Origin: a virus | IMG/VR virus record: IMGVR_UViG_3300025141_000025 | Location: 104,486-168,485 of that record | DNA length: 64,000 bases | Direction: 5' to 3' (one strand) | Shown here: in pieces, positions 1-64,000 of the stretch | Position numbering within the stretch: the first letter of the stretch is position 1 | How the letters are laid out: each line of letters begins with the position of its first letter | Notes under the pieces: generated by a model | Told to the model about the DNA's origin: nothing | Databases searched by the model: none | Seen by the model: only the letters and a program-made list of their open reading frames with translations | Program-made: the position numbers and the translations under genes

Positions 1-126
1 GAGAATAGACATTTCTTCTTGCAAAATAAGTCGCTGCAATTCACGAGAACTTAATCTTGTAATTTTTCTTTTATTGTTTGAAACTTCTTCTTTGTTTAAA
101 CCAAAGATCTCAACTAGTTTTTTCAT
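1..126 (-). CDS. Partial ORF (runs off window), leader-like protein
   Basis: My translation MKKLVEIFGLNKEEVSNNKRKITRLSSRELQRLILQEE; AGGAG SD upstream. Confidence 0.6.
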   Translation of the reverse strand, partial: MKKLVEIFGLNKEEVSNNKRKITRLSSRELQRLILQEEMSIL

Positions 127-178
127 GAAATGTATCTCCTACTCAAACTAAATATCTAGATATCGTAAAAATGATGAT

Positions 179-2284
179 TTATTCGCTAGGAGGCATACAA
201 ATTTCATCTAATATTTCCATGAGATAATTGTACATTTCGACCGTGTTGTTACTTAGCGGATAGTATTTTCCACCACATGAATTGGCAATTTCATCCCATT
301 CCCACTGTTCATTAACTGAAAATGTGTATGTTTTTAATTGTGGTGTTGCCTGACAGGTGCCAATCACATCCGCCGGACTGAGTTGCGGACTCAAATAACT
401 TTGAGGTGCCTCGTCACTAAAAACGATAATAACACGATCTGCCCCGGGTCTCCAGCTTAGTTTAAATTGATCTTTGGTAGGAACTGATTCTCCGACCCAG
501 TTATTCCATGGGGTTATTGCGAGATCTATGGGGGTATTTCCGGAAATATTTTGAAGTGAAAGGTAAATAGCGTCTAGCAGCATTTCGCTACCTGTGTTCA
601 TCCCAGTATTTCCTAAACCTGCAAAATCCCCCAGAAAATCAGGAAACGAAGAAATATCAGAAATCATGTATAATCTTTCTTCAAAATCGCCAGGTGCCTC
701 TCTAGGACCAACAATAAGTCCCCAGTGAAGTTTGTCTTGTAAGGAATAATGTCCAGCAAACTGATTTAAGGCAGTTAACACGGCACTAATTTCATCGCCC
801 ATAGACCCTGACCAATCAATGATAAAAAGAATGTCAGTCTCAGGAACCTCTTTACCCCAGTCAACCATGCCGTCACAGTCATCATCCAGACCATTACATT
901 CTTCATCCTGTGGAACGACCTCATCCATACACATACCAGCCAAGAAATTGTCTTGGTCATCATACCCACCCCAAACACCGGTGAGGCATGTCATCATTCC
1001 AGGTTCGCATATTCCTACATTTAATGTTCCCTCTGGGCCCGTGTAACAACCAACAAATAAATCCTCATCAATTAACTGATTACAATTATCATCAAAATTA
1101 TTACATTCTTCTTCTTGCAGGGGCATACCAACAAGAGAGTCGCAAAGTGGATCAGACCCGGGTGGGTCAGCTAGCCAATGGCATGCAGCAAAGCATTCCG
1201 TCGTTGTTATCTCTAGGCATGCAGGATCTACACATTCACATGTTTTGAAGCCTTGACCACAAAGTAATGGTGGTTCAGCACATGGAAAAAGAGATCCCAC
1301 ATCCTGTATTGTACAAAGACATTCAATTCCATCATCGATCTGCCCGTTACAGTCGTTATCTAGACCATCACAAATCTCTGGTGATGGTTGTTGTGCTGTA
1401 CAACTAGCCCATACACCGTTGGTACAAACTTCAACCCCACTACCACATGATGTTGTGCATACCTTGACCAAATCCTCGTCGGTATCTCCATCACAATCGT
1501 TATCTAGGCCATCACATACCTCAGCTGGGACAGGCCCACACTCGTTACAAACGTTTGTCTGAAATTCATCAATTTCACCATCACAATCGTTATCTAGATA
1601 ATCGCAGATTTCCTCTTGAGGTTCCGGGCCGAAGCACACCTCCTCGCCGTCAACACACACGGCATTACCGGCGCCACAGATTGTTTCGCATGCCATGACA
1701 CCCAAATCTTCGTCCACCAAGCCATCACAGTCGTTGTCCAGACCATCACATTGTTCAGGATTACAGGGTTGACATTCTGAATGATATAATTGCCCTTTGT
1801 CACATGTAACCTGTTGTTTTCCAACAGTCCCGTCGTCCATCTCACACCATTGCCAACCATAATCCAGGCTCTGAGCCATGGGTGAGCATTCGTATGCCTC
1901 GGTACATTCACCCATGAATATAATTTCTGGTGGCGGGCAGTCAGGATCATGACCATACATGCATGGTTCATTATCATCATTGCAAATATCAACAGTAACT
2001 TCTTTTTTGTGATATGTAGGCTGTCCAAATTCAGGAGGACAGAACCATTGCTGTGATTGACAACATTCAGGATAACAGCTACACCAACCAGAATCCGAAA
2101 CACTAATTTGAAGGCAAGGATCTGGTGGGGCTACATCAACATCATTGTGTAGTGTGTCTAGTTCTTCTCGAGGCATTGGATAAATTGGTGTATCCGAATT
2201 TTCTACACCATCATTTTTATCCGAACATCCAAGTGGGTATGTAAAAAAAACTAGAAATAGTAAAGGTATTATCTTCGCCTTCAT
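179..2284 (-). CDS. Lipoprotein with MopE-type Cys/Asp metal-binding repeats and C-terminal vWA domain
   Basis: Signal peptide ending LGC; about 6 repeats of E-x-C-D/N-x-x-D-N/D-D/N-C-D/N-G; MIDAS DWSGS. Confidence 0.8.
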   Translation of the reverse strand: MKAKIIPLLFLVFFTYPLGCSDKNDGVENSDTPIYPMPREELDTLHNDVDVAPPDPCLQISVSDSGWCSCYPECCQSQQWFCPPEFGQPTYHKKEVTVDICNDDNEPCMYGHDPDCPPPEIIFMGECTEAYECSPMAQSLDYGWQWCEMDDGTVGKQQVTCDKGQLYHSECQPCNPEQCDGLDNDCDGLVDEDLGVMACETICGAGNAVCVDGEEVCFGPEPQEEICDYLDNDCDGEIDEFQTNVCNECGPVPAEVCDGLDNDCDGDTDEDLVKVCTTSCGSGVEVCTNGVWASCTAQQPSPEICDGLDNDCNGQIDDGIECLCTIQDVGSLFPCAEPPLLCGQGFKTCECVDPACLEITTTECFAACHWLADPPGSDPLCDSLVGMPLQEEECNNFDDNCNQLIDEDLFVGCYTGPEGTLNVGICEPGMMTCLTGVWGGYDDQDNFLAGMCMDEVVPQDEECNGLDDDCDGMVDWGKEVPETDILFIIDWSGSMGDEISAVLTALNQFAGHYSLQDKLHWGLIVGPREAPGDFEERLYMISDISSFPDFLGDFAGLGNTGMNTGSEMLLDAIYLSLQNISGNTPIDLAITPWNNWVGESVPTKDQFKLSWRPGADRVIIVFSDEAPQSYLSPQLSPADVIGTCQATPQLKTYTFSVNEQWEWDEIANSCGGKYYPLSNNTVEMYNYLMEILDEICMPPSE

Positions 2285-2337
2285 TATTCATAAGTATACA
2301 TTTTTTTTGCGATTTTCATCCAATCAAAAAAAATATC

Positions 2338-2991
2338 TTACAGGTTAGCCTCAAGTAGCCGTAATAAGACAGCCTCAGTGATGTCTGCAATTTTGCTTTG
2401 TTGTAAAGCTATGTCATCTTTTGAGGGACTTCCCGTACCCCAGTCAGGCAACGAGTTATCAGTCATACATGCACTAATATTAATTTTTTTTGAACCCTGC
2501 ACACCGCCTCCGGTGTATAAAATTCCTACATGTCCCTTGTCAGGATACACAAATAAATCTGTTCCAGCGGCATTGGCTATTTGACATGCCTGTTTTAAAG
2601 GAATGGCATCGTCCATACCACCGGCAATAGTAACAGATCCTCCGGGTAAAGTTGGAATGGGAGCGCTGGTCCATCCTCGCAAAGCAGCTGGAGCCATATA
2701 GGTAATCGGTGGAATGGCCGCGGGCATGTATTCGCTTTGCATTGCCCTGTTCAGCGCCGCGGCGCCACGGGAATAAGCAAAAATTCGTTCAGGTCGTTCA
2801 GCTGCAATTTTTTTAGCAATGGCATCAGCTTCTTCATCAGTGACTGGTCCACTTTTTCCTATTTCTATTCCGCCGTATCCAAGCCTGGCTTCAAGATCGT
2901 CCTCTGACATACCGGCGCCATGAAGTCCTAAGGGAACTTCTAACAAACATTGTCTAATAAGATTGGTAAGATCGCTGCGTGTGATAATCAT
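2338..2991 (-). CDS. Leader-tagged alpha/beta hydrolase
   Basis: Leader MIITRSDLTNLIRQCLLE; AYSRGA nucleophile elbow, DDAIP, GH. Confidence 0.65.
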   Translation of the reverse strand: MIITRSDLTNLIRQCLLEVPLGLHGAGMSEDDLEARLGYGGIEIGKSGPVTDEEADAIAKKIAAERPERIFAYSRGAAALNRAMQSEYMPAAIPPITYMAPAALRGWTSAPIPTLPGGSVTIAGGMDDAIPLKQACQIANAAGTDLFVYPDKGHVGILYTGGGVQGSKKINISACMTDNSLPDWGTGSPSKDDIALQQSKIADITEAVLLRLLEANL

Positions 2992-3239
2992 CTTACAAAA
3001 TCTTTTTTAAGCGCCTCTATAGCTTCGCTCAACGCATCTTCAAATTTTGTAAATGCCTCTTTGCTAATCGACACTGAGCCAGGTTCTATCATTGCAACAT
3101 CATCATACAAAACATCATAAAGGTAATTTTTATCAAAAACTCCAAGTGGTGCAGCGTTACCACTTTCATCGTTCTTACTGGAAAACATTGATGATCGTTC
3201 TAAAATAATTTCTCTAATCATGTTTCTGGAAATTTTCAT
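2988..3239 (-). CDS. Leader-tagged hypothetical
   Basis: MKISRNMIREIILE; cargo GVFDKNYLYD resembles 12425..12745. Confidence 0.7.
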   Translation of the reverse strand: MKISRNMIREIILERSSMFSSKNDESGNAAPLGVFDKNYLYDVLYDDVAMIEPGSVSISKEAFTKFEDALSEAIEALKKDFVR

Positions 3240-3256
3240 ATTTTTATTTTATCCAA

Positions 3257-3526
3257 TTATTTGAAAATTTTTTCCTTGGCTGTGTTAAACAATTGCGGCA
3301 AAAAAGACTTTTTTAATCGCAGCAGTCTTTCAAACCTCACACGTTTTCTTGCATCTGTGTAAAGTGTTGTAGGTCGTCTAATCTCGCCATCAATGATTTG
3401 TTCACTAAAGTCGTAAAATTTAGATTTACCACTTGATTTAGGGGGTGCAGCATACGCAACGTTGAAAAAAATAAAAAAGAACAGCAAAAGAATTATAAAT
3501 GAAATTCTTTTGTTGCTGATTTTCAT
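3257..3526 (-). CDS. Secreted CglF/GltF-like gliding motility protein
   Basis: Signal peptide (AYA); YDFSEQIIDGEIRRP...RFERLLRLKKSF resembles the CglF pattern as I recall it. Confidence 0.6.
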   Translation of the reverse strand: MKISNKRISFIILLLFFFIFFNVAYAAPPKSSGKSKFYDFSEQIIDGEIRRPTTLYTDARKRVRFERLLRLKKSFLPQLFNTAKEKIFK

Positions 3527-3792
3527 GATTTATTTTTCACTTTTTTGACGATATTCTTAATTCTACGTCGTAGAAGTCTTTCACCCAAAACTGGACCTCC
3601 TACATCTAATGTCTCTGGTCTTTTTGTGGTCTCTTCACCACCGGCAGCTTTTGAATGATCAATATCCAATTCCAAATTACCTGCCTCGGGACACCCTGCC
3701 CATACATTTTCAATAGGTTCAACTTCTTCCGGGTGATCAGAATCAAGCATTTCTTTAATTAGTTTTCTGAGTTGTCGTTTTGTAATTTTCAC
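3523..3792 (-). CDS. MKITKRQL-leader protein
   Basis: N-terminal leader; C-terminal LGERLLRRRIK. Confidence 0.75.
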   Translation of the reverse strand: MKITKRQLRKLIKEMLDSDHPEEVEPIENVWAGCPEAGNLELDIDHSKAAGGEETTKRPETLDVGGPVLGERLLRRRIKNIVKKVKNKS

Positions 3793-4274
3793 TAGTCAAT
3801 ACTCCTATCGATTGCTTTATATACAGGATACATCTCATCCCATGTCGCCCAGTCAATATCTCCGGATTCTACGGCAGCTTCTAATACATCTGGAATATTA
3901 GAGGTGAAGCCGCCCTTAGGATGAGCGCCCGGTCCTTTGGGTTTGGAAAAAGGATCAACATACATGTTGCCGTCTCTTCCCTCGAAACCTTTATAAAAAC
4001 CAATGTCGATAAGATACTGGTGCACCTTCTGTGTCAGTTCCTGCTTAGATCCTTTCCATTTTTTTCCTGGTCGGCTTGAAGATTGCTGCGATGGTTGCGG
4101 CGCTCTGGATGGTGTGGTTTGACCCGTGGAGCCGGCTTCAAAATCCCTAACAAGCTGCTCATACTCGGCTCGAGTAATCGTGCCGGCCCTATAGTCTTTG
4201 TAATAATCTGCAGGCTCTTCGAGTAAAAGTGATTCTCGAATAATTCTTCTAAGTTGTCTCTTTGTGATTTTCAT
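3792..4274 (-). CDS. MKITKRQL-leader protein
   Basis: MKITKRQLRRIIRESLLLE. Confidence 0.75.
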   Translation of the reverse strand: MKITKRQLRRIIRESLLLEEPADYYKDYRAGTITRAEYEQLVRDFEAGSTGQTTPSRAPQPSQQSSSRPGKKWKGSKQELTQKVHQYLIDIGFYKGFEGRDGNMYVDPFSKPKGPGAHPKGGFTSNIPDVLEAAVESGDIDWATWDEMYPVYKAIDRSID

Positions 4275-4613
4275 TTATAACTCTTCTCGATATCTTGGAT
4301 CAATTGCTATTAACCTTTTATAGTCGTGATCTGTTTCATATCCGTTTGCTTGTAATATTGCTTCAATATCCTGTGCTCGCACACCCATTTTCCTTTCTAG
4401 TCCCATTAGTTCGCCATTGGTGGCGATGTGATACTGCCCCGGAAAATCAGTCGATAAATAAAACTTAAAACCTTTAAGGTCTAGTTCAGTACCAAGCAAT
4501 TGCTCTATTTTATCTAGGTTTGGATCACTATCCCACTTATCATAGTCACTGTATTTTACCTTTTCGATCTCTTCTTTGATGATTCTCTTTAGTTGTCGTT
4601 TTGTAATTTTCAT
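4275..4613 (-). CDS. MKITKRQL-leader protein
   Basis: Start moved to leader ATG. Confidence 0.75.
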   Translation of the reverse strand: MKITKRQLKRIIKEEIEKVKYSDYDKWDSDPNLDKIEQLLGTELDLKGFKFYLSTDFPGQYHIATNGELMGLERKMGVRAQDIEAILQANGYETDHDYKRLIAIDPRYREEL

Positions 4614-4615
4614 AA

Positions 4616-4831
4616 TCAAAATCCTAAGACTGCACCTTCATCGTGATGTCGATCTTCTAGTTCATCGGCTAATTCCCGGAGCGCTTCTGCACGCTCAAGA
4701 TCAGAGCGAAGCGTAGTGCCCACTAACTGATCAATCAATCTCCATTGTTCTTCACGATTGTCGCCGAACATGTTATCCTTATCCCGGGCTTCCTTAATGA
4801 TTCTTCTGAGCTGTCGTTTTGTAATTTTCAT
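4616..4831 (-). CDS. MKITKRQL-leader protein
   Basis: Leader; TAATG coupling. Confidence 0.75.
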   Translation of the reverse strand: MKITKRQLRRIIKEARDKDNMFGDNREEQWRLIDQLVGTTLRSDLERAEALRELADELEDRHHDEGAVLGF

Positions 4832-4935
4832 TAGCTTATTATTCCTTTTATTTTTTCGAGGTAATCATCTGCAATTTCTGGCTTCACTCCCATGCTCTTG
4901 TTCATGAAAGCTGTCTTTATTATATCCTGTATTTG
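4824..4935. repeat. Exact direct repeat, copy 1 (copy 2 at 63889-64000)
   Basis: 112 nt identical by direct reading. Confidence 0.9.
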
Positions 4936-5079
4936 TAGCAATTGCTGGTGAGATGTAGGTGCCATCGAATCTTTCCATTCTTCATATGCACCGGGATTGT
5001 TCGGATCCATACGTTCGGAAATTATTTTAGCGCTCTCTTCTTTGATGATTCGTCTTAGTTGTCGTTTTGTAATTTTCAT
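4831..5079 (-). CDS. MKITKRQL-leader protein (3' end duplicated at window end)
   Basis: Start moved to leader ATG; IIKEESAKIISE. Confidence 0.75.
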   Translation of the reverse strand: MKITKRQLRRIIKEESAKIISERMDPNNPGAYEEWKDSMAPTSHQQLLQIQDIIKTAFMNKSMGVKPEIADDYLEKIKGIIS

Positions 5080-5504
5080 TATGGACATACCCATTTTCCC
5101 ATTCTTTGTTGCCAATACGGCTCAGTAGCCTCTCCGGTCCTTCGATCTTTGCAACCCATTTGTTCTCCAGTGGGTTTTTTATCCCGCCTGCTGGTATCTA
5201 CACGGCCTGACCGGTCTATGCCGGGAGCCCAGTATTCTTCTAAATCATCTTCTTTAAGGAGGTCGGTTCCATGTGAAAGATCATCGATTAGGTTTTCATA
5301 GTCCTCAACAGGTACCTCATGGCCTAGGTCATCCATAAAATCGTCATATAAAAGTGATTTAATTGCGCCTGCTCCACCAGTGGCTAAAGCAGGATCAGCA
5401 TGATAAGATTTTGCCCTATCGGTTAAATAAGTTATGATCTCATCGTTGGACGCAACCATGGCTTCTCTGATTATTCTTCTTAGTTGTCGTTTTGTGATTT
5501 TCAT
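5079..5504 (-). CDS. MKITKRQL-leader protein
   Basis: Leader; internal LLKE. Confidence 0.75.
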   Translation of the reverse strand: MKITKRQLRRIIREAMVASNDEIITYLTDRAKSYHADPALATGGAGAIKSLLYDDFMDDLGHEVPVEDYENLIDDLSHGTDLLKEDDLEEYWAPGIDRSGRVDTSRRDKKPTGEQMGCKDRRTGEATEPYWQQRMGKWVCP

Positions 5505-5791
5505 CGCTTCCAGTCATCCCCCATGAGCTCATCGATCTCGCGCCAGCTTGCCTTCGTGATAAGGTACTTGTATCGAGGGTAAAACTTGCCATCGATATAG
5601 TCACGAATCGCATTCTCACCCTGTAGGACGACCTCGGTGGGGACAACGTAGCTAATCCCTTCACCCTCAGTGTGCTCATGGCCATACCACTCAACCTCAA
5701 CTGAGGTCACTGGTGTACCCACAGGTAAACCAGTCATGCGGTCTATTTCTTCTCGGATGATTCTTCTTAGTTGCCGTTTGGTGATCTTCAT
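5501..5791 (-). CDS. MKITKRQL-leader protein
   Basis: Leader; ATGA coupling. Confidence 0.75.
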   Translation of the reverse strand: MKITKRQLRRIIREEIDRMTGLPVGTPVTSVEVEWYGHEHTEGEGISYVVPTEVVLQGENAIRDYIDGKFYPRYKYLITKASWREIDELMGDDWKR

Positions 5792-6051
5792 GTCTGGTTC
5801 CCTATATCAATTGCTCTTTGTAGCGCGATCTCATATGCGTCGCCACGTTGTCCGCCGAGCCCGGTAATCTTCTCAAGCGCTGTATCAGCTATTTCGGCCG
5901 GGGTTGCATTTCTGTAACCGGGTTCATGTGCTATATGGTCGACCCACATGTGAACCTCTCCGGTCAAACCGGCACCAGGTACTATTCCGCCATCCTTCCC
6001 GACAAACGCTTCTTTGATAATTCTTCGGAGTTGTCGTTTTGTGATTTTCAT
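5788..6051 (-). CDS. MKITKRQL-leader protein
   Basis: Leader; ATGA coupling. Confidence 0.75.
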   Translation of the reverse strand: MKITKRQLRRIIKEAFVGKDGGIVPGAGLTGEVHMWVDHIAHEPGYRNATPAEIADTALEKITGLGGQRGDAYEIALQRAIDIGNQT

Positions 6052-6473
6052 GAATAATACTCCTCAAAAGCACTTGTTCCATCATCTTCACCAGCGTACA
6101 TTTCATCGGGATCTTTTTCCTCAACTTCCTCAACCTGCATTCCATTTTGTTTTGCATAAAGCTGAATGAGTTTATCGACATCTACACCATAGTAATCAGG
6201 GAATACGTCTGAATCCCATCTCTCCAAACCCCCTTGTACACCTTCTGCATCAGCTTTAAGCATTGCAGCGAGACCTTGCTCTGAAGTAAACCCTTGTACC
6301 CCTTCATCCAGAAGTGATCTTACCATCTCACCGAGACTGATCCATTCGCCGCCTTCATCTTCAACACTAAACCCGCCGTATGGAAGGCGCTTGACATAAA
6401 GCGTACCTTCGGACATTACGTTCGAAATTTCTTCTTTGATAATTCGTCTGAGTTGTCTCTTTGTGATTTTCAT
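6048..6473 (-). CDS. MKITKRQL-leader protein
   Basis: IIKEEISNVMSE. Confidence 0.75.
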   Translation of the reverse strand: MKITKRQLRRIIKEEISNVMSEGTLYVKRLPYGGFSVEDEGGEWISLGEMVRSLLDEGVQGFTSEQGLAAMLKADAEGVQGGLERWDSDVFPDYYGVDVDKLIQLYAKQNGMQVEEVEEKDPDEMYAGEDDGTSAFEEYYS

Positions 6474-6481
6474 TTTTTATC

Positions 6482-7114
6482 TCAATCGTACATTGGGGGT
6501 ATGTGCTTGACTGGCTTGCGCTTCTTCCTAAGAGTCGCGCCACCCTTCTCTAACACCTTTATAATCTTGTCTACTGTCGTCCCTGACTGTTTCGCCCATT
6601 GTTCATCAACGACAAAACTTGAACGCCCAAGCGGCATCGTACCCCATGGGGTCTCGTCGTCTTCGACCATAAACGCCACAACTTTACCACCCCTGCGAAT
6701 GGGTTGGTAAGTCAAGTATTTTACCTCGCGAGGCTCGACAGCACCGTAGCTATCACCTCCGATGGCCTTGAGTTCTTTTTTGTCAGGAGAAGCACCAACT
6801 CGTTTTTGATGATCTTTATCCAGTGCCATCGAGATTGCCAACCGGATGTTTTCGAGATCAGGATATGGTGTAACCCCTAAGTCTGCCAACGTACCTCGGT
6901 CGTCGTCGTAGAAAGCGTCGGCCTGATCTAGACCGTATTCATCGATAAAGAGTTGTGCCACTTTTTGATGATCAGCATGGCTCATTTTTGAAGGGTCTTC
7001 AGGGAGGGCATCAACAAGTTTTTTCTCCCATGCATCCAACTCGGCCTGGCGTTCTTTCCAGGATTTCATCTGTTCTTTGATGATTTTTCTAAGTTGTCGT
7101 TTTGTAACTCTCAT
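6482..7114 (-). CDS. MRVTKRQL-leader protein
   Basis: Leader variant. Confidence 0.75.
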   Translation of the reverse strand: MRVTKRQLRKIIKEQMKSWKERQAELDAWEKKLVDALPEDPSKMSHADHQKVAQLFIDEYGLDQADAFYDDDRGTLADLGVTPYPDLENIRLAISMALDKDHQKRVGASPDKKELKAIGGDSYGAVEPREVKYLTYQPIRRGGKVVAFMVEDDETPWGTMPLGRSSFVVDEQWAKQSGTTVDKIIKVLEKGGATLRKKRKPVKHIPPMYD

Positions 7115-7115
7115 A

Positions 7116-7496
7116 TTACATTCTCCACTTGCAGTTTCTAGCTAACCTGTCACATTTAATAAGTGCTTCTTTAATTAGTCTTTCTAACCCAAACAAATTC
7201 GCTGTTTTCCAATCATCAAAATCTTCTAATTGTGAAGCAGATAGTTTTTTATCTGCACACCTCAATAAATGAGCCGCTTCGTAATACTTTGACTCGGCCA
7301 GCGCAAACATTTTGTGTTTGTGATGTTGTTCGGCTTCACTCATGATTGCTGATGCTTTATTATACAATAAAGCGGCGCAGTCTGCTGTAGGACCACATGT
7401 CACGATCGTCGTGCACATTTTAGTTTTATAATCAATGGTACTTGTGGCACAAGAAGTACAAAGTAAAAATAGCATTACCGTGGCAAGAAATCTCAT
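7116..7496 (-). CDS. Putative lipoprotein
   Basis: Start moved to MRFLATVMLFLLCTSC (lipobox-like). Confidence 0.55.
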   Translation of the reverse strand: MRFLATVMLFLLCTSCATSTIDYKTKMCTTIVTCGPTADCAALLYNKASAIMSEAEQHHKHKMFALAESKYYEAAHLLRCADKKLSASQLEDFDDWKTANLFGLERLIKEALIKCDRLARNCKWRM

Positions 7497-7498
7497 TT

Positions 7499-7798
7499 TT
7501 AACTGCCAAGCATCTCGTCTAAACCAAGCATAGATTTGCACATAAAATAAGAATAATGTAATCTTTCGAAAGTTTGCCAAACATATTCAACACTCACAGG
7601 TCTCACGGACATCTTTAACCAGTAATCCGGATTAATGTCGACTGCGACGTCCTCAGCCTCTCTGATGTTTTCTGCCCTGATAAATTGTACATGGCTTTTA
7701 AATTCCCTGTGGGGAGTTTTTTCATATAATTCAAAAATACTGCCTTCCATTTCTTCATTATTTTTGAACAGATCCATCTGTATTGCTAGATTATTCAT
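7499..7798 (-). CDS. Hypothetical protein
   Basis: ORF with GAGGAG SD. Confidence 0.6.
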   Translation of the reverse strand: MNNLAIQMDLFKNNEEMEGSIFELYEKTPHREFKSHVQFIRAENIREAEDVAVDINPDYWLKMSVRPVSVEYVWQTFERLHYSYFMCKSMLGLDEMLGS

Positions 7799-7807
7799 TT
7801 TCGTATG

Positions 7808-7960
7808 TCACTCCTCTTTATTCCACGGTGCGTCTGGGTCTTCCATTATCGATACCATACTTTTTTCGAATCCGCGGGTCGCTATCCAAGCACCCAAGAC
7901 CATTCCCACAGCCGTACAGCCAAGAAATGTAAGTGCCACCAGTATGGAATCCCAGCTCAT
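7808..7960 (-). CDS. Small single-TM protein (not in ORF track)
   Basis: MSWDSILVALTFLGCTAVGMVLGAWIA..., 50 aa, fills gap. Confidence 0.5.
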   Translation of the reverse strand: MSWDSILVALTFLGCTAVGMVLGAWIATRGFEKSMVSIMEDPDAPWNKEE

Positions 7961-7962
7961 CT

Positions 7963-8145
7963 CTACTTAATTCTCACATGCGATTTCAAAATTTCGTCTA
8001 AGCTTTTTACAATTGATGACAATGTGTAGGCAGTGTCTTGTGCTCGCATCATTGCCAATGGATTTTCTTTTCCCTCAATAGTTTGAAAAGATTTTATGGT
8101 AAATTCACGAAGCTGTATTAACATTTGAATTTCTTTTTGTGTCAT
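7963..8145 (-). CDS. Hypothetical protein
   Basis: Coupled ORF. Confidence 0.55.
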   Translation of the reverse strand: MTQKEIQMLIQLREFTIKSFQTIEGKENPLAMMRAQDTAYTLSSIVKSLDEILKSHVRIK

Positions 8146-8828
8146 TATTCATTAGCCCAATCAGACGCGCCTAACAGGTATTGTCCTAAATCACTCGCAT
8201 CTAATTTATCCAAACTCAATCTAAATGAATTACCGAATTCTATGGTGATCATATCTCCCACAACAGAAACCCTTGTTGCATAAGGCGTGTTATTGTCTAG
8301 GTCCCTAAGCGTAACTCTTCGTTCCCACTGAGCCCCGGGCTTTGTAATTGGACTTTCATCAATTCGAGCTTTCTCTTCCTTGATGATTCTTCTAAGCTGT
8401 CGCTTTGAAATTTTCGTTCTGCCTTCTTTAAAGCTGCGCTGGTGAATCTCTTCATCGCTTAAGACACCACCAGCATCGTACTCTTTTCGTGCAATCTTGA
8501 GTTCTCTACTGAGGTCATCATGATCTATACCAAATTCATCAGCCAGAGTCCGGTGATTCCACCCCTGCGTCGCCGGATCATCTCGATCGCGGGAAACAAA
8601 ATATGTTGCCATGACGGAAGATGATGCAGGTGTTATGTGACCGTATTCTTTTGCCCATTTCTTATAGTGATTAATTAATTTTTCCGCCGTCTGATCTCCA
8701 CCCATGGGAGCATCGCCGGTCGGATTATCGCGATACCGTTCGTAGTCTCCAGGAACAGTTGGGTCATAAGGTCGGCCACCATACTCTTTTATGATTCTTC
8801 TTAGTTGTTGCTTTGTGATTTTCATCAT
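8145..8828 (-). CDS. Double-leader protein (two fused cassettes)
   Basis: N-terminal leader plus internal FKE-GRTKISKRQLRRIIKEEKARIDE. Confidence 0.75.
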   Translation of the reverse strand: MMKITKQQLRRIIKEYGGRPYDPTVPGDYERYRDNPTGDAPMGGDQTAEKLINHYKKWAKEYGHITPASSSVMATYFVSRDRDDPATQGWNHRTLADEFGIDHDDLSRELKIARKEYDAGGVLSDEEIHQRSFKEGRTKISKRQLRRIIKEEKARIDESPITKPGAQWERRVTLRDLDNNTPYATRVSVVGDMITIEFGNSFRLSLDKLDASDLGQYLLGASDWANE

Positions 8829-9088
8829 CTAGCTCCATGTACCTTTTCAGCCATAAGCCTAAGTGCCTCTTTTCTAATTCCGGGTGAGCGAAACCCACCG
8901 CCAATACGTTCGGCTGAGATTCGGATAAACTCTATTAGCTCATCAGTCTGCATCTCAACCTCAGCTAGAAAATCAGCACGCATTTCATCTTCATCATCAG
9001 AAATAGTCCCGTCGGGATTCATTTCCCTAACAAGGCGAGATTTCTCTTCTTTGATGATTCTTCTCAGCTGTCTTTTTGTTATTTTCAT
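8825..9088 (-). CDS. MKITKRQL-leader protein
   Basis: IIKEEKSRLVRE. Confidence 0.75.
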   Translation of the reverse strand: MKITKRQLRRIIKEEKSRLVREMNPDGTISDDEDEMRADFLAEVEMQTDELIEFIRISAERIGGGFRSPGIRKEALRLMAEKVHGAR

Positions 9089-9324
9089 CTTGTCGGTCCT
9101 CTTAAATTGTCCTTTAGTTCTCTAATGATCTTTTCTAACCCACCAACGATACCCATTGCCGTCTCGGGATCCTCTAAATTCCATCCCATACCTGCAGCAA
9201 GATCATCAATTGTTGTCCATACACCTTCGAATGTGTCGATATTGACCTGACCACGATTCTCATTGAGAAGTTTAGTTTTCTCTTCTTTGATGATTCTTCG
9301 AAGTTGGCGATCTGTGATTTTCAA
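9085..9324 (-). CDS. MKITDRQL-leader protein
   Basis: IIKEEKTKLLNE; cargo resembles 9321..9560. Confidence 0.75.
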   Translation of the reverse strand: MKITDRQLRRIIKEEKTKLLNENRGQVNIDTFEGVWTTIDDLAAGMGWNLEDPETAMGIVGGLEKIIRELKDNLRGPTR

Positions 9325-9560
9325 CTTTGGTTCCCTTTTCTTAGTTCACTTGCTACAGTTTCCAATGCATCAGCAAATGTACCTTGAACCGCAGGGTCTG
9401 ACATATCTACAGTGCCGGCCATTGCTTCGTCATCGAGCCAACGCCATATACCATCAACTGCATTTTGCCAGAGTCCGCCCTGAACATCTGGTTCGACACG
9501 CATGGATTGCGCTGTTTCTTCCTTGATGATTCTTCTAAGTTGTCGTTTTGTAATTTTCAT
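9321..9560 (-). CDS. MKITKRQL-leader protein
   Basis: Leader. Confidence 0.75.
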   Translation of the reverse strand: MKITKRQLRRIIKEETAQSMRVEPDVQGGLWQNAVDGIWRWLDDEAMAGTVDMSDPAVQGTFADALETVASELRKGNQS

Positions 9561-9667
9561 TTTACGTTACACTTTCCTAAACAGTTACTGCAGCCACAAC
9601 AGCCACAGCAACAACAGCAGTGTGCGGAATTAAATAGGTTCCAAAGGCGGTGAAAAAAAGCTTTCAT
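9557..9667 (-). CDS. 36-aa cysteine-rich peptide (not in ORF track)
   Basis: MKAFFHRLWNLFNSAHCCCCCGCCGCSNCLGKCNVK; TAATG and ATGA overlaps with both neighbours. Confidence 0.6.
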   Translation of the reverse strand: MKAFFHRLWNLFNSAHCCCCCGCCGCSNCLGKCNVK

Positions 9668-10029
9668 TATGAATAATCTCCATTAATAAGCTTATCAGTA
9701 AACTCTTCCATGGTTTTGTACGCCAATTGCCTAATTCTTCTTGTAAGTTCGTTTTCAAGGTCAATTGCTGCGTCATCCACCTGTGCTTTCCATGCAGTTT
9801 TTGCATCGCCGGCCGTATCACCCATAGCCATCATAGAGGGATCACCCTTGTCAAATGCTTTGACTTCTGCATCGTGCCATTTATCGACAAGTTCACCTAC
9901 GTCCTTCCAGTCAACCCGGGGCCAGTGGTGAGCTCGTCGTTCCAAGCTAGGCATATCATCCTGTTCATCAAGGACTTTGGCCTTCTCTTCTTTGATAATT
10001 CTTCTTAGTTGCCTTTTCGTAATTTTCAT
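9667..10029 (-). CDS. MKITKRQL-leader protein
   Basis: IIKEEKAKVLDE. Confidence 0.75.
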   Translation of the reverse strand: MKITKRQLRRIIKEEKAKVLDEQDDMPSLERRAHHWPRVDWKDVGELVDKWHDAEVKAFDKGDPSMMAMGDTAGDAKTAWKAQVDDAAIDLENELTRRIRQLAYKTMEEFTDKLINGDYS

Positions 10030-10469
10030 TTTTTATCCTTAGGGGTTGGCTTTTGTGTTTTTTTGATTTCATAAAATACAATATTAACGAATTCACCACT
10101 CTGTCCAAGCTGATCTAATTTAAGAAACTTGGCAGAGAATATTTCGTCAGATGATGTAGCATTTTGATATTCAACATACATCAGCATTAAAAGTTTAGCA
10201 CCGGTCATATGTTTTTCAGACGAATCACCTGGAAATGTTACCATTAAAACATCATTCACACCTAGACAGTTGCTGTGTCTTATTACCTTCGCGACCATTG
10301 GAAATCTAAAAGCAGGTACATCATGCACCTCGACCGGAGAATTACATTTATCTATCACGGCCTGCACAGTCAGGTGATCATAAGATGGAATCACATTTTT
10401 AGTTGTAGTGGTACAAGATCCGCACCCAATCACAAATGTAAGCAATAAAACTGTTAAAATATTCTTCAT
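10026..10469 (-). CDS. Putative lipoprotein
   Basis: MKNILTVLLLTFVIGC lipobox-like. Confidence 0.6.
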   Translation of the reverse strand: MKNILTVLLLTFVIGCGSCTTTTKNVIPSYDHLTVQAVIDKCNSPVEVHDVPAFRFPMVAKVIRHSNCLGVNDVLMVTFPGDSSEKHMTGAKLLMLMYVEYQNATSSDEIFSAKFLKLDQLGQSGEFVNIVFYEIKKTQKPTPKDKK

Positions 10470-10473
10470 TCAA

Positions 10474-11538
10474 TTAACCTTTCATAAGACCAGATAGCTT
10501 TTGCCACCGCTCCAAGATAATTACATCCTCGGGTCGGAGATTATAAGATTCAGTCTTTGTTTTGTTTCCTAGCGCATTACCTATAGCGGTAAGATATTCC
10601 AGCGTTTTGTCAGTGCCCAGTTTTTTAAGGTCAACTTTGGCTATAGTTTTGATATCAGCACTCGGATCATTAAGCATTGTGGCGGCCCACCGATGATGAC
10701 CATCGAGAATCTCATCGTCGAGAGAGGCATATGCTTTAAGGTTACCACCGGAAACACCATTTACTGCCATTCCGAGTGCCTTGGGTAAGAGAATATTAGT
10801 TTGTGTGGGTACTGCTTTTTGTGCTGCCATACCTCCACCCAGCTTAATTTCAATACTGTCATCACTATCTTCACCGTCATTGGCACCAAGTCCAGCAGTC
10901 ATAAATTCTTCAGCACCGGGTGCGTCCATACCAAGAAATGCATTGGGAGCGGGAGCATCGCGCTCAACCAAATAATGTAACCCCTGTTTCCAGGCTGCCT
11001 CCTTAAACGGTTCAGCAATGTCGATATTGTATTTTCCGCCAGGTGTCAAAGCATCAGCAACATCTTTGACATCACCGGTTGCATCTTTCGGCCCGGGCAA
11101 GAAAGGCATCTTACTTTTTGGAAGTCCGCTACCGGGAATTTTTGAACCAACTGCTTCAACCCTTTTAATAAACGTTCCAGTACCCAGTTCTTCCAACCAG
11201 TCAGCAACCTTATCCGGATCTGGTTTGACAACAGTCTCCTCACCATCATCGCCCTTATCGGTAAATTCCATAGCCTTGAAAATAGGCTGTTCAGGATCAC
11301 GAGTTAAAATTTGAGCAGCGACCTCTTTCGCATCGGCACCTTTAAAGTTTAACTGGTTGTCAAATGCAGTGCCTTTTGGCTCGCCTACATCAACAACCTC
11401 TTTTTCTCCCTCGGCCGATTCTTCTTTTGTTTCTTCAAAAAGAAATGTTGATAACATTGAGCGTGATGATTTAGGTTTACGGTGCTCAAGTATCACATCA
11501 TGAATAATTTTTTGAAGATGTGCCTTTGTGATCTTCAT
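10474..11538 (-). CDS. Leader-tagged ParB/Srx-like domain protein
   Basis: MKITKAHLQKIIHDVILE; PTQ and ILDGHHRWAA motifs. Confidence 0.65.
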   Translation of the reverse strand: MKITKAHLQKIIHDVILEHRKPKSSRSMLSTFLFEETKEESAEGEKEVVDVGEPKGTAFDNQLNFKGADAKEVAAQILTRDPEQPIFKAMEFTDKGDDGEETVVKPDPDKVADWLEELGTGTFIKRVEAVGSKIPGSGLPKSKMPFLPGPKDATGDVKDVADALTPGGKYNIDIAEPFKEAAWKQGLHYLVERDAPAPNAFLGMDAPGAEEFMTAGLGANDGEDSDDSIEIKLGGGMAAQKAVPTQTNILLPKALGMAVNGVSGGNLKAYASLDDEILDGHHRWAATMLNDPSADIKTIAKVDLKKLGTDKTLEYLTAIGNALGNKTKTESYNLRPEDVIILERWQKLSGLMKG

Positions 11539-11540
11539 GA

Positions 11541-11948
11541 TTAAATTTCCCCAGAAAGATCGCCCAAGTTTAATTCAGCACTTTCTGATAGGACATCAAC
11601 TTGAGCTTCTAGCATCTCTTGTAAGGCTGCAGCCTGAGCTGCCAATGCCTCAACAATCGGGGCCTTTTCGTTGATTTCTGGTCCACAATTAGTACAATGT
11701 TGCGCTGCATTTTGAACAGACTCAACAACCAAGTCCAAGGATCTTGCAGCGACCTCCATTTCAGTAAGCATGTCACCGGCTGGATCTTCACTTTCATTTA
11801 CAAGCTCACCCACAGCGTCTGCCACATCCACAGCAGGCAGCTCAAGTGCCACAGCCTCAGGCGCAGGTCCATGATCTCCACATGCTTCCTGTAATTTTCG
11901 GCGTTCGTTTCTAATAATTCTTCTTAGTTGTCGTTTTGTGATTTTCAT
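11541..11948 (-). CDS. MKITKRQL-leader protein
   Basis: IIRNERRKLQE; CxxC. Confidence 0.75.
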   Translation of the reverse strand: MKITKRQLRRIIRNERRKLQEACGDHGPAPEAVALELPAVDVADAVGELVNESEDPAGDMLTEMEVAARSLDLVVESVQNAAQHCTNCGPEINEKAPIVEALAAQAAALQEMLEAQVDVLSESAELNLGDLSGEI

Positions 11949-12038
11949 TTTTTGCTCCTATTTTCATCACATTTATTACAAATAAACTATTTCATCCTTT
12001 GAAATAATTTTATAGTGTTTTTTACCTTTTGATCATTT

Positions 12039-12422
12039 TCAAAAGCTGGCCCCTAAATCAATTTCAATAGATCGATCCTCAGCCCATTGTTCAACATCAA
12101 GTGGACCGATAAAACCATCCTGCGGTGGCTTACTATCAAGCCATGTTCGATTGGGTGCTCCAGCATGCTGAGCCAGGTCATCCAAATCTTCAAACCCTAA
12201 CCCTCTTTGGTCTAGCCATTCACCCCAGCCTTTTTCAAGCTCGGCATCAGTCCTTTGTTCACCTTCGCCTCCAGGTGCGTAGTAATCTTCCTCACCTGGA
12301 GGTGCAGAAAAATCTCGATCATCTGAGTGCCATAGGTCTCTAACTTGGCGATCCACACCCGGCATACCTTCGCTAAGTGACTCCTTGATAATCTTTCTTA
12401 GTTGTCGGCAGGTAAGTTTCAT
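12039..12422 (-). CDS. MKLTCRQL-leader protein
   Basis: IIKESLSE. Confidence 0.75.
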   Translation of the reverse strand: MKLTCRQLRKIIKESLSEGMPGVDRQVRDLWHSDDRDFSAPPGEEDYYAPGGEGEQRTDAELEKGWGEWLDQRGLGFEDLDDLAQHAGAPNRTWLDSKPPQDGFIGPLDVEQWAEDRSIEIDLGASF

Positions 12423-12424
12423 GA

Positions 12425-12745
12425 TTAGCCCTCCACTAAATCCATAACAACGGAATTAGTTGCACTGTTAATTGTTCGTTCAATTAGCTTGGCCTCATCA
12501 GGATCGAGGTAATCAGCGCCAATAGAATTCAAATAATCCATAATTTCTTCTCTAATAATGTCTGACAGATAACTCTTGTCAAAGACACCGTGATCTGGTT
12601 TAGGGTGAAGTGCTTGCATTCTAGCTCGAAAGTCATCATCCATCTTTGCTGCAGCCATACCCATATCAGCTGGAGTCATCTGCTCCATTAGTCTAGCCTT
12701 CTCTTCTTTGATGATGCACCTGAGTTGTCGTTTGGTGATTTTCAT
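12425..12745 (-). CDS. MKITKRQL-leader protein
   Basis: IIKEEKARLME. Confidence 0.75.
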   Translation of the reverse strand: MKITKRQLRCIIKEEKARLMEQMTPADMGMAAAKMDDDFRARMQALHPKPDHGVFDKSYLSDIIREEIMDYLNSIGADYLDPDEAKLIERTINSATNSVVMDLVEG

Positions 12746-12750
12746 GATTG

Positions 12751-13023
12751 TTAACGCTCCTGCAGCGACTGTATGACAAAGTTGATTACTTGGCGGGTTG
12801 TCAAAGGGCCATCTTGATAGTCTAAGTCGACCAGCCCTGAGGCATTTTCAATGGCCTCGTCCACCGCGACCATTAAATCCTCAAGGACAGATTCACCGGG
12901 AGCATATTCACCTTGGATACCCTGATTAAACTTATAGTCCGGCCGGCGGGTAGGCTGTTCATTCATAAGTCTAGCCTTCTCTTCCTTGATGATTCTTTTT
13001 AGCTGTCTTTTTGTGATTTTCAT
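12751..13023 (-). CDS. MKITKRQL-leader protein
   Basis: Start moved to leader ATG; IIKEEKARLMNE. Confidence 0.75.
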   Translation of the reverse strand: MKITKRQLKRIIKEEKARLMNEQPTRRPDYKFNQGIQGEYAPGESVLEDLMVAVDEAIENASGLVDLDYQDGPLTTRQVINFVIQSLQER

Positions 13024-13024
13024 T

Positions 13025-13633
13025 TTAATCCCCTGTGTATCCCACATGTAGTCTTTTGTCTTCCAACGCAGCAATTACCATTTTTTGATCGGAATATTCT
13101 CCACTACTTCGATCAAGAGTCTTCAGAACTCTGTAAGCTGCTTCGATTTCCTCTTGAACTTCCGAGACTGCCTTCTGCTTGCTCTTGTAATAATCAGCAA
13201 TCCCTGCGTCTTCTTTAAAGAGTTTGGCTTTCTCTTCTTTAATGATTCTTCTGAGTTGTCTTTTTGAGATTTTCATTTTTCCTTCTCTAATGACTTCGAG
13301 CGATCCGTTTGGAAAACCCGTCTTAAATCCTAGTTGGTTAAGATAGCCTTGAATCTCATATGTTCTATCGCTACTTCCAAACCCTTCCATGCTGTCTTCA
13401 TATCGCCAAGCTAACTCGTCCGCAAGGTCTATCGCCAATATAGCATGCCTCGTCTCAACGCTCTGAAACTCTTCTGGGGTCAATAGTTGCTCAGCTGCCC
13501 GTGTATATTCATCTGGATACATTATGTAATCGACACCTGGCTCTGGACCTTGTGCAGTCATAGAACCTCTCTCTAAAAGATTCCGCTTTTCTTTTCTAAT
13601 AATTTTTCTTAGATTTCTTTTTGTGATTTTCAT
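13025..13633 (-). CDS. Double-leader protein (two fused cassettes)
   Basis: Leader plus internal IRE-GKMKISKRQLRRIIKEEKAKLFKE. Confidence 0.75.
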   Translation of the reverse strand: MKITKRNLRKIIRKEKRNLLERGSMTAQGPEPGVDYIMYPDEYTRAAEQLLTPEEFQSVETRHAILAIDLADELAWRYEDSMEGFGSSDRTYEIQGYLNQLGFKTGFPNGSLEVIREGKMKISKRQLRRIIKEEKAKLFKEDAGIADYYKSKQKAVSEVQEEIEAAYRVLKTLDRSSGEYSDQKMVIAALEDKRLHVGYTGD

Positions 13634-13938
13634 CAAACGCCTCGCCTCTTCATGTCATGTGCTAAATCTGACATCTCTTCGCCGGCATCCATCAAAAGTT
13701 CTTCCAGTTTGTCATACCTGGACGTACCGAATTCGTTACCGTCATCAAGCCACTCCGGAGGTACAGACTTTATCTTTCGATACTCAAAGAACATTTTGTC
13801 CAATGCTGATCTCATGGCCTCAACCTTATCAACCTCATCCTGGTTGAGGGTCAGTTGTCGGACATCTTTCTCAGCTCGGATCTCATTTACAAGTTTGCCC
13901 TTAATAATTCTTTTTAGTTGTTGTTTAGTAATTTTCAT
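13633..13938 (-). CDS. MKITKQQL-leader protein
   Basis: Start moved to leader ATG; IIKGKLVNE. Confidence 0.7.
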   Translation of the reverse strand: MKITKQQLKRIIKGKLVNEIRAEKDVRQLTLNQDEVDKVEAMRSALDKMFFEYRKIKSVPPEWLDDGNEFGTSRYDKLEELLMDAGEEMSDLAHDMKRRGV

Positions 13939-14234
13939 GAATTTTCCTTCGTGCCAAAGATCCAATTATAAATGCTAGCCGGAATTTCTTCACGCGGAGG
14001 GTACTCTAAAGTTCCAATAAACAACCTTAAATTTTGTGATCCCGTTATTGATCCCGTCTTGATTTCTTCAAGTACCTGGTCCCTGACATATTCCAACGCA
14101 ACGGCATCATCACGATATAACATTTTCATGGTGGCATCTGTTTCTGATAACAGGTGACTACGAATAAACCCTATTTTTCTGTTGATAGCCGCGATGCCGT
14201 TTTCTAATTCTTGGCGTGTAATTCGACTACCCAT
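13935..14234 (-). CDS. Hypothetical protein
   Basis: Start moved to MGSRITRQEL after GGAG SD. Confidence 0.55.
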   Translation of the reverse strand: MGSRITRQELENGIAAINRKIGFIRSHLLSETDATMKMLYRDDAVALEYVRDQVLEEIKTGSITGSQNLRLFIGTLEYPPREEIPASIYNWIFGTKENS

Positions 14235-14751
14235 TGTTTTTCTCCAACATGTGACGAACCATGGTCGTAATGTCCCCACGGGTGATTCGTAAAATTTGTG
14301 ATTTCGATCGAGCTGATTCGGCGATGCGGCGGCCCATACCGGATTGTCTAGGCACATCTTGAAAATCAAATTCACCAGGCATCAGCTCTTCAAGTTCTCG
14401 CCTTTCTTTTTCGATGGCAGCCTGTTGCTCGACATCCAGTTTCTCCTGTTCGATCATGGCGTCGTAATAGTCATCCAAGTCTTTAATGGCTGTGTTGTAT
14501 TCTTCCACAGTCTTGTATGGTCTGTGGCGAGGTCGAAACCCGTGGAGCTCTTTAAAATAATCAGAGTAAGTCTGCCCTAGAACTGATAGAGCCAAATCCT
14601 TACCTGTTACGACGCCCTGCCTCTCCCAAAAGGCTTGGTCTGTCACGTACCCGGCGCCGGTTTGAGCATTTATTTTTTCTGCTTCTTCCTGCGCGGTAGG
14701 TGCGAATTGCATGGCTTCGCGAATTATTCGTTTAAGTTGAGTTCTTTTCAC
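14227..14751 (-). CDS. Leader-tagged hypothetical phage protein
   Basis: MKRTQLKRIIRE; YSDYFKELHGFRPR; C-terminal leader-like helix. Confidence 0.7.
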   Translation of the reverse strand: MKRTQLKRIIREAMQFAPTAQEEAEKINAQTGAGYVTDQAFWERQGVVTGKDLALSVLGQTYSDYFKELHGFRPRHRPYKTVEEYNTAIKDLDDYYDAMIEQEKLDVEQQAAIEKERRELEELMPGEFDFQDVPRQSGMGRRIAESARSKSQILRITRGDITTMVRHMLEKNNG

Positions 14752-14824
14752 TTCATCTCCTCAGCGAACAATGACAACACTGCTAAGTATCGACAAAAAG
14801 CCAGACTTGAACGGTGAAACGAAG

Positions 14825-15238
14825 TTATTTCTTCGGAGCTGACTCTTCCATGGCTTCGAGCGTCTTGGTGAGCAACTGAAGTGCCAGGTTATCCGGATCG
14901 GCGGCTTCACTCATCTTTTGTAGCGCTTCGATGAGGTCCCCGGCTTTTTCTGTGTTTTCTTTGATTCGGGCAATGGCATCATCCAGGGCCTGAAACTGGT
15001 CGTCGTGTGTTTGGGCTTTTAACACCATGAAATCTTGAGTGCTGAGGCTTGGGGCGCTGTAGAAATTGTCGACGGCCTCGGTGTTGCCAGCTTCCGGTTT
15101 TTCCCATTGGGTGTGTTGGTCCCGGGACGGAACTGCTGTCGTCTCAATCTTTTCGGCGTGGGACCTGGTGCGGTCCGCGGCAGAGGTGGGTTGAACGATG
15201 TTGGGATTGTGGGCAGCGCCCACGGAGTTGATACTCAT
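14825..15238 (-). CDS. Hypothetical coiled-coil protein
   Basis: Probable start MSINSV. Confidence 0.55.
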   Translation of the reverse strand: MSINSVGAAHNPNIVQPTSAADRTRSHAEKIETTAVPSRDQHTQWEKPEAGNTEAVDNFYSAPSLSTQDFMVLKAQTHDDQFQALDDAIARIKENTEKAGDLIEALQKMSEAADPDNLALQLLTKTLEAMEESAPKK

Positions 15239-15647
15239 TTTTCGCCTGTTTTTTTCCCTGTCGGGGTCGAATCCTGCCAAAGGTAGGTACATCTAAATAT
15301 CCCTTTTCATTAAGAAAAAATTTTATTTGCGTGTGAGCATCGGTAAAAAGCGTTTCGCTTTAAAAAATTTTTACTCCGGAGAAAGGGGGCATGATTGAGC
15401 GTGCTACCAAGCGAGCCGCGCTCGCAATCCAGCACACTCACAGATTCACCGGTGGCCTCACGTTGGACGCTGGACATGTCTAGAGCGCTCTCTGGCGGCC
15501 CCAACACGCGAATCCGATTTACCCCATGGCTTGGGAGGAAAGCCCCTCCAGAACACACTCCTGCGAAACGGTAAATCCGGGCCCGATGGGCGAACAAACC
15601 GCGACAGGCGGCCGGGGTCTCGGCTTTCAGAAAGGCCGGTTCGACCG

Positions 15648-16058
15648 TCATTCCCCTTCCAGGCCAAAAAGCGTGGCCAGCGTGGGCACCGCGGCCGCAG
15701 GGGCCGGATCGGGTGTACCGGCGTCTTCCGCCTGTTCGGCCTTGTGAAGCTTGTGATCCAGGTGGTTCTTTATCTCGTCCATATCGTCCTGCATGGCTGC
15801 CAGCTTTGACTGTACCCACTCAGGTAGCTCGTCCTCGTCATTCAATCGGTCGTGGAGGGATTGGGCTCCCCGTGAGACGTTGAACAGGGCCGACCGGGCC
15901 ATTTTGGCCGAGCCGCCGTGTCCCATGACTCGACCCTCCTCGTTTTCCGAAGTCTCGTCGGGGTGGTAGAACTCCCTGACCAATTGGCGGATCCTGTCAC
16001 GGCTGCGGGCCGTCTCGGCGTCCACGCCCTTGTCGTCTTTAAAATTATTGTCTTTCAT
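15648..16058 (-). CDS. Hypothetical phage protein
   Basis: DELPEWVQSKL helical motif; RIRQLVRE leader-like segment. Confidence 0.6.
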   Translation of the reverse strand: MKDNNFKDDKGVDAETARSRDRIRQLVREFYHPDETSENEEGRVMGHGGSAKMARSALFNVSRGAQSLHDRLNDEDELPEWVQSKLAAMQDDMDEIKNHLDHKLHKAEQAEDAGTPDPAPAAAVPTLATLFGLEGE

Positions 16059-16064
16059 GTGTGA

Positions 16065-16262
16065 TTACTCCATCGGATGCGTTATCTGCAACGGAAGGTC
16101 CATGTCCAGGTCCGGGCCGCTGGCGCGCGGGGCTGAGGCTTTGGCGGCCGTTTGGCTGGCCTTGCGCTCCGCTCGTGCGTCCATGTGTGCCACCGCTGTC
16201 CACGCTAGTCTCCACATCCAGTACCTTCTCTCCCTGTCACTTAGGTCCATTAGATTTTTCAT
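16065..16262 (-). CDS. Hypothetical protein
   Basis: ORF behind GATATTTA motif and AGGAG. Confidence 0.5.
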   Translation of the reverse strand: MKNLMDLSDRERRYWMWRLAWTAVAHMDARAERKASQTAAKASAPRASGPDLDMDLPLQITHPME

Positions 16263-16514
16263 AGTCTCTCTGCTCCTGTGCCCCTCACAGTGTAAATATC
16301 ACCTACCCGCGTTTTTAGCGGTGCAAGATTATATGCGGCACAACGGATATGGAAACTTTTTCTAGAAATTTTTTTTGTTACAGGGCCCATTTTGAAACCG
16401 AAAACCCCCCAGAAAAAAATTTTCGAAAGAGAGGGCGGCCGAAAGTCAAAAAGTCCCGGGAATTTTTTTTGCTCTGGGGTTTAGCCCAAAGTTGGCCCTT
16501 TTTACACTGAGTTT

Positions 16515-16554
16515 GGGGGCTATTTTAGGGGGTATTTTGGGGGCTCTCTTGGGG
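16515..16554 (+). other. Four phased G-tracts (G-quadruplex-compatible) in a non-coding gap
   Basis: GGGGG-N8-GGGGG-N6-GGGGG-N7-GGGG. Confidence 0.5.
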
Positions 16555-16682
16555 CCCTCTGTGTAGCCCCCTCTATAGGGGCTCTAGAGCAGCTGTCTCA
16601 CACTCCTGTTGGCCATACTAAAAGGGGCCCAGTCTGGCGACCGAACCCCCTCGAAATTCTAGATTACCGTGTCCTGTCCGGA

Positions 16683-17429
16683 TTAGGCGCTCACCTTAGC
16701 AACCACCTTGAACCCGTGACCCTTGAGGTCCAGGTAGTAACGGTGTCCCGCTCCGCCGAACCGGTTCTTGGTCATGGTAAGGATGCGACACCCGTGAAGC
16801 TCGGACCGGATGTCCTCTTCAACAGTAAGCTCCAGCATGGAGTCCACCATGTGCTTGAGGACGTTCCTACCAGCGAACTGACCGTTCTTACCCACCTGAC
16901 CGATGACGATGGCTGAGGTGTTGTGCTCCTTGCACCAGTCGGTGATTAGAGCCAACGCTCGTTCCGGGGTGCGGCTGTTGGTGGTACCGTTCTCGTACTT
17001 GCCATCATCCATGGTCTGCAGCGAGTCAATCACCAGGACGAAGCTTTTATTAGGATTAGCCGCGCGCATCTCGTCGCACTTCTTGAGGAGCGTGGGGACA
17101 TGGGTCTCTTCACCCACCGCAAATCCGTTCTTAAGTCGCAGGCGCTCGCTCGTCATCTTGACCTGGTAGAGGCTCTCCTCTCCGGTGTTGAAGACGCCGA
17201 TGGAGCCGTTGCCGACCAGGCTGTCCACCAGCTTGAGCATCATGGTGGTCTTACCAGCGCCGGGCGTACCGGTGAAAAGGGTGACAGCAGAAGGAGTCAA
17301 CCCCTGTCCGCCGAAGCTTCCGTCGATATAATCCACACCGGTCTTGATTCTAGAACGTAGGGCAGCAGGTACCTTGACGTCGAGGATGTTGGTGCCAAAG
17401 TCGAATCCGTTCTTGGTGTTAAGCTTCAT
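16683..17429 (-). CDS. RadA/Sms-like RecA-fold ATPase (ATPase core only)
   Basis: Walker A GTPGAGKT, TGEES, VIDSLQT, LKHMVD, KNRFG. Confidence 0.8.
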   Translation of the reverse strand: MKLNTKNGFDFGTNILDVKVPAALRSRIKTGVDYIDGSFGGQGLTPSAVTLFTGTPGAGKTTMMLKLVDSLVGNGSIGVFNTGEESLYQVKMTSERLRLKNGFAVGEETHVPTLLKKCDEMRAANPNKSFVLVIDSLQTMDDGKYENGTTNSRTPERALALITDWCKEHNTSAIVIGQVGKNGQFAGRNVLKHMVDSMLELTVEEDIRSELHGCRILTMTKNRFGGAGHRYYLDLKGHGFKVVAKVSA

Positions 17430-17485
17430 GAGGTCTCTCTCCTATTATTTTGAAAACACTCTGTTCCCCTCCCGGGAACATGTAT

Positions 17486-17514
17486 ATTATACCACGGCTG
17501 GGGACATCTTACAC
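17486..17514 (-). promoter_or_regulatory. Class A promoter GTGTAA-N17-TATAAT
   Basis: Extended -10 GTGGTATAAT; 5' hairpin 17462-17480. Confidence 0.8.
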
Positions 17515-17533
17515 AAAAGCGCTACTATTTTAT

Positions 17534-18097
17534 CTAATCTTCTAGCGGCTTTACGCTCAACTTTTTGTGCCACTCTTCGACACCATTGACCAGCAGCTTG
17601 ACGTAGGCATCTTTTAGAACTTGCTTGGCCTGCTTTTTTCTAACTGACGTGCCCCGGGAATACTGGCCCAACACCATACCGATGTCTCCTGACTTGGTCA
17701 TGACCAGGTTGCCGTCACCTAAGGCAGGGTCCCATTCAATGTCGACACGCTGAATCCGTACATCGCGGTGGGCTTCACGGTTGAGGATGACAGTCTTAGA
17801 CTTCACGTTCTTCTTGGACTTTTTCTTAAACCTAGCGCGCTGACGTGCCTTGTCGCGGTAGTTGTCCGGATAGTGCTCGTCAAAGAATGACTGCCACGCC
17901 GTCCGAGCCTCTTCCTCGCGGTCCAGTAACTCCTGGGGAATGGGCAAGCCGGCATTCGTTAGCTCGAACATCTCATCTGCAACCAGTTGAACTGGGCGAT
18001 AGAAGCGTTCGCGGTTCTCTTCAAAGTAATCGTAGCGTGACTCACGGGCCTGCGCTAGCACGCTTTGATATTCAGAATTGGTCAATCGTCTGGGCAT
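17534..18097 (-). CDS. Hypothetical protein with C-terminal SH3-like segment
   Basis: Start moved to MPRR after AAGGAG; GDGNLV...GMV. Confidence 0.6.
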   Translation of the reverse strand: MPRRLTNSEYQSVLAQARESRYDYFEENRERFYRPVQLVADEMFELTNAGLPIPQELLDREEEARTAWQSFFDEHYPDNYRDKARQRARFKKKSKKNVKSKTVILNREAHRDVRIQRVDIEWDPALGDGNLVMTKSGDIGMVLGQYSRGTSVRKKQAKQVLKDAYVKLLVNGVEEWHKKLSVKPLED

Positions 18098-18134
18098 GTA
18101 AACTCTCCTTGCCCTCCTCCCGAAGGACATTTAT

Positions 18135-18163
18135 ATTATACCACACCTACGAGCTTCTTACAC
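18135..18163 (-). promoter_or_regulatory. Class A promoter
   Basis: GTGTAA-N17-TATAAT. Confidence 0.8.
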
Positions 18164-18167
18164 AAAA

Positions 18168-18221
18168 TAAAAAAACCAATCGACTGGCCTCCGGAGAGAG
18201 TGGAAAACCAGTCGATTGGTT
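18168..18221 (-). terminator. Intrinsic terminator
   Basis: AACCAATCGACTGG / CCAGTCGATTGGTT stem with U tail on minus strand. Confidence 0.7.
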
Positions 18222-18270
18222 GGGCAAACACGTGACCATTCGGGAGGGGCCACCTGCGGATTGACCCGGA

Positions 18271-19353
18271 TTACTTACCCAGGTCGCGAGCCTTTCGAAT
18301 CAAAGTGACAATATCCTGTCCGATTCGGGAGTGCAGGCACTTGATTGGCTGCATGTTCTTGGTTGCCATCACGGCATTCCAGAGGTGAACCATCTGCTCG
18401 TCCGGCAGGCACTTGGCAAAGGCGACGACGTTGTCAGCCTCCTCTTCGCTCCAGTCGTTATTACCAGCATGGTCCACAATCTTATCGAGGACAGCCAGCG
18501 ACTCGGAAGCCTTGAGAGACTCAGCAGTATCAGTGTCAACAGACCCGGACAGGACGTCCTGGACTGAAATCTGCTTTTCGTACTTGGCGATGAACTCCAC
18601 GAAGGAGATGGCAGCCTCAGTACCGACAAAGCCCTGTGCCAGAGCGTACACACCATCCTGACGTGTTCCCGCCAGCGAGCTAGGCGCCCAACCCATATGT
18701 TGGAGACTGGTGTCCAACCGGTGCCAAGAGGCAGGGTTAGGAGCAACAGTGCCAGGCTCTACCGAGCCGACGTCCACACGGAGGTGGGCAGGATTCTGAC
18801 GAATAAAGTCGATGGTGACCGAATCAACGGCGTTGTTCTTGGCCCATCCAATCCAATCCTCATTGGTAGGATCGAGGTCAACAGTCCAGAAACGCCGGAG
18901 CAGAGCCGGGTCCATATCGTTGACATCGTACTCGGCACCATGGTTGACAGCAGCGAAGATACGCGTCTCGGGGTGAAGCTCCATGGGGTTACCAGCAGCA
19001 TCATTACCCAGCGAGCGATCCAGGACGACCTGGAAGAAGGCCTGTTGGACCTGCGGCATGGAGCGGTTGAGCTCGTCCAGCATGATGACCACCGGCTCGC
19101 GGCAGCCACGAACGAACCATGAGGGGAGCACGAAGGTAGCCACACCGGACTCCTTGCTCACCTCAAAATCGGGAATACCCGTCACCTTAGACTCGTCCAT
19201 GGTTGACCCACGCACGTCGATGAAAGGAAGCTTGAGCTCCTTAGCCGCTGCTGCAGCCAGGTGACTCTTACCCACACCGGTCGGTCCACGCATGAGGATC
19301 GCGATCTGCGGGGGAAGCTGTGTTGCCAGGTTTTTGAATGTCTTGATGTCCAT
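18271..19353 (-). CDS. MoxR-like AAA+ ATPase
   Basis: GPTGVGKS, MLDELNR, AAVN, MDPALLRRF. Confidence 0.8.
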   Translation of the reverse strand: MDIKTFKNLATQLPPQIAILMRGPTGVGKSHLAAAAAKELKLPFIDVRGSTMDESKVTGIPDFEVSKESGVATFVLPSWFVRGCREPVVIMLDELNRSMPQVQQAFFQVVLDRSLGNDAAGNPMELHPETRIFAAVNHGAEYDVNDMDPALLRRFWTVDLDPTNEDWIGWAKNNAVDSVTIDFIRQNPAHLRVDVGSVEPGTVAPNPASWHRLDTSLQHMGWAPSSLAGTRQDGVYALAQGFVGTEAAISFVEFIAKYEKQISVQDVLSGSVDTDTAESLKASESLAVLDKIVDHAGNNDWSEEEADNVVAFAKCLPDEQMVHLWNAVMATKNMQPIKCLHSRIGQDIVTLIRKARDLGK

Positions 19354-19411
19354 CTAAGCTCTCTCCTATTTCGGACGTTTTCTCTTATCCCCCCTCCCGG
19401 AGGACATTTAT

Positions 19412-19440
19412 ATTATACCACGTCTTGGGCTTCTTTACAC
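19412..19440 (-). promoter_or_regulatory. Class A promoter
   Basis: GTGTAA-N17-TATAAT. Confidence 0.8.
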
Positions 19441-19515
19441 AGAACGACTAACTTTTTTGAGAAGTAGCCTTCCAAATGTAAATAACGGCCGCAAGTCCTA
19501 CAATTAATTCAAACA

Positions 19516-19923
19516 CTAGATCACCTCCAGGAGATCGCGCTTTATATATGTCTCTTCGCCTGTGACAGTACAGACGATTTTGGCCATACCAGGAGTCGGG
19601 TTGCCCCACCCCAGCCGGACCCTGCATCGTGCCCTTTCGACTTGGTACACTCTGTCACGATGAATAAGAACTCGCCTAGACTGGGGCGGGAGCTTTGTTT
19701 CACCGGCACTGGTCATGCCTTTTGAAGCATCGGAGTCATACCACGCTGCTGTCTCTTCCGCGGTTGTAGGTCGGTGAGAAGCTACCGTTCCAGCCTCATC
19801 CATGGCGCTGTTTGTCCATGGATATTGCAGGCCGCCGCCTTGTTTTGTGGTAAAACACTTGTTGATATCAAGCCTGACGAGGCAACCTTTGGAAAGCTTT
19901 TTCACTAACACACCTTTTCGCAA
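19516..19923 (-). CDS. Hypothetical protein (SH3-like ends)
   Basis: KGCLV...LLEVI. Confidence 0.55.
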   Translation of the reverse strand: MRKGVLVKKLSKGCLVRLDINKCFTTKQGGGLQYPWTNSAMDEAGTVASHRPTTAEETAAWYDSDASKGMTSAGETKLPPQSRRVLIHRDRVYQVERARCRVRLGWGNPTPGMAKIVCTVTGEETYIKRDLLEVI

Positions 19924-20023
19924 AAACGAACTGCAACACTTGCAATAAAAACCAGCCAGAACAGAACTTCAAATTTTGTTGTGGCTTCAAATTTCATCCG
20001 GTCCCCTCCCTGGGAACATTAAT

Positions 20024-20052
20024 ATTATACCACAGCGGGAGAAGACTTACAC
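20024..20052 (-). promoter_or_regulatory. Class A promoter
   Basis: GTGTAA-N17-TATAAT. Confidence 0.8.
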
Positions 20053-20066
20053 AGAACTGCAGTTTA

Positions 20067-20315
20067 TTAGAACCCGGGTGGCAGGTTATCAGGCCATGGA
20101 CCGCCGGGCTCTGACAGGGTTGTGGCCTTACGGGGCTCATTGTACGTATACATGTGCGCGGCATGAATGCCAGGAATCATTGCGATAATCTCGGCCTTGG
20201 GCAGTTTTTCCTGCGCAACCCCATGGGCACGTTCAGCGCCATCAGGTGCCTCGATAATACATGCAGCAACGCCGCCGGATCCCTTGAATACACAGGTAAA
20301 GGGTCGCTTAAACAT
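20067..20315 (-). CDS. Hypothetical protein
   Basis: AGGAG SD. Confidence 0.55.
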   Translation of the reverse strand: MFKRPFTCVFKGSGGVAACIIEAPDGAERAHGVAQEKLPKAEIIAMIPGIHAAHMYTYNEPRKATTLSEPGGPWPDNLPPGF

Positions 20316-20538
20316 CGTGTTCTCCTTTTGAACAATTGGAAATCAAAATTGGTAGTCTTCGTAAGCTATTGTAATCATTGAACATTATTGTCTTTACGTT
20401 GGTATCTCTAATTTCTTTCATTTCGCCATTTTCCATTACGACAAAATTTCTACCTACCGTGGTCTCATGAATCTCTAAAACCAACAATATCCTGTCAGCT
20501 ATTCGCCACAATTCACCGGGTAGGGGATCCCAAAACAT
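20308..20538 (-). CDS. Hypothetical protein
   Basis: ORF track. Confidence 0.5.
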   Translation of the reverse strand: MFWDPLPGELWRIADRILLVLEIHETTVGRNFVVMENGEMKEIRDTNVKTIMFNDYNSLRRLPILISNCSKGEHDV

Positions 20539-20552
20539 GTATTTTGATCTTG

Positions 20553-20795
20553 TTAAGCCAATATCTGCAATCTGCCTATTCTGTAAAATTCCAGCAGCAT
20601 TATCTGCGACAACACCATGATCGAACCATTAGATCGCAGCAGCTCATAATTCCAATGATTTCCATCTGAATACGAACGTCGGACATCAACAATTGTGACC
20701 GCCTCACCGGTATCTTCCAATTCAAAGTCATCGGCGCCCACCCACAGGACTTGACCTGAATCAAAGGCAGGTGAGTCTTTTTCTTCTTCGTTCAA
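20553..20795 (-). CDS. Hypothetical protein
   Basis: ORF track. Confidence 0.5.
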   Translation of the reverse strand: MNEEEKDSPAFDSGQVLWVGADDFELEDTGEAVTIVDVRRSYSDGNHWNYELLRSNGSIMVLSQIMLLEFYRIGRLQILA

Positions 20796-20801
20796 CTATA
20801 A

Positions 20802-22037
20802 TCACTCCCCTGCCGGCCACTTCATTCTAGCGACTGAATCCAGCTTGTCAGGGGAGAACAACAGCTTGGTGCCGGGAACCAACATCCAACACCGCTTCAA
20901 CTTGGACGGCTTGGGCTTGGCTGCCTCACCATCTGTGATGATAATGTAACCGTCAAATCGATGCCTGTTCTTGTTGGCATGTTCGGTGACACAACCGAAA
21001 TCGGTACCACCACAGCGTGTTCGACCGGTCTCAGGCGTACGATTCTTCTTCCACGCAGTCTCAGACTTTTCGTCAACCTCCGTGTCGAAGTGGAATGTAA
21101 CGAACTCAGTCCGCCGCGACAGGTTACGAAGCTCACCAAAGGCCAGCTCCAACTCCTTGTTTCCAACCGAACCGCTCTGGTCAATGTAGACAGCGATTGA
21201 GCTGGTGTATCCTCGTTTGGCGCCGGTTGCCAAAGGCCCGTGCTCCGGGTGCATGTGAACCACGTTGACATTGGACCAGGTCGTTGTCCGAGTGCCACGC
21301 TTTGAGAATCCACAAAACTGCTTAAGGATGGCGCGCCAGTCCACTTCGGTGCTCACCATTTCGCGCAGTTTAGAGCGCATGTCACCACCAATGGAACCCC
21401 ACTTACCGGTGCGATCGGCTTCTTTCACAGCTTCCTTGACCGCCTCACGGATCTTGCCCTTGACGAGCTCCTTCTCTTCATCGGTCATTTCTCCCCAACC
21501 ACCATGGTCGTCGAAGCCGTTACCCTCACCCTCTGCTTGTTCCTTGGCTTCCTCGTCCTGCATGATCTTGGTGAAGTACCACTCTTGGGACTTGTGCTTG
21601 GGAAGCGAAGCAATCAGCTTAGCCAGCGGGCTGTCGGCATTAGGAGACTCCGGGTCGATTTCCTTACCCGGGACCAGGCCACCCTCAGGCAACTCGTTCT
21701 CCGGAATGTCTGAATTGATCGCCAGGTCAGCTGCGATGTTTGCGACATTGTGAGGCTCGAGTTTTCGCGAAGTGCAGTGCTCAAACGCCAGGTGAAAACA
21801 CTCGTGCTTAAGCAGGCCCTTGATGTGATTGTCTTCAAGCGCGCTGATGAAATCCGGATTAATCAACATGTGAACGTCCGCTTCCTTCACCATCACACCG
21901 GCGGTCGGAATCTGTTCACCGAACTCGATGTTGATTCCGCGCAGGATACGGGCGAAGAAGGGCTCGTCAAACATCATCCGCAACAGGTGCGGGCTGAGCT
22001 CTTTCTTCGTTGAAATTTTTCGGACAGCTTCGGTCAT
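20802..22037 (-). CDS. DUF2201-type metallopeptidase plus vWA domain (MoxR partner)
   Basis: HECFH (HExxH), NIAADLAIN, DQSGS MIDAS, GGTDF, ITDG. Confidence 0.8.
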   Translation of the reverse strand: MTEAVRKISTKKELSPHLLRMMFDEPFFARILRGINIEFGEQIPTAGVMVKEADVHMLINPDFISALEDNHIKGLLKHECFHLAFEHCTSRKLEPHNVANIAADLAINSDIPENELPEGGLVPGKEIDPESPNADSPLAKLIASLPKHKSQEWYFTKIMQDEEAKEQAEGEGNGFDDHGGWGEMTDEEKELVKGKIREAVKEAVKEADRTGKWGSIGGDMRSKLREMVSTEVDWRAILKQFCGFSKRGTRTTTWSNVNVVHMHPEHGPLATGAKRGYTSSIAVYIDQSGSVGNKELELAFGELRNLSRRTEFVTFHFDTEVDEKSETAWKKNRTPETGRTRCGGTDFGCVTEHANKNRHRFDGYIIITDGEAAKPKPSKLKRCWMLVPGTKLLFSPDKLDSVARMKWPAGE

Positions 22038-22063
22038 TGGCTCCCCTCCCTGGGTTCACCTCT

Positions 22064-22092
22064 ATTATACCACACCCGGGGGCGTCTTACAC
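22064..22092 (-). promoter_or_regulatory. Class A promoter
   Basis: GTGTAA-N17-TATAAT. Confidence 0.8.
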
Positions 22093-22101
22093 AAAACTGT
22101 C

Positions 22102-22136
22102 AAAAAAAAGAGGGGCCGGCATCACCCGAACCCCTC
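22102..22136 (-). terminator. Probable intrinsic terminator
   Basis: GAGGGG/CCCCTC stem with U tail on minus strand. Confidence 0.55.
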
Positions 22137-22161
22137 AAAACACTATTCACCCGAACCGAAG

Positions 22162-22401
22162 TTACGCGTTAATCACGTCGCTGGACTCGCTGGAATCGCT
22201 AAGCGACTCGTTCAAGAAGGACTGAAGCGCAGTCGCCTCCTTGATAGTCATCTGCAGCTGGGTCGTTCCAACCGAATACTGCTGTCCGCTAGCTGGAAGC
22301 GTCGCGATCGTGACGACATTGCTGCCGGCCTTCTTGGCAGTGTTATTTCGGTAGCAACCGAACTCGAATCGACTAGTTGTCTTAGTGTTGTTGTAGCTCA
22401 T
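22162..22401 (-). CDS. Hypothetical protein
   Basis: AAGGAG SD, own promoter and terminator. Confidence 0.65.
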   Translation of the reverse strand: MSYNNTKTTSRFEFGCYRNNTAKKAGSNVVTIATLPASGQQYSVGTTQLQMTIKEATALQSFLNESLSDSSESSDVINA

Positions 22402-22461
22402 AGACGTATCTCCTTATGTGTTGTTTCGTCTTTTTTTTGTCGCCCCTTTGGACGCACGTAT

Positions 22462-22490
22462 ATTATAGCTGAACGTGAGGGCATTTACAA
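22462..22490 (-). promoter_or_regulatory. Class A promoter variant
   Basis: TTGTAA-N17-TATAAT. Confidence 0.7.
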
Positions 22491-22631
22491 AATTAATTCT
22501 TCTGCTTTTCGCGGGGGCTGGAGTCAAAAATTTTCCCATACTGGGCCCGGCAAACTGTACTAGTACTTCTCATGTACCGCTGCCATGTTTTTACAAAAAT
22601 TCTTCTACTTTTAACGGGGGAGAGAGGCATG

Positions 22632-22886
22632 TCAGCCGAGCCAGTCGTGGGTGGGGCGGCCAGGATTATCGGGAATTGCCTCCATCACAGCGTCAATCAC
22701 CTGTGGGATCAGGCGAGCCGGTACGTGTACTTTCCATGACGGATTTTCCCAATTGGCCTTCAGCGAGCATCCGATAGAGACTACTGCCTCCGAACCCTCG
22801 CCGTAGGGGGCCTCCAAGAACTTGACGGTGATACCCGCGCGTTCCCTGTCTCCGTACATCACAACCCTAACGTCGTCTTCTGCCAT
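22632..22886 (-). CDS. Hypothetical protein
   Basis: GAGG SD, downstream of promoter. Confidence 0.6.
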   Translation of the reverse strand: MAEDDVRVVMYGDRERAGITVKFLEAPYGEGSEAVVSIGCSLKANWENPSWKVHVPARLIPQVIDAVMEAIPDNPGRPTHDWLG

Positions 22887-22907
22887 GCCTCTCGTCCTCC
22901 TACCAAT

Positions 22908-22936
22908 ATTATACCACAGCCACCCGGGTTTTACAC
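22908..22936 (-). promoter_or_regulatory. Class A promoter
   Basis: GTGTAA-N17-TATAAT. Confidence 0.8.
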
Positions 22937-23437
22937 AGGGAAAGTGGGTTACGAGGGCACATCTTTTTTTTCTTTATTTTGTGTACAAACGTCTAAGAAA
23001 GGGCCAAACCCCGTTACCCCCTGTCACCGTCCCTGAGGACAGGTCAGCAGCTTCGTCCGGGTCCGAGCTCACCTGGGAAAGTGGGAAAGTGTGATCACAT
23101 GTTACCCGTTTTTCCGTTTTACCGTTACCAGGGTGGGCAGGGCCGGGATCAGCTTCTCCCTGAGGAGTGTTGTCACCAGTGTGCGCTCTTCCCCTACTAT
23201 CAGGTATCTCTCTCCCCTGTTCTCCCCTCTCTCCCTTTTCTGTTTTTACTACTTTATGATGTAGCGCCCGAGAGTTCCAATGGACATTTTGTCATTAGCG
23301 GGAGACAATAGTAATCATACGCAGGCCTCTAGAACCATTCACACGTACATCCAGAGGGCCACGTGTTCTACTTGATTACGAACTATGATGAGGACTGTTT
23401 ACTGGAACAAAAGATCGACCAGGGATGCCCGTGCTCT

Positions 23438-24247
23438 TCATACAATTTTTCTTTGTGCGATCGAAGTTAGCATACCCATACAATCTTGATTTCGAACCCA
23501 TACGGGAACTGCCGATAACAAGAGTCGAAGCATTTCTTCGTAATCATGCTCTTGCATGTTGGTTCGATTTAGAGACATTTTCTGGACGTTCTTAATTTTG
23601 GGTAGCTGTGAGACCTTTGAAGATGCTACCATTCTCCACTGTTTCTCGCCGCGGCCCATGATCGCCATTCGATGGGGATCTTCCATTGCTTCCCTTACAA
23701 AGGGTCCGCAGAAATTCACGTGAATGTCGGACGTTATCATATCATCTGACCATCTTCGAGATCGCCATGGAACGACCTCCATCATGCATACATGTTGCGA
23801 CAAAAAGAGCCAGACTTTCTCATCTTGCCACTGTAACTTTTCTTTAATGTCAGCGTGCAAATCTCGAAAAAGATCAGCATGCCACGTATCTTTATTCCTG
23901 TAATTTGGATGCAAGTGAGGATTGTGATACTCGTCGGAGCCGAATGTACAGTGGGCTGTTTTTTCAAATCTTTCGAAATGATCCGGTTCGGTTACAAGAT
24001 CGAGTGTTTTGATATCCCAGCTTGGATTCTTAAGTAAAAGCAAAACAGTCGCTTCAAAAGGATTTCCTGACCAGCATAAGGGTGGCAAAAGCTTTTGTGT
24101 ATTTGGATGCCTATACAGCAGTTCTAAATCGCTTCCATTTTTTCTATTCTTGACACGGATATTGTGCTCATGAATCAATTTTTCTTCTAATTGTGAAGTA
24201 AAAGATTGATCGCTTCCAATTTTTCTGTCATGGAACGGAAAAACCAA
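23438..24247 (-). CDS. Uracil-DNA glycosylase-like superfamily protein
   Basis: PLCWSGNPFEATVLLLLKNPS and EVVPWRS pattern. Confidence 0.45.
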   Translation of the reverse strand: MVFPFHDRKIGSDQSFTSQLEEKLIHEHNIRVKNRKNGSDLELLYRHPNTQKLLPPLCWSGNPFEATVLLLLKNPSWDIKTLDLVTEPDHFERFEKTAHCTFGSDEYHNPHLHPNYRNKDTWHADLFRDLHADIKEKLQWQDEKVWLFLSQHVCMMEVVPWRSRRWSDDMITSDIHVNFCGPFVREAMEDPHRMAIMGRGEKQWRMVASSKVSQLPKIKNVQKMSLNRTNMQEHDYEEMLRLLLSAVPVWVRNQDCMGMLTSIAQRKIV

Positions 24248-24248
24248 C

Positions 24249-24455
24249 TTACTGCTCCGGTGTAATAAGATGATCAGGGTTTATTTCAATCGCTGCGAGG
24301 TACCTTTTAGAAGAATCAATCCGAGACCCAGGATGAACAGATCTCCATGCCAAAGTATTCGGATCCCATGCCAGCATCATGTCATATCTAATCTGAATTG
24401 TCATTATCTTATGAAAGAAATATCCACATCCAAATCCTATTATGAAGTAAAGCAC
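24249..24455 (-). CDS. Small membrane protein
   Basis: N-terminal TM. Confidence 0.5.
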   Translation of the reverse strand: MLYFIIGFGCGYFFHKIMTIQIRYDMMLAWDPNTLAWRSVHPGSRIDSSKRYLAAIEINPDHLITPEQ

Positions 24456-24683
24456 TTATTTTCCCTTTATTGAATTATCGATAAATGCTCTTATCGTTTG
24501 CGGCAAGATCACGTAAACTGCGCTCAGATACAACTCGTCCCATTTCATCATTCTTCATTGCATTTTTATACAAAAAAGCAGACAGGCACACACCACATCC
24601 AACTGCAATAGAAACATAAAACATAAAAACACCTCTTGGCTAGTTCAATTACATTATATGAACATTATCGGTAATTTTCACTA

Positions 24684-25778
24684 TTAGATTTCGTTGTGAA
24701 ACATGTCATTAAAGGCAGCGAAATTTGGTAATTCATTAAAACCATGAACACCCGCAACGGCCAAGGCAGCACTTGAAACTAGTGAATTGCCGTCCTGTGG
24801 CGTAAACGCAAACCCGACAACATGTGTATTCTCGCCCGCGTGAAACACTGTGATGCTTGGCACACTAACAACGACTTGGTTGTAAATTCTTCCATAGAAG
24901 CCGTGATCCCTGCCAAAACTAAAAATTCTGTTTGCCGATTTATGCCGAGTCAGCGCAACCATTTTGTCGACAGTAAATTTCTCAATTACATCCTGCTTTG
25001 TCATAATTCCGCTAACTTCGATATTGAATCTAATTGTATGCATGTACTGAGAATTTGTTTTCATTGCTGAGGATTTGACATTTTTAAAAATATCTCCGTG
25101 CACAGTTGTCAACAAGTCATGTACATCTCTCGCGTGATGTGTACCAAATTCAGCATCTCCATGCGATCCAGCGGTCGGTGATGGAACGAATCCGTTGTCC
25201 TGACTTGCATCATTTGCCCTTCTGATGCATACAAAATCGCCACTGACAAAACGTTCATAGCCACCATTTTCAGACAAAGCCTTACATAATCGTGAAATTG
25301 CATGTGTATTGCAACTTACGACCTGAACATAATTTGTGTCATTGTTATCAAGTTCATTCACTGCCGAATCATTCAATAAAAATCCGTAAGGTGTTCCAAA
25401 CCCTTTTTCGCTGCCTTGCGCAACGAATAACGCACCAGGCGAAATATTTTGATAAAATGCTTCTTTGTTTTGTAGTCCTGCCGGCGTACAGTCAATCACA
25501 ACCTTGCAACTTTCTATAGTTTTGGAAAAAGTTCCTGCAACTTCCAAGTCGATGGATTGAAAATCATCTTTTCTGTTTTCATCAACAATAAGTTTTGCGC
25601 CCTGGCCTAGAAGACTTTTTACTTTTGGAATCTCATCTAACAAAGGTGTTCTTTTATGAAAATAAACATCACCCAAATCTAATTTTTCTTTTAATCGTGC
25701 CAACATTCCAATCAGCGGTTCGCCAATCGTTCCTGTTCCTACAACTAATACACCCTTTTTATCTTTAACATTACTCAT
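24684..25778 (-). CDS. Type II (archaeal-type) glyceraldehyde-3-phosphate dehydrogenase-like protein
   Basis: GTGTIG Rossmann, IDCTP, QGSEK, VVSCNTH catalytic Cys, RRAND, HHARDV. Confidence 0.75.
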   Translation of the reverse strand: MSNVKDKKGVLVVGTGTIGEPLIGMLARLKEKLDLGDVYFHKRTPLLDEIPKVKSLLGQGAKLIVDENRKDDFQSIDLEVAGTFSKTIESCKVVIDCTPAGLQNKEAFYQNISPGALFVAQGSEKGFGTPYGFLLNDSAVNELDNNDTNYVQVVSCNTHAISRLCKALSENGGYERFVSGDFVCIRRANDASQDNGFVPSPTAGSHGDAEFGTHHARDVHDLLTTVHGDIFKNVKSSAMKTNSQYMHTIRFNIEVSGIMTKQDVIEKFTVDKMVALTRHKSANRIFSFGRDHGFYGRIYNQVVVSVPSITVFHAGENTHVVGFAFTPQDGNSLVSSAALAVAGVHGFNELPNFAAFNDMFHNEI

Positions 25779-25829
25779 GTGAACCTCACTTCATCTGCAA
25801 AAAATATAATTCTTCATTGCAATTTGTAC

Positions 25830-25855
25830 AAAAAAACCCGCGTGAAAGCGGGTTT
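25830..25855 (-). terminator. Intrinsic terminator
   Basis: AAACCCGC/GCGGGTTT stem with U tail. Confidence 0.7.
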
Positions 25856-25881
25856 GAAAGCTTGTTAGTAAAGAACCAGTG

Positions 25882-26334
25882 TTATGTACGTTTTTTTCTA
25901 GTTCCAAAAACCCAGTCAAAAATCGGTGTTGTTACACCCCAATTTGCATTTTGGTTTTTTCCCATATGATGATCGTAATGCCATGGCAGCCATTTTTTAC
26001 CCCACTCGACATCAATGTGGCTCTTTCGATGCAGAAGATAATAAACAACAGCATGAAAGACTAAGCCAAGCCACAAATAAAAACTAAACAGCATGATGGG
26101 TGTGGTGGCAACTACGGCTGAAATTAACAAAACAACCTCTGCTAATCCATTTTCCAAATCCGTAGGAGGAAAATTCAAATAATCATCGTCGAAGTTGTTA
26201 TTTTTTCGACATTTTTTATGGTGCACGCTGAAGTGTGATTTTGAAAAAAGCCTATTTGGCACATTATGTAGCAAGTACTTATGCGCATTCCACTCAATAA
26301 AGATACCTAAAAAAATTCCAATTAGGAAATCCAT
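25882..26334 (-). CDS. Fatty acid hydroxylase / sterol desaturase family
   Basis: His boxes HKYLLH, HFSVHH, HRKSH, HYDHH; NWGV. Confidence 0.8.
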   Translation of the reverse strand: MDFLIGIFLGIFIEWNAHKYLLHNVPNRLFSKSHFSVHHKKCRKNNNFDDDYLNFPPTDLENGLAEVVLLISAVVATTPIMLFSFYLWLGLVFHAVVYYLLHRKSHIDVEWGKKWLPWHYDHHMGKNQNANWGVTTPIFDWVFGTRKKRT

Positions 26335-26607
26335 GACACTCCCGAATCACTGCACCTATAAAAATATTCTCCAATCTTATCAAATTATTATTTGAGTTCA
26401 AAAAATTCTCAAATTCATAATTCACCAACAGCGTAGAGAAGGCAAGCAGTTTAAACTACTCACGCGCTGCATAATCTTGTCGATTCACGGCGAATCAAAC
26501 CAAAATCAAATCACTTCGTACTAAAAATCGATGAAATTTTTCGTACATACAATAACTATTATGAAAAATCGGCACGAACCGGCTTTAAGTCATTTTAGTT
26601 GAAAATT

Positions 26608-26946
26608 TTACGAATTTTTTCCAATGACCTTTTCCAACCACAGCTCGGCTGCCCCAACGCAATTTGAATCTGGCCATTTTCTTCCATCAAAAGCCCCGGA
26701 GTTGAGCGCCGTTTGCAAACGATCAGATAACAGCTTTGCGCTGTGGGCGATGTCGGCCAGCGTTTCAGCACCTGCCTCTGACATCCCAGGGGATGCTAAA
26801 ATCGCTGACCAGTTTACGACATCAAGGAGCTCTTCATTAATTTCCTGAACAAGCTTGGGAACTGGTGCATAAAAAGATTCATCACCGTATTCAATTGCCC
26901 CTGCTTTCAATCTACATAAACATTCATTATAAAATTTATTTGTCAT
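26608..26946 (-). CDS. Hypothetical, possible all-alpha NTP pyrophosphatase
   Basis: GAIEYGD...EEllD-type acidic motif. Confidence 0.4.
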   Translation of the reverse strand: MTNKFYNECLCRLKAGAIEYGDESFYAPVPKLVQEINEELLDVVNWSAILASPGMSEAGAETLADIAHSAKLLSDRLQTALNSGAFDGRKWPDSNCVGAAELWLEKVIGKNS

Positions 26947-26982
26947 TACTTTCCTTTCGATTGTTTATCTACTACATTGATC

Positions 26983-27162
26983 TTATGAAATAACTTCATA
27001 ATTTTCAACCAGAGATGTCCTTATTTTTCCACTCGACTCCATTACCTTGATCGCAGTATATGCCCGTTCAATAACAATTCCAACTTGATCAGAATAATCC
27101 TTTCGAGATCTAAGCTTCCACCACATTTCATACTTCATTTTAACAAGGTCACCGACTTTCAC
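26983..27162 (-). CDS. MKVGDLV-family SH3/KOW-like protein
   Basis: KVGDLV..GIV..YEVIS. Confidence 0.7.
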   Translation of the reverse strand: MKVGDLVKMKYEMWWKLRSRKDYSDQVGIVIERAYTAIKVMESSGKIRTSLVENYEVIS

Positions 27163-27234
27163 GAATTTCTCCAATGATACATAGAAAAATCCATATCAAA
27201 ATTATCAATGCAGCCATTTTACCAAGTGTCAAGA

Positions 27235-27423
27235 TTACCTCCCCATGACAAGGTCGATGGGTCCAAGATCTGAATCAGACACGGTGACGGTTTCACCACG
27301 TGTGAGAACATCATACATTGTCCTCTTTTCATTTTCAAACTTATGAACAATAAGCCCGGGTAATAAAAAACGGGTCGTACCCGTTTCATGTAACCTCACT
27401 GTCACTAAATCTCCAACATCCAT
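27235..27423 (-). CDS. MKVGDLV-family protein
   Basis: MDVGDLV. Confidence 0.7.
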   Translation of the reverse strand: MDVGDLVTVRLHETGTTRFLLPGLIVHKFENEKRTMYDVLTRGETVTVSDSDLGPIDLVMGR

Positions 27424-27436
27424 GCCAATAAATACA

Positions 27437-27667
27437 TCATACTATCTCCAATTCACACTCATGAAACCACTCTGGGTCATTTTGTAACTCCGGTAGCATT
27501 GCCAAGACAGCCATTCCGGTTGGGTTCATTTCCAACGTAATAGACTTATGACCTCGTGCCGGCTTGACCTCGAGAACTAAGCCTGGCGCATCGCAGTAAC
27601 CTTGCGACCACACCACCAAATCACCAACGTTAATCTGTTCTTTTCCCACCCAGTTACGAAATCCCAT
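27437..27667 (-). CDS. MKVGDLV-family protein
   Basis: NVGDLV...ELEIV. Confidence 0.7.
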   Translation of the reverse strand: MGFRNWVGKEQINVGDLVVWSQGYCDAPGLVLEVKPARGHKSITLEMNPTGMAVLAMLPELQNDPEWFHECELEIV

Positions 27668-28016
27668 TTTTTACCTCTTTTAGTTTTTTCTCTAAAAGAG
27701 ATTCAAATGTTTCAGATTCGTTGTTCACGGATTCCAAAATGAGGCAATCTTCAAATCCACCATTTTTATCTTTTTTATCTTGGGCAGCAAACACAACATC
27801 ACAAAAGTTGATGTTGTGTAATTTCAAAATTGTAAGAAAAACTTCGTATATGTCACCTGCCTCTTCTAAGCATGGTGTATCAATAAACTCATCAAATTCT
27901 TCACGCAGCTTTTCATATAAACGAAGTTTAAATTCATCATGTTCGGCCACATGATATTCACATGTCTTCCCATCTCTTTCAATGATTTTAGGGATGTAAT
28001 CTCTAACGAGTTTCAT
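27654..28016 (-). CDS. MazG-like / PRA-PH-like NTP pyrophosphohydrolase
   Basis: KLVRD.IP.II, KLREE..E, EEAGDIYEV, K.GGF. Confidence 0.75.
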   Translation of the reverse strand: MKLVRDYIPKIIERDGKTCEYHVAEHDEFKLRLYEKLREEFDEFIDTPCLEEAGDIYEVFLTILKLHNINFCDVVFAAQDKKDKNGGFEDCLILESVNNESETFESLLEKKLKEVKNGIS

Positions 28017-28200
28017 GAATAATCATAGCCTCATCAGAAAATATTGTTTCAATATCGCCGGAATCCCACAGAACATCAACCCGTGAAGGAACAATTTCAT
28101 TGCCCTCCCAAATTTCATCCATTTTAACAACCATACCCCAGCTATCTAATCGTGTAAGATACATTTCGTCGGTGTAGGCAATTAGATCTCCAATTTTCAT
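28003..28200 (-). CDS. MKVGDLV-family protein
   Basis: MKIGDLI. Confidence 0.7.
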   Translation of the reverse strand: MKIGDLIAYTDEMYLTRLDSWGMVVKMDEIWEGNEIVPSRVDVLWDSGDIETIFSDEAMIIHETR

Positions 28201-28466
28201 CTGTTGTTTTTCTCAAAATATGACGGCGCCAATACAATAACAATTGTTACAATTCCCATAATCACAAAAATCATCCCATCAGTTGGAACTTGCGATGCAG
28301 CAATATCAGCTGCCTGAGTTATGTCATGGTAAAATTTCCACATTAAATTACCCCCACACCATCCATCCTACAATCGATCCAATTATAATTCCAAAAAGAA
28401 ACACAGATAAAAGCTGTCCTGCGTAGTACCTTGTTTCCGCAGTTCTCAATTCTTCAGCCAAATCTT

Positions 28467-28721
28467 TCATGAAATAACCTCCAGGTCATGAGCCTTAAAA
28501 TATTCAGGTAAACTATCAGTCCAACAAACCATCACTCGGTCTTGTTTTCCATTCTTTGTTGGACCATATCCATCAACCATTCCTGGTCTAATACATTTTC
28601 CGCGAGGGATTTTCTTGTAAATCTTGAATGCCTGTCCCGCTCCGTAGTAGTCAACATCAATTTTTTCGACGATCCCGCAGCGGCCAGTCGTTACTTCCCT
28701 AACCAGGTCACCGACTTTCAT
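28467..28721 (-). CDS. MKVGDLV-family protein
   Basis: MKVGDLV...LEVIS. Confidence 0.7.
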   Translation of the reverse strand: MKVGDLVREVTTGRCGIVEKIDVDYYGAGQAFKIYKKIPRGKCIRPGMVDGYGPTKNGKQDRVMVCWTDSLPEYFKAHDLEVIS

Positions 28722-28799
28722 AGTATGTACGACAATATAACCAGAATCGCCGATATCATCCCTGCAATACTAATGTTTTTAGTTATGCAGATCTTTTTC

Positions 28800-28985
28800 T
28801 TACATTGCTTCATTAATCACCATACACGCGTCTGCATCCCACCAATCCTCACCCCACTCTCCCATGACCATAACTGCAGTGTCACCAGTGGGCATGCTGG
28901 GTTCGTCCCCCACGTGTTTGACGACTTTGATCGCAATTGCGTAACCTTCGCCCTGAGGTAGTCTGATCAGGTCACCGACTTTCAA
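28800..28985 (-). CDS. MKVGDLV-family protein
   Basis: MKVGDLI. Confidence 0.7.
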   Translation of the reverse strand: MKVGDLIRLPQGEGYAIAIKVVKHVGDEPSMPTGDTAVMVMGEWGEDWWDADACMVINEAM

Positions 28986-29257
28986 TCGTTTACCTCAATC
29001 TCAGTGGTACAAGTCCTGAGCACATCAAAATCCACATCTAACCAAATCTCGGTCGGCTCATCAGAGTCCTTCATTTTGCAAAACCACTGTGTACGCATTT
29101 CTACGTCATTGTGGGGAAACTGCATGCCTAGCACATGCGTCCCGGCTGGATCTACTGATTGGACAAAACGATCTTCATACACACTCCTGTTACGACCCGA
29201 TGCGTTTGTCACAAGGTGCATGATTCCCGGTGTGTTAGTTACTGTTGCTTTCATCAA
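28982..29257 (-). CDS. Hypothetical protein
   Basis: Coupled ORF. Confidence 0.55.
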   Translation of the reverse strand: MMKATVTNTPGIMHLVTNASGRNRSVYEDRFVQSVDPAGTHVLGMQFPHNDVEMRTQWFCKMKDSDEPTEIWLDVDFDVLRTCTTEIEVND

Positions 29258-29426
29258 TTACCTCTAATCGCCAGTTATACGTAAATTGTTCTTCACAGTC
29301 AAAAGTAGGCCATGAAACTTTAACACGATAAGTTACACTGTCATGAATGTTAGGATCACACCAAGTTATGATACCCGGGCCGCCCGCATGCCCAACTTTA
29401 CGCTTCACCAAATCGCCCACTTTCAT
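29235..29426 (-). CDS. MKVGDLV-family protein
   Basis: Start moved to MKVGDLV. Confidence 0.7.
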   Translation of the reverse strand: MKVGDLVKRKVGHAGGPGIITWCDPNIHDSVTYRVKVSWPTFDCEEQFTYNWRLEVIDESNSN

Positions 29427-29504
29427 ATTGACATCAAAATCATCGTACCGATTGTGCCTATGATGGTAAAGGCTAAACCCCAACCAAAGACGTAGTAAAT
29501 CATA

Positions 29505-29744
29505 TTACGAACCCGCATTTAGCACCTCGCAACTATCTTCGTGAACCATGGTTGTCTTAGTACCAAACATTACATACCAGTAGTTGTCGTCGGTGATCGT
29601 CACGTTCCCAAACGCCGTGTACTTGCCGTAGAGCCCCAGCAGCTCCACGTCGAAGACCAGGGTGCCGTAGGGGCCACCGGGCCGCCCGACCACAATGCCA
29701 AAATCCTTGCCCCACTTGTGTTTAATTAAATCACCGACTTTCAA
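29505..29744 (-). CDS. MKVGDLV-family protein
   Basis: TTG start KVGDLI. Confidence 0.65.
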   Translation of the reverse strand: MKVGDLIKHKWGKDFGIVVGRPGGPYGTLVFDVELLGLYGKYTAFGNVTITDDNYWYVMFGTKTTMVHEDSCEVLNAGS

Positions 29745-29796
29745 TCCATGTTCTCCATGTAACATAACATAAAGAAGAATACTAGTAGCAACAATA

Positions 29797-30006
29797 TCAT
29801 GCTAGCACCTCCAATGCGGTATACGCTAGGGGATGTTCATATCCTCCGAGTTGCGGAAACATAACTTTCGGTGTGCCATAACTGCTAATGCTCACGATGA
29901 TACCCAACTCGCCCTTGATCTTATGCTCCATGCGAATAGCGATATCATTTTCTACCCGTGAAGTTTTGGGTTGAAAAATGCATTTGACGAGGTCACCGAC
30001 TTTCAA
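29797..30006 (-). CDS. MKVGDLV-family protein
   Basis: TTG start KVGDLV. Confidence 0.65.
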   Translation of the reverse strand: MKVGDLVKCIFQPKTSRVENDIAIRMEHKIKGELGIIVSISSYGTPKVMFPQLGGYEHPLAYTALEVLA

Positions 30007-30217
30007 CAGTATACCACCCAGGAGCGTCATTTGACGTCTTGCTAAGATGAATGATTCGATTACCCATGGGTTTTAGAAAATCCTGGTGAATCTGATCGTA
30101 TCCAGAATATCCCTTTGACTGTAGAATCACATCTGCAGGTAGAGAAATTTTACCTTCCTCATAATACGAAATGTCAAAATTGTAACATTGCTCTCTGTCC
30201 AAATAAATTTGTTTCAC
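29993..30217 (-). CDS. Hypothetical protein ending in junction peptide ESR
   Basis: Coupled ORF. Confidence 0.5.
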   Translation of the reverse strand: MKQIYLDREQCYNFDISYYEEGKISLPADVILQSKGYSGYDQIHQDFLKPMGNRIIHLSKTSNDAPGWYTVESR

Positions 30218-30408
30218 TTGAGTACCTCCGCAGTTCTTTTGAGCATGTGTTCAGTCATCCAAGTGTAGCCATTAGCGCATGGTGTATCTTTCAGGACATC
30301 ACCAAGAACATGAAGGCTCATTGATGTATACCCACCCTCCTCAGAGGTTTCAAGAATTAAGGCAATCGCCCCAGTCTTATTGAACTTTACCAGGTCACCG
30401 GTTTTCAT
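30214..30408 (-). CDS. MKVGDLV-family protein
   Basis: MKTGDLV. Confidence 0.7.
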   Translation of the reverse strand: MKTGDLVKFNKTGAIALILETSEEGGYTSMSLHVLGDVLKDTPCANGYTWMTEHMLKRTAEVLK

Positions 30409-30602
30409 GATCTTGTCGTCTTCTCCGCTCGACATACCTCATCAGCCTCGAGGCGACGTTTCATCTCGCAACCTTCTTCGTAACTGTTAACAGGACAGAG
30501 CATACCGCCGCCAACAAAGTACCACCCATCCTTTCGCTGGGTGACTCGATAGGGACCGTCGGTATCGAATGATACGCCATCTGTGAATGTCAGTTTACTC
30601 AT
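30405..30602 (-). CDS. Hypothetical protein, paralog of 31798..31992
   Basis: DGWY.VG.GMLCPV. Confidence 0.65.
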   Translation of the reverse strand: MSKLTFTDGVSFDTDGPYRVTQRKDGWYFVGGGMLCPVNSYEEGCEMKRRLEADEVCRAEKTTRS

Positions 30603-30946
30603 TACGCAGCACGCTCTTCAAACTTTGCCATGTACACCTCCTTAAACCAGGCATCGTGCCCGGCCTTGGTGGTGGGATACCCATCCTGCTTGAGCCACTT
30701 CTTGATGTGGGGGAGGAGATAGCCCGTCGACTCAGCAATGTTGAGGGGACCCTTGCCAGCATCCAGCTCAGCGAAGTAATCCTCGACCGTCCAGTTCTTT
30801 CGAAGGTGAGTCATGAAAGAACCGATGCCACCCACGCGCTTGAACCGAGCCACGAACTTGGCATCAGGGGCATAGGGGTTGCCGGTCGGGCTGTAGAAGA
30901 CGTACGCCCCGTCTTTGACGAGATTCTCTTTAGTGAAGCGAGTCAT
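30602..30946 (-). CDS. Hypothetical phage protein
   Basis: Start moved to MTRFTKEN after hairpin leader. Confidence 0.65.
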   Translation of the reverse strand: MTRFTKENLVKDGAYVFYSPTGNPYAPDAKFVARFKRVGGIGSFMTHLRKNWTVEDYFAELDAGKGPLNIAESTGYLLPHIKKWLKQDGYPTTKAGHDAWFKEVYMAKFEERAA

Positions 30947-30990
30947 GTTTTTCCTTTGTCTTTCGGGGGCCATCCCCACCAGACATTTAT

Positions 30991-31019
30991 ATTATACCAC
31001 AGTAAGGGGAGACTTACAC
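30991..31019 (-). promoter_or_regulatory. Class A promoter
   Basis: GTGTAA-N17-TATAAT. Confidence 0.8.
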
Positions 31020-31036
31020 AGAACCGCATAAACTTG

Positions 31037-31216
31037 CTAATTTGTGTTTATGGATTTAAGTTGTAAATCTGAATACCATCCTACTTCATAGGGGGTTGAG
31101 CAAACAACTTCATACATCGACCATCCATCCTCGCATAGAAGAATATCGGTAACGATACCCACCATTTCCACTGTATAAAGCGGTGAGTCATATTGTACTA
31201 AATCACCGATTTTCAC
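31037..31216 (-). CDS. MKVGDLV-family protein (not in ORF track)
   Basis: GTG start KIGDLVQYDSP, 59 aa. Confidence 0.65.
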   Translation of the reverse strand: MKIGDLVQYDSPLYTVEMVGIVTDILLCEDGWSMYEVVCSTPYEVGWYSDLQLKSINTN

Positions 31217-31427
31217 TTATCACCTGCATTTCAGCCCCGTAAAGCCTCCACTCACCTACATCAAACAGTACAGACCAATACCCTGCGGAATGTTTTACTC
31301 CCTTTTCATTCAATCTTTCAATTATGACACCTATTCGATTGCTGCCATGCGCGCAAAAAAAACAAAAACAATGGGGATCACCAACACAATGAGGGTCTTG
31401 GGCCTCTATAAGATCACCGACTTTCAT
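31203..31427 (-). CDS. MKVGDLV-family protein with Cys/His insert
   Basis: MKVGDLI; HCFCFFC; ends ISENR. Confidence 0.7.
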   Translation of the reverse strand: MKVGDLIEAQDPHCVGDPHCFCFFCAHGSNRIGVIIERLNEKGVKHSAGYWSVLFDVGEWRLYGAEMQVISENR

Positions 31428-31608
31428 AGTATCTTTTCCAGGCTCTTTCAAAAGCATAATGGCATATAGTCAACAGGGCGTGAAGAAATACTGTAATGCC
31501 TGTTGCAGACTTTATATCTCCCGTAACAGCGCTGACAACAATTAAAGTTATCATGATAGAAATTAGTCGCCACAAGGCAACTTTTTTTGCCAAATTATCG
31601 ACTTTCAC
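31414..31608 (-). CDS. DUF2061-like small membrane protein
   Basis: K..LWRLIS...HYAFERAW. Confidence 0.55.
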   Translation of the reverse strand: MKVDNLAKKVALWRLISIMITLIVVSAVTGDIKSATGITVFLHALLTICHYAFERAWKRYYESR

Positions 31609-31798
31609 TTATCACACTGATCCATTTTTCATGCATGTCAACAATTCTTTTTTCATAGGGGTCATACATTTCGTACAGTCGACCCAGTACAACCCCTGTA
31701 GGGTTAGGGATGTTATTTTCTCGCCCGGGATCTTCCCCAATAATCAAATACACACCCGCTTGTGCAGGTTTCACCGTAACGAGATCGCCGATATCCAT
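31595..31798 (-). CDS. MKVGDLV-family protein
   Basis: MDIGDLV...ISESR. Confidence 0.7.
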   Translation of the reverse strand: MDIGDLVTVKPAQAGVYLIIGEDPGRENNIPNPTGVVLGRLYEMYDPYEKRIVDMHEKWISVISESR

Positions 31799-31992
31799 TA
31801 GTCGCAAACAGCTTCGTTTTTCAAACGATCGATTGATCGCATTTCAGCGATCACTTGCTGACCTTCATCGTAACCCCTAACAGGGCACAACATTCCTTTA
31901 CCAACAACGTACCACCCATCATGACGATGTGTTAGATGATAATCGCCTGTCGTTTCAAACTCAATTCCGTCACTAAGCCTAATTTTTTCCAC
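31798..31992 (-). CDS. Hypothetical protein, paralog of 30405..30602
   Basis: DGWYVVGKGMLCPV. Confidence 0.65.
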   Translation of the reverse strand: MEKIRLSDGIEFETTGDYHLTHRHDGWYVVGKGMLCPVRGYDEGQQVIAEMRSIDRLKNEAVCD

Positions 31993-32105
31993 GAGCGAAC
32001 CTCTTTTTATTTCTATATTCTCGATATCTCAACCATAATTCAGCAGGTAAAAGTACCGGTAAGCACAAAATTAAACATGCCATGATAAGACCTGACAAAA
32101 CATAA

Positions 32106-32303
32106 TCACCGATCCGCATTGATAACCTCTAGTGATCTTACACTAACACCTTCAAATACCTGTGTGCCAAAGATAACAGTGGCGACCTGAAATGGAAACA
32201 TTGGAGTGGGCTCTGATAGTTCTGATATCACGCCAACACTTTTATCATTTGTCATCCACAAATCATATCCCCTTTGAAACCTAACAAGATCACCAATTTT
32301 CAT
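32106..32303 (-). CDS. MKVGDLV-family protein
   Basis: MKIGDLV...LEVINADR. Confidence 0.7.
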   Translation of the reverse strand: MKIGDLVRFQRGYDLWMTNDKSVGVISELSEPTPMFPFQVATVIFGTQVFEGVSVRSLEVINADR

Positions 32304-32587
32304 GGTATGCTTACACCTTTTCTGATCACATCAAATTCACTCCTGCAATTGTGAATATTGACGCCGGCGTAGCCATGTTTCTCATTATATTGTCTAGGTG
32401 GGTCGGTCGACCATTCAATCAAAACATTACGTTGGTGTCCCCAATTATCGAGATGGATGTCTAACACAATCCCTACATGTTTCTTGCTTTTATTATGACA
32501 TTCACATACGGGACCCACACCAGCCTGACACGTGACAACCAACATGTCACCAATTTGAGGCATTCTACTTTGTCTTTTTAGGACCAT
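32300..32587 (-). CDS. MKVGDLV-family protein
   Basis: QIGDML...GIV. Confidence 0.6.
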   Translation of the reverse strand: MVLKRQSRMPQIGDMLVVTCQAGVGPVCECHNKSKKHVGIVLDIHLDNWGHQRNVLIEWSTDPPRQYNEKHGYAGVNIHNCRSEFDVIRKGVSIP

Positions 32588-33444
32588 ACACCTGTCGCTT
32601 CCGAACTGTAATATTCAATATTGTTAGATTTGTTATCAAGTACAACTACTGCATAACCGCTTGAATTTCCTAATCCCGCCTGTATTCTTGTATTTCGATC
32701 GACAGTGCAATCACACATTAAATGAGGAATTCCTGCGCGCAGCATAAGTCCATGTCCATTTAGACGATTATCGTGACCATGAACAATGTATTGTACACCC
32801 ATCTTCTTGAAAATACGGGCACCTGCATCCGTTAATGGGTAATCTCTTTCTCTGTATTTAGTGCGAAAAACGGTGCCAAACGGACCATAATAAAAGCTAT
32901 AAAGACCCTCTTTGTCATTTTTTTGTTCTAAAAATTTTGCCTGTAAAATGTCAGGTGTAATTTTTTTCATGGCTACTGCCAGTTCATCACCAACACCTGC
33001 ATGAACAAAAAGGGCACCGTTATCGTAATGAAATAGATACAATGATTCAAAAAACCATCCAAATTTTCCGGATGGATTCAAGAACATTTCCTTCGCGGCG
33101 TCGATGCCTCCACACTCATCAAGAAAAGGCGTAATTCTTTTTTTGTATCTCTTAGGGGTAAAAATTTTTTCTAGTCGAGGGTCTGATTGGTTCTCCCAAT
33201 TTTGTAGCACCATCAACATGCGCAAGTCGTGATTTCCAGCGAGGAGCTTTACTTCAACCCGTTCAGATAGTTTTTTGATTTCAGAAAGTAGTTTAAGATT
33301 GCTAGGACCTTTATCTAAACAATCTCCCCCAATGAGATATAACGCATCTTCATCATCACAGTATTGCAGTGATTTAACAAATGCGTCTCGATCAGCATGT
33401 AAATCAGTAAAAAAATAAGTTTTTCTTTTTACAAGCGTGTTCAT
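32578..33444 (-). CDS. Calcineurin-like metallophosphoesterase
   Basis: DLH, GDCLDKG, GNHD, FVHAG, HGHD. Confidence 0.8.
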   Translation of the reverse strand: MNTLVKRKTYFFTDLHADRDAFVKSLQYCDDEDALYLIGGDCLDKGPSNLKLLSEIKKLSERVEVKLLAGNHDLRMLMVLQNWENQSDPRLEKIFTPKRYKKRITPFLDECGGIDAAKEMFLNPSGKFGWFFESLYLFHYDNGALFVHAGVGDELAVAMKKITPDILQAKFLEQKNDKEGLYSFYYGPFGTVFRTKYRERDYPLTDAGARIFKKMGVQYIVHGHDNRLNGHGLMLRAGIPHLMCDCTVDRNTRIQAGLGNSSGYAVVVLDNKSNNIEYYSSEATGVWS

Positions 33445-33463
33445 CAGAGTTTCAAACCCTTAC

Positions 33464-33730
33464 TCACCATTCCCAGCCCATTAGGGCACAAACTTCCTGG
33501 AAAAAGTCATCGTAATGTCCAGGGTAGTTATAATCACGGATTGACTGCCACTTGATTCCATCTCCATTTTCATCAACTTCAATAGGATCCCCACAGTAGA
33601 CCGCTTCGCCGCCGTCCCCGCCATTCGCCATGTCGGCGTATTGCCATTTAACCTCCCTGAGCATTGAGCTGTTCGGGACACTTTCTTCCATCACCTTATA
33701 ATGAAGCACAGTTTCTAATGCTGATTTCAT
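33464..33730 (-). CDS. Hypothetical protein
   Basis: ORF track. Confidence 0.55.
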   Translation of the reverse strand: MKSALETVLHYKVMEESVPNSSMLREVKWQYADMANGGDGGEAVYCGDPIEVDENGDGIKWQSIRDYNYPGHYDDFFQEVCALMGWEW

Positions 33731-33877
33731 TTAGCACTCCACACACTGGTCGGTACAAACGTCATGTTCAGTTTTCTCTTCACAACCATGACAATAAGTA
33801 ACGTAGTATTCATCATTTCCGCCACGATCCTCATCATGACAGTCATCATCGTAGTGATCATAATTTGACCAACCCAT
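33731..33877 (-). CDS. 48-aa acidic zinc-finger-like peptide (not in ORF track)
   Basis: CHGC...HDVC...CVEC; GGAG SD. Confidence 0.55.
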   Translation of the reverse strand: MGWSNYDHYDDDCHDEDRGGNDEYYVTYCHGCEEKTEHDVCTDQCVEC

Positions 33878-33886
33878 TATTTTCTC

Positions 33887-34099
33887 CTATTTACCAAAAA
33901 TTTGAATCATGTGTAGAATGTTGGGGTGCGCAGTAGCCTTCCAGCCCTTAAGCATTCCGATCAGCTTTACAGCGCTATCGGTGCTCTCCTGGTTCTGGAA
34001 AGTAACAAGCCAGCCATCAGTTCCGCCTAGCTCTTCCACGCCACCAAAAGCCTTGATGATGTGATTGACTGCTTTGACCGGGGCATCTGGATACGTCAT
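33887..34099 (-). CDS. Hypothetical protein
   Basis: AGGAG SD. Confidence 0.6.
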   Translation of the reverse strand: MTYPDAPVKAVNHIIKAFGGVEELGGTDGWLVTFQNQESTDSAVKLIGMLKGWKATAHPNILHMIQIFGK

Positions 34100-34111
34100 C
34101 TTCTTTTCTCC

Positions 34112-34369
34112 TTAGGTTAGTTCGACCGAGTTCGTTTCGCCACCCATCAGTTTCCGTGTACCGTTTACCGGCGGGTAAACCTTTTTCGGCCAAGCATCAC
34201 GCTCCTCACCACCAAAGACAGCGCGTTCGACTGCGATAACATATCGATCGCAGCCACCGTGAGGCTCGATTCCAATAACTTCGCCTTCCACATAACAGGC
34301 TCGTTCACCTGTAAGGTCGCGACAATAATCGAAATCAAAGGAGCGAACTTTAGAACCGACTTGAATCAT
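34112..34369 (-). CDS. SH3-like hypothetical
   Basis: Start moved to MIQVGSKV after hairpin leader. Confidence 0.65.
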   Translation of the reverse strand: MIQVGSKVRSFDFDYCRDLTGERACYVEGEVIGIEPHGGCDRYVIAVERAVFGGEERDAWPKKVYPPVNGTRKLMGGETNSVELT

Positions 34370-34413
34370 GATTTTTCCTTGTCTTTCGGAGTCCATCCCC
34401 TCGAGACATTAGT

Positions 34414-34442
34414 ATTATACCACAAGATAAGCTTGCTTACAC
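34414..34442 (-). promoter_or_regulatory. Class A promoter
   Basis: GTGTAA-N17-TATAAT. Confidence 0.8.
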
Positions 34443-34454
34443 AGAAGTGGTTGA

Positions 34455-34610
34455 TTATTGTAATTTTATCATTTGTGGAAGCACATAACCATAATCATCA
34501 GAACTCTCCCACCGAACCAGGATCGTTCCCTGGAATGCTTGAAAACTGATAATCACTCCTTTTCCAAGGGACGGATTGTTTTTGTGGATAACGATATCAC
34601 CGATTTTCAT
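34455..34610 (-). CDS. MKVGDLV-family protein (not in ORF track)
   Basis: MKIGDIVIHKNNPSLGKGVII, 51 aa. Confidence 0.65.
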   Translation of the reverse strand: MKIGDIVIHKNNPSLGKGVIISFQAFQGTILVRWESSDDYGYVLPQMIKLQ

Positions 34611-34857
34611 TGTAATTAAATCCCACTTTTGTTAGTTCACTTTCATACGCGTGAAAATCAACATCTTCACACAACACATCAAAAACCTTCTCACCTAAAA
34701 GCTCTGCTTCAACTGGACCTTCTCCAAACTCGTATTCTTTTATCACAAGCATGGGGGTTTTATTTTTTGCACAGTTTTTCAGCCACAAGGTGTGATCTCT
34801 TCTTATCGCCGATATTTTAAATCGAACTAAATCACCAGTTTTTATAAAATGTTTCAA
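34597..34857 (-). CDS. MKVGDLV-family protein
   Basis: KTGDLV...NENR. Confidence 0.65.
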   Translation of the reverse strand: MKHFIKTGDLVRFKISAIRRDHTLWLKNCAKNKTPMLVIKEYEFGEGPVEAELLGEKVFDVLCEDVDFHAYESELTKVGFNYNENR

Positions 34858-34958
34858 GCTTATAGTCCCAAAAAACGAAATGGAAAAGTTATGACCGTGA
34901 ATGCGAGCTTTATGATTGCAAAAAACGATTCAATAAAAAATCTTAAAATATTCATGAT

Positions 34959-35156
34959 CTAAACTACCTCCTCAAGCCAGTCTTCCGGAACATTATGCGT
35001 TTCTTGTTTTGTCACCCAAAACACAGTGCATCCTCTCATCGTGTACTCCGTCGGATGAGGACCATTCATAACAACTCCAATGCCTTCAGATGCACCACGT
35101 CTCCAACTGTATTTTGATGATGGTCCTTTCATTTGAACTAGATCACCGGCTTTCAT
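34959..35156 (-). CDS. MKVGDLV-family protein
   Basis: MKAGDLV. Confidence 0.7.
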   Translation of the reverse strand: MKAGDLVQMKGPSSKYSWRRGASEGIGVVMNGPHPTEYTMRGCTVFWVTKQETHNVPEDWLEEVV

Positions 35157-35159
35157 GGG

Positions 35160-35360
35160 TTACCTTCGAAACCTGTCCGGTCCACACACATACACTTTTC
35201 TCCCAGTATCTACATCTATCATAACTTCACACCTCTCTCCTCGCCAATTGGTAGGTCGATTCGAGCTGGTAGCACTTCTTCCGACACTGGGGTAGCGAAC
35301 ATACCAGGAGCAACCCGAAAACAGAGTCAAGACAATTATCACAACGACTAGCTTCTTCAT
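35160..35360 (-). CDS. Small lipoprotein
   Basis: LFSGC lipobox. Confidence 0.6.
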   Translation of the reverse strand: MKKLVVVIIVLTLFSGCSWYVRYPSVGRSATSSNRPTNWRGERCEVMIDVDTGRKVYVCGPDRFRR

Positions 35361-35536
35361 ATAACCTCCACCAGATACTCAATATTGACTTCTTCAGCCC
35401 GGATAGGCGTCATGACAACATACGTCCCCCAAGTCGTTTCTTCTATAATAACACCGGGCATGCCATCAGGCCAGTCCTCTCGCCAATCATGACGGTGAGC
35501 CGGAAAGTCAGACAATACCATGTCACCGACTCTCAT
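35357..35536 (-). CDS. MKVGDLV-family protein (not in ORF track)
   Basis: MRVGDMV...LVEVI, 59 aa. Confidence 0.65.
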   Translation of the reverse strand: MRVGDMVLSDFPAHRHDWREDWPDGMPGVIIEETTWGTYVVMTPIRAEEVNIEYLVEVI

Positions 35537-35690
35537 TTATTACCTCATAACAACGGGCAGCAATCCATTTATTAGGGTGCTCTGGAAATACTTTAACAAG
35601 CGCTTCCCTGTACTTGTTGGGGTACACGTGTTCAATTATCACTGAGTATTTTCCCGTCCTTATATTAACGACAATATCACCTATCTTCAT
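35523..35690 (-). CDS. MKVGDLV-family protein (not in ORF track)
   Basis: MKIGDIV...YEVINESR, 55 aa. Confidence 0.65.
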   Translation of the reverse strand: MKIGDIVVNIRTGKYSVIIEHVYPNKYREALVKVFPEHPNKWIAARCYEVINESR

Positions 35691-35877
35691 CAAATAAATT
35701 CTCTAGTTGCCATGGATACCACTGCAAAATTTTACCATCATCATGCATCACTTCGATCATACCGACCACAGTTGAATTAGGACCATGGATAATGGCGTCT
35801 AGCACTAGACCATACTTTGTAAGAGAACCAGTGCCGAAGCCAGGCGTCTTAGTTTTTACCATGTCACCCATCTTCAT
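35677..35877 (-). CDS. MKVGDLV-family protein
   Basis: MKMGDMV. Confidence 0.7.
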   Translation of the reverse strand: MKMGDMVKTKTPGFGTGSLTKYGLVLDAIIHGPNSTVVGMIEVMHDDGKILQWYPWQLENLFDEDR

Positions 35878-36070
35878 ATTTCAGGTTCCTGTGCAGTTTT
35901 TGTGCTTTCATTTCAAGTTCTTTAACCTCAAGAAATTGATTTCGATTAATTTCATCGCTTCTTAGCAGTTGATGTGCATACCTCACCATTTGCTCAACTT
36001 GACACACAACTTCTGCTGCCTGATTCACGATATCAACCTGTCCCATATCACACCTCCCGTTCATTGACAA
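35864..36070 (-). CDS. Hypothetical helical protein
   Basis: ORF track; start uncertain. Confidence 0.45.
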   Translation of the reverse strand: MSMNGRCDMGQVDIVNQAAEVVCQVEQMVRYAHQLLRSDEINRNQFLEVKELEMKAQKLHRNLKYEDG

Positions 36071-36257
36071 CTTCCAATAAACCCTCTTCGATCCATCTCA
36101 TTCCATCATCAGGCCAGTAGACCTTATGTTGTGTTAAATTCTGTGTGCCTTCAATATTATGCTCCCATGCTTCATCGCGTGTTTCTATAATAATCCCTCC
36201 TGTCCACGGATTATCAAAACATGAAGGGTTATGATTTACCAAATCACCGACTTGCAT
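36048..36257 (-). CDS. MKVGDLV-family protein
   Basis: MQVGDLV. Confidence 0.7.
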   Translation of the reverse strand: MQVGDLVNHNPSCFDNPWTGGIIIETRDEAWEHNIEGTQNLTQHKVYWPDDGMRWIEEGLLEVVNEREV

Positions 36258-36450
36258 TTACAACCTCAAGGTGTTCGGTCTTATAAAGTTTAGCTTCCCC
36301 GCTTCCCAATAGAACTCGTGAAAACTCTGCGTCAGGACACCCGCTACGATTGGTCATCAATTTTGTTTCTAGGAGAATACCAACCTCACCTTCATGTTCA
36401 TACGAAGACCACATGCTCCCCCGCAACAATACTAGATCACCGATTTTCAT
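36244..36450 (-). CDS. MKVGDLV-family protein
   Basis: MKIGDLV...LEVVNASR. Confidence 0.7.
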   Translation of the reverse strand: MKIGDLVLLRGSMWSSYEHEGEVGILLETKLMTNRSGCPDAEFSRVLLGSGEAKLYKTEHLEVVNASR

Positions 36451-36625
36451 TGACGACCTCGATTATAGAGCACGCGATGCCATAAGTGTTACCATCATTT
36501 GTCCAAAGGACGTTTGCACATTTGTGAGAAGGTTTTCCGGCATGATATAATGCCACAATGAAACCGTACCCTCCACAACCCTGATACTCACCTTTCTTTC
36601 TTTTTACCAAATCACCGACTTTCAT
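36437..36625 (-). CDS. MKVGDLV-family protein
   Basis: MKVGDLV...EVVNENR. Confidence 0.7.
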   Translation of the reverse strand: MKVGDLVKRKKGEYQGCGGYGFIVALYHAGKPSHKCANVLWTNDGNTYGIACSIIEVVNENR

Positions 36626-36834
36626 ACTGCTCTCACCAGGTCACGTTCCTTAACCCACACCGGATTCTTCTCTACCTTGGGTGAGCTCCAATAAACTTGA
36701 TGACTATTTAGGTCTCTCCCCCTGAGGCGAACCTGTTCAGTCGACAGGCCATGTATAGAGACCATGGTCTTAGAGTCAAGAATGACTCCGACAAAGAGTC
36801 CTGATTTCGTTGTCACCAAATCTCCAGGTTTCAA
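36622..36834 (-). CDS. MKVGDLV-family protein
   Basis: MKPGDLV. Confidence 0.7.
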   Translation of the reverse strand: MKPGDLVTTKSGLFVGVILDSKTMVSIHGLSTEQVRLRGRDLNSHQVYWSSPKVEKNPVWVKERDLVRAV

Positions 36835-37034
36835 GCCAAAATCTCCAGGTTATGTTCACTCCACGCGAGCTCTTCTCCTGACTCAGGGTAGTGAACTGTG
36901 ACAAGAAGTTCGTCTTCTCGCACGCTGGCCCATCGCGACTGGATGCCAACGACAACCCCCATCCAGCCGTGATGTTTAGTGTCTGAACTAGTTCGGACCA
37001 ATCGCCCAATCTCCATGGAATACAAAGGAGTCAT
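36831..37034 (-). CDS. MKVGDLV-family protein
   Basis: MEIGRLV...LEILA; start adjusted. Confidence 0.65.
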   Translation of the reverse strand: MTPLYSMEIGRLVRTSSDTKHHGWMGVVVGIQSRWASVREDELLVTVHYPESGEELAWSEHNLEILA

Positions 37035-37243
37035 TAGCTCACCACCTGCGTCAAATCTCGTTCCATGACCCACACAACTGTGTAAGAAGGAGCACCCCAA
37101 CACACTTGATGAACGTATGTCGAATTCCCTCGATCCACCCGTCGAGTAGCAGCCACCTTTTTAGAATTGACAATAATTCCAAGAGAACCATCGGGATGGT
37201 AGTTTTTATCCGTACCTACTTGCACGACATCACCGACTTGCAT
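37034..37243 (-). CDS. MKVGDLV-family protein
   Basis: MQVGDVV. Confidence 0.7.
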   Translation of the reverse strand: MQVGDVVQVGTDKNYHPDGSLGIIVNSKKVAATRRVDRGNSTYVHQVCWGAPSYTVVWVMERDLTQVVS

Positions 37244-37587
37244 TAGACACTCTCCCCGTACTTGGCGATGTGGTCAGCGAGGGGGACCGGCTTAAGCCAG
37301 TTCTCGCTCGAACTCCAGCTACGAGGACCGCTATTCCGAAAGGTGTCCGCACGCTCCGGGTCCTTGAGAACCTGCCGGGTGTACTCCGACCGAATCCACG
37401 CAAGGTCATTGAGGAACATGTTGGACTTGCTCCACTCCTTGAGGGCGTCGAAGGTGAGGTAGTACTTGTTGTAGTGCCAGATGTCGCTGCTGAACAGCGT
37501 GAGCGACACACCCTTAGCGTCGAACTCGGCCTCGATGGCCCAGTCCTTCTTCCACTCCGGTCGCAAGCTTCGGTAACCGTAACCCAA
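37243..37587 (-). CDS. Hypothetical protein
   Basis: AGGAG SD; first gene after promoter. Confidence 0.65.
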   Translation of the reverse strand: MGYGYRSLRPEWKKDWAIEAEFDAKGVSLTLFSSDIWHYNKYYLTFDALKEWSKSNMFLNDLAWIRSEYTRQVLKDPERADTFRNSGPRSWSSSENWLKPVPLADHIAKYGESV

Positions 37588-37629
37588 TGTTAGCTCCTAA
37601 TTCGGGGGGCATCCCCAACCAACATTTAT

Positions 37630-37658
37630 ATCATATCACATAAATTGCGATGTTACAC
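37630..37658 (-). promoter_or_regulatory. Class A promoter variant
   Basis: GTGTAA-N17-TATGAT with hairpin leader. Confidence 0.7.
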
Positions 37659-37664
37659 AGGAAG

Positions 37665-38570
37665 CTAAAAATTGTTCAAATAATTCGTATATTTTTGAGG
37701 AGGATTGCCATGAAAGAGAAAAACTAAGGCATGATTACCGATTTTTCCATGGGACCAGGCGCCTGTAAGCACATGTGAAACAGCTTTATGAGAATACTTT
37801 TTGTGCTTTTTTCTCCACTTTACATAGCTTTTCCATGGCTTTTGCCACTTGTCAGTGAGAATGATTAATTTAAGTTGATCCTTTCTAACATGATGACCAA
37901 CACACCCTCTCCACGTTCTTTCCAGCCACCTGCCATATGTTGCATCTGAAAATAAAACAGTCTTTGGATTAACGGCGCACAAATCCCCAACAACAGATGC
38001 AGAAGCAATTGCAGAGCCACCCGCTGAGTGTCCCACAAAGTGCCTTCGAAATTTAATTTGTTTCTTGTAGATGTATTGTGTAATTGTTTCCGCCTCATCA
38101 ACCATGTTAACAAGTTGATTTTTTCTTAGAAAGATTCTGCCCTGCCTACCTCTTGGGGTTGTTGTATAATGACTCCATGGCAACTCAGGAACAATAAGCA
38201 CAACATCTTTACCTAATTTCTTTCTAATATATTCATATTGAGGCATCAATCTTTTTGAAAATGTTTTTTTACTAAAACCATTTAAACCATGAAACCAATA
38301 AACCACATCAACTTCTGTCGTGCTTTTAGAAATTTTAGGTAACATCATCATCACTTGTCTTTTTAGAAACTTATGACGAACATCACGTTTTCCAATTGAC
38401 TCAAATGTCGAGACGAGTAAAAAACCACAAAATTTTCGTGACAATAGTTCATTTTTTGCGATATTGGCAACTTGGGCAGTTTTTGGATTGTCGACGATAA
38501 AAGTAAATGTGCAGGCTAACGCTGCCTGCACACTTGAAAAATACAATAAAACTGCAAAAATGTATTTCAT
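37665..38570 (-). CDS. Secreted alpha/beta hydrolase
   Basis: Start moved to signal peptide MKYIFAVLL; WFHG, GHSAGG, SDATY, H. Confidence 0.65.
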   Translation of the reverse strand: MKYIFAVLLYFSSVQAALACTFTFIVDNPKTAQVANIAKNELLSRKFCGFLLVSTFESIGKRDVRHKFLKRQVMMMLPKISKSTTEVDVVYWFHGLNGFSKKTFSKRLMPQYEYIRKKLGKDVVLIVPELPWSHYTTTPRGRQGRIFLRKNQLVNMVDEAETITQYIYKKQIKFRRHFVGHSAGGSAIASASVVGDLCAVNPKTVLFSDATYGRWLERTWRGCVGHHVRKDQLKLIILTDKWQKPWKSYVKWRKKHKKYSHKAVSHVLTGAWSHGKIGNHALVFLFHGNPPQKYTNYLNNF

Positions 38571-38574
38571 GACA

Positions 38575-38814
38575 TCACTTATTTCTCTTTTTCTTTTTTG
38601 TATTGTTCTTTTCTTGCACTTTTTGTAAATTTCGATAATGCACTGTGAAACAACTGTCAGCATCACGACGTCGAACCTTTGCTTGGGTTCCTTCATTTTT
38701 CAAAATTTTATTTCGCTTTGCATCGGCTTCATCAAATGTATCAAACTTGCCTGCAAGAATCCATGCCTTTCCAAACATGTTGCCTATTTTTTCGTTCGTC
38801 TTTTTCTTACCCAT
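38575..38814 (-). CDS. Basic hypothetical protein
   Basis: ORF track. Confidence 0.55.
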   Translation of the reverse strand: MGKKKTNEKIGNMFGKAWILAGKFDTFDEADAKRNKILKNEGTQAKVRRRDADSCFTVHYRNLQKVQEKNNTKKKKRNK

Positions 38815-38826
38815 AAAAAATCACCC

Positions 38827-39111
38827 TTACTCTAAAATCTTATCTGCAATCTTTTTTGCACAGTCTTTTCGCGTAGTCTCTGATGCCAAGTTCAATTGTT
38901 TATCTGACATTTCATTTAGGCATATCATAATCTTGTGTTCCAGAGCATCTGGTTGTAACAATTTTTCAAGCCTATTACATTTATTTTCAAGCTCTACAAA
39001 AGTGTGTTTGAGAGAGACATAATCCCAGCACGCTTCAGCTAGTTCCCTTTCAACACGATCCAGTTTTTCTAGCTTTTGCTTTACCTCTTGTAAGTTATTC
39101 ATTTTTTCCAC
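38827..39111 (-). CDS. Coiled-coil hypothetical
   Basis: ORF track. Confidence 0.5.
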   Translation of the reverse strand: MEKMNNLQEVKQKLEKLDRVERELAEACWDYVSLKHTFVELENKCNRLEKLLQPDALEHKIMICLNEMSDKQLNLASETTRKDCAKKIADKILE

Positions 39112-39619
39112 CCTTAAAATTAATCATTCTGTCGATATAGAGAATTCCGTCTAGGTGATCACATTCATGTTGAATTACGCCTGCTAAAGGCCAACCAATA
39201 ATGACTTCATGCATTTTACCCGTTAAATCCTGATATGACAGTTTTAATCCTGTACTTCTCACCACTTCTCCAAAATAGCCTGGAACAGAAAGACATGCTT
39301 CGTTCCACTTTGTTGAATCACCCAAAAAATCCATGACAGGATTTATTATCACAATGTGATCACGATACAAATTAAAATGTGCAGCCTCAGAAGGATCAAC
39401 AAATCCTGGAAAATTTGCACAAATTACAACAACTCTTTTTGTAACACCTACCTGCGGTGCTGCCAATCCAATTCCATTTTGTTGTTTAAGCGTATCAATT
39501 AGGTCATCAACCAAGTTCTTGCAAAAGTTAGTTTCAAAATTAATGACACTATCCGAAATGACATTTAAGTTTTCGTCAGGATATGTCAATATCTTTTTGA
39601 TCACCAATTTTTGCCTCAT
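39095..39619 (-). CDS. def: Peptide deformylase
   Basis: GIGLAAPQVG, EACLS, QHECDHLDG. Confidence 0.92.
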   Translation of the reverse strand: MRQKLVIKKILTYPDENLNVISDSVINFETNFCKNLVDDLIDTLKQQNGIGLAAPQVGVTKRVVVICANFPGFVDPSEAAHFNLYRDHIVIINPVMDFLGDSTKWNEACLSVPGYFGEVVRSTGLKLSYQDLTGKMHEVIIGWPLAGVIQHECDHLDGILYIDRMINFKGGKNE

Positions 39620-39655
39620 TTAAATGATATAAATTATCGACTCAAATTACAAAAT

Positions 39656-40708
39656 TTACAGCCCTAATTTAGATATTTTTTTCAATGCCTCATGCTGGTC
39701 GCTGTTTAAAGAATCAGGAACCTCGACAATAATTGTCACAAAATGATCGCCCTGTCCAGGTACCCTTAATTTTGAAATACCCTTTTTGGCTAATCTAAGT
39801 GTAGTTCCTGACTGTGTGCCGGCTGGCAAAACAATTTTTTCATTGCCATGTAAAGTTTCAACCTCGACTTTTGTCCCCAAAGCAGCATCGCTAAATTTAA
39901 CTTTTGCAGTTGAATATATATTTGACCCCTCTCTTTTGAAACGTGGATGGGTGCCTACAGCAACATGAATATAAACATCCCCTCTGTGGCCTCCAGGACC
40001 AGCTTCGCCTTCACCCGAAATCTTTATTCGAGAATCAGCGTTTACACCAGCTGGTATGTTCACGTTAATTGTACATTCTTCAATTCCGGCCCCGGCACCA
40101 TTACAGTCGTCACACGGGGTTTCGGGAAAGATGCCATGACCGTTGCATGCCTGACATGTCATTTGAATGATAAAGGAACCTTGCTGATGTTGGATATTAC
40201 CTGCTCCGCCACACGAACTACACGAAACACTTCGAGTGCCCGGCTTTTCACCGGAGCCTTTACACGTTGTACATACACCTTGTCGTTTGAATGTAACGGT
40301 TTGTGTGCAGCCGAATGCAGCTTCTTCAAAGGTTAGTTGCAGATTACCTTGCAAATCAGCGCCTTTTTGACTTCGGTGACCCCTTTTTGACCTACCAAAA
40401 ATATCGCCAAACATATCACCGAATCCGCCAAAAATGTCTTCAAACCCACCGAATCCTCGGTTGTGACCCGACCGCTGTGTAGATCGAGGACCGGTGTGAC
40501 CAAATTGGTCATACTCTTTTTTCTTTTCGGGATCCCCCAGGACGGCATATGCCTCTGAGCATTGTTTGAATATCTCCTCAGCTTCTTCATTGTCGGGATT
40601 TTTATCAGGGTGATACTTGTGTGCCATTTTACGATAAGCACTTTTAATTTGCGATACATTTGCACTTTTATCCAGACCAAGAATATTATAATAATCTGAT
40701 TTTTTCAT
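39656..40708 (-). CDS. dnaJ: Chaperone DnaJ
   Basis: HPD J-domain, G/F region, four CxxCxGxG. Confidence 0.95.
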   Translation of the reverse strand: MKKSDYYNILGLDKSANVSQIKSAYRKMAHKYHPDKNPDNEEAEEIFKQCSEAYAVLGDPEKKKEYDQFGHTGPRSTQRSGHNRGFGGFEDIFGGFGDMFGDIFGRSKRGHRSQKGADLQGNLQLTFEEAAFGCTQTVTFKRQGVCTTCKGSGEKPGTRSVSCSSCGGAGNIQHQQGSFIIQMTCQACNGHGIFPETPCDDCNGAGAGIEECTINVNIPAGVNADSRIKISGEGEAGPGGHRGDVYIHVAVGTHPRFKREGSNIYSTAKVKFSDAALGTKVEVETLHGNEKIVLPAGTQSGTTLRLAKKGISKLRVPGQGDHFVTIIVEVPDSLNSDQHEALKKISKLGL

Positions 40709-40730
40709 ATTATGCTTACCCTAATATAGA

Positions 40731-40764
40731 ATTTCCCGGGGTTCAAACTTGAACCCCGGGAAAT
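40731..40764. terminator. Perfect 16-bp inverted repeat between dnaK and dnaJ
   Basis: ATTTCCCGGGGTTCAA-AC-TTGAACCCCGGGAAAT. Confidence 0.7.
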
Positions 40765-40784
40765 AAATGACGTGCTAATACGTC

Positions 40785-42647
40785 TTACACAAATTCAGCA
40801 TCAATTACATCATCGTTTGGCGGTGGCGAATTGTCCGGTTGCTCATCATCCGACGTCGTATCATATGCCTGCTTTGCGATTTGTTGCAACACATCATTCA
40901 GCGTAGAAAACGCATCATCAAGTTCTGACTTTGTATCACATGCAAGCTTTGCCTCTGCAGCAGAAACCGCTGTATTGATAGCCGAAACATCCTCATCAGA
41001 CAATTTGTCACCAAGTGCTTCTGTGGAGTTTTTCGCCTGATGTATCAGGTTGTCCAGCATGTTTCTTGATTCGACAACTGCCTTCTTCTTTTGATCCTCA
41101 GCCTCATATTTAGATGCGTCCTTTACCATTTGATCAATTTCAGTATCTGACAGGCCACTTGAGTTTGTAATTGTGATCTTTTGATCCTTACCTGTTGCCT
41201 TATCAACTGCTGCAACCGTCAAGATTCCATTTACATCAATGTCAAAAGTAACTTCAATTTGTGGAACACCCCGGGGTGCAGGAGGAATACCATCCAAAGT
41301 GAAACGGCCCAAGGTTCTGTTGTCGCCCGCCATTTCTCTTTCTCCCTGCAGGACATGTATATCAACTTGCATCTGATTATCAGCTGCCGTTGAAAAGACC
41401 TCAGACTTCTTCGTGGGAATAGTCGTATTCCTAGGGATCAGTTTTGTTGTGACTGATCCCATTGTCTCAATCCCTAGGCTAAGTGGAGTTACATCGAGCA
41501 GGAGCATATCCTTGACATCACCTGTAAGGACACCTCCTTGCACGGCGGCACCTAATGCCACAACCTCATCAGGGTTGACGCCTTGATGTGGAGATTTGCC
41601 AAAGAATTTTTCAACCTTCTGCATAACCAAAGGAATTCGTGTAGACCCACCGACCAAAATAACCTGGTCAATGTCAGTCGCCTTCTTTCCTGCATCTTTC
41701 AGCGCTTGCTTGCAAGACTTAAATGTCTTATCCACGATCCCATCAGCCAGCTGCTCAAATTTAGAACGACTAATCGAACATGTCAAATGCTTAGGACCGG
41801 TAGCATCAGCTGTCAAGAAAGGCAAATTAATGTCTGAAACCTGTGTAGAACTCAGTTCAATCTTTGCCTTCTCAGCTGCTTCACGAATTCTTTGCATAAC
41901 CATTGAGTCACCGCTGACATCCAGCCCTGCCTGTTGTTTAAATTCCTCTAGCAAATGATCGATCAAAGCTTCATCGATATTATCACCGCCAAGATATGTG
42001 TCACCGCTCGTAGATAAAACCTCTACAACATCACCACTTACCTCCAAAACAGAAACATCAAATGTACCACCACCGAAATCGTAAACAGCCACAAGTTGTT
42101 CACTCTTGGCACCTAGGCCATAAGCCAGGGCCGCTGCTGTAGGCTCATTGATGATTCGTTTGACGTTCAATCCGGCAATCTTACCGGCATCCTTAGTGGC
42201 CTGTCGTTGACTGTCATTGAAATACGCCGGAACCGTAACCACAGCTTCGGTGACAGGTTCGCCAAGATACTTCTCAGCAGCTCTCTTTAGCTTCTGGAGC
42301 ACCTTAGCGCTAATCTCCGGTGGTGAATAAACCTTGCCGTCAACATTGATACAGGCGTCACCTGCCGCATTCGCAGTTACATCAAAGGCAACCTTCTCAG
42401 CGGCATTTTTTACCTCATCAAGCTTTGACCCGATGAACCGTTTGGCGGAATAGATGGTTTTATCAGGATTTACGACTGCTTGCCGGCGTGCTGTCACCCC
42501 AACAAGAACATCATTATCGTTAAAAGCAACGACTGATGGTGTCGTTCGACTACCCTCCTCATTGACAATTACATGAGGTTCTCCTCCCTCAACAATTGCA
42601 ACGCACGAGTTTGTCGTGCCCAAATCAATACCAATAATCTTACTCAT
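40785..42647 (-). CDS. dnaK: Chaperone DnaK (Hsp70)
   Basis: [31 protein letters not shown]. Confidence 0.97.
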
Positions 42648-42719
42648 TTTTTATCTCCTTGTTATAAAGCGAGTATCATAAAAGCTAAGCCCCAAGTGGC
42701 AGCTTTACCTTGTAAATTG

Positions 42720-42748
42720 ATTATAAAACATTCATATAATTTTTTCAA
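42720..42748 (-). promoter_or_regulatory. Sigma70-like promoter upstream of dnaK
   Basis: TTGAAA-N17-TATAAT. Confidence 0.6.
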
Positions 42749-42751
42749 AAC

Positions 42752-42940
42752 TCATGGACGATTACATTCAACGACGACCTCCAGGTCCTCATCATGATAC
42801 CACAAGCTCGCAGAGTCCCATTGCACGTGAACGCTGAGATTGTCAGGATCATATTTCTCAATCTGAATCACGATGCCTACACCTCCGTCAACAGACATAC
42901 ATGCACCTTCAGTGCATCTTACCAGGTCACCTACTTTCAT
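42752..42940 (-). CDS. MKVGDLV-family protein
   Basis: MKVGDLV. Confidence 0.7.
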   Translation of the reverse strand: MKVGDLVRCTEGACMSVDGGVGIVIQIEKYDPDNLSVHVQWDSASLWYHDEDLEVVVECNRP

Positions 42941-43121
42941 GAATAACCCTTAGCCTGTCAACGGCGTACTTTATAGTGATACCTCCAAAATTCACTAGTG
43001 CCGCCCCGCCCGGATAGCCTTTTTCGTTTGTAATTTCAATCACAATTCCTGGCCGGGTTTCCCATACGTGCCCCTTCATGGTTTCTCTTAGGCCGAGCCT
43101 TACTAAATCACCCGGTTTCAC
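42927..43121 (-). CDS. MKVGDLV-family protein
   Basis: MKPGDLV...IHESR. Confidence 0.7.
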   Translation of the reverse strand: MKPGDLVRLGLRETMKGHVWETRPGIVIEITNEKGYPGGAALVNFGGITIKYAVDRLRVIHESR

Positions 43122-43351
43122 TTGTGGTGCCTATTTTGTGCATTTATCATGCTAAGATAGTCGTGATACCCTGTAAAATCCATGATTGATCCGCTGTTGA
43201 ACATTACTAAAAATGAATGATCGGAAATTTCTATAACCAACCCAACTTTATTAAAGTGCGTCCATTCAATCGGATTAAAATCAGGAGACAGCGGTTTTCC
43301 GCCATCTAAGATAACCAAATCTCCAATACTGATTTTTTGACTAGTTTGCAA
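43118..43351 (-). CDS. MKVGDLV-family protein
   Basis: SIGDLV. Confidence 0.6.
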   Translation of the reverse strand: MQTSQKISIGDLVILDGGKPLSPDFNPIEWTHFNKVGLVIEISDHSFLVMFNSGSIMDFTGYHDYLSMINAQNRHHK

Positions 43352-43579
43352 TTAAAGAGCTAATGAAAAAACATCAGCCTGGTTATAAATTCTATTTTCA
43401 GAATTGCTTAAGTGAACATGCACAAGCGACCATTTTTTGTTGTATTTTTGAATGTCAATAACAATACCAAATATATTTTCATCCATCTGTGGCTTGAGGG
43501 GCCACGCTGTGCATTTGACAATACTACCAATTTTAATATTGTTATTCACTATATCAACGCCATAAACCTTTTTCTTCAT
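43352..43579 (-). CDS. MKVGDLV-family protein
   Basis: KIGSIV...GIV. Confidence 0.55.
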   Translation of the reverse strand: MKKKVYGVDIVNNNIKIGSIVKCTAWPLKPQMDENIFGIVIDIQKYNKKWSLVHVHLSNSENRIYNQADVFSLAL

Positions 43580-43633
43580 TCCAAATAAATAAGATGATTC
43601 CTGTTATCGGAATTAGCAAACCCAATAACTCCA

Positions 43634-44563
43634 CTAGGCCACCTTTGACATGGAACAAAAGTCATCACGATATTTGAACAATGCCAATTCCTTAGCCTTA
43701 CACTCGAGCACAACATCAGTAGGCTCGTTATACGACTCAAATGGTGTATAAAACCACGTGCTGTGCGCCATTTTATTGGCGGTGTGATCCTCGTACCGCC
43801 GGCGGCTGTTGCTATGGTGACACTGTTGCTTGATACCAACTGGCCACGTACCTCGTGCTAGATAATATGAATCATGATAGTCAAAATCCTGTGGGCCAAT
43901 CTCGAAATGATGCGAGTCAAATACGATAGGAATGCCAATACGACTGTATACACCATCATGCAGCATTTTGGTAGAATACAGGTTAGGTTTATCATCGTTT
44001 TCGACAGTGAGACGACACTGTGCCGAAGGTGAGAGACGTTTGAAATTGTCGCAAAATCGAGCCAACGCCTTTTCATGTTCACCATATGCACCACCTACAT
44101 GAATATTAATTTTAGCGCCTGGTGTGTTTGGCATACCAAGCATATCCATAATTTGTGCAGTTTGATCAAGTTCACGAAGAGACTTAGCAACGGTCGACTC
44201 ATTTGGACTAGCCAGGACGCAGAATTGACCTGGATGAAATGAAAGACGTTGACCACAGGAGCGAGCAATTTGTCCCGCCTCAGCAAGCGTATTTGCAATT
44301 TCTTGATAGTCAGGAAGATCTGTGATTTCGTATTCTGACATCCATGGAAACAAGCAGGACGTAACCCGGTATACACTGATGTCGTTCTTGTTGTTCCAGT
44401 CAACAACAGCACGAAGCCCTTTGACATTTGACAGTGCTAACATACTGGCATAGGGCATGCCCTTGGCCAGCCACGTACGGTTAATCATACCTCGATTGCA
44501 CATAATTTTAGACTGCTTTTGTAGCGTGGTATTAATGCACGCATAACCTAAATTAACTGACAT
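43634..44563 (-). CDS. uvsE: UV DNA damage endonuclease
   Basis: LGYACIN, RLSFHPGQF, IHVGG, VENDDK, FDSHH. Confidence 0.92.
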   Translation of the reverse strand: MSVNLGYACINTTLQKQSKIMCNRGMINRTWLAKGMPYASMLALSNVKGLRAVVDWNNKNDISVYRVTSCLFPWMSEYEITDLPDYQEIANTLAEAGQIARSCGQRLSFHPGQFCVLASPNESTVAKSLRELDQTAQIMDMLGMPNTPGAKINIHVGGAYGEHEKALARFCDNFKRLSPSAQCRLTVENDDKPNLYSTKMLHDGVYSRIGIPIVFDSHHFEIGPQDFDYHDSYYLARGTWPVGIKQQCHHSNSRRRYEDHTANKMAHSTWFYTPFESYNEPTDVVLECKAKELALFKYRDDFCSMSKVA

Positions 44564-44595
44564 ATTTCGACCTGCTTTTTTGTGTATTGTATAAA

Positions 44596-44624
44596 ATTAT
44601 ATCATAATTTGGTGCGTATTACAT
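44596..44624 (-). promoter_or_regulatory. Class A promoter variant
   Basis: ATGTAA-N17-TATAAT. Confidence 0.65.
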
Positions 44625-44629
44625 GCGTT

Positions 44630-44839
44630 TCATGTTGGCATAAAATCTTTTTTTCCGGCCTTTTCTACGAGCTGTGCTCTCACACGAATAGGTTGCCCCT
44701 CATACAAGATAGTAGCTGCCTTGTTTAAACTGTCGTATTCAACTAAGAGACCAATTCGTTTCTTAGGCGTAGTTGACCAATCATTTACATCTACAATATC
44801 TAACCATTCAGCAAATCTAACGATGTCACCTGGCCTCAA
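44630..44839 (-). CDS. MKVGDLV-family protein
   Basis: TTG start RPGDIV. Confidence 0.65.
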   Translation of the reverse strand: MRPGDIVRFAEWLDIVDVNDWSTTPKKRIGLLVEYDSLNKAATILYEGQPIRVRAQLVEKAGKKDFMPT

Positions 44840-45017
44840 CAACGGTCTCCAAGTCTCGTATACGCAATGTTGTTCTTTGATGTGTGCACCCTGGCGCCCA
44901 AAGCACATTAACTAATCCAATTGAGGGGTGTGCCTTACCTCGTTTGATATTGAGCACAATACCTAACTCATCGTCTCGTCCGTCAAAACGATGCCTGACC
45001 ATGTCACCGACTTTCAT
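44826..45017 (-). CDS. MKVGDLV-family protein
   Basis: MKVGDMV. Confidence 0.7.
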   Translation of the reverse strand: MKVGDMVRHRFDGRDDELGIVLNIKRGKAHPSIGLVNVLWAPGCTHQRTTLRIRDLETVVEAR

Positions 45018-45262
45018 TCTGCCTCCGCAAATAAGCTGATATCTTCTTCAAAGTCGGCATCGTCATACCACTGTGCCCAATCCTCAATGGCCTTGCTCCA
45101 CCCAACGTCTTCGATGTCGTCAAGCCAAGTAATTTGAACTCCGTGTGGTTCCTTCAGCGCCATCCCGGACGGGCTCTCCTGCTTAATGTCAGTGATCACC
45201 CCCAGGCCGCCATTTTCCCATGAAGTGTGATTTACGTATTGTACCATATCACCGACTTTCAT
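45014..45262 (-). CDS. MKVGDLV-family protein
   Basis: MKVGDMV. Confidence 0.7.
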   Translation of the reverse strand: MKVGDMVQYVNHTSWENGGLGVITDIKQESPSGMALKEPHGVQITWLDDIEDVGWSKAIEDWAQWYDDADFEEDISLFAEAE

Positions 45263-45401
45263 TTATCACCTCTAGTTCATTTTCAAAACGATTGCTATAA
45301 ACGCCATCAGCCCATTGAACACGAAACATATCACTTCGAATAGACACAATCAACCCGAGCATGTCATTAGCTTTAAATTTTACCAAATCGCCAACACTCA
45401 T
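45249..45401 (-). CDS. MKVGDLV-family protein (not in ORF track)
   Basis: MSVGDLV...LEVINESR, 50 aa. Confidence 0.65.
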   Translation of the reverse strand: MSVGDLVKFKANDMLGLIVSIRSDMFRVQWADGVYSNRFENELEVINESR

Positions 45402-46213
45402 TTTGGGTTTCTCTTGCTAACATTGTCCAGGGGGAGTATTTCTGGGTTTCCATCGATCAGAACTTCAATCGCAGGTTTCCCCCTGTCATCGACAAAAGGC
45501 GAACCAATGATCAATCCGGGGGAACCTTTTGGAATTGCTGGAGCGCTCGAGTGGTGGCCATGCGTTTCACCACGTCGCTTTGTTACAACGAGCGTTCCGA
45601 CCGGCCATCGGTCATAGGCATCGGCGATCAGCTTACGATCGCCCTTGCAGACATTCATCATTTTTTGTGCCGACCACTCTTCCAAGTATTCTATATCACC
45701 ATTCAGCCAGGATTTGCACTCTTGCAATGCCCTTGCTTTTCCTGGTTGGCCGCCTAGGTAATAAGAAGTATATCGCCGACAGAAATTTACACCAATTTCA
45801 ATCTGTGCCTTCTGTTCAGGTGTAGGTTGCCAAATACCATTTTGACGAATATCAGCTGCTTTAGCCATCAGCTTTTTCATGAACTTGTCTTGCTTTTCGC
45901 TTAACGACCAGCCTCGGGCCACTTTTCGAGCGAAATCCCGGAGTGTATTGCTTACTTTTTCCATCCCTGGCGTATCGGCATCGCGAAGAAGCTGCTCTAC
46001 AAGCAGGACATTCTTTGGCTCAGGAGGATCTGAAATCACTGCACTGTCATACCATTCACGCTGGCGCTTTGTCAACGCCCGGCCTCGCTCCAGGCGCGTC
46101 AGCATATCTTCTACAAAACGAACGCTACGATCGTCAGCACAATTTTTTGCCTGCCAACGCTCAACCATGATTTTGCCAAGTTCAATTCTTTTTGCTGCGC
46201 TCATTCGTGGCAT
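45398..46213 (-). CDS. Hypothetical with LTxRQ/LSEKQ repeats and C-terminal SH3-like segment
   Basis: Start moved to MPRMS after GGAG; WPVGTLV. Confidence 0.6.
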   Translation of the reverse strand: MPRMSAAKRIELGKIMVERWQAKNCADDRSVRFVEDMLTRLERGRALTKRQREWYDSAVISDPPEPKNVLLVEQLLRDADTPGMEKVSNTLRDFARKVARGWSLSEKQDKFMKKLMAKAADIRQNGIWQPTPEQKAQIEIGVNFCRRYTSYYLGGQPGKARALQECKSWLNGDIEYLEEWSAQKMMNVCKGDRKLIADAYDRWPVGTLVVTKRRGETHGHHSSAPAIPKGSPGLIIGSPFVDDRGKPAIEVLIDGNPEILPLDNVSKRNPK

Positions 46214-46245
46214 AAAATCTTCTCCCTTCCTCAAAAGACATTAAT

Positions 46246-46274
46246 ATTATACCACATCTTTAGAACACTTACAC
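46246..46274 (-). promoter_or_regulatory. Class A promoter
   Basis: GTGTAA-N17-TATAAT. Confidence 0.8.
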
Positions 46275-46278
46275 AGAA

Positions 46279-46503
46279 CTAAAGCCTCATCGGATCAAAT
46301 AAACATAACGTTTTACACTGTGACAGTGTTTTATTGCAAATATCACCGGAACTATCTAAAAGCATAACTTTATAAGCTGGTTCGTTCATGATTCGGCGTG
46401 CTCTGCCAATTATTACACCAATGGCATGTGTACCAACCCAATTGATTTCTACAATATCACCGGATTTCAAGTCATACTTCCTTATTACTGTTGTTGTTTT
46501 CAC
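46279..46503 (-). CDS. MKVGDLV-family protein
   Basis: KSGDIV. Confidence 0.55.
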   Translation of the reverse strand: MKTTTVIRKYDLKSGDIVEINWVGTHAIGVIIGRARRIMNEPAYKVMLLDSSGDICNKTLSQCKTLCLFDPMRL

Positions 46504-46613
46504 AATGTAATGTAACCACCTTTCCAGCCGGTGGAGTACTTAGAGATTTACATGCCCACCTAAGAGCTGACAAACACTTTGCCTTTATCCAATACATTAA
46601 AACTTTCATATTA

Positions 46614-46964
46614 CTATAGCTCTTCTATTCTTTTTGCTTTGTCATCAATGACAAGGTCAAAATGAGGCTTGGGATTTGTGCTTGTTCCTGTTACAAGGTC
46701 ATGATGTTTGCAACCCCATTCCTCTAATTGACTACGTGTGTGCTCGGTATAATCCTTACCAGAAACCGATCCACGAGCTGTCCAATAAACAACTCTCCAC
46801 CCCTCATCATATAGCTTATTAATTTTAGTGATATTTTCATAATTGGGCTCCGAAAGATTGTATTTTCTCTCACCTGAATAAAAACAAATTGTTTCATCAA
46901 TATCAACCAAAACAGTTTTTTGCTTATCATCATCAGTAAATCTAGATGCTGCGTGAAATTCCAA
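46614..46964 (-). CDS. Small HAD-superfamily phosphatase
   Basis: VDIDET, WTARG, KP, IDDK. Confidence 0.75.
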   Translation of the reverse strand: MEFHAASRFTDDDKQKTVLVDIDETICFYSGERKYNLSEPNYENITKINKLYDEGWRVVYWTARGSVSGKDYTEHTRSQLEEWGCKHHDLVTGTSTNPKPHFDLVIDDKAKRIEEL

Positions 46965-47090
46965 AATATCTCCTTTTATTGTATCATGTGGTGATCACAT
47001 GTCAATAACAATTATAACCATGTGCATAAAGAAATATAAAAGAATACTTATAATTGATGCTGCTGACATTACAAAAGCCTATAACATAAA

Positions 47091-47510
47091 ATGAAAAATG
47101 ACATTTTTAAAGAAGAGGACCTGCTTGCTGTAGTCGGTGGTTCTGTCGGAAAAGAAGATAAAAAAACTGATACTGCAGTTATAGCAACAGTTGTTGCCGT
47201 TGGATTGCATGATCTCATTGTAGAAACACAAAATGGCATTCACAAAGTGTCAAAAGAAATTTGTCAAAAAATTGATTTTTCGCCAGGTGTCCTGAAGCGC
47301 TGCAAAGTTAAAATACCAGAGCTAGGTGATTTAGTACTAAGCTATGAAAAAAAACCATATTCAGTTGACCCACCTAAAAAAACAACAGGTGTTCTCTATA
47401 AGATAAGTTATAAAATGGGTACACCAGATACATGTGTTATTATGTGTGGCACTGATATGGTTGAAACTAGATTTTCTAATATTGTCTTGTTGCAGTCACG
47501 ACAATCTTAG
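47091..47510 (+). CDS. Hypothetical (tandem SH3-like); only convincing plus-strand gene
   Basis: 139 aa in a gap; ELGDLV; ATACTTA motif upstream. Confidence 0.6.
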   Translation: MKNDIFKEEDLLAVVGGSVGKEDKKTDTAVIATVVAVGLHDLIVETQNGIHKVSKEICQKIDFSPGVLKRCKVKIPELGDLVLSYEKKPYSVDPPKKTTGVLYKISYKMGTPDTCVIMCGTDMVETRFSNIVLLQSRQS

Positions 47511-47671
47511 GTTTGCAATTTATCGTATTTTTCCAAATCACCAAAATGTTCTTTTAATATGATATGATCACACCAATTTACTGTGCACCATTTTGTTCCA
47601 TGAATCTTCACAATGGTACCTGTCAATTTATTGATGTTACCACGATATTGTATTTTGTCACCAATCTTCAT
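47507..47671 (-). CDS. MKVGDLV-family protein (not in ORF track)
   Basis: MKIGDKIQY...GTIV, 54 aa. Confidence 0.6.
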   Translation of the reverse strand: MKIGDKIQYRGNINKLTGTIVKIHGTKWCTVNWCDHIILKEHFGDLEKYDKLQT

Positions 47672-47686
47672 GGTGACTAATTATCG

Positions 47687-49309
47687 TTACACCTTAATTC
47701 GGTCTATCAAGCCAGGATAACTAATAGCGAGTTCACGATAAAGCTTCTTTATAACTTTCTTAGAAATGTCGGCGACCTGCTGTTGGGCTGACTTATCCCT
47801 CAACCACTTCTCTGCAGCATCCTGCGTGACGTCTGAGACGAACTTGTTGATGTCACCTTTGGTTCCCATAAAGGTCTTCCCTAAAGCCTTTCTAATGGCA
47901 TCCTCTGCCTGCTTTTTGGCCAACTTTTCAACATCTTTTTTGTCAAGTGAATCTCTCTTGATTGCTATAGCAGCTTGTTTTTTGGCGATAGTTTCGATAG
48001 TCTTTTTATCAGCTGCAGATAATTCTTCCGTTAAAAGCATTTCTCTTATTGTACGCCTTAGTAATTTAGTGTGGTCACTTTTTTCGTTTATAGTTTTTCC
48101 ATGTCGTTTAAAGTGTGCCCACAGTGGTGTGCCCTCTTCATCCCAGTAGGGCCCAATGTCAAAATGACCCTTAGAGCGACCCCAATTTATAGTTTCAGTT
48201 GAAGCTTCAGGGTATTTTGTTATCTTTATCTTGATTTCATTAGGAAGCACATTTCCCCTCTTACTGCCTCTTATCTCAACAGTAAATTTTGCGTCTGTAT
48301 CAGTCTCAATATTAGCAGTAACTTGCTTTGAAGCGTCTTTTCCACCCTTACAATATCGTGGATAGCTAATGTTCACACTGGTAGGGGTACCAACCATATC
48401 AATGGCATCCTGTGGAGTTTCCAATAATTTTATCGTATATCCGCCCTCATGTCTTCTTGCGTATACATAGCCGTAGCCTAAACCTGATGCTAGATATTTT
48501 GCTACAACTGCTGCATCAAAGGTTGAGGGCAGTTTCTTTTTACATGCGTTAGCTTTTGTGGGTGTACCGTTTGCATAATCCGTAATCCCTTGGGCAACTA
48601 ATGACTTGTCAACCCCCAGTGCAGTGACAAACACATCCAAACTATGAGATGCAGGTGTAATTACACCACCATTTTGTACAAATGCGCCGGCATAACCAGC
48701 ATTTGCAAAAGTAGAACCAGTGGGATCTTTCAACGATATATAAAGTGGTTCTGCTTCACCTATGTCTAGGGTAATATCAGAAATAGCACTTCCTACATTG
48801 CTCACTTCCCCAGTAAGGGGTCGTCTACGAGCTGGTTTGAGATCTTCGACCCCCCTAATGCCTGTTGCAGGTAAGTTAAGGGCATCAAGAATTTCATCAG
48901 CCAACGGCCCCATTCGGGCCCGTAATTGTTTATGCAGCTGCTGTTCGAAAACCTCTCCTTTGTTGGGGCTTCCCATCACCACAGAAAAAGTTTCATTCGG
49001 ACCCTGGACTATGTGTGTCTCATATTTATCCGATCTGCTCTGGGCGCCCCCTTTAGGTGGGACAGTATCTACAACATTAAAACCTGGAACTTTATTGATC
49101 GCGGTGGTCGCATCAACTGAAGTGAGTGGAATCGTGGCATCATGTAATCCGAAACGCACTTCTTTTTCGCCTGGCTTTCGCCCTGGATTCATAGACTTAA
49201 AATCTGCGTTGGTTTTTAAAAATTGTTGCTTGAAAGCAGACTTGTCCATGTTCCGGCGCTCAAATAAAAGAACCCGGTTAAGATAATTTCTTAGTAATTC
49301 TTCACTCAC
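47687..49309 (-). CDS. Leader-tagged multidomain protein with PD-(D/E)xK-like nuclease
   Basis: MSEELLRNYLNRVLLFE; ISDITL...YISLK; internal LLRRTIREMLLTE. Confidence 0.55.
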   Translation of the reverse strand: MSEELLRNYLNRVLLFERRNMDKSAFKQQFLKTNADFKSMNPGRKPGEKEVRFGLHDATIPLTSVDATTAINKVPGFNVVDTVPPKGGAQSRSDKYETHIVQGPNETFSVVMGSPNKGEVFEQQLHKQLRARMGPLADEILDALNLPATGIRGVEDLKPARRRPLTGEVSNVGSAISDITLDIGEAEPLYISLKDPTGSTFANAGYAGAFVQNGGVITPASHSLDVFVTALGVDKSLVAQGITDYANGTPTKANACKKKLPSTFDAAVVAKYLASGLGYGYVYARRHEGGYTIKLLETPQDAIDMVGTPTSVNISYPRYCKGGKDASKQVTANIETDTDAKFTVEIRGSKRGNVLPNEIKIKITKYPEASTETINWGRSKGHFDIGPYWDEEGTPLWAHFKRHGKTINEKSDHTKLLRRTIREMLLTEELSAADKKTIETIAKKQAAIAIKRDSLDKKDVEKLAKKQAEDAIRKALGKTFMGTKGDINKFVSDVTQDAAEKWLRDKSAQQQVADISKKVIKKLYRELAISYPGLIDRIKV

Positions 49310-49391
49310 ATCAACCCGCCTACAAGTTTTTCTTTCATAATCATTACCTTAGTAAATATCTGTCATTTGAAAACCTCAAAAAGATGATGTT

Positions 49392-50423
49392 TTATTTTAG
49401 GGTTTGGGATTTTTTGAGTTCTTTATCAATCCACTGCAACGCGGTTTGATTTTTCACAGGTGATAAAATAAAATTACTAATTTTCTTTTCAGCGGTCAAA
49501 TTTTCTTTTTCCCTCAAATTGTCCCCGTCTAAAATTACAATATTACTGCCAAAAAGATCTATGTAGTTTTGCTTGTTTTTGTCGACTGCTGTCCAAGACC
49601 TTGTAAGATCCTTGTCACGCAATCGGCGGCCGCCTCTTTCACCCCGGGCAATGTTTCTTTGTTTTGCAACATCAAGTGAAGTTGCAACGTACACCATAAA
49701 TGTATCATATCCAAGATCTTCAAACTTTTTCTTTTGACTTTTTATTGTCGTATAATTTCCGCCGGTACCATCAATTATTAATCCTAAACGACCGTCAACG
49801 TAGTCCTCTTTTCTTTTCTTTGTTAGAGCTCTTGATTTATTGAACAGTTTTAGTTTTTTAATCCTATTTTCCCTGTCATCATCTTGCATGTCCATGCTTG
49901 AAAACTCACCCGACTCAATTCCTTTTTTCATTAGTAACTCAAAGGCATCATCTACATTTACAATCTTTAGTCCATATCGACCAGGAAAAACTAAATTCTT
50001 GACCGCAGTCGACTTGCCTGATCCGGGACCACCAGCAAGAAAAATTACCTTAAAAATCCCCTGGTCGTGGACACCCTCAGTCAGTAATGACAGGGTTTCA
50101 TAAATTATTTTTCTTATCTGTCGCCGTGTGGTTCTCATGTTTCCTTCATTCAGTTTACCAGGTGCCAACTGGTCTAATGTCTTTTCTAAGACTTCACCTT
50201 TTTTCCATCCTGGCCCCTGGTTCATGCATTGATACTCAGCAGTTTTTCCGGCGTTACCTGGAAGTATGTTAATAGAAATTACAATGCCAACGGAGCCATG
50301 GTGTTTACAGCTGGGATTTACATTGACAACATGGTCACCCACTGCCGGCTCATGAGCATGGCTTTGAAAAGTATCAAGCGCTTCCCGAACAAGGCTTCTT
50401 AGTTTGCTTTTTGTAATTTTCAT
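49392..50423 (-). CDS. Double-leader protein: SH3-like domain plus Zeta-toxin-like P-loop kinase
   Basis: MKITKSKL; internal LNE-GNMRTTRRQIRKII..LLTE; GGPGSGKS, NVDD, IIDGTG. Confidence 0.7.
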   Translation of the reverse strand: MKITKSKLRSLVREALDTFQSHAHEPAVGDHVVNVNPSCKHHGSVGIVISINILPGNAGKTAEYQCMNQGPGWKKGEVLEKTLDQLAPGKLNEGNMRTTRRQIRKIIYETLSLLTEGVHDQGIFKVIFLAGGPGSGKSTAVKNLVFPGRYGLKIVNVDDAFELLMKKGIESGEFSSMDMQDDDRENRIKKLKLFNKSRALTKKRKEDYVDGRLGLIIDGTGGNYTTIKSQKKKFEDLGYDTFMVYVATSLDVAKQRNIARGERGGRRLRDKDLTRSWTAVDKNKQNYIDLFGSNIVILDGDNLREKENLTAEKKISNFILSPVKNQTALQWIDKELKKSQTLK

Positions 50424-50617
50424 TTTTTGTTTGATTTTCTAAACTGTTTTCTAAGTTGTTTAATTTCGATATTTTGTGAGCTTAATTTTTCACTTATCGA
50501 TTCAACCTGTGTTTCAAGACTAGAAAGTCGGTGCTGGGTGGAATAATAAAATCCACCCAGCACCGCGACACAAGTGCCAATTGTAATTAGCGTCTTTATG
50601 TCTAAAGTTATTTTCAC
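50420..50617 (-). CDS. TM plus coiled-coil small protein
   Basis: Single TM. Confidence 0.55.
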   Translation of the reverse strand: MKITLDIKTLITIGTCVAVLGGFYYSTQHRLSSLETQVESISEKLSSQNIEIKQLRKQFRKSNKK

Positions 50618-50618
50618 C

Positions 50619-51065
50619 TTACTTTTCTTTTCCCTTAGATAATTTATCCTTTAGTCCTTTTAGTAAACCTATGAGCCAATTGTACCCACCAGTTAGTTTA
50701 GCTTTGACCCAAGACAAGGTTCCTGTAACGGTTCCCCAAACTGTGTTCCATGCTTTATTAACCCAACCTTTTATGGTTCCCAAAACATCTGATACGACTT
50801 CAACAGCCTGATCCCATGCCAGGTCTAGAATATCAACGATTAATTTAAGGGGTGAGCTTAGTACACGAAGGACTGGATGTCGGTCTCTTCGCAGCAAAAG
50901 CCACGCCAAAAGTACACCAATTAAAAGACCTTCAAGACGAGGGGCATCAGTGTGTAAATGACACAATAAATCCCAGCCCCACGTTGATACGGCTACAAGT
51001 AGCGCCCACGCAGAAACTAAAAGACCATGTAATAAATCCCAGCCTGCAGTCATAACTTCATTCAT
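50619..51065 (-). CDS. Membrane protein with Trp-rich amphipathic repeats
   Basis: AGGAG SD; TM segments. Confidence 0.6.
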   Translation of the reverse strand: MNEVMTAGWDLLHGLLVSAWALLVAVSTWGWDLLCHLHTDAPRLEGLLIGVLLAWLLLRRDRHPVLRVLSSPLKLIVDILDLAWDQAVEVVSDVLGTIKGWVNKAWNTVWGTVTGTLSWVKAKLTGGYNWLIGLLKGLKDKLSKGKEK

Positions 51066-51170
51066 TCGTTTTCTCCTTTATTTGAATTTGAATAATTTTT
51101 TAGTTATTCTCGACGGTGTTTACAGTTCAACCAACTTACCCGTCGTTCATTATCTATTTATCCTTGAGGA

Positions 51171-51506
51171 CTACATTTCATACTCTTCTGCCAAACCCTC
51201 GGAAATTAAAAAATTTTTCAAATCGATATCACCAAGAACGTAAACTGTAGCCAGCCACCGGCCGTATTTACCCTTACCGTGAGTTGTAATAATTACCTCT
51301 TTGTTCAAACAAAGATCCCTAACCCTATCACGGGCTTTGAGGGCCATAACTTTTTCGTCTGGATCTTTTGAACGAATTTCAGGTGTATTCACACCCACTA
51401 ACCTAAGTTTTATTTTCTTCGCCCACATCTTGAAGCCTAGATCAACTTCTGCCGTTAATGTATCACCATCATAGACTTTTGTAATGACAGCTCTGTACTC
51501 ATACAT
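51171..51506 (-). CDS. Thermonuclease (SNase-like)
   Basis: VYDGDT, RLVGVNTPE, GKYGRWLA. Confidence 0.85.
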   Translation of the reverse strand: MYEYRAVITKVYDGDTLTAEVDLGFKMWAKKIKLRLVGVNTPEIRSKDPDEKVMALKARDRVRDLCLNKEVIITTHGKGKYGRWLATVYVLGDIDLKNFLISEGLAEEYEM

Positions 51507-52325
51507 TTACGCCCACCCTCTCGACGTAAATTCTATGTGCGTCATTACAGGAATATCCAGGCCGGCCTTATCTAGTAGCGGTTGCCAAACGATATCAGCT
51601 TCCGCCGTGTCAGGACCGGCAGGCTCCATCTTTTGTAAATCTTCATCCCAGTAACCCGGCTGATTTGACGAGTCAGGTACGATAATCGCCAATGGAGACC
51701 AGTTGTCGACGAGAGCCTCATTATTCTGTGAGCCGCGGGAGCCGCCGACAGAAGGGTTCCAGTCTTCTTTATCCAACACAATAATTTTGTATTCTTCGTA
51801 ACCTTCTGGTTCGTATATCTGCTCAGCGCCTTTGTTGACGCCAGACTGCTTCTTTCTTTCTGGAAAAGCTGCACGGTAAGTATCTGTAGACCCTGTGTAC
51901 AGTTGGTCCATATCATTTGCTAGAAGAGTAATGTGACCCTTGATTAAAATTCCATAGTCCCCAAACCTACCGGCACCCTTTATTTCGCCTGGTAAATACG
52001 CTGCAGCGGATAGTTCATCTTTGGAACTAAATGAACCGCCAATAAACATCCTCATCGTTCTCTGGTCGCGGAACCAATGCACCGTGACCAAACTGCTAAG
52101 GAAATCGCGGTCAGCGGTTTTGGCGAACGCCTTTTTAAGAAGCTTGCCTTGATCGAGAGCACCCTTAACGAGCCTTCTCCTCTCATCAGGATTACTCTCT
52201 ACGGCGTAGGTTCCCGAGAAGTTTGCTTCGCTGTGGCCTGCATCAATGAGGTGTTGAGCAAATTGTTTGCGTCGGGCTGCATCTTCTAGCAGCAAAGACC
52301 TTATGTACTCGCGCAGTAGTTTCAT
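51507..52325 (-). CDS. MKLLREYIR-leader protein, paralog of 58178..59056
   Basis: TVHW, KDELS, KGHITL, NNEALVDNW. Confidence 0.7.
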   Translation of the reverse strand: MKLLREYIRSLLLEDAARRKQFAQHLIDAGHSEANFSGTYAVESNPDERRRLVKGALDQGKLLKKAFAKTADRDFLSSLVTVHWFRDQRTMRMFIGGSFSSKDELSAAAYLPGEIKGAGRFGDYGILIKGHITLLANDMDQLYTGSTDTYRAAFPERKKQSGVNKGAEQIYEPEGYEEYKIIVLDKEDWNPSVGGSRGSQNNEALVDNWSPLAIIVPDSSNQPGYWDEDLQKMEPAGPDTAEADIVWQPLLDKAGLDIPVMTHIEFTSRGWA

Positions 52326-52951
52326 ATCATTACCAATTTTCCTGCTGCTTCGAGTGCATTCATCGTCGTGGGTGGCTTTGTGTATCTTTTACTGAGGGGC
52401 GAGGTTTGCCAATCAATGTTTTTTGGCATGCCGTGATGGTTTGTATAGGAAGCGACACGCTGAACACAATTATCTTCTTCTTCCGGCGTTAGCGTATTTT
52501 CGAGGTCGTCCAATTGAATGCCCGTCACATCACCGCGATTGGATAAATAGTAATCCCACACCCTTCTAGCCTTTGGAGAAACAGCTCCACGATCAGAAAT
52601 CAGGCCGCCACCGTTTTGAGTTGCATACTCCATCGCTACGTCATACAACATAGGGCCCCAACCCTGGGTAGCCTCTGTGTGATAGACTTCCCAAGCACCG
52701 CCACATTCTCCCATTCCGGTTCGACTTGCGACTCGAGGTACTGACGAGATTGCCACGGAGCCACGAGGCTTGAGGTAAAGCATATCAGCCCTCATCCACT
52801 GGTCCGTCTTCGAGTGATACGCGGCATAATAAATCCTGACCTCTGCACCGGTGCCCTCCTCTATCGCGACGGAGATTCCTTCTGGTAAATCAGCAGGTCC
52901 TCTAGCAGCCTCGGTTAACAGTGTTCTTATGTATTCACGTAGCAGTTTCAT
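52322..52951 (-). CDS. MKLLREYIR-leader GNAT-like protein
   Basis: QGWGPMLYDVAME, SD..VSPKARRVW. Confidence 0.6.
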   Translation of the reverse strand: MKLLREYIRTLLTEAARGPADLPEGISVAIEEGTGAEVRIYYAAYHSKTDQWMRADMLYLKPRGSVAISSVPRVASRTGMGECGGAWEVYHTEATQGWGPMLYDVAMEYATQNGGGLISDRGAVSPKARRVWDYYLSNRGDVTGIQLDDLENTLTPEEEDNCVQRVASYTNHHGMPKNIDWQTSPLSKRYTKPPTTMNALEAAGKLVMI

Positions 52952-53286
52952 GATTCTATTCTCAATATTTGAATGGGTAGTTTTTCTACATTCCAGAACA
53001 CAGCGATTCCCCTCTCACGGGTTGGGGCAACAGGGGTGGTAAATTTTATAAAAACAGGAGTCTCTTCGAAACCTCTTCCTCTGTATAAGACAGTTATATC
53101 TTCTTTATTTTCTGCTTCTTCTTCGGGATCATCAAAAAATGCGTGAATAAATCCCCGCTTACCCGGATAAAGACAGTTACATTTTTGAATAGCTTCTAGG
53201 CCGGCTTGAGTTGTACCATGCATATAGATCTGCTGGCCCGACTGTTCTGTGAGCAAGCCTCTTATGTACTCGCGGAGTAGTTTCAT
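52948..53286 (-). CDS. MKLLREYIR-leader protein, possible ART-like
   Basis: Start moved to leader; YMHGT motif. Confidence 0.55.
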   Translation of the reverse strand: MKLLREYIRGLLTEQSGQQIYMHGTTQAGLEAIQKCNCLYPGKRGFIHAFFDDPEEEAENKEDITVLYRGRGFEETPVFIKFTTPVAPTRERGIAVFWNVEKLPIQILRIES

Positions 53287-54350
53287 TTTGGCATCTCCAC
53301 AGGGTGCCCTGCCCAAATTCCAAGATTTTCAACTACCGATGCTGCCTCTTTGGCATCATACCAGCCCCAATAAGTCTTCATAAGTTTCGACAGTTCATTA
53401 TAGATCTCATGGTAAGACTCATTCCAGCGACCTTTTACTCCGCTCGGTGATGTGTAAATCTTTTTGAGACCTTGTTTCACTAACGGATACCAAACCCTTC
53501 TCGCCATGTCCGGTTGGTCCTGCGTCGGTGGCGAGTGACCTCCAACTATTACATCAAGCGCATCAATTACAACCTCCACTACTTCTTTCATCTCGTAGAC
53601 TGCCGGATCATTGCCCAACCCAACCATGCCTGCTAGTTCTATTGCCTGAGCACCACCGTTGACGAACACTTCCTTAATCTTATCGAGCTCGGAGCGTTCC
53701 TGTTCCTGCTCGGTTAGCAGTCCCCTTATGTACTCGCGGAGTAGTCTTGATTCGGTCATGACCTCGGTATATCTATTCTCACCCTCATAAATAAAACTGT
53801 CAATATGGTTGAAACTCAACCCTTGGGCTGTACCAAGTATCTCAACTTCGGCCATACACTCATTTCTGGCACCACCCGCAAGATCTGAACCATTCCATCG
53901 AGGCAAGACTTCTTCTAGTTCTGGCACCCAAAAACCGTAGTCCTCGAGGTCATCAACTAAGAGCTCACTCACACCAATTGCATCCACATCTTCTTCCTCT
54001 AGGTCGCGAATGTCCTGAATGTCATTGTCAATCATGTACTTTACGATCTTTACGATTGAGGTGCGGTCAAAACAAACACTTGAGTCCATGACGTCTCTGA
54101 AAAAGCCGTATCCCTTGTCGAAGAAGGTTGACTTGGAAAGCAGGTCATCAAACGCTTCTTCATCGTAGTCAAGCTTTTCGAAGTAGAAGTCTTTCAATGC
54201 AGATTCTGACACCATGCCTAGTGTGTCTTCTCCATTATACAAGAAAAGAACATCGTCATAATCATTCACAGCGGTGTGTAACATGTCACCAATGTCGAAG
54301 TAGGTGTTACTTTCATACTCGGGTTGTACATCTACGACAATTAATTTCAT
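53283..54350 (-). CDS. Isochorismatase/cysteine-hydrolase-like domain fused through an internal leader to a second domain
   Basis: LIVVDVQ, GGARNEC; MTE-SRLLREYIRGLLTE. Confidence 0.55.
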   Translation of the reverse strand: MKLIVVDVQPEYESNTYFDIGDMLHTAVNDYDDVLFLYNGEDTLGMVSESALKDFYFEKLDYDEEAFDDLLSKSTFFDKGYGFFRDVMDSSVCFDRTSIVKIVKYMIDNDIQDIRDLEEEDVDAIGVSELLVDDLEDYGFWVPELEEVLPRWNGSDLAGGARNECMAEVEILGTAQGLSFNHIDSFIYEGENRYTEVMTESRLLREYIRGLLTEQEQERSELDKIKEVFVNGGAQAIELAGMVGLGNDPAVYEMKEVVEVVIDALDVIVGGHSPPTQDQPDMARRVWYPLVKQGLKKIYTSPSGVKGRWNESYHEIYNELSKLMKTYWGWYDAKEAASVVENLGIWAGHPVEMPK

Positions 54351-55663
54351 AAATCCCCCTCTAACAGAGCATTCTGTATCATGCTTTTGTATGTGTCTTC
54401 TTGTAACCAGTCTTCTTGTGCGCTTTTACTTAGTGCATGAAGGGGGTCAAAATATAAAAACTTTTCCCCAGGTTTAACAGAAGGCGCAGTCCACCCACTT
54501 ATTCCGCTATCTTTATGATACCACTCATAAGAGTGGACGCAGCGTTTACCTCCACCTCCTGGAGCGTCAACAACAAACGTAGGCGTGTTAAATCCGGCTG
54601 TCACACCCCTCACGCACTTTTCTACATCAAGTGCTGTTTGTAAAGATGTTCGCATATCTTCAGTACCGGCCGTTAGGTCATGTATGTAAACATAGTAGGG
54701 TTGAATGTTGATATAGCTTAGTTTTTTCACCAAAGAAATCATGCTATCAGCAGTGTCATTTACATGATTTTGAAACACAGACTGATTTCTGACCTTCACA
54801 CCCCTCGAGAACAAAACGTTCATGGCATCCTGTGTAATTCCTGTAATTTCATTTGAGTGGTTGAAATGGGTATGAATACATACTTCCTTGTACTGCTTTC
54901 TTGCCTTGCTTGTTATCTCACATATTGCGTCGGTCCAGCCTGCGTCAGTCAAGATCTTCATTGGCATAATTGCAAGGCCTTTTGTAGCAAATCGAAATCG
55001 CCTAATGTGATCAATCTTTAACAGCTCTTCACCAATCTCTTTTACTTGAGATGCTTTAAGTCTATAGGAATCCCCTCCAGAAATTACCACGTCTTGGATT
55101 TGCTTGTTTTCTCTCAGGTAATTGAACATAACATTCCATCTATCTCTAGACGCTTTGATAGAAACCTTCTCGGCGGTGTCTGTGTCTCCACCTACCGCAT
55201 AAGCCCTTGTACAATATCGACAGTATACAGGACATGTGTCCAACGCAAGAAATAACACCTTATCTTCATACCGATGCGTCAGGCCTTTCACAGGGGAGTC
55301 TGCTTGTTCACCTAAGCTATCGAATCGCAACATAGGATGGTCAGGTTGGAGATGAGAAGCAAGTGTCAGGAACTGCCTTCTAATGGGACAGTTAGTTGGA
55401 TCCTGCCAGTTCATAAGTGACAATAGATACGGCGTAATCCTGGTGGTCATCGGAGCTTTTTTAAAACCGGCTTTGGCATCTTCTAAAAATTCGTCATTCA
55501 CAAGCTCCTGAATTGTCTTGAGTAATTTTTTGTGATTTGTGATCGCATTCTTTTCTTGCCATTTGTGATCGATAAAAGTCTCATAGTCGACATCTTTCCA
55601 TGCTGGGATCAATCTCCAGAATTCATCTTCCCTAAACTGCGTATACTTGTGAAGTAGATTCAT
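54347..55663 (-). CDS. kamA: KamA-family radical SAM, lysine 2,3-aminomutase-like
   Basis: CPIRRQ, LTHRY, CPVYCRYCTR, ISGGD, NQSV, DAPGGGGK. Confidence 0.85.
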   Translation of the reverse strand: MNLLHKYTQFREDEFWRLIPAWKDVDYETFIDHKWQEKNAITNHKKLLKTIQELVNDEFLEDAKAGFKKAPMTTRITPYLLSLMNWQDPTNCPIRRQFLTLASHLQPDHPMLRFDSLGEQADSPVKGLTHRYEDKVLFLALDTCPVYCRYCTRAYAVGGDTDTAEKVSIKASRDRWNVMFNYLRENKQIQDVVISGGDSYRLKASQVKEIGEELLKIDHIRRFRFATKGLAIMPMKILTDAGWTDAICEITSKARKQYKEVCIHTHFNHSNEITGITQDAMNVLFSRGVKVRNQSVFQNHVNDTADSMISLVKKLSYINIQPYYVYIHDLTAGTEDMRTSLQTALDVEKCVRGVTAGFNTPTFVVDAPGGGGKRCVHSYEWYHKDSGISGWTAPSVKPGEKFLYFDPLHALSKSAQEDWLQEDTYKSMIQNALLEGDL

Positions 55664-56316
55664 TTCGGGTCCCTGATTTTAACAACTTGTATCTCAACAA
55701 TGGGTACACTCTGCAAACTAGTTATTACTTCTGCCTCTTCCCCATAATAGTCGCCCTGAAAGGCGCCAGCATATTGCTGGATTATTTCTTGTAAATCTAT
55801 CCAGTTCTGACCTGCGGCCGTTCCCTTTAGCACAACAGCGTAAGGTGTTTGTCCTTCATAATCGCGGTATTGCCTAGTTATCGCAAAGTCAGTGGCGATC
55901 TCTGGATCTTTTGTCCAGGAATCAATCTCAATACCCACCGGGGCGTAATTGAAATTGACTCTGATCGATTGTCCTTCCTCAAGTCCTTTCTTTTTCCAGT
56001 TTGGAGGTAAATTATTATCCATCCAATCGGGACCTACTGCTATACCACGATAAACTGGACCTGAATATCTCTTTATTACGTCATTGTATCTGGTGTCACT
56101 TGCGGCGTGTAATAGCATTTCCATTGCGCCAGATGAAAGTGAATAGGAGTCTGTATCAACGTGTTGTAAGATGAAACTTCTTAGTGCTTTCTCTTCGCCA
56201 GTGTCAGGCTCATCACCGGAATGTCGGCTCCCCGTGGGGGCGTGATCTGGCCAGAGTTTTTGACCGGCCTCGAACTCAAGAAGCAACCCTCTTATGTATT
56301 CACGGAGAAGTTTCAC
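55660..56316 (-). CDS. MKLLREYIR-leader ADP-ribosyltransferase (R-S-E type)
   Basis: VYRG, SWT, EAEV. Confidence 0.65.
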   Translation of the reverse strand: MKLLREYIRGLLLEFEAGQKLWPDHAPTGSRHSGDEPDTGEEKALRSFILQHVDTDSYSLSSGAMEMLLHAASDTRYNDVIKRYSGPVYRGIAVGPDWMDNNLPPNWKKKGLEEGQSIRVNFNYAPVGIEIDSWTKDPEIATDFAITRQYRDYEGQTPYAVVLKGTAAGQNWIDLQEIIQQYAGAFQGDYYGEEAEVITSLQSVPIVEIQVVKIRDPK

Positions 56317-57962
56317 TTTGGCTCCCGTCTTAGTTCTTCGTACTCATCCTCTCGATCAAAGCCGGCTCGCCTGTACCAAGCCTCGAGTTCCTTTGCTGAT
56401 AAAGTTTCTTGCCCGAATGGAACGGCATCGAGAGTCATCGGAACCTGATGCTTATCTGCTAGTGCAACGATTTTATTCATGACTTCGGAGGCGAAACCTT
56501 TCTTCTCGCATGTGTTACGAGGTACAGTCTGAATAGTGTTAAAACTTATTGCGCCATCGAATATGTTTACATCAGTCAAAACAAGGCAATCCTCATCATC
56601 GACTTTACCCATGTACCAGTATTGTATGCTTGGGTTTATGGGGTTGCGTTCGGACATAGAATAGTATTCTGCCATGAAAGCGTCGAACCTTTGTTGAAGG
56701 CCTTTTGGGGAATGTGTCGAAAGGGAGATGCCTGCTTGCAGTTGCTCCCTGACAATGCCCCTGATAATCACCTCACTCACATTATCGTTGTCCGAGGTGT
56801 CATCACCCACAAAGGCGTTGAGCGCTTCTTTTATTTTTGACAAATGTGGCTTGAGATCCTCGAATTTTTCATTTTTTTCAACTTCATCGAATACTTTATC
56901 GATAGTGCCCTTATTCTTTTTAATCAGGTCCTTTGTTTCATCTATCTTTTTGATAATTTTAGGACCGTGTTTACCTGCAAGTTTTGACCCCTTCGGAAAT
57001 GCCTTTGTAAACCAAACAGCCAATTTACCACCTTTTCCAACAGCATCACCGATAACTGGAACTAATGAAATAAGAGAAAGCGCAGCGAAAAGGTAATCTC
57101 CTTTTCTAGCGTAATCTATCACATTAGCGGCATCAGCAAATTCACCGAGTCCTGGAATCAACCCAGCGAGATCAAGAACAACGTTGTATGCGGATGTTTC
57201 TTCAACTATCAATTCATGTATATACCTGCGAACCACAGCTTCATTCATGCGCTTCTTGAGAAGGTCCAAAAGCTGCTGATCTTTCTCGTCAGGTTTTTTC
57301 TGGAAATGTGGTATCCTCAAGCCTTTTCTGGCATTCGGGTAGGTTATGATCTCATCCGGCTTTACTTCATATTTAGTTGCAAGTTTCTTAAGGACTTTCT
57401 TGATCTCCTCTTGAGACATCATCTTCACGGCAGCCGCAGGATGAGATGTAGCTCTTAAGCCCTCTAGGCTGGGGTGATCTCCGATCGGATCTCGGCTATC
57501 GCTATGTGTACCCTTCCGTTTAGCGTCCCTGGACCATGAGCGACCCACGGTATCCCACAAGTCCTTTTGGCCCATGGTCTTTCCCAGGAACTCTATTTCT
57601 TTTCCGGCCTCTCTCCACACTTCTTCTGGAATGAGAATTTCTGAACCTGTATCGAATCGATGTATACCGCCTGACTTTTCAATAACCCACTCAGGTACTT
57701 TGTAGGCATACACGTTACCGCTTACCCCATGATGCTGAACAATGTCTGTAGGATTGGGGGTCAAAAATACACCAGACTTAACTGAACTGGATAGCCAAGG
57801 TCGATCCCATTCTTGTTCCGGCTGTCCCTGGCTTTGCCATCGCTGCTTTGGCTTGGGCTCAGCAGGGCGAGGTCCGATATGATAGAGAGTACGCTTGCCC
57901 TTTTGGCCGCGAAGCTCTTTTTCCACAAGAAGTGTGACTGTATGTTTGTGTAGAGTTTTCAT
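56313..57962 (-). CDS. Multidomain protein: ART-like, pre-toxin TG-like, GNAT
   Basis: LYHIG/GVFLT/EILI; LDLAGLIPGLGEFADAAN; KGFASEVM...WYRRAGF; leader-like linkers. Confidence 0.6.
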   Translation of the reverse strand: MKTLHKHTVTLLVEKELRGQKGKRTLYHIGPRPAEPKPKQRWQSQGQPEQEWDRPWLSSSVKSGVFLTPNPTDIVQHHGVSGNVYAYKVPEWVIEKSGGIHRFDTGSEILIPEEVWREAGKEIEFLGKTMGQKDLWDTVGRSWSRDAKRKGTHSDSRDPIGDHPSLEGLRATSHPAAAVKMMSQEEIKKVLKKLATKYEVKPDEIITYPNARKGLRIPHFQKKPDEKDQQLLDLLKKRMNEAVVRRYIHELIVEETSAYNVVLDLAGLIPGLGEFADAANVIDYARKGDYLFAALSLISLVPVIGDAVGKGGKLAVWFTKAFPKGSKLAGKHGPKIIKKIDETKDLIKKNKGTIDKVFDEVEKNEKFEDLKPHLSKIKEALNAFVGDDTSDNDNVSEVIIRGIVREQLQAGISLSTHSPKGLQQRFDAFMAEYYSMSERNPINPSIQYWYMGKVDDEDCLVLTDVNIFDGAISFNTIQTVPRNTCEKKGFASEVMNKIVALADKHQVPMTLDAVPFGQETLSAKELEAWYRRAGFDREDEYEELRREPK

Positions 57963-57980
57963 TGTGTATTATCTCATGAG

Positions 57981-58193
57981 TTATTTCTCAAATTTTTTCC
58001 CGTCAGCTGTCATGTGCGGGCCTGCATGTGATTTATGCCTCACACAAACATTGTATTCACAATCACTCATTTTGATTTCTTTGCATAAAATTTTAGGATA
58101 CATGACTGCCCACACAGCCACCCCTACCGCAGCAAATCCCAACAAGACAAATGTCAGTATTACGGTTGTTATAATGTTCATGATGGACTCCAC
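57981..58193 (-). CDS. Small TM protein with Cys/His tail
   Basis: TM; C..C..H..H. Confidence 0.5.
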   Translation of the reverse strand: MESIMNIITTVILTFVLLGFAAVGVAVWAVMYPKILCKEIKMSDCEYNVCVRHKSHAGPHMTADGKKFEK

Positions 58194-59056
58194 AGTTTTG
58201 TTCGACTTGTGTCGTAGATCGGAATACCAAGATCTAGTGATGCCAACATGATCTTCTTCACTACACCTGCCGAGAAATAATCGATGTCTTTAGCTGTGTT
58301 ACCGCTAGGGGCACTTTGTCCACCGGAGACCAGCTTCTCCGCCGTTTTAAGAACAGCCTGCGCAACATCGTCCTTTGCAACGATAATTCCTCGAGGTCTC
58401 CAGTTGTCAACTAGGGCTTCATTATTCGACCAATCTGTATCTGCCGGGTTCCACGTGGACTGGTCTAAAACGTACGGGATTCCATCTCTTGCCATCTTCT
58501 CCATGTACTCGTCTCCGCGCTTGAGTTGACCGTACCGACTGTAATCTTTTGACACAGAGGGTCGTTTGTTTCTGCCAGAAGATCTGTCTCTTTGCGTAAC
58601 AGCCTCTTCGTCACCTTCATGACCGACACCATAGTCACCATAAAACCCTGAGTACATTTTGTCTTGATCGTTTGTTGCCAGCGTTATTCTTCCCTTGATC
58701 CACAACCCGTATGGGAGACCGGCTGCTGGCTCAAAGCTATCACCAGGGAGAGTCATCGTGGTAGAAAGCTCGTCCTTGCCTCTTCCTTTCATGTTCTCAA
58801 TGCCATAGAAATCGCTAGTCCAGTGGACAGTGTCCAGAGTGCTGAGAAACTGGTGATCTGCGTTTTTGTTGAATGCACGCTTGATATCACGACCGGCCTC
58901 TTTGCCGATTTGCCCACCAAAAAACTGGTCACCGAAACTATCGGATGCGGCTAGGTCATGGACAAAACCCATCGGATCTTCTTTTAATAGCATTCGAATT
59001 TCAGTGAGGAGTGCCTCCCTAATCATTTTCCTAAGTTTTGATTCTGAAATTTTCAT
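58178..59056 (-). CDS. MKIS-leader protein, paralog of 51507..52325
   Basis: MKISESKLRKMIREALLTE; shared motifs. Confidence 0.7.
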   Translation of the reverse strand: MKISESKLRKMIREALLTEIRMLLKEDPMGFVHDLAASDSFGDQFFGGQIGKEAGRDIKRAFNKNADHQFLSTLDTVHWTSDFYGIENMKGRGKDELSTTMTLPGDSFEPAAGLPYGLWIKGRITLATNDQDKMYSGFYGDYGVGHEGDEEAVTQRDRSSGRNKRPSVSKDYSRYGQLKRGDEYMEKMARDGIPYVLDQSTWNPADTDWSNNEALVDNWRPRGIIVAKDDVAQAVLKTAEKLVSGGQSAPSGNTAKDIDYFSAGVVKKIMLASLDLGIPIYDTSRTKLWSPS

Positions 59057-61197
59057 TTCTCTTCAAACTCCTCTTTTGATTTTTTGCTCCACCTATCTCT
59101 TGGTAAGAGTTTTTCAACTTTGAATCTTAAAATTGATTTTCCGTTAATCGTAGGATGACCATATTCATCCTTTCCAATTTTTTTTACAATAGTCCTCTTA
59201 TTCTTAAACTTACCCGTGAGTATAATATCGCCATGTTCTAAATCCAACGTGATAGATTCTAGAATATCTCTAAGTTCTATCGGCCAATCTTGTTCTGGCC
59301 AACGCGTCATTAGATAATATTGCCATATTTCTCTAATCTTTTTCATTAATGGGTCTAAATCAGCTTTAGAATAACCGCTATCCAATCCCGTTGCATAAAT
59401 GTTATAAAGCTCTTTGTCAATGACATCGGCGGCAGGTTCACCTTTTCTTTTTGATTTAATGACAAGTCCTGCTACATAAGAAGGAACCTCGGCTTCACTC
59501 GTATAATAATCTTCTGCCCTTTGCAGGGTTTTCCATATCTCAGAATCAGGAACCTTTTTTTGAACATCCATTAACACATCAGTTGATTGACCTGAATGTT
59601 CTAGTTCGTGCCTTATATCACTTTCTATTTCTATTTTGAAACGATGAATTTCTTCATCCTCATAATCGGTCGGCATGTATAATTGTAGCAAAATGTCAGA
59701 CGTCTTTCGTTGCTCATCATCTGCATCTAAGTCAAACTGATATGCCGCTGAGGAATTAAAGTCATCATGAGGAATTAATTCAACAGAGACATTCCTAAGC
59801 CATACGACATTTTTGGGCAATTTTATGTCTACATTAAATTTTAATTGCCCTTGCGTCGCATATGCGTTTCGTAAATCCGGATCAAACAGGTATTCAATAA
59901 CTTCATTTGTTATTGTTTCCGCGACCTTTTCTAATTTTCGACCTGTGAGTGATTTTTCTAACAAGAGGTTTCTAATATATTGACGCAATATAGTTTCTCT
60001 TATGCTGGCCTTCTTCAGCCTGATCTCTACCGGTGATTGTCCGAATCCGTCAAATGCGCTTGTTATCTTGTAACCTAGAGACTCAATACCCTCTGCCTCT
60101 TTTGGAAATTGCTGCACGAAGTCATCGACTTTCATGACTGGTTTTTCAGGCTTGAGACCGGTGTCGAATATCAGCTCCTCAACGCCCTCTTCCTTGTAGC
60201 TTTCGTCGAAGTACTTAAACTCTCCGCCCATAGCCTTGATGTGATCGATGAGTGCTCCATGGTCCACCTGCATTTTCTCTTCGGCTTGCTTCCTTGCTCG
60301 CTCTACTTCACGATGTTCGACCTCAAAGATGTTGAACATTGCCACCTTTCCCTTGAGCGGGTCCAGTACTGTATCGAACAGATCTTTAAATTTCTTTTCG
60401 TATTGCTGCGCTCGCTGATCGTGCTTAGAGTCGGGGTTCAATTCGATGATATCACCGTTCTTCATGCTAAGCTGTTCTGGAACACCGAGGACTAAGTTGC
60501 CATCGTTCTTTAGATAGTCGGCAAATATGTCGCCGAATAGATCAAAATCACCGCTGGGTAGTTTAACACCTGGAAACAAATCACTCAGTAAGATGTCAGG
60601 GTTTGATACACCAAGTCTGCGACCGGTATGTTTCATTGAATCTCGAACCTGTTCAGCTTCCATCGACCCGCCACCGTGAGACAGCCAGACCAGCTCCATC
60701 AAATACTCTTTTATGAGAGAAGTGAATTTGTCTTTTTCTCCTCTTTCACGCCCGGGGGCATTCTCAATCATATGATGAAGATCATGAGCCAGATAGTGAG
60801 GGTTGACATCAGCGATGAATGTATCTCCACCGGCAGGAACCTCAAAAGACTTAGGGTAGACGTAAAGAAGGTTGATTCCGTCTGGCTTCATCGCCTTCTG
60901 TATTTGTGGGTATAACTTTCCGATGTTTGAAATGTCAGTAAGGGTGACTTGACCTCGGCTTTTGAATCCGGATACTTTACCCTGTATTTCGTTTGGTAGT
61001 CTATGCGCCCAGCTAAGATCATCTGTATGAGCGACGTAGATGTTGACGCTCTGGGGAATTGCTTTGAAATAATCGGCAACCTCTTCGCGGACCATCACAT
61101 CATCATCATCTTGTGTGAGATACTCGAAATCGTCGAGAGGAACTTCCATGAGAAGCCCCCTTACGCAACGCCTAAGTTTTTCTTCGAAATTTAACAC
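59053..61197 (-). CDS. Leader-linked multidomain protein with zincin-like motifs
   Basis: HDLHH, HELEH; IRE-TILRQYIRNLLLE linker; C-terminal HGDII SH3-like. Confidence 0.55.
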   Translation of the reverse strand: MLNFEEKLRRCVRGLLMEVPLDDFEYLTQDDDDVMVREEVADYFKAIPQSVNIYVAHTDDLSWAHRLPNEIQGKVSGFKSRGQVTLTDISNIGKLYPQIQKAMKPDGINLLYVYPKSFEVPAGGDTFIADVNPHYLAHDLHHMIENAPGRERGEKDKFTSLIKEYLMELVWLSHGGGSMEAEQVRDSMKHTGRRLGVSNPDILLSDLFPGVKLPSGDFDLFGDIFADYLKNDGNLVLGVPEQLSMKNGDIIELNPDSKHDQRAQQYEKKFKDLFDTVLDPLKGKVAMFNIFEVEHREVERARKQAEEKMQVDHGALIDHIKAMGGEFKYFDESYKEEGVEELIFDTGLKPEKPVMKVDDFVQQFPKEAEGIESLGYKITSAFDGFGQSPVEIRLKKASIRETILRQYIRNLLLEKSLTGRKLEKVAETITNEVIEYLFDPDLRNAYATQGQLKFNVDIKLPKNVVWLRNVSVELIPHDDFNSSAAYQFDLDADDEQRKTSDILLQLYMPTDYEDEEIHRFKIEIESDIRHELEHSGQSTDVLMDVQKKVPDSEIWKTLQRAEDYYTSEAEVPSYVAGLVIKSKRKGEPAADVIDKELYNIYATGLDSGYSKADLDPLMKKIREIWQYYLMTRWPEQDWPIELRDILESITLDLEHGDIILTGKFKNKRTIVKKIGKDEYGHPTINGKSILRFKVEKLLPRDRWSKKSKEEFEEK

Positions 61198-61229
61198 ACT
61201 ACTAAATATCTTACAAAACCTTTAAAGCA

Positions 61230-61259
61230 TTGTGGCCGTGAATTAATTCACGGCCACAA
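61230..61259. terminator. Perfect 30-bp palindrome (terminator or binding site)
   Basis: TTGTGGCCGTGAATTAATTCACGGCCACAA. Confidence 0.6.
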
Positions 61260-61288
61260 ATAAACTTACAACTACTGTATTCGGATAC

Positions 61289-61534
61289 CTAAGGTGTCGA
61301 AACATCCTCGGTCGTCACAACATCTGGTGTTGAATCAGCGGCATCAACATCAGTTGAATCAACTGCATCCGTATCAGAAGATACAGTATCGGTATCATCT
61401 GCAGCTGGTGTGGAATCAGCATCAACTACAATATCAACTATAGGTGCAGAATCGTCTACACTGTTATTCTTATCATCACATGCAAAAAGTGCGAAAGAAA
61501 AAACAATCATCAATAAAACAAAAAAACTCTTCAT
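61289..61534 (-). CDS. Acidic low-complexity lipoprotein
   Basis: LFAC lipobox; D/T/S-rich tail. Confidence 0.65.
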   Translation of the reverse strand: MKSFFVLLMIVFSFALFACDDKNNSVDDSAPIVDIVVDADSTPAADDTDTVSSDTDAVDSTDVDAADSTPDVVTTEDVSTP

Positions 61535-61609
61535 AAAACTTACCCCTTATGGTGTTAGCATATATACTATGCGTCCGAGAGGAAGTGTACAACTAATTTT
61601 TGTTTTATT

Positions 61610-62713
61610 TTATGAGTGCAAACCACCAAGCATAGTAACTGCAATTAGACCAGGTAAATTTTGATTTACATATACGCCAGAGAACAATGTAGAGGCTCGG
61701 CCACCAACATAAGAAAATGCCGATTCAAGCCTGTTACTCACACCAGGATCTGATGCCATTTCGCTAGTTACAACAAGTAACAACACACCTGTCTTTGCAT
61801 TCCCAGATGGATTTGGGCAGGGTGATGAGCGCAGGCAACCCTGAAATACAGTGGCACCGAGATCAGCCCTCGAGACATCTCTAACAACCGTACTACCAAG
61901 TAAAATCCTGCCAGGCTGTTGCAAACATTTTTCTAGATCCTTTGAGTCAAAACTCTGAATTGGAGAACTGTCATTTGCCATTTTTAGAACTACACCTAAA
62001 AGTTTTGCAAAATTTGTGTTGGCCGCTGGATACATGTCTAACATTCCTACTTTACCACGTAACAGCTGCAACTGTTTTTCGTTGTCAATGATAATGTGAG
62101 GGTAGTTTACAATATCTTTTCGGCATGCCTCGAAATTTGCTTTAATGGTTGGATTCAATAGTTCTTGTGCTGTAGGCTTGCTAATCACATAAATGACCTT
62201 TCCGACTGATTCGATTGAACTAAGGTATCGTGTTGCAGAGTCATGTAAGCTAGAACATGCACTGCCTGTTCCGCCGCCGCCGCCAGCCAGTACAAAAATC
62301 CAATCGACCTTACCAATTCGAGTCCTTAGCGCATCTTCATAAAGGGCGCTATTTTCACTTAGGACCTTTTTACCTAGTTTTACGTCTTTACCTACCCCAT
62401 CCGCACCAGGAATAAGCAAAAAATGCTGTGGTTCAACTCCAGCAGGCTGGTCTTTTACTGTTGTATTGACAAGTAGGGTTTTATTAAATCCTACATCCAA
62501 AAATGCCTTTGCTAATTTTCCGCCGCCACCACCAACACCAATAAATGCGCAACTAATTGCACTAGGCGCGGTATTATCAGGCAGTAACCTATCATCGCCT
62601 GCTACAGGCGTATCATCATATGCTTCGACAAATCCAAAATCAAAATCCGATCCTGTACCAGGGTCAGGATTATTAATGTAATTGTCATCATGCGTTTCAT
62701 TACCGTTGCTCAT
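61610..62713 (-). CDS. Tubulin/FtsZ-superfamily GTPase (PhuZ/TubZ-like)
   Basis: IGVGGGG, VNT, GVGKD, GGGGGTGS, IDN, FDxxD. Confidence 0.8.
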   Translation of the reverse strand: MSNGNETHDDNYINNPDPGTGSDFDFGFVEAYDDTPVAGDDRLLPDNTAPSAISCAFIGVGGGGGKLAKAFLDVGFNKTLLVNTTVKDQPAGVEPQHFLLIPGADGVGKDVKLGKKVLSENSALYEDALRTRIGKVDWIFVLAGGGGGTGSACSSLHDSATRYLSSIESVGKVIYVISKPTAQELLNPTIKANFEACRKDIVNYPHIIIDNEKQLQLLRGKVGMLDMYPAANTNFAKLLGVVLKMANDSSPIQSFDSKDLEKCLQQPGRILLGSTVVRDVSRADLGATVFQGCLRSSPCPNPSGNAKTGVLLLVVTSEMASDPGVSNRLESAFSYVGGRASTLFSGVYVNQNLPGLIAVTMLGGLHS

Positions 62714-62782
62714 AATACTCTCCTAAACAAAAGAACAAGTGTCTCTATGCATTTAAATAGGCACTCACTCAATTAACGTAAT

Positions 62783-63217
62783 TTACTTATGTGAATCCTG
62801 TTGCACGTTATCTCCTGCATCAGACTGCATAAGCATTCCTCTTTTTTCCTTTATGTGATCACCAATCGGAACAGGTTCACCATCACCGTCAATTCTAACA
62901 AATGTCATTTCAGTTGTTAATACAACACGTTGTGAACCATTATACGGACTGTGCCTTCGGGCCTCAAGCGTAACGTCAGCTGAACAATTGCCAATTGACT
63001 TAAGCTCACCATAAATTTTAATGATTTGTCCCGGGCGTACTGGTTTACGAAAAAGAACTTCAGCAACCCTTACTGTAACCATCCTCGGTGTATCACACAT
63101 CTGGCACACATAGGCAGCGGCGGCTTCATCAAGCCATGCTAGCATTACGCCGCCAAATAAATTTCCATGAAATCCAACATTTGACTCCTTGCAGACATGT
63201 GTTGAAATTAATTCCAC
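62783..63217 (-). CDS. Acyl-CoA thioesterase (HotDog, YciA-like)
   Basis: HGNLFGG..L.WLDEAA, VT, F.KPV, TFV. Confidence 0.85.
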   Translation of the reverse strand: MELISTHVCKESNVGFHGNLFGGVMLAWLDEAAAAYVCQMCDTPRMVTVRVAEVLFRKPVRPGQIIKIYGELKSIGNCSADVTLEARRHSPYNGSQRVVLTTEMTFVRIDGDGEPVPIGDHIKEKRGMLMQSDAGDNVQQDSHK

Positions 63218-63228
63218 TGACTTTCCTT

Positions 63229-63576
63229 TTATGAGTTGTACATTTCTTCAGCTTCTGAGATTGCGCTGAGTATATCATGTGCATCCTCACTACCACCGGA
63301 AGCCAAAGAAGACAAAGGCCTCTGTAGTCGATTAAATGCCAGGTCTAGGGCGTTGGGATTTATTTGTCCCACAGCATCTTGAAAACCGCTTGATCCACCA
63401 ACATATGCATTTGTAAGATCAAGAATTTGCTCTTGAACAGCACCGCCTAGGCTTGACCAGGCCACGCCAAACGCGATAAGTGGGTTTGCCGCTTCTTTAT
63501 CACCCCATTGTTCTTTAAGCATTCTTTGTTTCTCTTCTTTGATGATTCTTCTGAGTTGTCGCTTTGTAATTTTCAT
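63229..63576 (-). CDS. MKITKRQL-leader protein
   Basis: IIKEEKQRMLKE. Confidence 0.75.
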   Translation of the reverse strand: MKITKRQLRRIIKEEKQRMLKEQWGDKEAANPLIAFGVAWSSLGGAVQEQILDLTNAYVGGSSGFQDAVGQINPNALDLAFNRLQRPLSSLASGGSEDAHDILSAISEAEEMYNS

Positions 63577-63896
63577 TATATAGTATCTCCAGGATCTAGA
63601 TCATCGCGGTAGGTAGGTTGGGATGTGTTCCCCGACTTATACGCCTTGTCTGCCTGAGAGCCGACAGGGGCCATAAGTTTCTTTAGTTGGTTAGAAAAAG
63701 AGAAGAAAGGGTCACCATATTCCTCGTATGCTGGATCGCGTTCAGAGTACTTTACAATTTCTTCTGCAATCATTTGTGCTTTTTTAAGGTGGTCAAGCAT
63801 AAGGTACATCTCATCGACTGGGTCATAGGACTCTTTTAAGAGTTTGACCTTCTCTTCTTTGATGATTCTTCTGAGTTGTCTTTTTGAGATTTTCAT
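63576..63896 (-). CDS. MKISKRQL-leader protein
   Basis: IIKEEKVKLLKE. Confidence 0.75.
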   Translation of the reverse strand: MKISKRQLRRIIKEEKVKLLKESYDPVDEMYLMLDHLKKAQMIAEEIVKYSERDPAYEEYGDPFFSFSNQLKKLMAPVGSQADKAYKSGNTSQPTYRDDLDPGDTI

Positions 63897-64000
63897 TAGC
63901 TTATTATTCCTTTTATTTTTTCGAGGTAATCATCTGCAATTTCTGGCTTCACTCCCATGCTCTTGTTCATGAAAGCTGTCTTTATTATATCCTGTATTTG
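63889..64000. repeat. Exact direct repeat, copy 2 (3' end of a second copy of the 4831..5079 gene)
   Basis: Identical to 4824-4935; truncated by window. Confidence 0.9.

Follow-up and report, generated by a model that had tools for sequence, protein, structure and literature searches.

A shared leader on unrelated proteins

Why do some 25 otherwise unrelated phage genes, lying next to one another, begin with the same short peptide? The question was raised by a 64-kb window (the whole stretch of DNA analysed) from an uncultured marine T4-type phage with a genome of ~280-kb (IMG/VR record). The first-pass annotation had read the peptide as a capsid-targeting leader. Our analysis points the same way: about 29-30 unrelated small acidic proteins share one 14-22-residue N-terminal tag, most likely for capsid loading, since the tag takes the place held in T4 by the capsid-targeting sequence (CTS) and also begins two head-module proteins in this phage group. 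The shared N-terminus is probably a prohead-targeting propeptide, the counterpart of the T4 CTS in one clade of marine 'far-T4' myoviruses with genomes of ~280 kb.

A strict pattern search for the leader (MKITKRQLRRIIKEE) identified 26 copies in the window, every one of them on the minus strand. Twenty-four were located at ORF starts (0-35 residues from the upstream stop), and two were internal (K codons at 8414 and 13273). With five degenerate variants, the window contains about 29 leader genes, 25 of which lie within a tightly coupled 12.4-kb array (Table 1). The array (2338-14751) comprises 22 N-terminal and the 2 internal strict copies, and three degenerate copies (ORFs starting at 2991, 3239 and 14751). 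The earlier estimate of about 25 leader ORFs was thereby borne out (22 strict N-terminal plus 3 degenerate), the leader genes at 49392, 58178, 63229 and 63576 were as first described, and the mostly translationally coupled arrangement was confirmed, with 26 of 30 array gene junctions overlapping or at most 10 nt apart. Unbiased clustering of all N-termini in the window returned the leader as the largest family, with 29 members.

Table 1. Leader genes of the window and the element preceding the array.
Position	Strand	Length (aa)	Feature	Remarks
14783..14791	-		GATACTTAG element, candidate promoter	40 nt upstream of first array gene
14227..14751	-	174	first, most upstream array gene	GTG start; shortened leader MKRTQLKRIIRE; leader HMM iE 0.097
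13633..13938	-	101	leader gene	
13025..13633	-	202	two-module leader protein	internal leader from 13273, keeps ATG; N-module orthologous to G001 189749-190453
12751..13023	-	90	leader gene	
12425..12745	-	106	leader gene	
12039..12422	-	127	leader gene	G001 body about 70-79% identical
11541..11948	-	135	leader gene	very acidic body, net charge -20
10474..11538	-	354	leader gene, ParB/Srx-like body	invariant DGHHRW motif
9667..10029	-	120	leader gene	G001 body 83% identical, dN/dS 0.05
9321..9560	-	79	leader gene	
9085..9324	-	79	leader gene	TTG start
8825..9088	-	87	leader gene	
8145..8825	-	226	two-module leader protein	internal leader from 8414, no Met (ACG); orthologue G001 274326-275036 keeps N-module and Met-less internal leader, C-module different
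6482..7114	-	210	leader gene	G001 body 73% identical, dN/dS 0.11
6048..6473	-	141	leader gene	body net charge -21
5788..6051	-	87	leader gene	
5501..5791	-	96	leader gene	
5079..5504	-	141	leader gene	G001 body 78% identical, dN/dS 0.09
4831..5079	-	82	leader gene	3' end and next leader start (4824-4935) duplicated at 63889-64000
4616..4831	-	71	leader gene	
4275..4613	-	112	leader gene	
3792..4274	-	160	leader gene	
3523..3792	-	89	leader gene	GTG start
2988..3239	-	83	degenerate-leader gene	leader MKISRNMIREIILE
2338..2991	-	217	last array gene	degenerate leader, head-gene-A-like N-terminus; possible serine hydrolase
49392..50423	-	343	leader-variant gene	sole basic cargo, pI 9.5
58178..59056	-	292	leader-variant gene	leader MKISESKLRKMIRE
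63229..63576	-	115	leader gene	
63576..63896	-	106	leader gene	G001 body 82% identical, dN/dS 0.10

When the leader was removed, BLAST at E<=1e-3 detected no pairwise similarity between bodies other than nested or duplicated pieces, in keeping with their first description as unrelated from gene to gene. The bodies were acidic (pI below 6 in 30/31, median 4.75) and under purifying selection. Three leader proteins in the window are multi-module fusions; the basic one consists of an N-module, an internal leader-like segment and a zeta-toxin/AAA_33-type P-loop kinase domain (Pfam Zeta_toxin 3.5e-9, AAA_33 3.6e-9). The body of the 354-aa protein gave ParB/Srx-fold matches at Z 3.2-4.1 and a motif match at E 0.5, and the Pfam Ser_hydrolase match of the last array gene (E 5.9e-4) was under the curated cut-off. 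Lipoprotein-like or signal-peptide genes (3257-3526, 7116-7580 and 10026-10469) are interspersed in the array. DnaK and DnaJ genes are both present in the window.

Distribution in relatives

A leader HMM scan of relatives, as had been envisaged, recovered the family, with 38 copies in the complete 284-kb relative G001. The window is collinear with this genome and the core proteins are 55-88% identical; orthologous bodies have different neighbours in the two, and close relatives differ strongly in gene content. The leader was present on about 40 viral contigs, and the cultured Flavobacterium phage immuto carries a small version of the array. Among 185,579 prokaryote genomes it was found on only 3 MAG contigs, so it is all but missing from non-viral genomes; one of these (305-kb) also carries the S77 protease described below, and is thus considered a mis-binned phage of the leader clade.

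GATAYTTAG sites, of the kind found ahead of the array, number 18 on the coding strand of G001 and 4 on the other. Twelve of the 18 are intergenic, although the genome is 95.6% coding, and sites lie 8-44 nt before the portal, neck and large virion genes. The element may therefore be a promoter of the class preceding virion genes. No T4-type TATAAATA late promoter was identified in the 64-kb window, and the motif is hardly used by the clade.

Conservation of the leader peptide

The leader DNA was 79% identical between copies, compared with 29% upstream and 28-32% downstream, and a comparison of the copies found no shared DNA upstream of the leader genes. Synonymous codon differences outnumbered non-synonymous ones (1412 vs 772), which indicates that selection acts on the leader peptide. 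Every multi-codon position uses 2-5 codons, and internal copies lacking a start codon still keep the peptide. Codon variety was below the genome background (12.1 vs 21.3 bits), with AAA, ACA, AGA and GAA favoured. An exact 112-nt duplication (4824-4935 = 63889-64000) has its breakpoint in leader DNA. In composition, Lys/Arg alternate with Ile/Leu, and only four to six Ile/Leu make up a narrow hydrophobic face.

Putative cut motifs, protease and head-module genes

The register of the putative cut motif was analysed in 24 leader proteins of the window and 30 of G001, 54 in all. L/I-X-E, the published specificity of gp21 (PMC9026906), was placed with Glu precisely as residue 14 in 48/54, which upholds the claim that the leader nearly always closes on hydrophobic-X-Glu. 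A second L/I-X-E, with Glu at residues 17-27, was present in 29/54 (54%), a fourfold enrichment over the ~13% expected from the body rate; phiKZ propeptides have redundant cut sites (PMC9026906). L/I-X-E was not seen to be avoided in the bodies (z = +0.9). The residue after Glu14 was Glu in 35/50 proteins, whereas the T4 bond is typically Glu-Ala.

The first-pass annotation had proposed looking for a T4-like prohead protease and for the same motif in the capsid and scaffold propeptides; in relatives, the protease was found, and so was the motif in the capsid protein. Peptidase_S77, the T4-type prohead protease, was detected in 11/11 large leader-bearing records tested and confirmed by Pfam and PHROG. 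The G001 capsid protein has hydrophobic-X-Glu at its propeptide junction, V-L-K-E↓A, that aligns on the T4 gp23 cut site F-L-T-E↓A. Just 3' of the protease, between it and the scaffold gene, lie two conserved small genes, A and B (n=14 relatives), with leader-like N-termini encoded by different DNA. They were the top matches outside arrays of an extended-leader HMM in the G001 proteome (iE 0.006 and 0.035), and hhalign gave P = 3.8e-6 for the leader against gene A and P = 1.6e-4 against gene B. Run against 3709 six-frame ORFs, a gene-B-only profile recovered ~40 that carry the leader (E down to 4e-6), and its top window match was 11541..11948 (E 5e-5); residues 4-20 of 2338..2991 matched the gene-A profile (iE 0.67). 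This match between the leader and two head-module genes is apparently undescribed so far. Neither Pfam nor PHROG matched genes A and B, and no similarity of the two to T4 gp67, gp68 or gp22 was detected; their conserved position suggests that they may encode core proteins. In a T4 control, the comparison of the CTS with core-protein N-termini was unremarkable, with gp22 ranking 14th of 280 ORFs.

A conserved cargo links the leader to the T4 CTS

The 354-aa protein is the one cargo that T4-type lineages have in common, and its leader type changes from lineage to lineage. Its homologues occupy 71 viral loci, with lineage-specific leaders that all close on hydrophobic-X-Glu. Several of these leaders nearly reproduce the T4 CTS, such as MKHIKTYQEFINE in classical T4-like marine phages; in the T4 record, the N-termini of IPII and IPIII are MKTYQEFIAE. 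In the T4-like G005 and G007, unbiased N-terminal clustering showed 5-9 CTS-type genes in tandem, the homologue being the first of them. Leader HMMs gave nothing significant against the T4 internal proteins or T4 core proteins, and homology to the T4 CTS thus rests on the orthologous-cargo bridge rather than on leader similarity. An AF2 model of the 354-aa cargo predicted a leader helix (residues 5-20), a disordered linker (21-42) and a folded body, suggesting that the helix would be detached from the body.

Alternative explanations

Every computable check proposed by the first-pass annotation favoured its capsid-targeting reading; the acidic cargo, the Glu following Glu14 and the lack of detectable similarity between leader and T4 CTS speak against a plain replica of the T4 system. 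The bodies' lack of L/I-X-E avoidance, the unremarkable rank of gp22 in T4 and the missing T4-type late promoter also weigh against the reading. The leader could instead be a helix that docks on some non-prohead partner, for example a hub protein of host or phage, a chaperone or nucleic acid; its resemblance to genes A and B would then come from shared ancestry or from exon-like reuse of a single helix, without packaging. A basic amphipathic helix in a phage with DnaK and DnaJ in the window would suit this role, and the leader looks like the hydrophobic stretches with basic flanks to which DnaK binds. Genes A and B, moreover, have no proven function, and the acidic cargo is unlike known T4 internal proteins. 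We nevertheless regard docking as unlikely: G001 has 38 leader copies yet no Hsp70 gene was found in this complete genome, the leader sits in place of a genuine T4-type CTS on orthologous cargo, the invariant L/I-X-E register and enriched second site would have no role, and outside arrays the motif is found only on proteins encoded between prohead protease and scaffold gene.

A slim chance is given to the leader proteins being structural paralogues of head-core proteins, an inner-body-like scaffold (phiKZ/SPN3US) rather than delivered cargo, an explanation that overlaps the preferred one since both put the proteins in the head. T4 retains acidic internal peptides that come from core proteins. 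The N-terminus common to leader proteins and genes A/B, and the 20-member head paralogue family of SPN3US (PMC5694885), agree with a structural role. However, the bodies are mutually unrelated, so the leader proteins are not paralogues, enzyme-like domains are present (ParB/Srx-like, P-loop kinase, possible hydrolase), and content that varies strongly between close relatives fits accessory cargo better. It is slightly less probable still that the leader acts as an amphipathic helix lying in the plane of the membrane, and takes its cargo to the inner membrane and not the head. The alternation of Lys/Arg with Ile/Leu and the interspersed lipoprotein-like/signal-peptide genes would fit, but the hydrophobic face is narrow and followed by Glu-rich sequence, the strongly acidic cargo looks soluble, and neither the orthology bridge to the T4 CTS nor the register of the protease sites would be explained. 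Membrane binding and head targeting are compatible, as T4 prohead assembly takes place on the membrane (PMC5694885). The least probable explanation makes the peptide a by-product of a nucleic-acid-level element, either a 45-nt recombination/gene-conversion cassette or an mRNA operator/translation-initiation enhancer. Low codon variety, the duplication that breaks in leader DNA and the changed neighbours of orthologous bodies are in its favour. Recombination in leaders is real, but it accounts for shuffling and not for conservation: leader codons show almost twice as many synonymous as non-synonymous differences, each multi-codon position uses 2-5 codons, the peptide is kept in internal copies without a start codon, and genes A/B carry the same motif in 14 relatives with different DNA.

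Proposed mechanism

Under the preferred capsid-loading reading, transcription of the array would yield long units whose genes are translationally coupled. The leader, with its 14-22 residues, would form a free amphipathic helix, joined to its cargo via a flexible linker, and would bind the assembling prohead core as the N-termini of genes A and B may do; shell formation would then enclose the core-bound cargo. The T4-type S77 prohead protease would cut after Glu14 (I-K/R-E), frequently with a second cut after L/I-X-E near residues 21-22, and the cargo would be freed inside the head. Internal leader copies would allow two-module fusions to be separated by the same cleavage. Cargo genes may be swapped by recombination inside the conserved leader DNA, and any domain could in principle be plugged in behind the leader. 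Presence in virions, core binding, leader clipping, injection and an effector role are proposed by comparison with known systems.

Comparison with known systems

The CTS of T4/T-even IPI, IPII, IPIII and Alt is removed by gp21 (Mullaney and Black 1996, reviewed in PMC9026906, PMC3012670 and PMC5694885), and T4 internal-protein genes form hypervariable, recombination-shuffled loci (Repoila 1994, Comeau 2007, cited in PMC2839356). The present system similarly places a short N-terminal propeptide closing on L/I-X-E on otherwise unrelated proteins, in hypervariable, recombination-shuffled loci of a T4-type phage with an S77 protease (here seen in relatives), and one window cargo is orthologous to a genuine-CTS gene of other marine T4-like phages. 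It differs in scale: the 64 kb contain about 29 genes and G001 carries 38 copies, where T4 has 3-4 and the T4 superfamily as a whole more than 30 variants. Compared with the T4 CTS, the leader is 14-22 residues long, basic, often has two cut motifs and has no detectable similarity. It also heads two head-module proteins, which is not clearly so in T4; the cargo is acidic where that of T4 is basic; and internal leaders create polyprotein-like fusions, in a leader system known from sequence comparison.

The ejection/inner-body proteins of phiKZ, 201phi2-1 and SPN3US are processed after Glu by a gp21-like protease, and SPN3US family B has 20 members (PMC5694885, PMC9026906). Large genomes, many proteins with Glu cut motifs, redundant sites and large variable families are shared features. 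However, their propeptides are mostly over 100 residues, unlike the short leader, their cut motif is S/A-X-E rather than L/I-X-E, and their families consist of genuine paralogues whose bodies are related, as those of the leader proteins are not. Phages and conjugative elements also have polyvalent proteins, which deliver several unrelated modules with the DNA (Iyer et al. 2017, PMC5512222). Some leader proteins are likewise multi-module with a recurring junction peptide, but here the modules are mostly separate small genes with their own leaders, and fusions are exceptional.

Leader family and array layout

The ORF listing and a strict pattern search gave 26 leader copies (MKITKRQLRRIIKEE) for the window, each of them on the (-) strand. 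This tag (leader 1) opens an ORF in 24 cases and is internal in two, and five degenerate variants also open ORFs. In total there are approximately 29 leader genes, of which 25 fall within the array, in agreement with the number estimated in the first-pass annotation. The genes overlap or are separated by at most 10 nt at 26 of the 30 array junctions. Six leaderless genes are present in the interior of the array, three of which are lipoprotein-like or bear a signal peptide.

Unbiased clustering of the N-termini of all candidates returned the leader family as the largest in the window, with 29 members. The second-largest family (MK[VI]GDLV, 18 members) comprises ordinary homologous small proteins. 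Its genes number at least 18 in the window and at least 14 in G001, a complete IMG/VR relative, encode 50-95 aa each and are homologous over the full length. A group of larger proteins encoded close together bears a second leader type (MKLLREYIR...), which at 14 residues equals leader 1 in length and shares its hydrophobic/basic pattern; intermediates between the two types also start ORFs. An ORF clipped by the window start contains a leader-like segment (…KITRLSSRELQRLILQEE…) approximately 19 residues in.

Positions of the array, its leaders and other features in the window
Feature	Position	Strand	Remark
Array	2338-14751	-	25 coupled leader genes
Internal strict leaders	8414, 13273	-	K codons
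Degenerate leader variants	2991, 3239, 14751, 50423, 59056		ORF starts; 59056 and 50423 are intermediates
Leaderless genes	3257-3526, 7116-7580, 10026-10469		among leader genes; signal peptide or lipoprotein-like N-terminus
ParB/Srx-like cargo	10474..11538	-	354 aa
Serine-hydrolase match	2338-2991
Kinase-domain protein	49392-50423
Two-module protein	8145-8825
Exact repeat	63889-64000 = 4824-4935		112 nt
GATAYTTAG[TC]	156, 14791, 15301, 61210		61210 is ahead of gene 59053-61197
Clipped ORF	1-126	-	GATATTTAG element ahead at 156
701-aa protein	179-2284		directly downstream of array
Second leader type	51507-57962
MK[VI]GDLV genes	28003-47671	-
DnaK, DnaJ, deformylase	39095-42647
Tubulin/FtsZ-like protein	61610-62713
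GC-rich island	14000-24000

Cargo proteins

The bodies behind the leader (the cargo), once trimmed of it, had no pairwise similarity at E <= 1e-3, which bears out their earlier description as unrelated from gene to gene. The cargo has a median length of 112 aa and a median pI of 4.75, with 30 of 31 proteins below pI 6; for the remaining proteins of the window, the median is 6.04 and 49% fall under pI 6. In the comparison of seven orthologue pairs between the window and G001, dN/dS was 0.05-0.11 in five, with saturated dS, while in the other two dS was too saturated for an estimate. By this measure, the cargo ORFs are real genes.

Only a small number of the cargo proteins could be assigned an identity. 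One leader protein carries a zeta-toxin/AAA_33-type kinase domain. Two further bodies were described as hydrolase and ParB-like in the first-pass annotation. The former has a serine-hydrolase match, which lies under the curated threshold. The latter, the 354-aa cargo protein, has a DGHHRW motif that is invariant in 27 homologues, and its matches consistently point to ParB/Srx, but they are weak. In a PDB profile search the motif was matched in 1vk1 and in free serine kinase at an E of only 0.5, and the best six VIA-align matches were all ParB/Srx folds with Z of 3.2-4.1; Foldseek returned nothing significant for this protein, and there was no Pfam match. In its AlphaFold2 model (mean pLDDT 70.5), a separate leader helix (residues 5-20, pLDDT ~78) and a disordered linker (residues 21-42) are predicted ahead of a folded body. 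With two cargo proteins as tblastn queries, no cultured homologue turned up among 50,697 phage records, and nine cargo proteins of the window had no match in PHROGs.

Conservation of the leader and exchange of cassettes

Identity between copies is 79% over the 39-nt leader core, compared with 29% for the 39 nt upstream and 32% and 28% for the next two 39-nt blocks. No common DNA was found upstream of the leader copies. Codon differences across 325 copy pairs were more often synonymous (1412) than non-synonymous (772), and the multi-codon leader positions use 2-5 codons each. Yet the codon variety, at 12.1 bits, is lower than the 21.3 bits allowed by the background, with A-rich codons preferred, so the leader appears to be selected mainly as a peptide, with some extra DNA-level constraint or recent exchange. 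An element acting purely at the DNA or RNA level is unlikely given the synonymous excess and the retention of the peptide in internal copies that lack a start. At 8414, ACG replaces ATG and the G001 counterpart is also Met-less, with the peptide kept in both, which argues against a role dependent on translation initiation.

The arrays and neighbours of orthologous cargo bodies differ between the window and G001. An exact 112-nt repeat, which breaks off within leader DNA, runs from the end of a cargo gene into the following leader; this suggests either a cassette duplication broken inside the leader or a contig-end effect. The two-module protein shares its first module and internal leader with its G001 orthologue, whereas the second module differs.

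Genome context and distribution

No virion genes are present within the 64-kb window, which encodes DnaK, DnaJ, a peptide deformylase, a MoxR-type ATPase with a DUF2201 partner and a tubulin-like protein. The window is collinear with 180-231 kb of G001 (284,429 bp), with core proteins 55-88% identical. G001 encodes a Gp23-family capsid protein (E 9e-76) and a Peptidase_S77 prohead protease, and its nearest cultured phages by the capsid protein are Microcystis phage Mel-JY01, Flavobacterium phage immuto and Rhodothermus phage RM378. Statements on head genes are taken from relatives, chiefly G001, which serves as a collinear proxy for the window.

DnaK (620 aa) and DnaJ (350 aa) lie together with the deformylase. 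A deformylase homologue is present in G001 and an Hsp70 gene is absent, so the DnaK/DnaJ pair is accessory within the clade. The tubulin/FtsZ-like protein matches Pfam Tubulin at E 3.5e-4, under the curated cut-off, and shares 87% identity with the corresponding G001 protein. A GC-rich island (0.49-0.535, against ~0.36-0.48 elsewhere in the window) encodes a KaiC/RecA-like ATPase, a MoxR-type AAA_5 ATPase and a DUF2201 metallopeptidase/VWA protein, which are 83-87% identical in G001. The gene next to the array encodes a lipoprotein-like protein with MopE-type Cys-rich metal-binding repeats and a weak VWA match (62% identical in G001).

With a leader HMM, the window yielded 27 copies and G001 yielded 38; all are clustered and lie on the coding strand. 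The back-translated 12-residue leader pattern occurs in 67 stretches on approximately 40 IMG/VR contigs, many of 180-293 kb, and in only four stretches on three MAG contigs among 185,579 prokaryote genomes. Among them is NHDW01000006.1 (305,838 bp; L175/L177/L190), assigned to the 'Methylococcaceae bacterium TMED69' MAG. As it carries both leader genes and an S77 prohead protease, this contig is almost certainly a mis-binned phage genome of the leader-bearing clade. A leader common in non-viral genomes would have spoken against the capsid-loading role proposed in the first-pass annotation; its spread is instead that of a viral element, and the profile scan extends it to relatives.

A 9-10-nt element, GATAYTTAG[TC], is present at four sites in the window and 18 in G001. 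The G001 sites are strand-biased and mostly intergenic, lying 8-44 nt before the portal, neck and other virion genes, and one is also ahead of the ParB-like cargo gene. One of the window sites precedes the first array gene by 40 nt. We regard the element as a candidate late promoter of this far-T4 clade. The T4 late promoter TATAAATA does not occur in the window, but the clade hardly uses this motif, and its absence is therefore uninformative.

Prohead protease and cut motifs

The T4 prohead protease gp21 cuts after L/I-X-E, and giant-phage propeptides carry redundant sites (PMC9026906). An L/I-X-E motif with Glu at residue 14, preceded by I-K/R, is present in 48 of 54 leader proteins, consistent with the hydrophobic-X-Glu ending noted earlier. 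A second motif, with Glu at residues 17-27 (peak 21-22), is found in 54% of the 54 proteins against 13% expected, a fourfold enrichment. Glu14 is followed by Glu in 35 proteins and by Ala in seven. No avoidance of L/I-X-E was seen in the cargo bodies (z = +0.9).

A capsid-loading role, as put forward in the first-pass annotation, predicts a T4-like prohead protease and the same motif at the capsid propeptide. Both were found in relatives: the S77 protease is present in all 11 large leader-bearing records tested, including G001, and in the alignment of the G001 capsid protein to T4 gp23, V-L-K-E|A falls on the known F-L-T-E|A cut.

Similarity of the leader to head-module proteins

G001 and 13 more relatives share two small conserved genes, placed immediately after the protease gene and ahead of the scaffold-like and capsid genes. 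In G001, the protease gene is at 82430-83035 and the scaffold gene at 78371-80002. The start of gene A (135-161 aa) resembles MAKITKRMLKGIVKE and leads into C-L-V-E-I-L-x-E. In gene B (88-122 aa), a segment resembling KITPNFLKRIVVEE precedes a basic stretch, another hydrophobic-X-Glu and an acidic tail. From this position, both encode putative prohead-core proteins. Neither has a Pfam or PHROG match.

Against 372 predicted G001 proteins, an extended-leader HMM returned genes A and B as the best non-array matches (iE 0.006 and 0.035). Conversely, a profile of gene B only (12 relatives) against 3709 six-frame ORFs of the window and G001 returned itself and then approximately 40 leader ORFs, with E to 4e-6, always aligning the gene B N-terminal segment to the cargo N-terminus. 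By hhalign, the leader matched gene A with P = 3.8e-6 and gene B with P = 1.6e-4. No earlier description of this match was found. Genes A and B and the leader showed nothing significant against T4 gp67, gp68, gp22 or the internal proteins (IPs); the pentapeptide IKEEK in gp67 was the only match.

As a positive control, the T4 capsid-targeting sequence (CTS) was compared with core protein N-termini, and the signal was weak, with gp22 ranking 14th of 280 ORFs. The likeness appears somewhat stronger in immuto, where a five-member MKKSQLRQIIKE-type family includes the small head-module gene immuto35A_198; this gene ranked 4th of 232 ORFs, right behind three family members, and the scaffold ranked 8th.

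Relation to the T4 capsid-targeting sequence

Homologues of the 354-aa cargo were found at 71 viral loci. Their N-termini are lineage-specific, and all are short leaders closing on hydrophobic-X-Glu. Some are near-copies of the T4 CTS (e.g., MKHIKTYQEFINE and MKSFNEFLNE), and intermediate forms occur in other lineages. In the T4 record, IPII and IPIII start with MKTYQEFIAE followed by Ala, and IPI has a 19-residue relative. A 54-aa T4 ORF starting MKTFKEFIKE (NC_000866, 18966-19130 (-)) is the best CTS match after IPII and IPIII, ahead of IPI.

Two T4-like whole genomes (G005 and G007) both have strong S77 matches. Unbiased clustering gave, as their largest N-terminal family, T4-type CTS genes arranged in a tandem set; one member starts MKSFEQYIAE. 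The ParB-like cargo is the first gene of the set in both genomes (approximately nine in a row in G005), and is the only member shared with the window. Because this orthologous protein heads T4-type CTS sets, leader 1 occupies, on comparative grounds, the exact place of a bona fide CTS in a like array. Leader HMMs found nothing significant among the T4 IPs, and the direct similarity of leader 1 to the T4 CTS is not significant.

Discussion

The putative capsid-targeting mechanism is well supported on comparative grounds. We tentatively propose a fuller account, which we consider possible but would not call probable. The cargo tag would be a copy of the assembly helix of the prohead-core proteins, so that any gene recombined behind the 45-nt leader is packaged. 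Each genome of this clade would load 30-40 mostly acidic proteins, including protease-separable polyproteins, and inject them with the DNA as a fast-evolving anti-defence library, some perhaps acting as DNA mimics. The match between tag and head module would then suggest targeting by mimicry of a core protein's own assembly helix.

The predicted leader helix might instead dock onto some other partner, which is unlikely, or bind a membrane, which we regard as very improbable; either would leave the CTS bridge, the register of the cut motifs and the head-module link unaccounted for. A structural role in an inner body overlaps with capsid targeting and fits less well, as the bodies are unrelated, enzyme-like and rapidly exchanged. 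A tag for the phage's own DnaK was rejected, since G001 has the leader family and no Hsp70.

If capsid targeting is correct, abundant ocean phages would have enlarged the T4 principle approximately tenfold with a different tag. Dozens of orphan genes would gain a function by location, as candidate injected counter-defence or take-over proteins, and a new short tag would be available for packaging foreign proteins. Flavobacterium phage immuto (vB_FspM_immuto, MW353176), whose host is Flavobacterium sp. LMO8, is a cultured phage in which the idea is testable; no publication of its virion proteomics was found, and the leader string did not occur in the papers that could be searched.

The classic example of a virus that packs accessory proteins into its head and injects them is the T4 CTS. 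T4 protein-delivery engineering is built on it, and experiments have so far established it for a handful of proteins in each phage. Across the T4 superfamily, more than 30 IP variants occur at hypervariable loci (PMC2839356), and the CTS has been suggested to let T4-like phages load varied proteins (PMC9026906). Features of a T4-type system are also present here: a short N-terminal peptide on unrelated proteins (10-19 aa in that system; 14 aa here, ~22 aa in about half), a putative propeptide closing on L/I-X-E, present as a motif, and hypervariable loci with cassette exchange (shuffled bodies, the 112-nt repeat and swapped C-modules). The inner-body and ejection families of phiKZ and SPN3US differ, being paralogues with related mature regions and propeptides of more than 100 aa cut at S/A-X-E, whereas here unrelated bodies follow a leader of 14-22 aa with the motif L/I-X-E. 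The family exceeds that of T4 in size, with approximately 29 genes across the 64-kb window and 38 leader copies in G001, and the leader is distinct, longer, basic and often furnished with two cut motifs. The system is of a known kind, that of the T4 CTS and IPs, and what is new is its scale, the distinct longer basic leader, the acidic cargo, the polyprotein-like fusions and the match of the tag to the head module.

Follow-up and report, generated by a model that had tools for sequence, protein, structure and literature searches.

What is the short sequence that recurs at the boundaries of small genes in this phage locus, and does it matter as protein, as a translation signal or as a place of recombination? 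We analyzed a stretch of 64,000 nt (IMG/VR record IMGVR_UViG_3300025141_000025, positions 104,486 to 168,485; hereafter, the window), along with related viral contigs. Most probably, marine T4-like phages have amplified a family of SH3-like mini-genes whose members meet at this junction, a common boundary that is both dual-coding and a recombining joint.

The Junction Motif in the Window

The features of the array are listed in Table 1. The amino acids M-K-V/I-G-D-L-V open about 31 minus-strand mini-genes, and the exact 14-mer ATGAAAGTCGGTGA was found five times in the window (28708, 31414, 36612, 45004 and 45249) against an expectation of 0. When up to 3 mismatches were allowed, 29 minus-strand copies were detected, while 7.7 were expected on both strands together. 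Among the 31 family starts, 14 overlap the upstream gene by 14 nt, with the upstream stop lying in GGTGA, and 9 show an ATGA overlap. The dual reading put forward in the preliminary description, MKVGD in one frame and (N/S)ESR-stop in the other, was correct. That description had also listed 15 exact 14-nt overlaps; all 15 are real overlaps of that length, those at 29993, 31414, 35677 and 44826 requiring the motif start to be used and not the upstream start codon, but the sequence is exact at only two, 31414 and 45249. Eleven others are motif variants, ten of them by 1–3 bases plus the site at 44826, and the overlaps at 27654 and 28003 have sequences unrelated to the motif. The remaining three exact copies, at 28708, 36612 and 45004, form 4-nt ATGA overlaps. 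A further overlap at 37230–37243 was rejected, as its 93-aa reading frame appears to be a false, alternative reading of a 114-aa gene ending in TAATG.

Table 1. Features of the mini-gene array, in window coordinates.
Feature	Position	Strand	Remark
Array region with about 31 mini-genes (50–90 aa)	26983..47671	-	starts M-K-V/I-G-D-L-V
Genes interspersed in the array	26983..47671		peptide deformylase, DnaJ, DnaK, UvdE, metallophosphoesterase, small ORFans
14-nt junction, exact consensus	45249..45262	-	upstream gene ends LEVINESR-stop
Exact motif copy, 4-nt ATGA overlap	45004..45017	-	upstream gene in the other frame
Divergent 14-nt junction TTGAGGCCAGGTGA, LRPGD	44826..44839	-	retains only start codon and GGTGA
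14-nt junction ATGAAAGTAGGTGA	42927..42940	-	Arg (AGG) preserved by GTA in the upstream frame
Exact motif copy, 4-nt ATGA overlap	36612..36625	-	
14-nt junction ATGAAAATCGGTGA	36437..36450	-	upstream gene ends IEVVNENR-stop
14-nt junction ATGCAAGTCGGTGA	36244..36257	-	upstream gene ends LEVVNASR-stop
14-nt junction ATGAAGATGGGTGA	35864..35877	-	upstream is a non-family 68-aa ORF
14-nt junction ATGAAGATAGGTGA	35677..35690	-	
14-nt junction ATGAGAGTCGGTGA	35523..35536	-	upstream gene ends YEVINESR-stop
14-nt junction ATGAAAATCGGTGA	34597..34610	-	
14-nt junction ATGCGGATCGGTGA	32106..32119	-	opens a 46-aa membrane peptide: MRIGDYV, then a hydrophobic helix
Decayed junction GTGAAAGTCGATAA	31595..31608	-	DUF2061 gene start, MKVDNLAK...; TAA at the same place still ends the upstream gene
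14-nt junction, exact consensus	31414..31427	-	upstream DUF2061 gene ends YYESR-stop
14-nt junction GTGAAAATCGGTGA, GTG start	31203..31216	-	
14-nt junction TTGAAAGTCGGTGA	29993..30006	-	upstream is a non-family 74-aa ORF ending TVESR-stop; same neighbours in L078
Exact motif copy	28708..28721	-	ATGA is the stop of the +1 frame
Non-motif 14-nt overlap ATGAAACTCGTTAG	28003..28016	-	native MKLVRD start of a MazG-like gene; GTTAGA gives TAG at the same offset
Non-motif 14-nt overlap ATGGGATTTCGTAA	27654..27667	-	unrelated sequence
Promoter-like repeat, 55–62 nt, TGTGGTATAAT, extended -10	30970..31024	-	one of four copies
Other copies of the promoter-like repeat	34393-34447, 37609-37663, 46225-46279		

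We propose that a junction of about 35 nt, with the consensus TTGGAGGTnATnA-(A/G)TGAAAGTCGGTGAT-TTGGT, would be read in several ways at once. Through the codons for L-E-V, the last structural residues of the upstream protein, the ribosome site GGAGG would be placed 6 nt ahead of the start codon, and the start region would code for MKVGD of the following protein. Read in the +2 frame, the same bases would end the upstream protein with (N/S)-E-S-R and a TGA stop, and an A after ATG or GTG would create TGA in the +1 frame; whichever non-zero frame an upstream gene uses, it would therefore end on top of the next start. Ribosomes finishing one gene could then restart on the next, and chains of at least ten genes would therefore be possible behind one promoter. 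From the arrangement of the sequence we infer translational coupling between array neighbours. In agreement with the earlier suggestion that the LEV codons form a ribosome site, a logo built from 877 junctions read T-G-G-A-G-G-T at -12 to -6; in the window, a GGAG or GAGG core precedes only 12 of the 31 family starts. The promoter-like repeat occurs only four times, each copy preceding a non-family gene at the head of a mini-gene chain, and no promoter consensus was found in the junction.

Conservation at Synonymous Sites

One explanation would be that the junction reflects protein alone, i.e., that conserved protein ends are shared by paralogues, MKVGD at the N-terminus and LEV at the C-terminus, and that the overlap has no meaning at the nucleotide level. 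MKVGDLV and LEV(I/V) are indeed the most conserved positions of the family; in the window, the gene bodies have a mean column identity of only 19%, and only M1, G4 and D5 are invariant. An AlphaFold2 model of a mini-protein (pLDDT 91.6) was a small barrel of five strands, with both segments placed in strands. The best Foldseek matches were the KOW domain of eS4, Spt5 KOW, PWWP and Tudor, with TM scores of 0.6–0.72 but E values of 0.013 or above, and the family had no Pfam or PHROG match. The mini-genes may encode SH3-like small barrel proteins.

The codon choice, however, went beyond the protein. At the window family starts, AAA was used in 21 of 24, GTC in 12 of 16 and GGT in 26 of 32 cases, and no bias was detected at codons 5–8. 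For 762 junctions from other genomes that were not chosen by the search pattern, the frequencies were.81 for AAA,.74 for GTC and.84 for GGT, compared with.52,.19 and.30 in gene bodies. We also performed a scan blind to codon choice, in which 127 array junctions were compared with 46 singleton genes: Gly4 was GGT in 80% of the array junctions and 24% of the singletons (p=3e-11), and Val3 was GTC in 54% and 20%, respectively (p=6e-5). In the same scan, GTC outnumbered GTA by 68:31 (p=1e-4), and either codon gives Val and, in the other frame, Arg. Conservation therefore reaches synonymous positions, one of them synonymous in both frames, and amino-acid constraint fails to explain it, because the codon bias is specific to arrays and is absent from singleton MKVGDLV genes. 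The protein-level explanation is already contradicted by these data, and we give it hardly any credence.

A stronger contender is that only translation is selected, with the ribosome site, the AAA second codon and the stop context being conserved and recombination arising as an unselected side effect of a repeated 20-mer; possibly, a second sequence complementary to the anti-Shine-Dalgarno, GGTGAT, would hold the terminating ribosome. The Glu codon of the upstream LEV, GAG in 314 cases and GAA in 9, and the AAA frequency given above are classic translation signals, and the Arg of the overlapping frame was kept in the 14-nt class, where GTC plus GTA accounted for 53 of 60 cases and GTT, which gives Trp in the other frame, for 0 of 60. 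Nevertheless, having C more often than A at position 8 makes no difference to either protein, and the enrichment of GGT and GTC persisted (.54–.68) at junctions whose upstream gene leaves the +2 frame unused, indicating that dual coding alone is insufficient. We regard this account as unlikely, although it deserves more weight than the other alternatives; moreover, it disputes only what is selected and not the exchange at the junction described below.

Gene Gain, Loss and Replacement in Relatives

We compared contigs that were 95–100% identical and came from different metagenomes, which gave 12 indels or replacements; these recombining contigs are relatives 65–80% identical to the window, not the window genome itself. 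Both breakpoints were located in a junction in 8 of the 12 events, one end was in a junction in 2 more, and 2 lay elsewhere. The junction events had 13–40 nt of shared sequence at the crossover, and a seamless hybrid junction remained. Hence, the proposed check on breakpoints came out in favor of the preliminary description: between near-identical relatives, gains, losses and replacements end inside it and an intact junction is regenerated. The indels included a single gene of 176 nt flanked by two identical 20-mers (L004/L006), 232 nt with the crossover within a 14-mer (L042/L084), 694 nt with the crossover within GTCGGTGA (L062/L089), and one cassette (L184/L187). Four replacements (L140/L146, L140/L184, L062/L140 and L026/L042) had their limits at about +20 in one junction and -12 in the following one. 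Internal alignment ends fell at -15 to +30 of a family start in 33% of cases, compared with 6.5% of random positions. Whole-gene indels that survive selection must, under any mechanism, end near gene boundaries. One of the two non-junction events used an unrelated 8-nt repeat, suggesting that short-repeat recombination is general in these phages and not specific to the motif; that phages recombine at any short repeat also fits the account based on translation only.

All these comparisons come from metagenome assemblies, in which mis-joins at repeats are possible, and the junction is itself a repeat of 20–40 nt in short-read data throughout. The indels and swaps could thus be assembly errors, yet at two replacements the independent contigs 3300037808_002020 and 3300038301_000548, from different samples, shared the same structure against a third contig that differed. 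In addition, the bodies of the replaced cassettes were wholly different while their flanks were 98–100% identical, and the shared repeats, down to 13–21 nt, fall below the usual final k-mer sizes of assemblers. Assembly error is, accordingly, very unlikely to account for the events. Logan contigs from four marine runs, aligned to 27000–46999, were short, and all their joints lay at junction copies (31225, 34611, 36267, 36460, 36603, 42918 and 45248); as the short side was only 21–31 nt, these may be repeat placements and were not counted as evidence.

The array-like layout, the one-strand orientation and the promoter-like element heading each chain might also suggest that a dedicated site-specific recombinase or homing nuclease recognizes the motif and moves the cassettes. 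Against this, the mean folding energy of 150 junctions was -14.8 kcal/mol, compared with -15.1 kcal/mol for shuffled sequences, so there was no excess folding of junction RNA or DNA and no attC-like hairpin; a hairpin sequestering the ribosome site was rejected on the same grounds. Crossover points varied within the shared 13–40 nt, which is the pattern of homologous exchange, and the array genes searched with Pfam included no recombinase, nor any integron-type tyrosine-recombinase integrase. A dedicated enzyme is, in our judgment, highly improbable, even more so than assembly error.

In the relatives, the same 20–40 nt or so recur 10–30 times per genome on one strand, and copies are crossed over by the general homologous recombination of the phage, each event deleting, duplicating or swapping whole cassettes and leaving a perfect hybrid junction. 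In our preferred reading of the junction as a recombining joint, such exchanges act with the stacked coding constraints to hold its synonymous sites uniform, whereas the gene bodies have drifted apart to about 25% identity.

Foreign Genes and Carriers

Foreign genes may occasionally be captured behind the first 5–8 family codons. It had been claimed that non-family genes use the junction; this holds for the DUF2061 gene and the open reading frame at 29993 but not for the MazG-like gene, which has its own native start. Acquisition of the junction by the latter was rejected, since its homologues start with MKLVRD in every context. In L154, both DUF2061 genes carry the family leader, as the exact 14-mer in one and as the divergent GTGAAGCCTAGTGA in the other, and six other homologues have no leader and align only from residue 9. 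At 32106–32119, where a junction without a following family gene had been noted, a membrane peptide and not a family barrel does follow, with the family leader joined to a foreign body. The idea of an integrase-free cassette array, as first proposed, survived the attempt at refutation because of the synonymous conservation and the junction breakpoints. Exchange at the junction was found, in relatives, but the locus is mainly a one-family array that sometimes captures foreign genes, and not a general one, because most cassettes derive from one protein family.

Ocean viral contigs often carry the junction: three pattern scans each gave more than 100 stretches (at least this many for two of the scans). 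A capsid protein of the T4 Gp23 type (PF07068, E down to 1e-63) is encoded on five carrier contigs of 157–293 kb, which have 11–25 motif copies each, all on one strand; on the evidence of these five, the junction arrays probably belong to marine T4-like phages. A cultured-phage collection gave no match by window DNA, by family protein or by a 278-aa neighbour, and the 288-aa metallophosphoesterase used as an anchor had no relative in viral or metagenome contigs; these searches turned up no phage closely related to the window genome. A literature search on MKVGD returned nothing relevant.

Taken together, four signals in two reading frames would fit into one short stretch that still acts as a recombination joint, which provides a concrete mechanism by which abundant ocean phages replace their small ORFan genes so quickly. 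Should the mini-proteins prove to be binders for host takeover or anti-defence, this joint would serve to diversify them. Its sequence could also be a natural template for seamlessly coupled synthetic operons.

Comparison with Known Systems

Integrons resemble the array in that small genes without promoters of their own follow one another in a single orientation after a common promoter, and whole cassettes are gained or lost at a repeated boundary. Their attC sites are recognized by IntI; the junction, in contrast, lacks an attC hairpin, is a coding boundary, and its exchange resembles general homologous recombination. The ATGA and TGATG overlaps of bacterial and phage operons join translationally coupled genes, and share with the junction an upstream stop that overlaps the downstream start and a ribosome site within the upstream coding sequence. 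Here, however, the overlap is 14 nt, and one conserved sequence is reused dozens of times and is also a recombination substrate. At the internal-protein loci of T-even phages, leader-mediated swapping was reportedly described by Repoila et al. in 1994. The T4 leader is a capsid-targeting peptide, with a function at the protein level. In both cases a shared 5' coding leader is the crossover point behind which different bodies are exchanged, as in the DUF2061 and membrane-peptide genes that bear the family leader, but here the first five codons also contain the stop codon of the gene before.

Closest among known systems are the promoter-early stem-loop (PeSL) cassettes of the hyperplastic regions of T4-type phages, in which the PeSL is an intergenic sigma-70-type promoter with a terminator hairpin and for which mini-circles have been shown (Arbiol et al. 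2010, PMC2839356; Comeau et al. 2014, PMC4122927). Both are short sequences repeated often among small non-essential genes of T4-like phages, and in both, close relatives differ by insertions, deletions and replacements that arise when copies undergo homologous recombination. Unlike a PeSL, the junction has no promoter or terminator hairpin, lies within the coding sequence of both neighbours, where it supplies a ribosome site, a start and, in two frames, a stop, and for the most part connects genes of a single protein family. Exchange at the junction resembles the gene shuffling familiar from T4-type phages, but in a coding-sequence form. More tentatively, and with less confidence than we place in the joint itself, the junction may be a selected, self-propagating counterpart of the PeSL that assembles, reshuffles and exchanges a hypervariable library of small binders, possibly via excised mini-circles, and plugs foreign genes, fused to its first five codons, into a coupled operon.

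The mini-gene array and its junctions

The minus strand codes for every gene in the window, and about 31 genes of 50-90 aa within 26983-47671 (-) form one family, whose products start with M-K-V/I-G-D-L-V. The family bodies showed a mean column identity of 19%, with M1, G4 and D5 as the only invariant residues and a recurrent C-terminal L-E-V-(I/V). Searches with the family proteins in Pfam and PHROGs gave no match. A confident AlphaFold2 model generated from 29 paralogues was a small barrel of five strands (pLDDT 91.6), and the top Foldseek ranks were KOW, PWWP, and Tudor domains, with TM scores of 0.6-0.72, yet with E values of at least 0.013. We call the family products putative SH3-like small barrels. 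The genes interrupting the array and other features of the region are compiled in the table.

Consecutive mini-genes are joined by a 14-mer that occurs in five exact copies in the window, versus 0 expected, and in 29 minus-strand copies with up to three mismatches, versus 7.7 expected on both strands. The preliminary description had listed 15 exact 14-nt overlaps, and all of them proved to be real overlaps of two ORFs, but the exact motif sequence was present only at 31414 and 45249. Ten of the others are 1-3 bases off the exact motif, that at 44826 retains little beyond GGTGA, and those at 27654 and 28003 are 14-nt overlaps of unrelated sequence, and thus not motif junctions. The remaining three exact copies are found at 4-nt ATGA overlaps. 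Relative to the family starts, the upstream stop is GGTGA (+2 frame, 14-nt overlap) 14 times and ATGA (+1 frame) nine times; since a stop is present in both non-zero frames of the start region, an upstream gene in either frame terminates atop the next start. Exact copies represent five of about 31 in the window versus most copies in relatives (the large carrier contigs G001-G005), so the joint is more decayed in this phage.

Features of the window and of related-phage loci
Feature	Location	Strand	Description
Array interruptions	within 26983-47671	(-)	peptide deformylase, DnaJ, DnaK, UvdE, metallophosphoesterase, ORFans
Host-like genes	39095-42647, 43634-44563	(-)	peptide deformylase, DnaJ, DnaK (Hsp70, E 2e-248), UvdE UV-endonuclease, amid mini-genes
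Terminator-like hairpin, 15 bp	40764-40731		directly downstream of DnaK
Second paralogue pair	30405-30602, 31798-31992	(-)	64-65 aa; 73% identical at the nucleotide level (81 nt); both with motif DGWY-VG-GMLCPV; a family mini-gene after each copy; no match in Pfam
14-nt overlaps unrelated to the motif	31979-31992, 27654-27667, 28003-28016		example GTGGAAAAAATTAG
G+C-rich segment	14001-24000		49-53% G+C vs 36-45% elsewhere in the window
Promoter-like repeat, 55-62 nt	30970-31024, 34393-34447, 37609-37663, 46225-46279	(-)	four copies
One-gene indel, 176 nt	L004/L006		flanked by two identical 20-mers
Indel, 232 nt	L042/L084		hybrid junction, left side of one copy and right side of the other
Indel, 694 nt	L062/L089		crossover within GTCGGTGA
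One-cassette indel	L184/L187		both ends in junction

Codon choice at the junction

Among the family genes of the window, codon 2 was AAA in 21 of 24 Lys (.56 in gene bodies), codon 3 was GTC in 12 of 16 Val (.15-.23), and codon 4 was GGT in 26 of 32 Gly (.34-.42); no codon bias was found at codons 5-8. IMG/VR was then scanned with the 24-nt junction carrying N at three variable positions, which gave 107 stretches, and with a GTG-start variant of the pattern, which gave more than 120. The 762 family starts outside the pattern selection (877 distinct starts in the scanned loci) had AAA, GTC, and GGT at.81,.74, and.84, and the gene bodies in the same loci at.52,.19, and.30. Because these loci had come from a GTC/GGT pattern, a second scan was performed in which all synonymous sites of the pattern were made degenerate. 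GGT and GTC were found in 80% and 54% of 127 array junctions; for 46 MKVGDLV singletons in non-array loci, the values were 24% and 20% (p 3e-11 and 6e-5, respectively, by Fisher test).

The cleanest test of nucleotide-level conservation is position 8, where C was preferred over A (68:31, p 1e-4), and either base preserves both proteins, as GTC and GTA encode Val in one frame, and CGG and AGG encode Arg in the other. The synonymous-site conservation put forward for checking in the preliminary description was, hence, confirmed as a bias of arrays that singleton genes do not have, and it includes this doubly synonymous position. GTT, which generates Trp in the overlapping frame, was found in 0/60 of the 14-nt class junctions. 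The Glu codon of the upstream L-E-V was GAG in 314 cases versus GAA in nine (.48 in bodies), and this choice builds TGGAGGT at -12 to -6. In junctions with the +2 frame unused, GGT and GTC were still enriched (.54-.68). Junction conservation is therefore layered, comprising two proteins, the ribosome site, the stop codon, and a residue explained by neither protein.

It was also observed that GGTGAT of codons 4-5 (+9 to +14) duplicates GAGGTGAT of the upstream ribosome site (-9 to -2), e.g., at 45249-45271. Both GGTGAT and GAGGTGAT are complementary to the usual 16S rRNA 3' end. Judging from the sequence, the terminating ribosome might be held at the stop codon by an additional anti-Shine-Dalgarno contact. 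Termination and restart at the junction would provide translational coupling.

Breakpoints in related phages

The related-phage loci used for this comparison are 65-80% identical to the window. Indels and replacements were collected between contigs 95-100% identical and from different metagenomes, giving 12 non-redundant events. In agreement with the proposal that genes can be inserted or lost at the motif, both breakpoints were within a junction in eight of the 12, one end was at a junction in two, and two were elsewhere. The eight comprise the four indels of the table and four replacements, whose ends were close to +20 in one junction and -12 in the following one; the replacement between loci L140 and L146 exchanged two unrelated family genes of near-equal length (~60 aa), with flanks 98-100% identical. 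At two replacements, contigs 3300037808_002020 and 3300038301_000548 were the same, and both differed from 3300020438_000176, which argues against assembly error. Taking all loci together, internal alignment ends were located between -15 and +30 relative to a family start in 33% of cases, versus 6.5% for random positions.

One of the non-junction events was a 223-nt indel (L027:7254-7468 versus L048:2960-2967, contigs 99.6-100% identical) bounded by 8-nt TTTACATT repeats and adjoining a tRNA-like 3' end, indicating that short-repeat recombination in these phages is not confined to the mini-gene junction. The agent of exchange would be the homologous recombination machinery of the phage itself, and exchange between copies probably contributes to junction uniformity. 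The joint permits shuffling and may also be under selection for it.

Foreign genes at the junction

The non-family genes described as junction users included a DUF2061-like and a MazG-like gene. The DUF2061 gene at 31608 was upheld, as it begins with GTGAAAGTCGATAATTTGGCA, where the first seven family codons persist in decayed form and a TAA at the same offset still ends the upstream gene. In the related-phage locus L154, the family leader opens both DUF2061 genes, as the exact 14-mer in one and as a divergent copy in the other, whereas six other DUF2061 homologues lack it and align from residue 9 only; fusion has thus placed the leader on a foreign gene. The MazG-like gene was discarded because its homologues all start with MKLVRD in every context; GTTAGA happens to supply TAG at the same offset. 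The junction at 32106-32119 was indeed found with no family gene after it: the 46-aa ORF at 32119 begins with MRIGDYV, followed by a hydrophobic helix, and when the other frames were searched, no barrel remnant was detected in any of them.

Chain heads, carrier genomes, and comparison with known systems

Neither a promoter consensus nor excess folding was found in the junction. The promoter-like repeat contains CTGTGTAA, a spacer of ~13 nt, and TGTGGTATAAT (extended -10-like promoter), followed by GGGGATG, and every copy precedes a non-family gene heading a mini-gene chain, which fits long polycistronic chains in need of coupling. Possibly, this repeat serves the phage as a PeSL-like promoter cassette of its own. 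The products of two of the first genes have N-terminal residues in common (MGMAPERQRK and MDSERQGK). The five carrier contigs, of 157-293 kb, each encode a T4 Gp23-type capsid protein and contain 11-25 motif copies on a single strand, versus 0-1 for the reversed control.

For a junction with this multi-frame anatomy, nucleotide-level conservation, and in-junction crossover in relatives, the closest known system is the PeSL-mediated modular shuffling of T4-type phages (PMC2839356, PMC4122927). Two defining features of PeSL are a promoter and a stem-loop, whereas the junction has neither, and PeSL is intergenic, whereas the junction is located within coding sequence. Both have in common the outcome and the recombinational logic.

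Follow-up and report, generated by a model that had tools for sequence, protein, structure and literature searches.

A tag resembling the T4 capsid-targeting sequence opens a cluster of predicted enzymes in an uncultured marine giant phage

A 14-residue N-terminal tag (hereafter leader 2) that resembles the capsid-targeting sequence (CTS) of phage T4, and closes with the cleavage motif of the T4 head protease gp21, opens a series of proteins encoded by an uncultured, marine, T4-like giant phage, within the 64,000-nucleotide stretch of DNA analysed here (the window). A consensus of 141 distinct proteins defines this tag, and relatives of the phage encode a gp21-type protease. We consider it reasonably likely that leader 2 is a T4-type capsid-targeting propeptide that loads its cargos into the head for injection; docking, cleavage, packaging and injection, as well as every substrate, are what we infer from these data. 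An earlier note on this DNA had proposed a pre-packaged set of host-modifying enzymes: the tag, its gp21 motif, the protease of the relatives, two ADP-ribosyltransferase (ART) folds and a kinase all speak in its favour, and make packaging and injection well-motivated proposals, to be read in the conditional.

A 14-residue tag and its copies in the window

The consensus of leader 2 over the 141 proteins is M-[K/N]-L-L-R-E-Y-I-R-[E in 55%]-L-L-x-E. The terminal E14 is found in every one of them, and the position that precedes x-E14 (position 12) is occupied by L in 132, by I in eight and by M in one, while I8-R9-E10 forms a second hydrophobic-x-E site in 55% of the set. The T4 CTS reads MKTYQEFIAE (PMC8442874), with residues 4 and 7 directing targeting and residues 8 and 10 directing processing, and gp21 cuts after L/I-x-E (PMC9026906). 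Leader 2 is identical to the T4 CTS at M1, K2, E6 and I8, has E10 in 55% of cases, and carries Y for F at position 7. This identity concerns only 4-5 of 10 positions in a short amphipathic helix, a segment too short to separate descent from convergence, and the likeness could be convergent. In AlphaFold2 models of two cargos (ORFs 55660 and 51507), the tag forms a separate N-terminal helix, amphipathic and Leu-rich, with flanking basic residues.

All genes of the cluster lie on the minus strand, and ORFs are named here, as in the earlier note, by their low (3') ends. Leader 2 opens ORFs 51507-52325, 52322-52951, 52948-53286 (ATG at 53286) and 55660-56316 (GTG start) in its exact form, M/V-KLLREYIR(S/T/G/G)LL(L/T/T/L)E in that order, and the ORF N-termini thus confirm the motif first reported for these four genes. 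The window contains the pattern LLREYIRxLLxE five times (four N-terminal copies and one internal) vs 0 expected, and a degenerate DNA pattern for LLREYIR gives five matches, all on a single strand, vs 0.00 in 100 shuffles. The codons used for the tag vary synonymously among the window copies (CTA/CTG/CTT/CTC, CGC/CGT, GAG/GAA, AGG/AGA, TTG/CTG), indicating that the conserved object is the peptide.

Diverged copies are present in at least three further ORFs. The N-terminal variants previously noticed in ORFs 47687-49309 (..LLRNYLNRVLLFE), 56313-57962 (MKTLHKHTVTLLVE, which reads DLIRKHIRDILSE in the L011 orthologue) and 59053-61197 (..KLRRCVRGLLME; the G001 orthologue opens with MLLHEYIRDLLME) were all recovered, the start codon of the last being uncertain. 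Other copies, all on the minus strand, are internal: an exact one (LLREYIRGLLTE, 53709-53744) lies inside ORF 53283-54350 with MTE just before it, another (ILRQYIRNLLLE, 59956..59991), preceded by IRE, links modules A and B in the 714-aa product of ORF 59053, and leader-2-like or leader-like copies are found at 57201..57236 (VVRRYIHELIVE, preceded by MNE) and at 48026-48064 in ORF 47687 (LLRRTIREMLLTE). A second tag type, leader 1, is found at the start of about 25 small proteins. A remnant of it (ELRDILESITLDLE, 59236..59277, minus strand) sits where modules B and C of the 714-aa protein meet, and in an alignment it falls on the leader 1 (MKVTKRQLRKIISEALALDLE) that opens a separate homologue, L012:4903-5142.

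Cargos: two ADP-ribosyltransferase folds, a kinase and multi-module proteins

The enzymes of the cluster comprise one R-S-ExE ART, a pair of paralogous proteins from another ART-fold family, a Zeta-like kinase, and candidate GNAT-like and HExxH modules. The R-S-ExE ART, already claimed from motifs, is the 218-aa product of ORF 55660 (55660..56316, minus strand, leader coded at 56275-56316), assigned by its fold and near-invariant residues. A profile search retrieved 808 representatives of this family, and in 99 sequences sharing 17-91% identity with the window protein, R90, G91, S133, W134, E194 and E196 either never vary or are kept in at least 90%. These residues, which belong to the motifs R90-G91, S133-W134-T135 and E194-x-E196, fall within strands 82-94, 132-135 and 196-199 of the AlphaFold2 model (pLDDT 89) or at their margins. 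When this model was compared with known structures using VIA, the 50 matches listed were ART-superfamily chains throughout, headed by the Vis toxin (Z 8.3, rmsd 3.5, 139 residues aligned), followed by Tpt1, Tre1, HopU1, and the pertussis and cholera toxins. In BFVD, 13 phage proteins match the model at E<=0.001, including ART domains that form part of proteins with portal, minor capsid or head-morphogenesis annotations. None of the 99 members matches a Pfam ART family, and ORF 55660 has no NCBIfam or PADLOC match and no PDB sequence match; it would therefore represent an undescribed family within the ART superfamily, with a predicted ADP-ribosyltransferase activity.

T4 Alt is itself an R-S-E-type ART that is packaged in the head, processed by gp21 and injected with the DNA (PMC9026906). 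ORF 55660 shares with Alt the ART fold and the R / S / ExE residues. No relationship with Alt is seen by sequence (a tblastn search against 50,697 phage records was empty), and ModA and ModB are weak structural matches to the ORF 55660 model (E about 0.02). Alt, a protein of about 75 kDa that is trimmed at both ends, is large compared with the cargos described here (about 200 residues), and does not use an IP-type CTS.

The second ART-fold family has at least 506 clusters, and is represented in the window by a 272-aa leader-2 cargo (ORF 51507, 51507..52325, minus strand), whose ART-superfamily fold at residues ~71-272 was assigned by model and structure search, and by a 292-aa paralogue with an ART-like fold (58178..59056, minus strand). 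The latter carries a hybrid tag, made of a leader-1 variant and a leader-2 tail (IRMLLKE), while most members of the family open with leader 2, as in MKLLREYIRELLKEDPMGFVHDLAAS. The AlphaFold2 model of ORF 51507 has a pLDDT of 74 (85-94 in the core), with a long low-confidence insert at residues 144-200. Foldseek ranked CteC first (E 1.6e-3, probability 0.95-0.96), and when 48,161 chains were compared exhaustively, ARTs took all six top places (Tpt1, CteC, DarT and SopF, Z 5.1-6.9), the matches next in rank being to N-terminal helices only. The core aligns with Tpt1 over 101 residues (Z 6.9, rmsd 3.8), with Chromobacterium CteC over 144-156 (Z 6.2-6.8) and with DarT (Z 6.1-6.3), and has no sequence-level similarity to any of the three. 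Since no Z reaches 8, support for an ART-superfamily fold in this family is moderate. H83, S106 and E203 do not vary among 65 sequences and fall on successive core strands of the model which, from their order along the chain, would be those bearing the ART catalytic triad; judging from aligned ranges only, they may be equivalent to the catalytic R65, S97 and E220 of CteC (PMC10810742). The first position of the triad would thus be a His (H83, on the first core strand) where CteC has Arg65 (PMC10810742), and the "H-type ART-like" fold announced in the earlier note roughly fits this family.

The Zeta-like kinase expected in the cluster with the first leader type is indeed there, as part of a 343-aa four-part protein (ORF 49392, 49392..50423, minus strand). 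In it, a leader-1 variant is followed by a small SH3-like module, by an internal hybrid leader at residues 97-116 (50076-50135, minus strand) and by the Zeta-toxin-like P-loop kinase itself, with a Walker A motif GGPGSGKS at residues 131-138 and a Pfam Zeta_toxin score of 36.8 bits for a cut-off of 22.3. Its N-module matches a separate gene (L007:261-560) that has a leader-2 variant.

The most expanded family is that of ORF 52322 (52322..52951, minus strand), a 209-aa leader-2 cargo with a GNAT-like motif: 1474 clusters were retrieved at E<=0.001, the top 120 all with leader 2 in its usual or a slightly altered form, and each relative has 2-3 paralogues. C83, G99, P100, Y103, D104, E108, D120 and R121 are invariant in the family. 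Its proposed GNAT nature is suggested by the motif and by a language-model search, in which the nearest named clusters are GNATs (scores 0.91-0.92), while no Pfam match was obtained in 15 members and a PDB profile search was empty.

The zincin that had also been proposed would correspond to an HExxH motif in the 714-aa polyprotein of ORF 59053 (59053..61197, minus strand), built of three cassettes: module A with HDLHH, module B with HELEH, and a small module C. In module B, the motif is kept in three homologues with 22-39% identity (HELEH in the window and L011, HEVHH in L025), which makes this module a candidate zincin. Translation may start at GTG (61197) or at the ATG of Met17, where a ribosome-binding site (AAGGGGG) precedes the codon by 6 nt; were the latter used, the N-terminal tag would be a remnant.

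ORF 56313 (56313..57962, minus strand) encodes a 549-aa multi-module protein with no Pfam match, in which the diverged leader 2 and the internal copy are accompanied by a candidate GNAT-like motif C-terminally. The 540-aa protein of ORF 47687 (47687..49309, minus strand), with its diverged N-terminal leader 2 and its internal leader-like copy, is the candidate for the PD-(D/E)xK nuclease proposed in the earlier note; it matches a single family (phrog_8438, function unassigned, 2.7e-9), and nothing in Pfam, NCBIfam or PADLOC. ORF 52948 (52948..53286, minus strand) is a 112-aa orphan cargo with leader 2 and a YMHGT motif: its sole match, to Pfam PTS_2-RNA (Tpt1/KptA), is weak (E 0.23), and nothing matches it beyond the leader in the relatives' loci examined. 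The N-terminal tag is not intact in several window proteins (ORF 53283, possibly ORF 59053). In the 355-aa two-module protein of ORF 53283 (53283..54350, minus strand), which keeps the exact internal leader 2, only MKL is left of the N-terminal one (MKL|IVVDVQPEYE); the orthologues in G001 and G003 open with MKLLREYIRVLLEQEQGSKGSLVVVDIQPEYE, and in G005 the module lies inside a 688-aa polyprotein.

Unrelated cargos, interchangeable tags and relatives of the phage

What do these cargos share? Fifty-four leader-2 ORFs have nothing in common beyond the tag, and when the two ART-fold families are compared by hhalign, only the leader aligns (probability 93%). Tags are moreover interchangeable: a cargo headed by leader 1 in one phage can have a homologue headed by leader 2 in another (the N-module of ORF 49392, the ORF 58178 family and the C-module of ORF 59053). 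Internal tags sit exactly at module junctions, and the same modules are separate tagged genes elsewhere: residues 403-634 of ORF 59053 match a leader-2 gene of a relative (L011:8320-9060), and residues 641-712 match the leader-1 gene L012:4903-5142. Module A of ORF 59053 is fused to other modules in two relatives, namely to the ORF 58178 module in G001, and to this module and the N-terminal part of ORF 56313 in a single 1114-aa ORF of G002.

Leader 2 is widespread in uncultured phages, from which the 141 proteins were collected, and the cargo families are absent from the cultured phages searched. Strict copies are clustered (3-6 per cluster within 3-6 kb, on one strand) in five IMG/VR records. 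Peptidase_S77, the T4 gp21-type protease, was detected in four of the five leader-2 phage records, at 90-93 bits for a cut-off of 27, including both records that are at least 90% complete; this result rests on relatives with 69-85% DNA identity to the window over shared genes. These phage records also encode a gp23-like major capsid protein. In G001, proteins encoded just after the protease open with leader-1-like helices (MAKITKRMLKGIVKE.. and ..MAKRVRKITPNFLKRIVVEE), and the tagged cluster lies about 140 kb away from this head module. The T4 late promoter TATAAATA does not occur in the window, and the frequency there of a candidate motif, GATANTTA, is not above chance.

A packaging model and its alternatives

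If leader 2 acts as the T4 CTS does, the amphipathic N-terminal helix would dock the new protein to the scaffolding core while the prohead assembles, and the gp21-type head protease would cut after the Glu of hydrophobic-x-Glu, that is at LL-x-E14 and, in about half of the relatives, also at I-R-E10. The trimmed cargo would stay in the head and enter the host along with the DNA, and the same cuts at internal tags would split a polyprotein into its modules.

This model borrows from T4, where a short N-terminal propeptide closing with the gp21 site L/I-x-E is likewise found on otherwise unrelated, fast-evolving internal proteins, in a phage with the same types of protease and capsid protein. In contrast to the 10-residue T4 CTS, leader 2 has 14 residues and often two putative cut sites, at E10 and at E14. 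Moreover, a genome can combine two tag types that replace each other, tags are also found inside ORFs at module junctions, and the three cargos of T4 give way to dozens of predicted ones, many of them enzyme-sized. Other large-genome phages (phiKZ, 201phi2-1 and SPN3US) have many head-internal proteins, of the ejection and inner-body kinds, cut after Glu at a very short motif by a gp21-related protease (PMC9026906), but their motif is S/A-x-E, and their cargo sets have no common N-terminal tag and are not tagged cassettes. Rhs/CDI polymorphic toxins similarly combine a constant delivery part with swappable enzyme modules, including ARTs, and recombine at the constant part; here, however, that part would be a capsid address of 14 residues carried by a phage, the modules would be delivered as the DNA is injected, and no immunity genes are evident.

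Could the tag serve a purpose other than packaging? It might be a shared helix with an intracellular role (oligomerisation, partner docking, or a handle for a chaperone such as the phage DnaK/DnaJ), on cargos that are never packaged. Hsp70 binds amphipathic Leu-rich segments flanked by basic residues, a description that suits the tag, and DnaK-like and DnaJ-like ORFs, read from N-terminal sequences only, are present in the window (39656-42647). Such a role, which we regard as unlikely, leaves unexplained the hydrophobic-x-Glu ending of all 141 tags, the second site of this type before internal copies, the likeness to the T4 CTS, and the similar helices on head-module proteins. A little less likely still is a propeptide that keeps toxic enzymes inert until a protease removes it, inhibitory or activating and with no part in capsid loading: toxin-like folds among the cargos (the ARTs and the Zeta-like kinase) and the cleavage motif in the tag would fit, but the tag helix is detached in the models rather than packed on the active site, and small non-enzymatic proteins share the tag; leader 1, too, heads small proteins. 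Furthermore, the only protease found with a fitting specificity is the prohead protease, and that of T4 acts inside proheads (PMC9026906).

It is also conceivable, if very improbable, that the leader is kept mainly as DNA, as a recombination joint for the shuffling of gene cassettes, the peptide being a passenger. The mobile regulatory cassettes of T4-type phages are reportedly a comparable case; breakpoints do fall inside leader DNA, as in ORF 53283 with its residual MKL, and modules are fused and split at tags. The heavy synonymous variation under an unchanged peptide argues against it, however, as the tag DNA is largely no more alike than the peptide requires, and the peptide is conserved across the 141 proteins on many contigs. 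Recombination at tags more plausibly arises as a side effect of the coding sequence they share.

Under the capsid-targeting reading, the cargos, being mostly enzymes, would work on host targets as soon as infection begins.

Leader 2 in the window and in related phages

The minus strand carries nearly all genes of the window, and the earlier note, like the present analysis, names each minus-strand ORF by the coordinate of its 3' end. The 14-residue tag that had been recognized on a cluster of these ORFs (MKLLREYIRxLLxE, leader 2) is confirmed: the N-terminal form (M/V)KLLREYIRxLLxE opens four minus-strand ORFs (51507-52325, 52322-52951, 52948-53286 and 55660-56316), and a six-frame scan detects a fifth exact copy at 53709-53744, internal to ORF 53283-54350, as well as looser internal copies at 57201-57236 (VVRRYIHELIVE, in ORF 56313-57962) and 59956-59991 (ILRQYIRNLLLE, in ORF 59053-61197), all on the same strand. 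ORFs 47687, 56313 and 59053 carry N-terminal variants that represent divergent leader 2, because orthologues in relatives carry clearer versions: MLLHEYIRDLLME heads the 59053 orthologue in the related phage record G001, and DLIRKHIRDILSE the 56313 orthologue in the fetched locus L011. For ORF 59053 the true start may be Met17, with its good ribosome-binding site, instead of the GTG at 61197. After the upstream gene, at 61203-61263 on the minus strand, lies a perfect hairpin with a 12-bp stem (GTGGCCGTGAAT/ATTCACGGCCAC), followed by GATATTTA 5 nt ahead of this GTG, an arrangement that suggests the start of a transcription unit.

A back-translated LLREYIR pattern matches the window five times on a single strand, against 0.00 in 100 shuffles. 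Synonymous codons differ at most positions among the five copies, the peptide being identical, which rules out a repeat kept as an RNA or DNA element and makes the peptide the conserved object. A Sec or Tat signal peptide is ruled out on sight, the tag being charged and amphipathic and lacking a hydrophobic core.

Beyond the window, 12 IMG/VR contigs, 33-284 kb long, carry the full tag in 17 stretches; two of them, the relatives L011/G001 (284 kb) and L015/G002, have the same cluster at 69-85% DNA identity. In five related records, strict LLREYIR occurs three to six times per record (control matches, 0-1); in each case the copies share a strand and fit within 3-6 kb. Looser variants (MN-, MR-, MS-LLREYIR and others) are commoner. 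The consensus is M-[K/N]-L-L-R-E-Y-I-R-[E in 55%]-L-L-x-E, with the final Glu in all 141 distinct proteins collected. Three families of cargos, as the tagged proteins are called here, were searched; they are large, come from public metagenomes and virus contigs, part of them labelled Tara Oceans, and are without annotation: 1474 clusters for the 52322 family (leader 2 or a minor variant on 120 of the 120 best), at least 506 for the 51507/58178 family (the majority with leader 2) and 808 representatives for the 55660 family. Among 50,697 GenBank phage records, no match was found to proteins 47687, 52322, 55660 and 58178 or to the DNA of the cluster, and a literature search with the tag strings found no paper.

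Several genes of the minus strand accompany the cluster. An untagged staphylococcal-nuclease-like gene (51171-51506, 111 aa; Pfam SNase, 1.4e-13) is kept beside leader-2 clusters in L007, L011, L012, L017 and L025. A KamA-family radical-SAM aminomutase, likewise untagged, lies mid-cluster (54347-55663; TIGR00238, 246.6 bits for a cut-off of 199.2) and is 87% identical in G001, at a different position in the gene order. A tubulin/FtsZ-like protein of 367 aa (61610-62713), with the Gly-rich loops GVGGGGGK and AGGGGGTGS and a Pfam Tubulin match below cut-off (E 3.5e-4), is likewise 87% identical in G001 and adjoins the tagged cluster in both phages. Farther away on this strand, at 39656-44563, lie genes for a UV-damage endonuclease (Pfam UvdE, 1e-50) and, judged by N-terminal sequence alone, for DnaJ-like and DnaK-like proteins; positions 14000-24000 have a G+C content of 49-53%, compared with about 42% elsewhere in the window.

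The cargos: predicted ADP-ribosyltransferases, a Zeta-like kinase and other modules

The R-S-E ADP-ribosyltransferase (ART) announced among the cargos is 55660. Across 99 sequences of the deep family that a profile search retrieved, R90, G91, S133, W134, E194 and E196 show no or almost no variation, and the AlphaFold2 model of 55660 is confident (pLDDT 89). The best structural matches of this model are all ADP-ribosyltransferases, headed by Vis toxin (Z 8.3, rmsd 3.5, 139 residues aligned) and followed by Tpt1, Tre1, HopU1, pertussis toxin and cholera toxin. In BFVD, 13 phage proteins match it at E<=0.001, and among those up to E 0.03 are the T4-type ModA and ModB, as weak matches, and ARTs in fusion with portal, minor-capsid or head-morphogenesis proteins. 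Pfam on all 99 members gave nothing relevant, NCBIfam and PADLOC gave no match, and a PDB sequence search with the family profile gave no usable one. By its residues and predicted fold, 55660 is thus a member of a family of R-S-ExE ARTs that is undescribed, as no curated sequence family matches it.

ORFs 51507 and 58178 are paralogues, and their family has only the tag in common with that of 55660 at profile level. Their model has a pLDDT of 74 with a well-predicted core, and Foldseek places CteC first (E 1.6e-3, probability 0.95). An exhaustive comparison with 48,161 chains gave Tpt1, CteC, DarT (three chains) and SopF as the six best matches (Z 5.1-6.9), the rows below matching the N-terminal helices only; a language-model search likewise led to DUF3626 and OspC. 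Within the family H83, S106 and E203 do not vary, and they occupy successive core strands. CteC has R65 (PMC10810742), and from the aligned ranges H83 would be its counterpart. The support for an ART fold in this family is moderate; a predicted fold with an invariant histidine agrees roughly with the HG/HI-type ART-like folds proposed earlier, while the catalytic equivalence is one that we infer.

The Zeta-like kinase reported in the cluster is ORF 49392, which passes the Pfam cut-off. The other assignments are weaker. As to the proposed GNATs, a language-model search against GNAT clusters scores 0.91-0.92 for 52322, which also bears a motif of G-x-G-P plus helix, but Pfam yields nothing relevant for 15 of 15 members and a PDB profile search no usable match, so that a GNAT is only a lead here. 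As to the proposed zincins, module B of the polyprotein 59053 may be one on the strength of its HExxH motif, retained in three homologues; module B alone retrieved no relatives in a related-locus search, and 59053 as a single sequence gave no usable match in the PDB. The sole match of 52948 is Tpt1/KptA (E 0.23), and BLAST shows no relationship beyond the leader among the 'YH(G/A/I)' proteins (52948, the 56313 N-module and L023:9383-9790). Pfam, PHROGs, NCBIfam and PADLOC return nothing for most cargos. The few Pfam matches on 54 leader-2 ORFs of relatives are DUF192, an RNase_T exonuclease, DUF2608 and HAD, with weak SprT-like and GNAT ones; enzyme-like cargos do occur among leader-2 ORFs, and most are without family assignment. 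Two further leader-2 families of relatives, absent from the window (L025:7427-7951 and L023:9787-10605), show weak Acetyltransf_1 matches, below cut-off (E about 1e-3).

Tag interchange and cassette polyproteins

Leader 2 and leader 1, the sister tag of the same genome, replace one another on homologous cargos. The N-module of 49392 has leader 1 in the window and a leader-2 variant in L007; 58178 combines leader 1 with a leader-2 tail in the window, but most of its family has leader 2 alone; and in L012 the final module of 59053 stands as a gene of its own, with leader 1. In G001, residues 403-634 of the 59053 protein correspond to an individual gene with leader 2, and a 678-aa fusion joins 59053 module A to the 58178 protein. 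In G002, the 56313 N-module, 59053 module A and the 58178 protein make up one 1114-aa ORF, the 53283 N-module lies within a 688-aa protein of a third relative (G005), and the metagenomic proteins P0012 and P0016 show the same fused-cassette pattern; L023:3301-6645 is one example of such a polyprotein. In these comparisons the modules act as independent cassettes. Internal tags sit at module borders, each preceded by hydrophobic-x-Glu (MTE, IRE, MNE), and the kinase ORF is laid out as leader, small module, hybrid leader and kinase; cleavage at such junctions would fit this layout.

Compared with L022:10026-11183, ORF 53283-54350 (minus strand) has lost its N-terminal tag, of which only MKL is kept, running on into IVVD.., and has retained the internal one; this break within tag-coding DNA coincides with a change of gene order relative to G001. 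A regular expression for leaders before ART domains matched none of 39 longer, more distant homologues, and by eye a leader was seen at the junction in three of them (P0012, P0015, P0016). More distant members of the 55660 family (P0020, P0034, P0041, P0044, P0057, P0062, P0066, P0079 and P0093) bear a third N-terminal helix, MKL(I/L)(M/L/F)ENW(R/K)x(F/Y)(L/I)xE, which suggests lineage-specific tags on one common cargo.

Leader 2 as a candidate capsid address

The capsid-targeting sequence (CTS) of T4 is the textbook route by which a phage smuggles proteins into its host and, to our knowledge, CTSs of this type have so far been known only from a few small anti-restriction proteins of coliphages. 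The T4 sequence is MKTYQEFIAE (PMC8442874), in which residues 4 and 7 serve targeting and residues 8 and 10 processing, and the T4 head protease gp21 cleaves after L/I-x-E (PMC9026906). M1, K2, E6 and I8 are common to leader 2, Phe7 is replaced by Tyr, and E10 is found in 55% of copies; leader 2 closes with hydrophobic-x-E in every case, and many copies place I-R-E precisely at 8-10. Leader 2 resembles the T4 sequence more closely than leader 1 does. In AlphaFold2 models, the tag is a separate N-terminal helix.

Of five leader-2 phage records, four, among them both whose completeness is at least 90%, encode a gp21-type protease (Peptidase_S77; PHROG 'head maturation protease', 1e-50), and their capsid protein is gp23-like; this evidence comes from relatives rather than from the window's own genome. 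Shortly after the protease in G001 (L031:10431-11036, minus strand), two proteins with leader-1-like helices (starts MAKITKRMLKGIVKE.. and ..MAKRVRKITPNFLKRIVVEE; L031, G001:C1:72000-86000, at 9253-10036 on the minus strand) are encoded among head morphogenesis genes. The G001 head module also holds, before the gp23-like capsid gene, a very acidic scaffold-like protein of 543 aa with the C-terminal end ..ETDRWAVLAGIGK.

Several observations nevertheless count against a capsid address. In G001 a long distance separates the cluster from the head genes, the resemblance to the T4 CTS concerns a very short segment, and no sequence relationship to T4 Alt was found among the 50,697 phage records. Transcription signals add to this: the T4 late promoter TATAAATA is missing from the window, and the candidate motif GATANTTA, with copies just upstream of ORFs 59053 and 47687, is not enriched there, its nine matches being non-significant as a count since 7.9 are expected. 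Scans for sigma-70 promoters and terminators were no better than shuffles.

Weighing these points, we lean towards leader 2 being a second capsid address similar to the T4 CTS. Through it, ARTs, a kinase and other modules would enter the head; the head protease would cleave it off, and its internal copies would mark cleavage points of the cassette polyproteins. The earlier view of a pre-packaged enzyme set holds in part: the tag, two predicted ART folds and the kinase are borne out, while packaging and injection are parts that we still infer. What the present analysis contributes is the closer likeness of leader 2 to the T4 sequence, the interchange of tags, the fusion and fission of modules, and two ART cargos, the second with moderate fold support.

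A broader proposal, tentative and in our judgement rather doubtful as a whole, is that both leaders define a plug-and-play effector system in uncultured giant phages of the sea that make up a large T4-like clade, the tag being at once capsid ticket, cleavable linker and recombination joint. The common coding DNA of the tag would be the joint where enzyme cassettes swap, fuse and split, and each virion would inject ARTs, kinases and other enzymes in a variable combination. Phages would thereby have their equivalent of the polymorphic toxin systems of bacteria, on a scale well beyond that of T4 with its three internal proteins.

If the tag works as in T4, these dark-matter proteins gain a location (in the virion) and a timing (the first seconds of infection), exact cleavage sites are predicted that mass spectrometry can check, and new ADP-ribosyltransferase families are pointed to, whose targets are probably those of host takeover or anti-defence. 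The layout in polyproteins and cassettes would then be a new route for phages to diversify their injected effectors.
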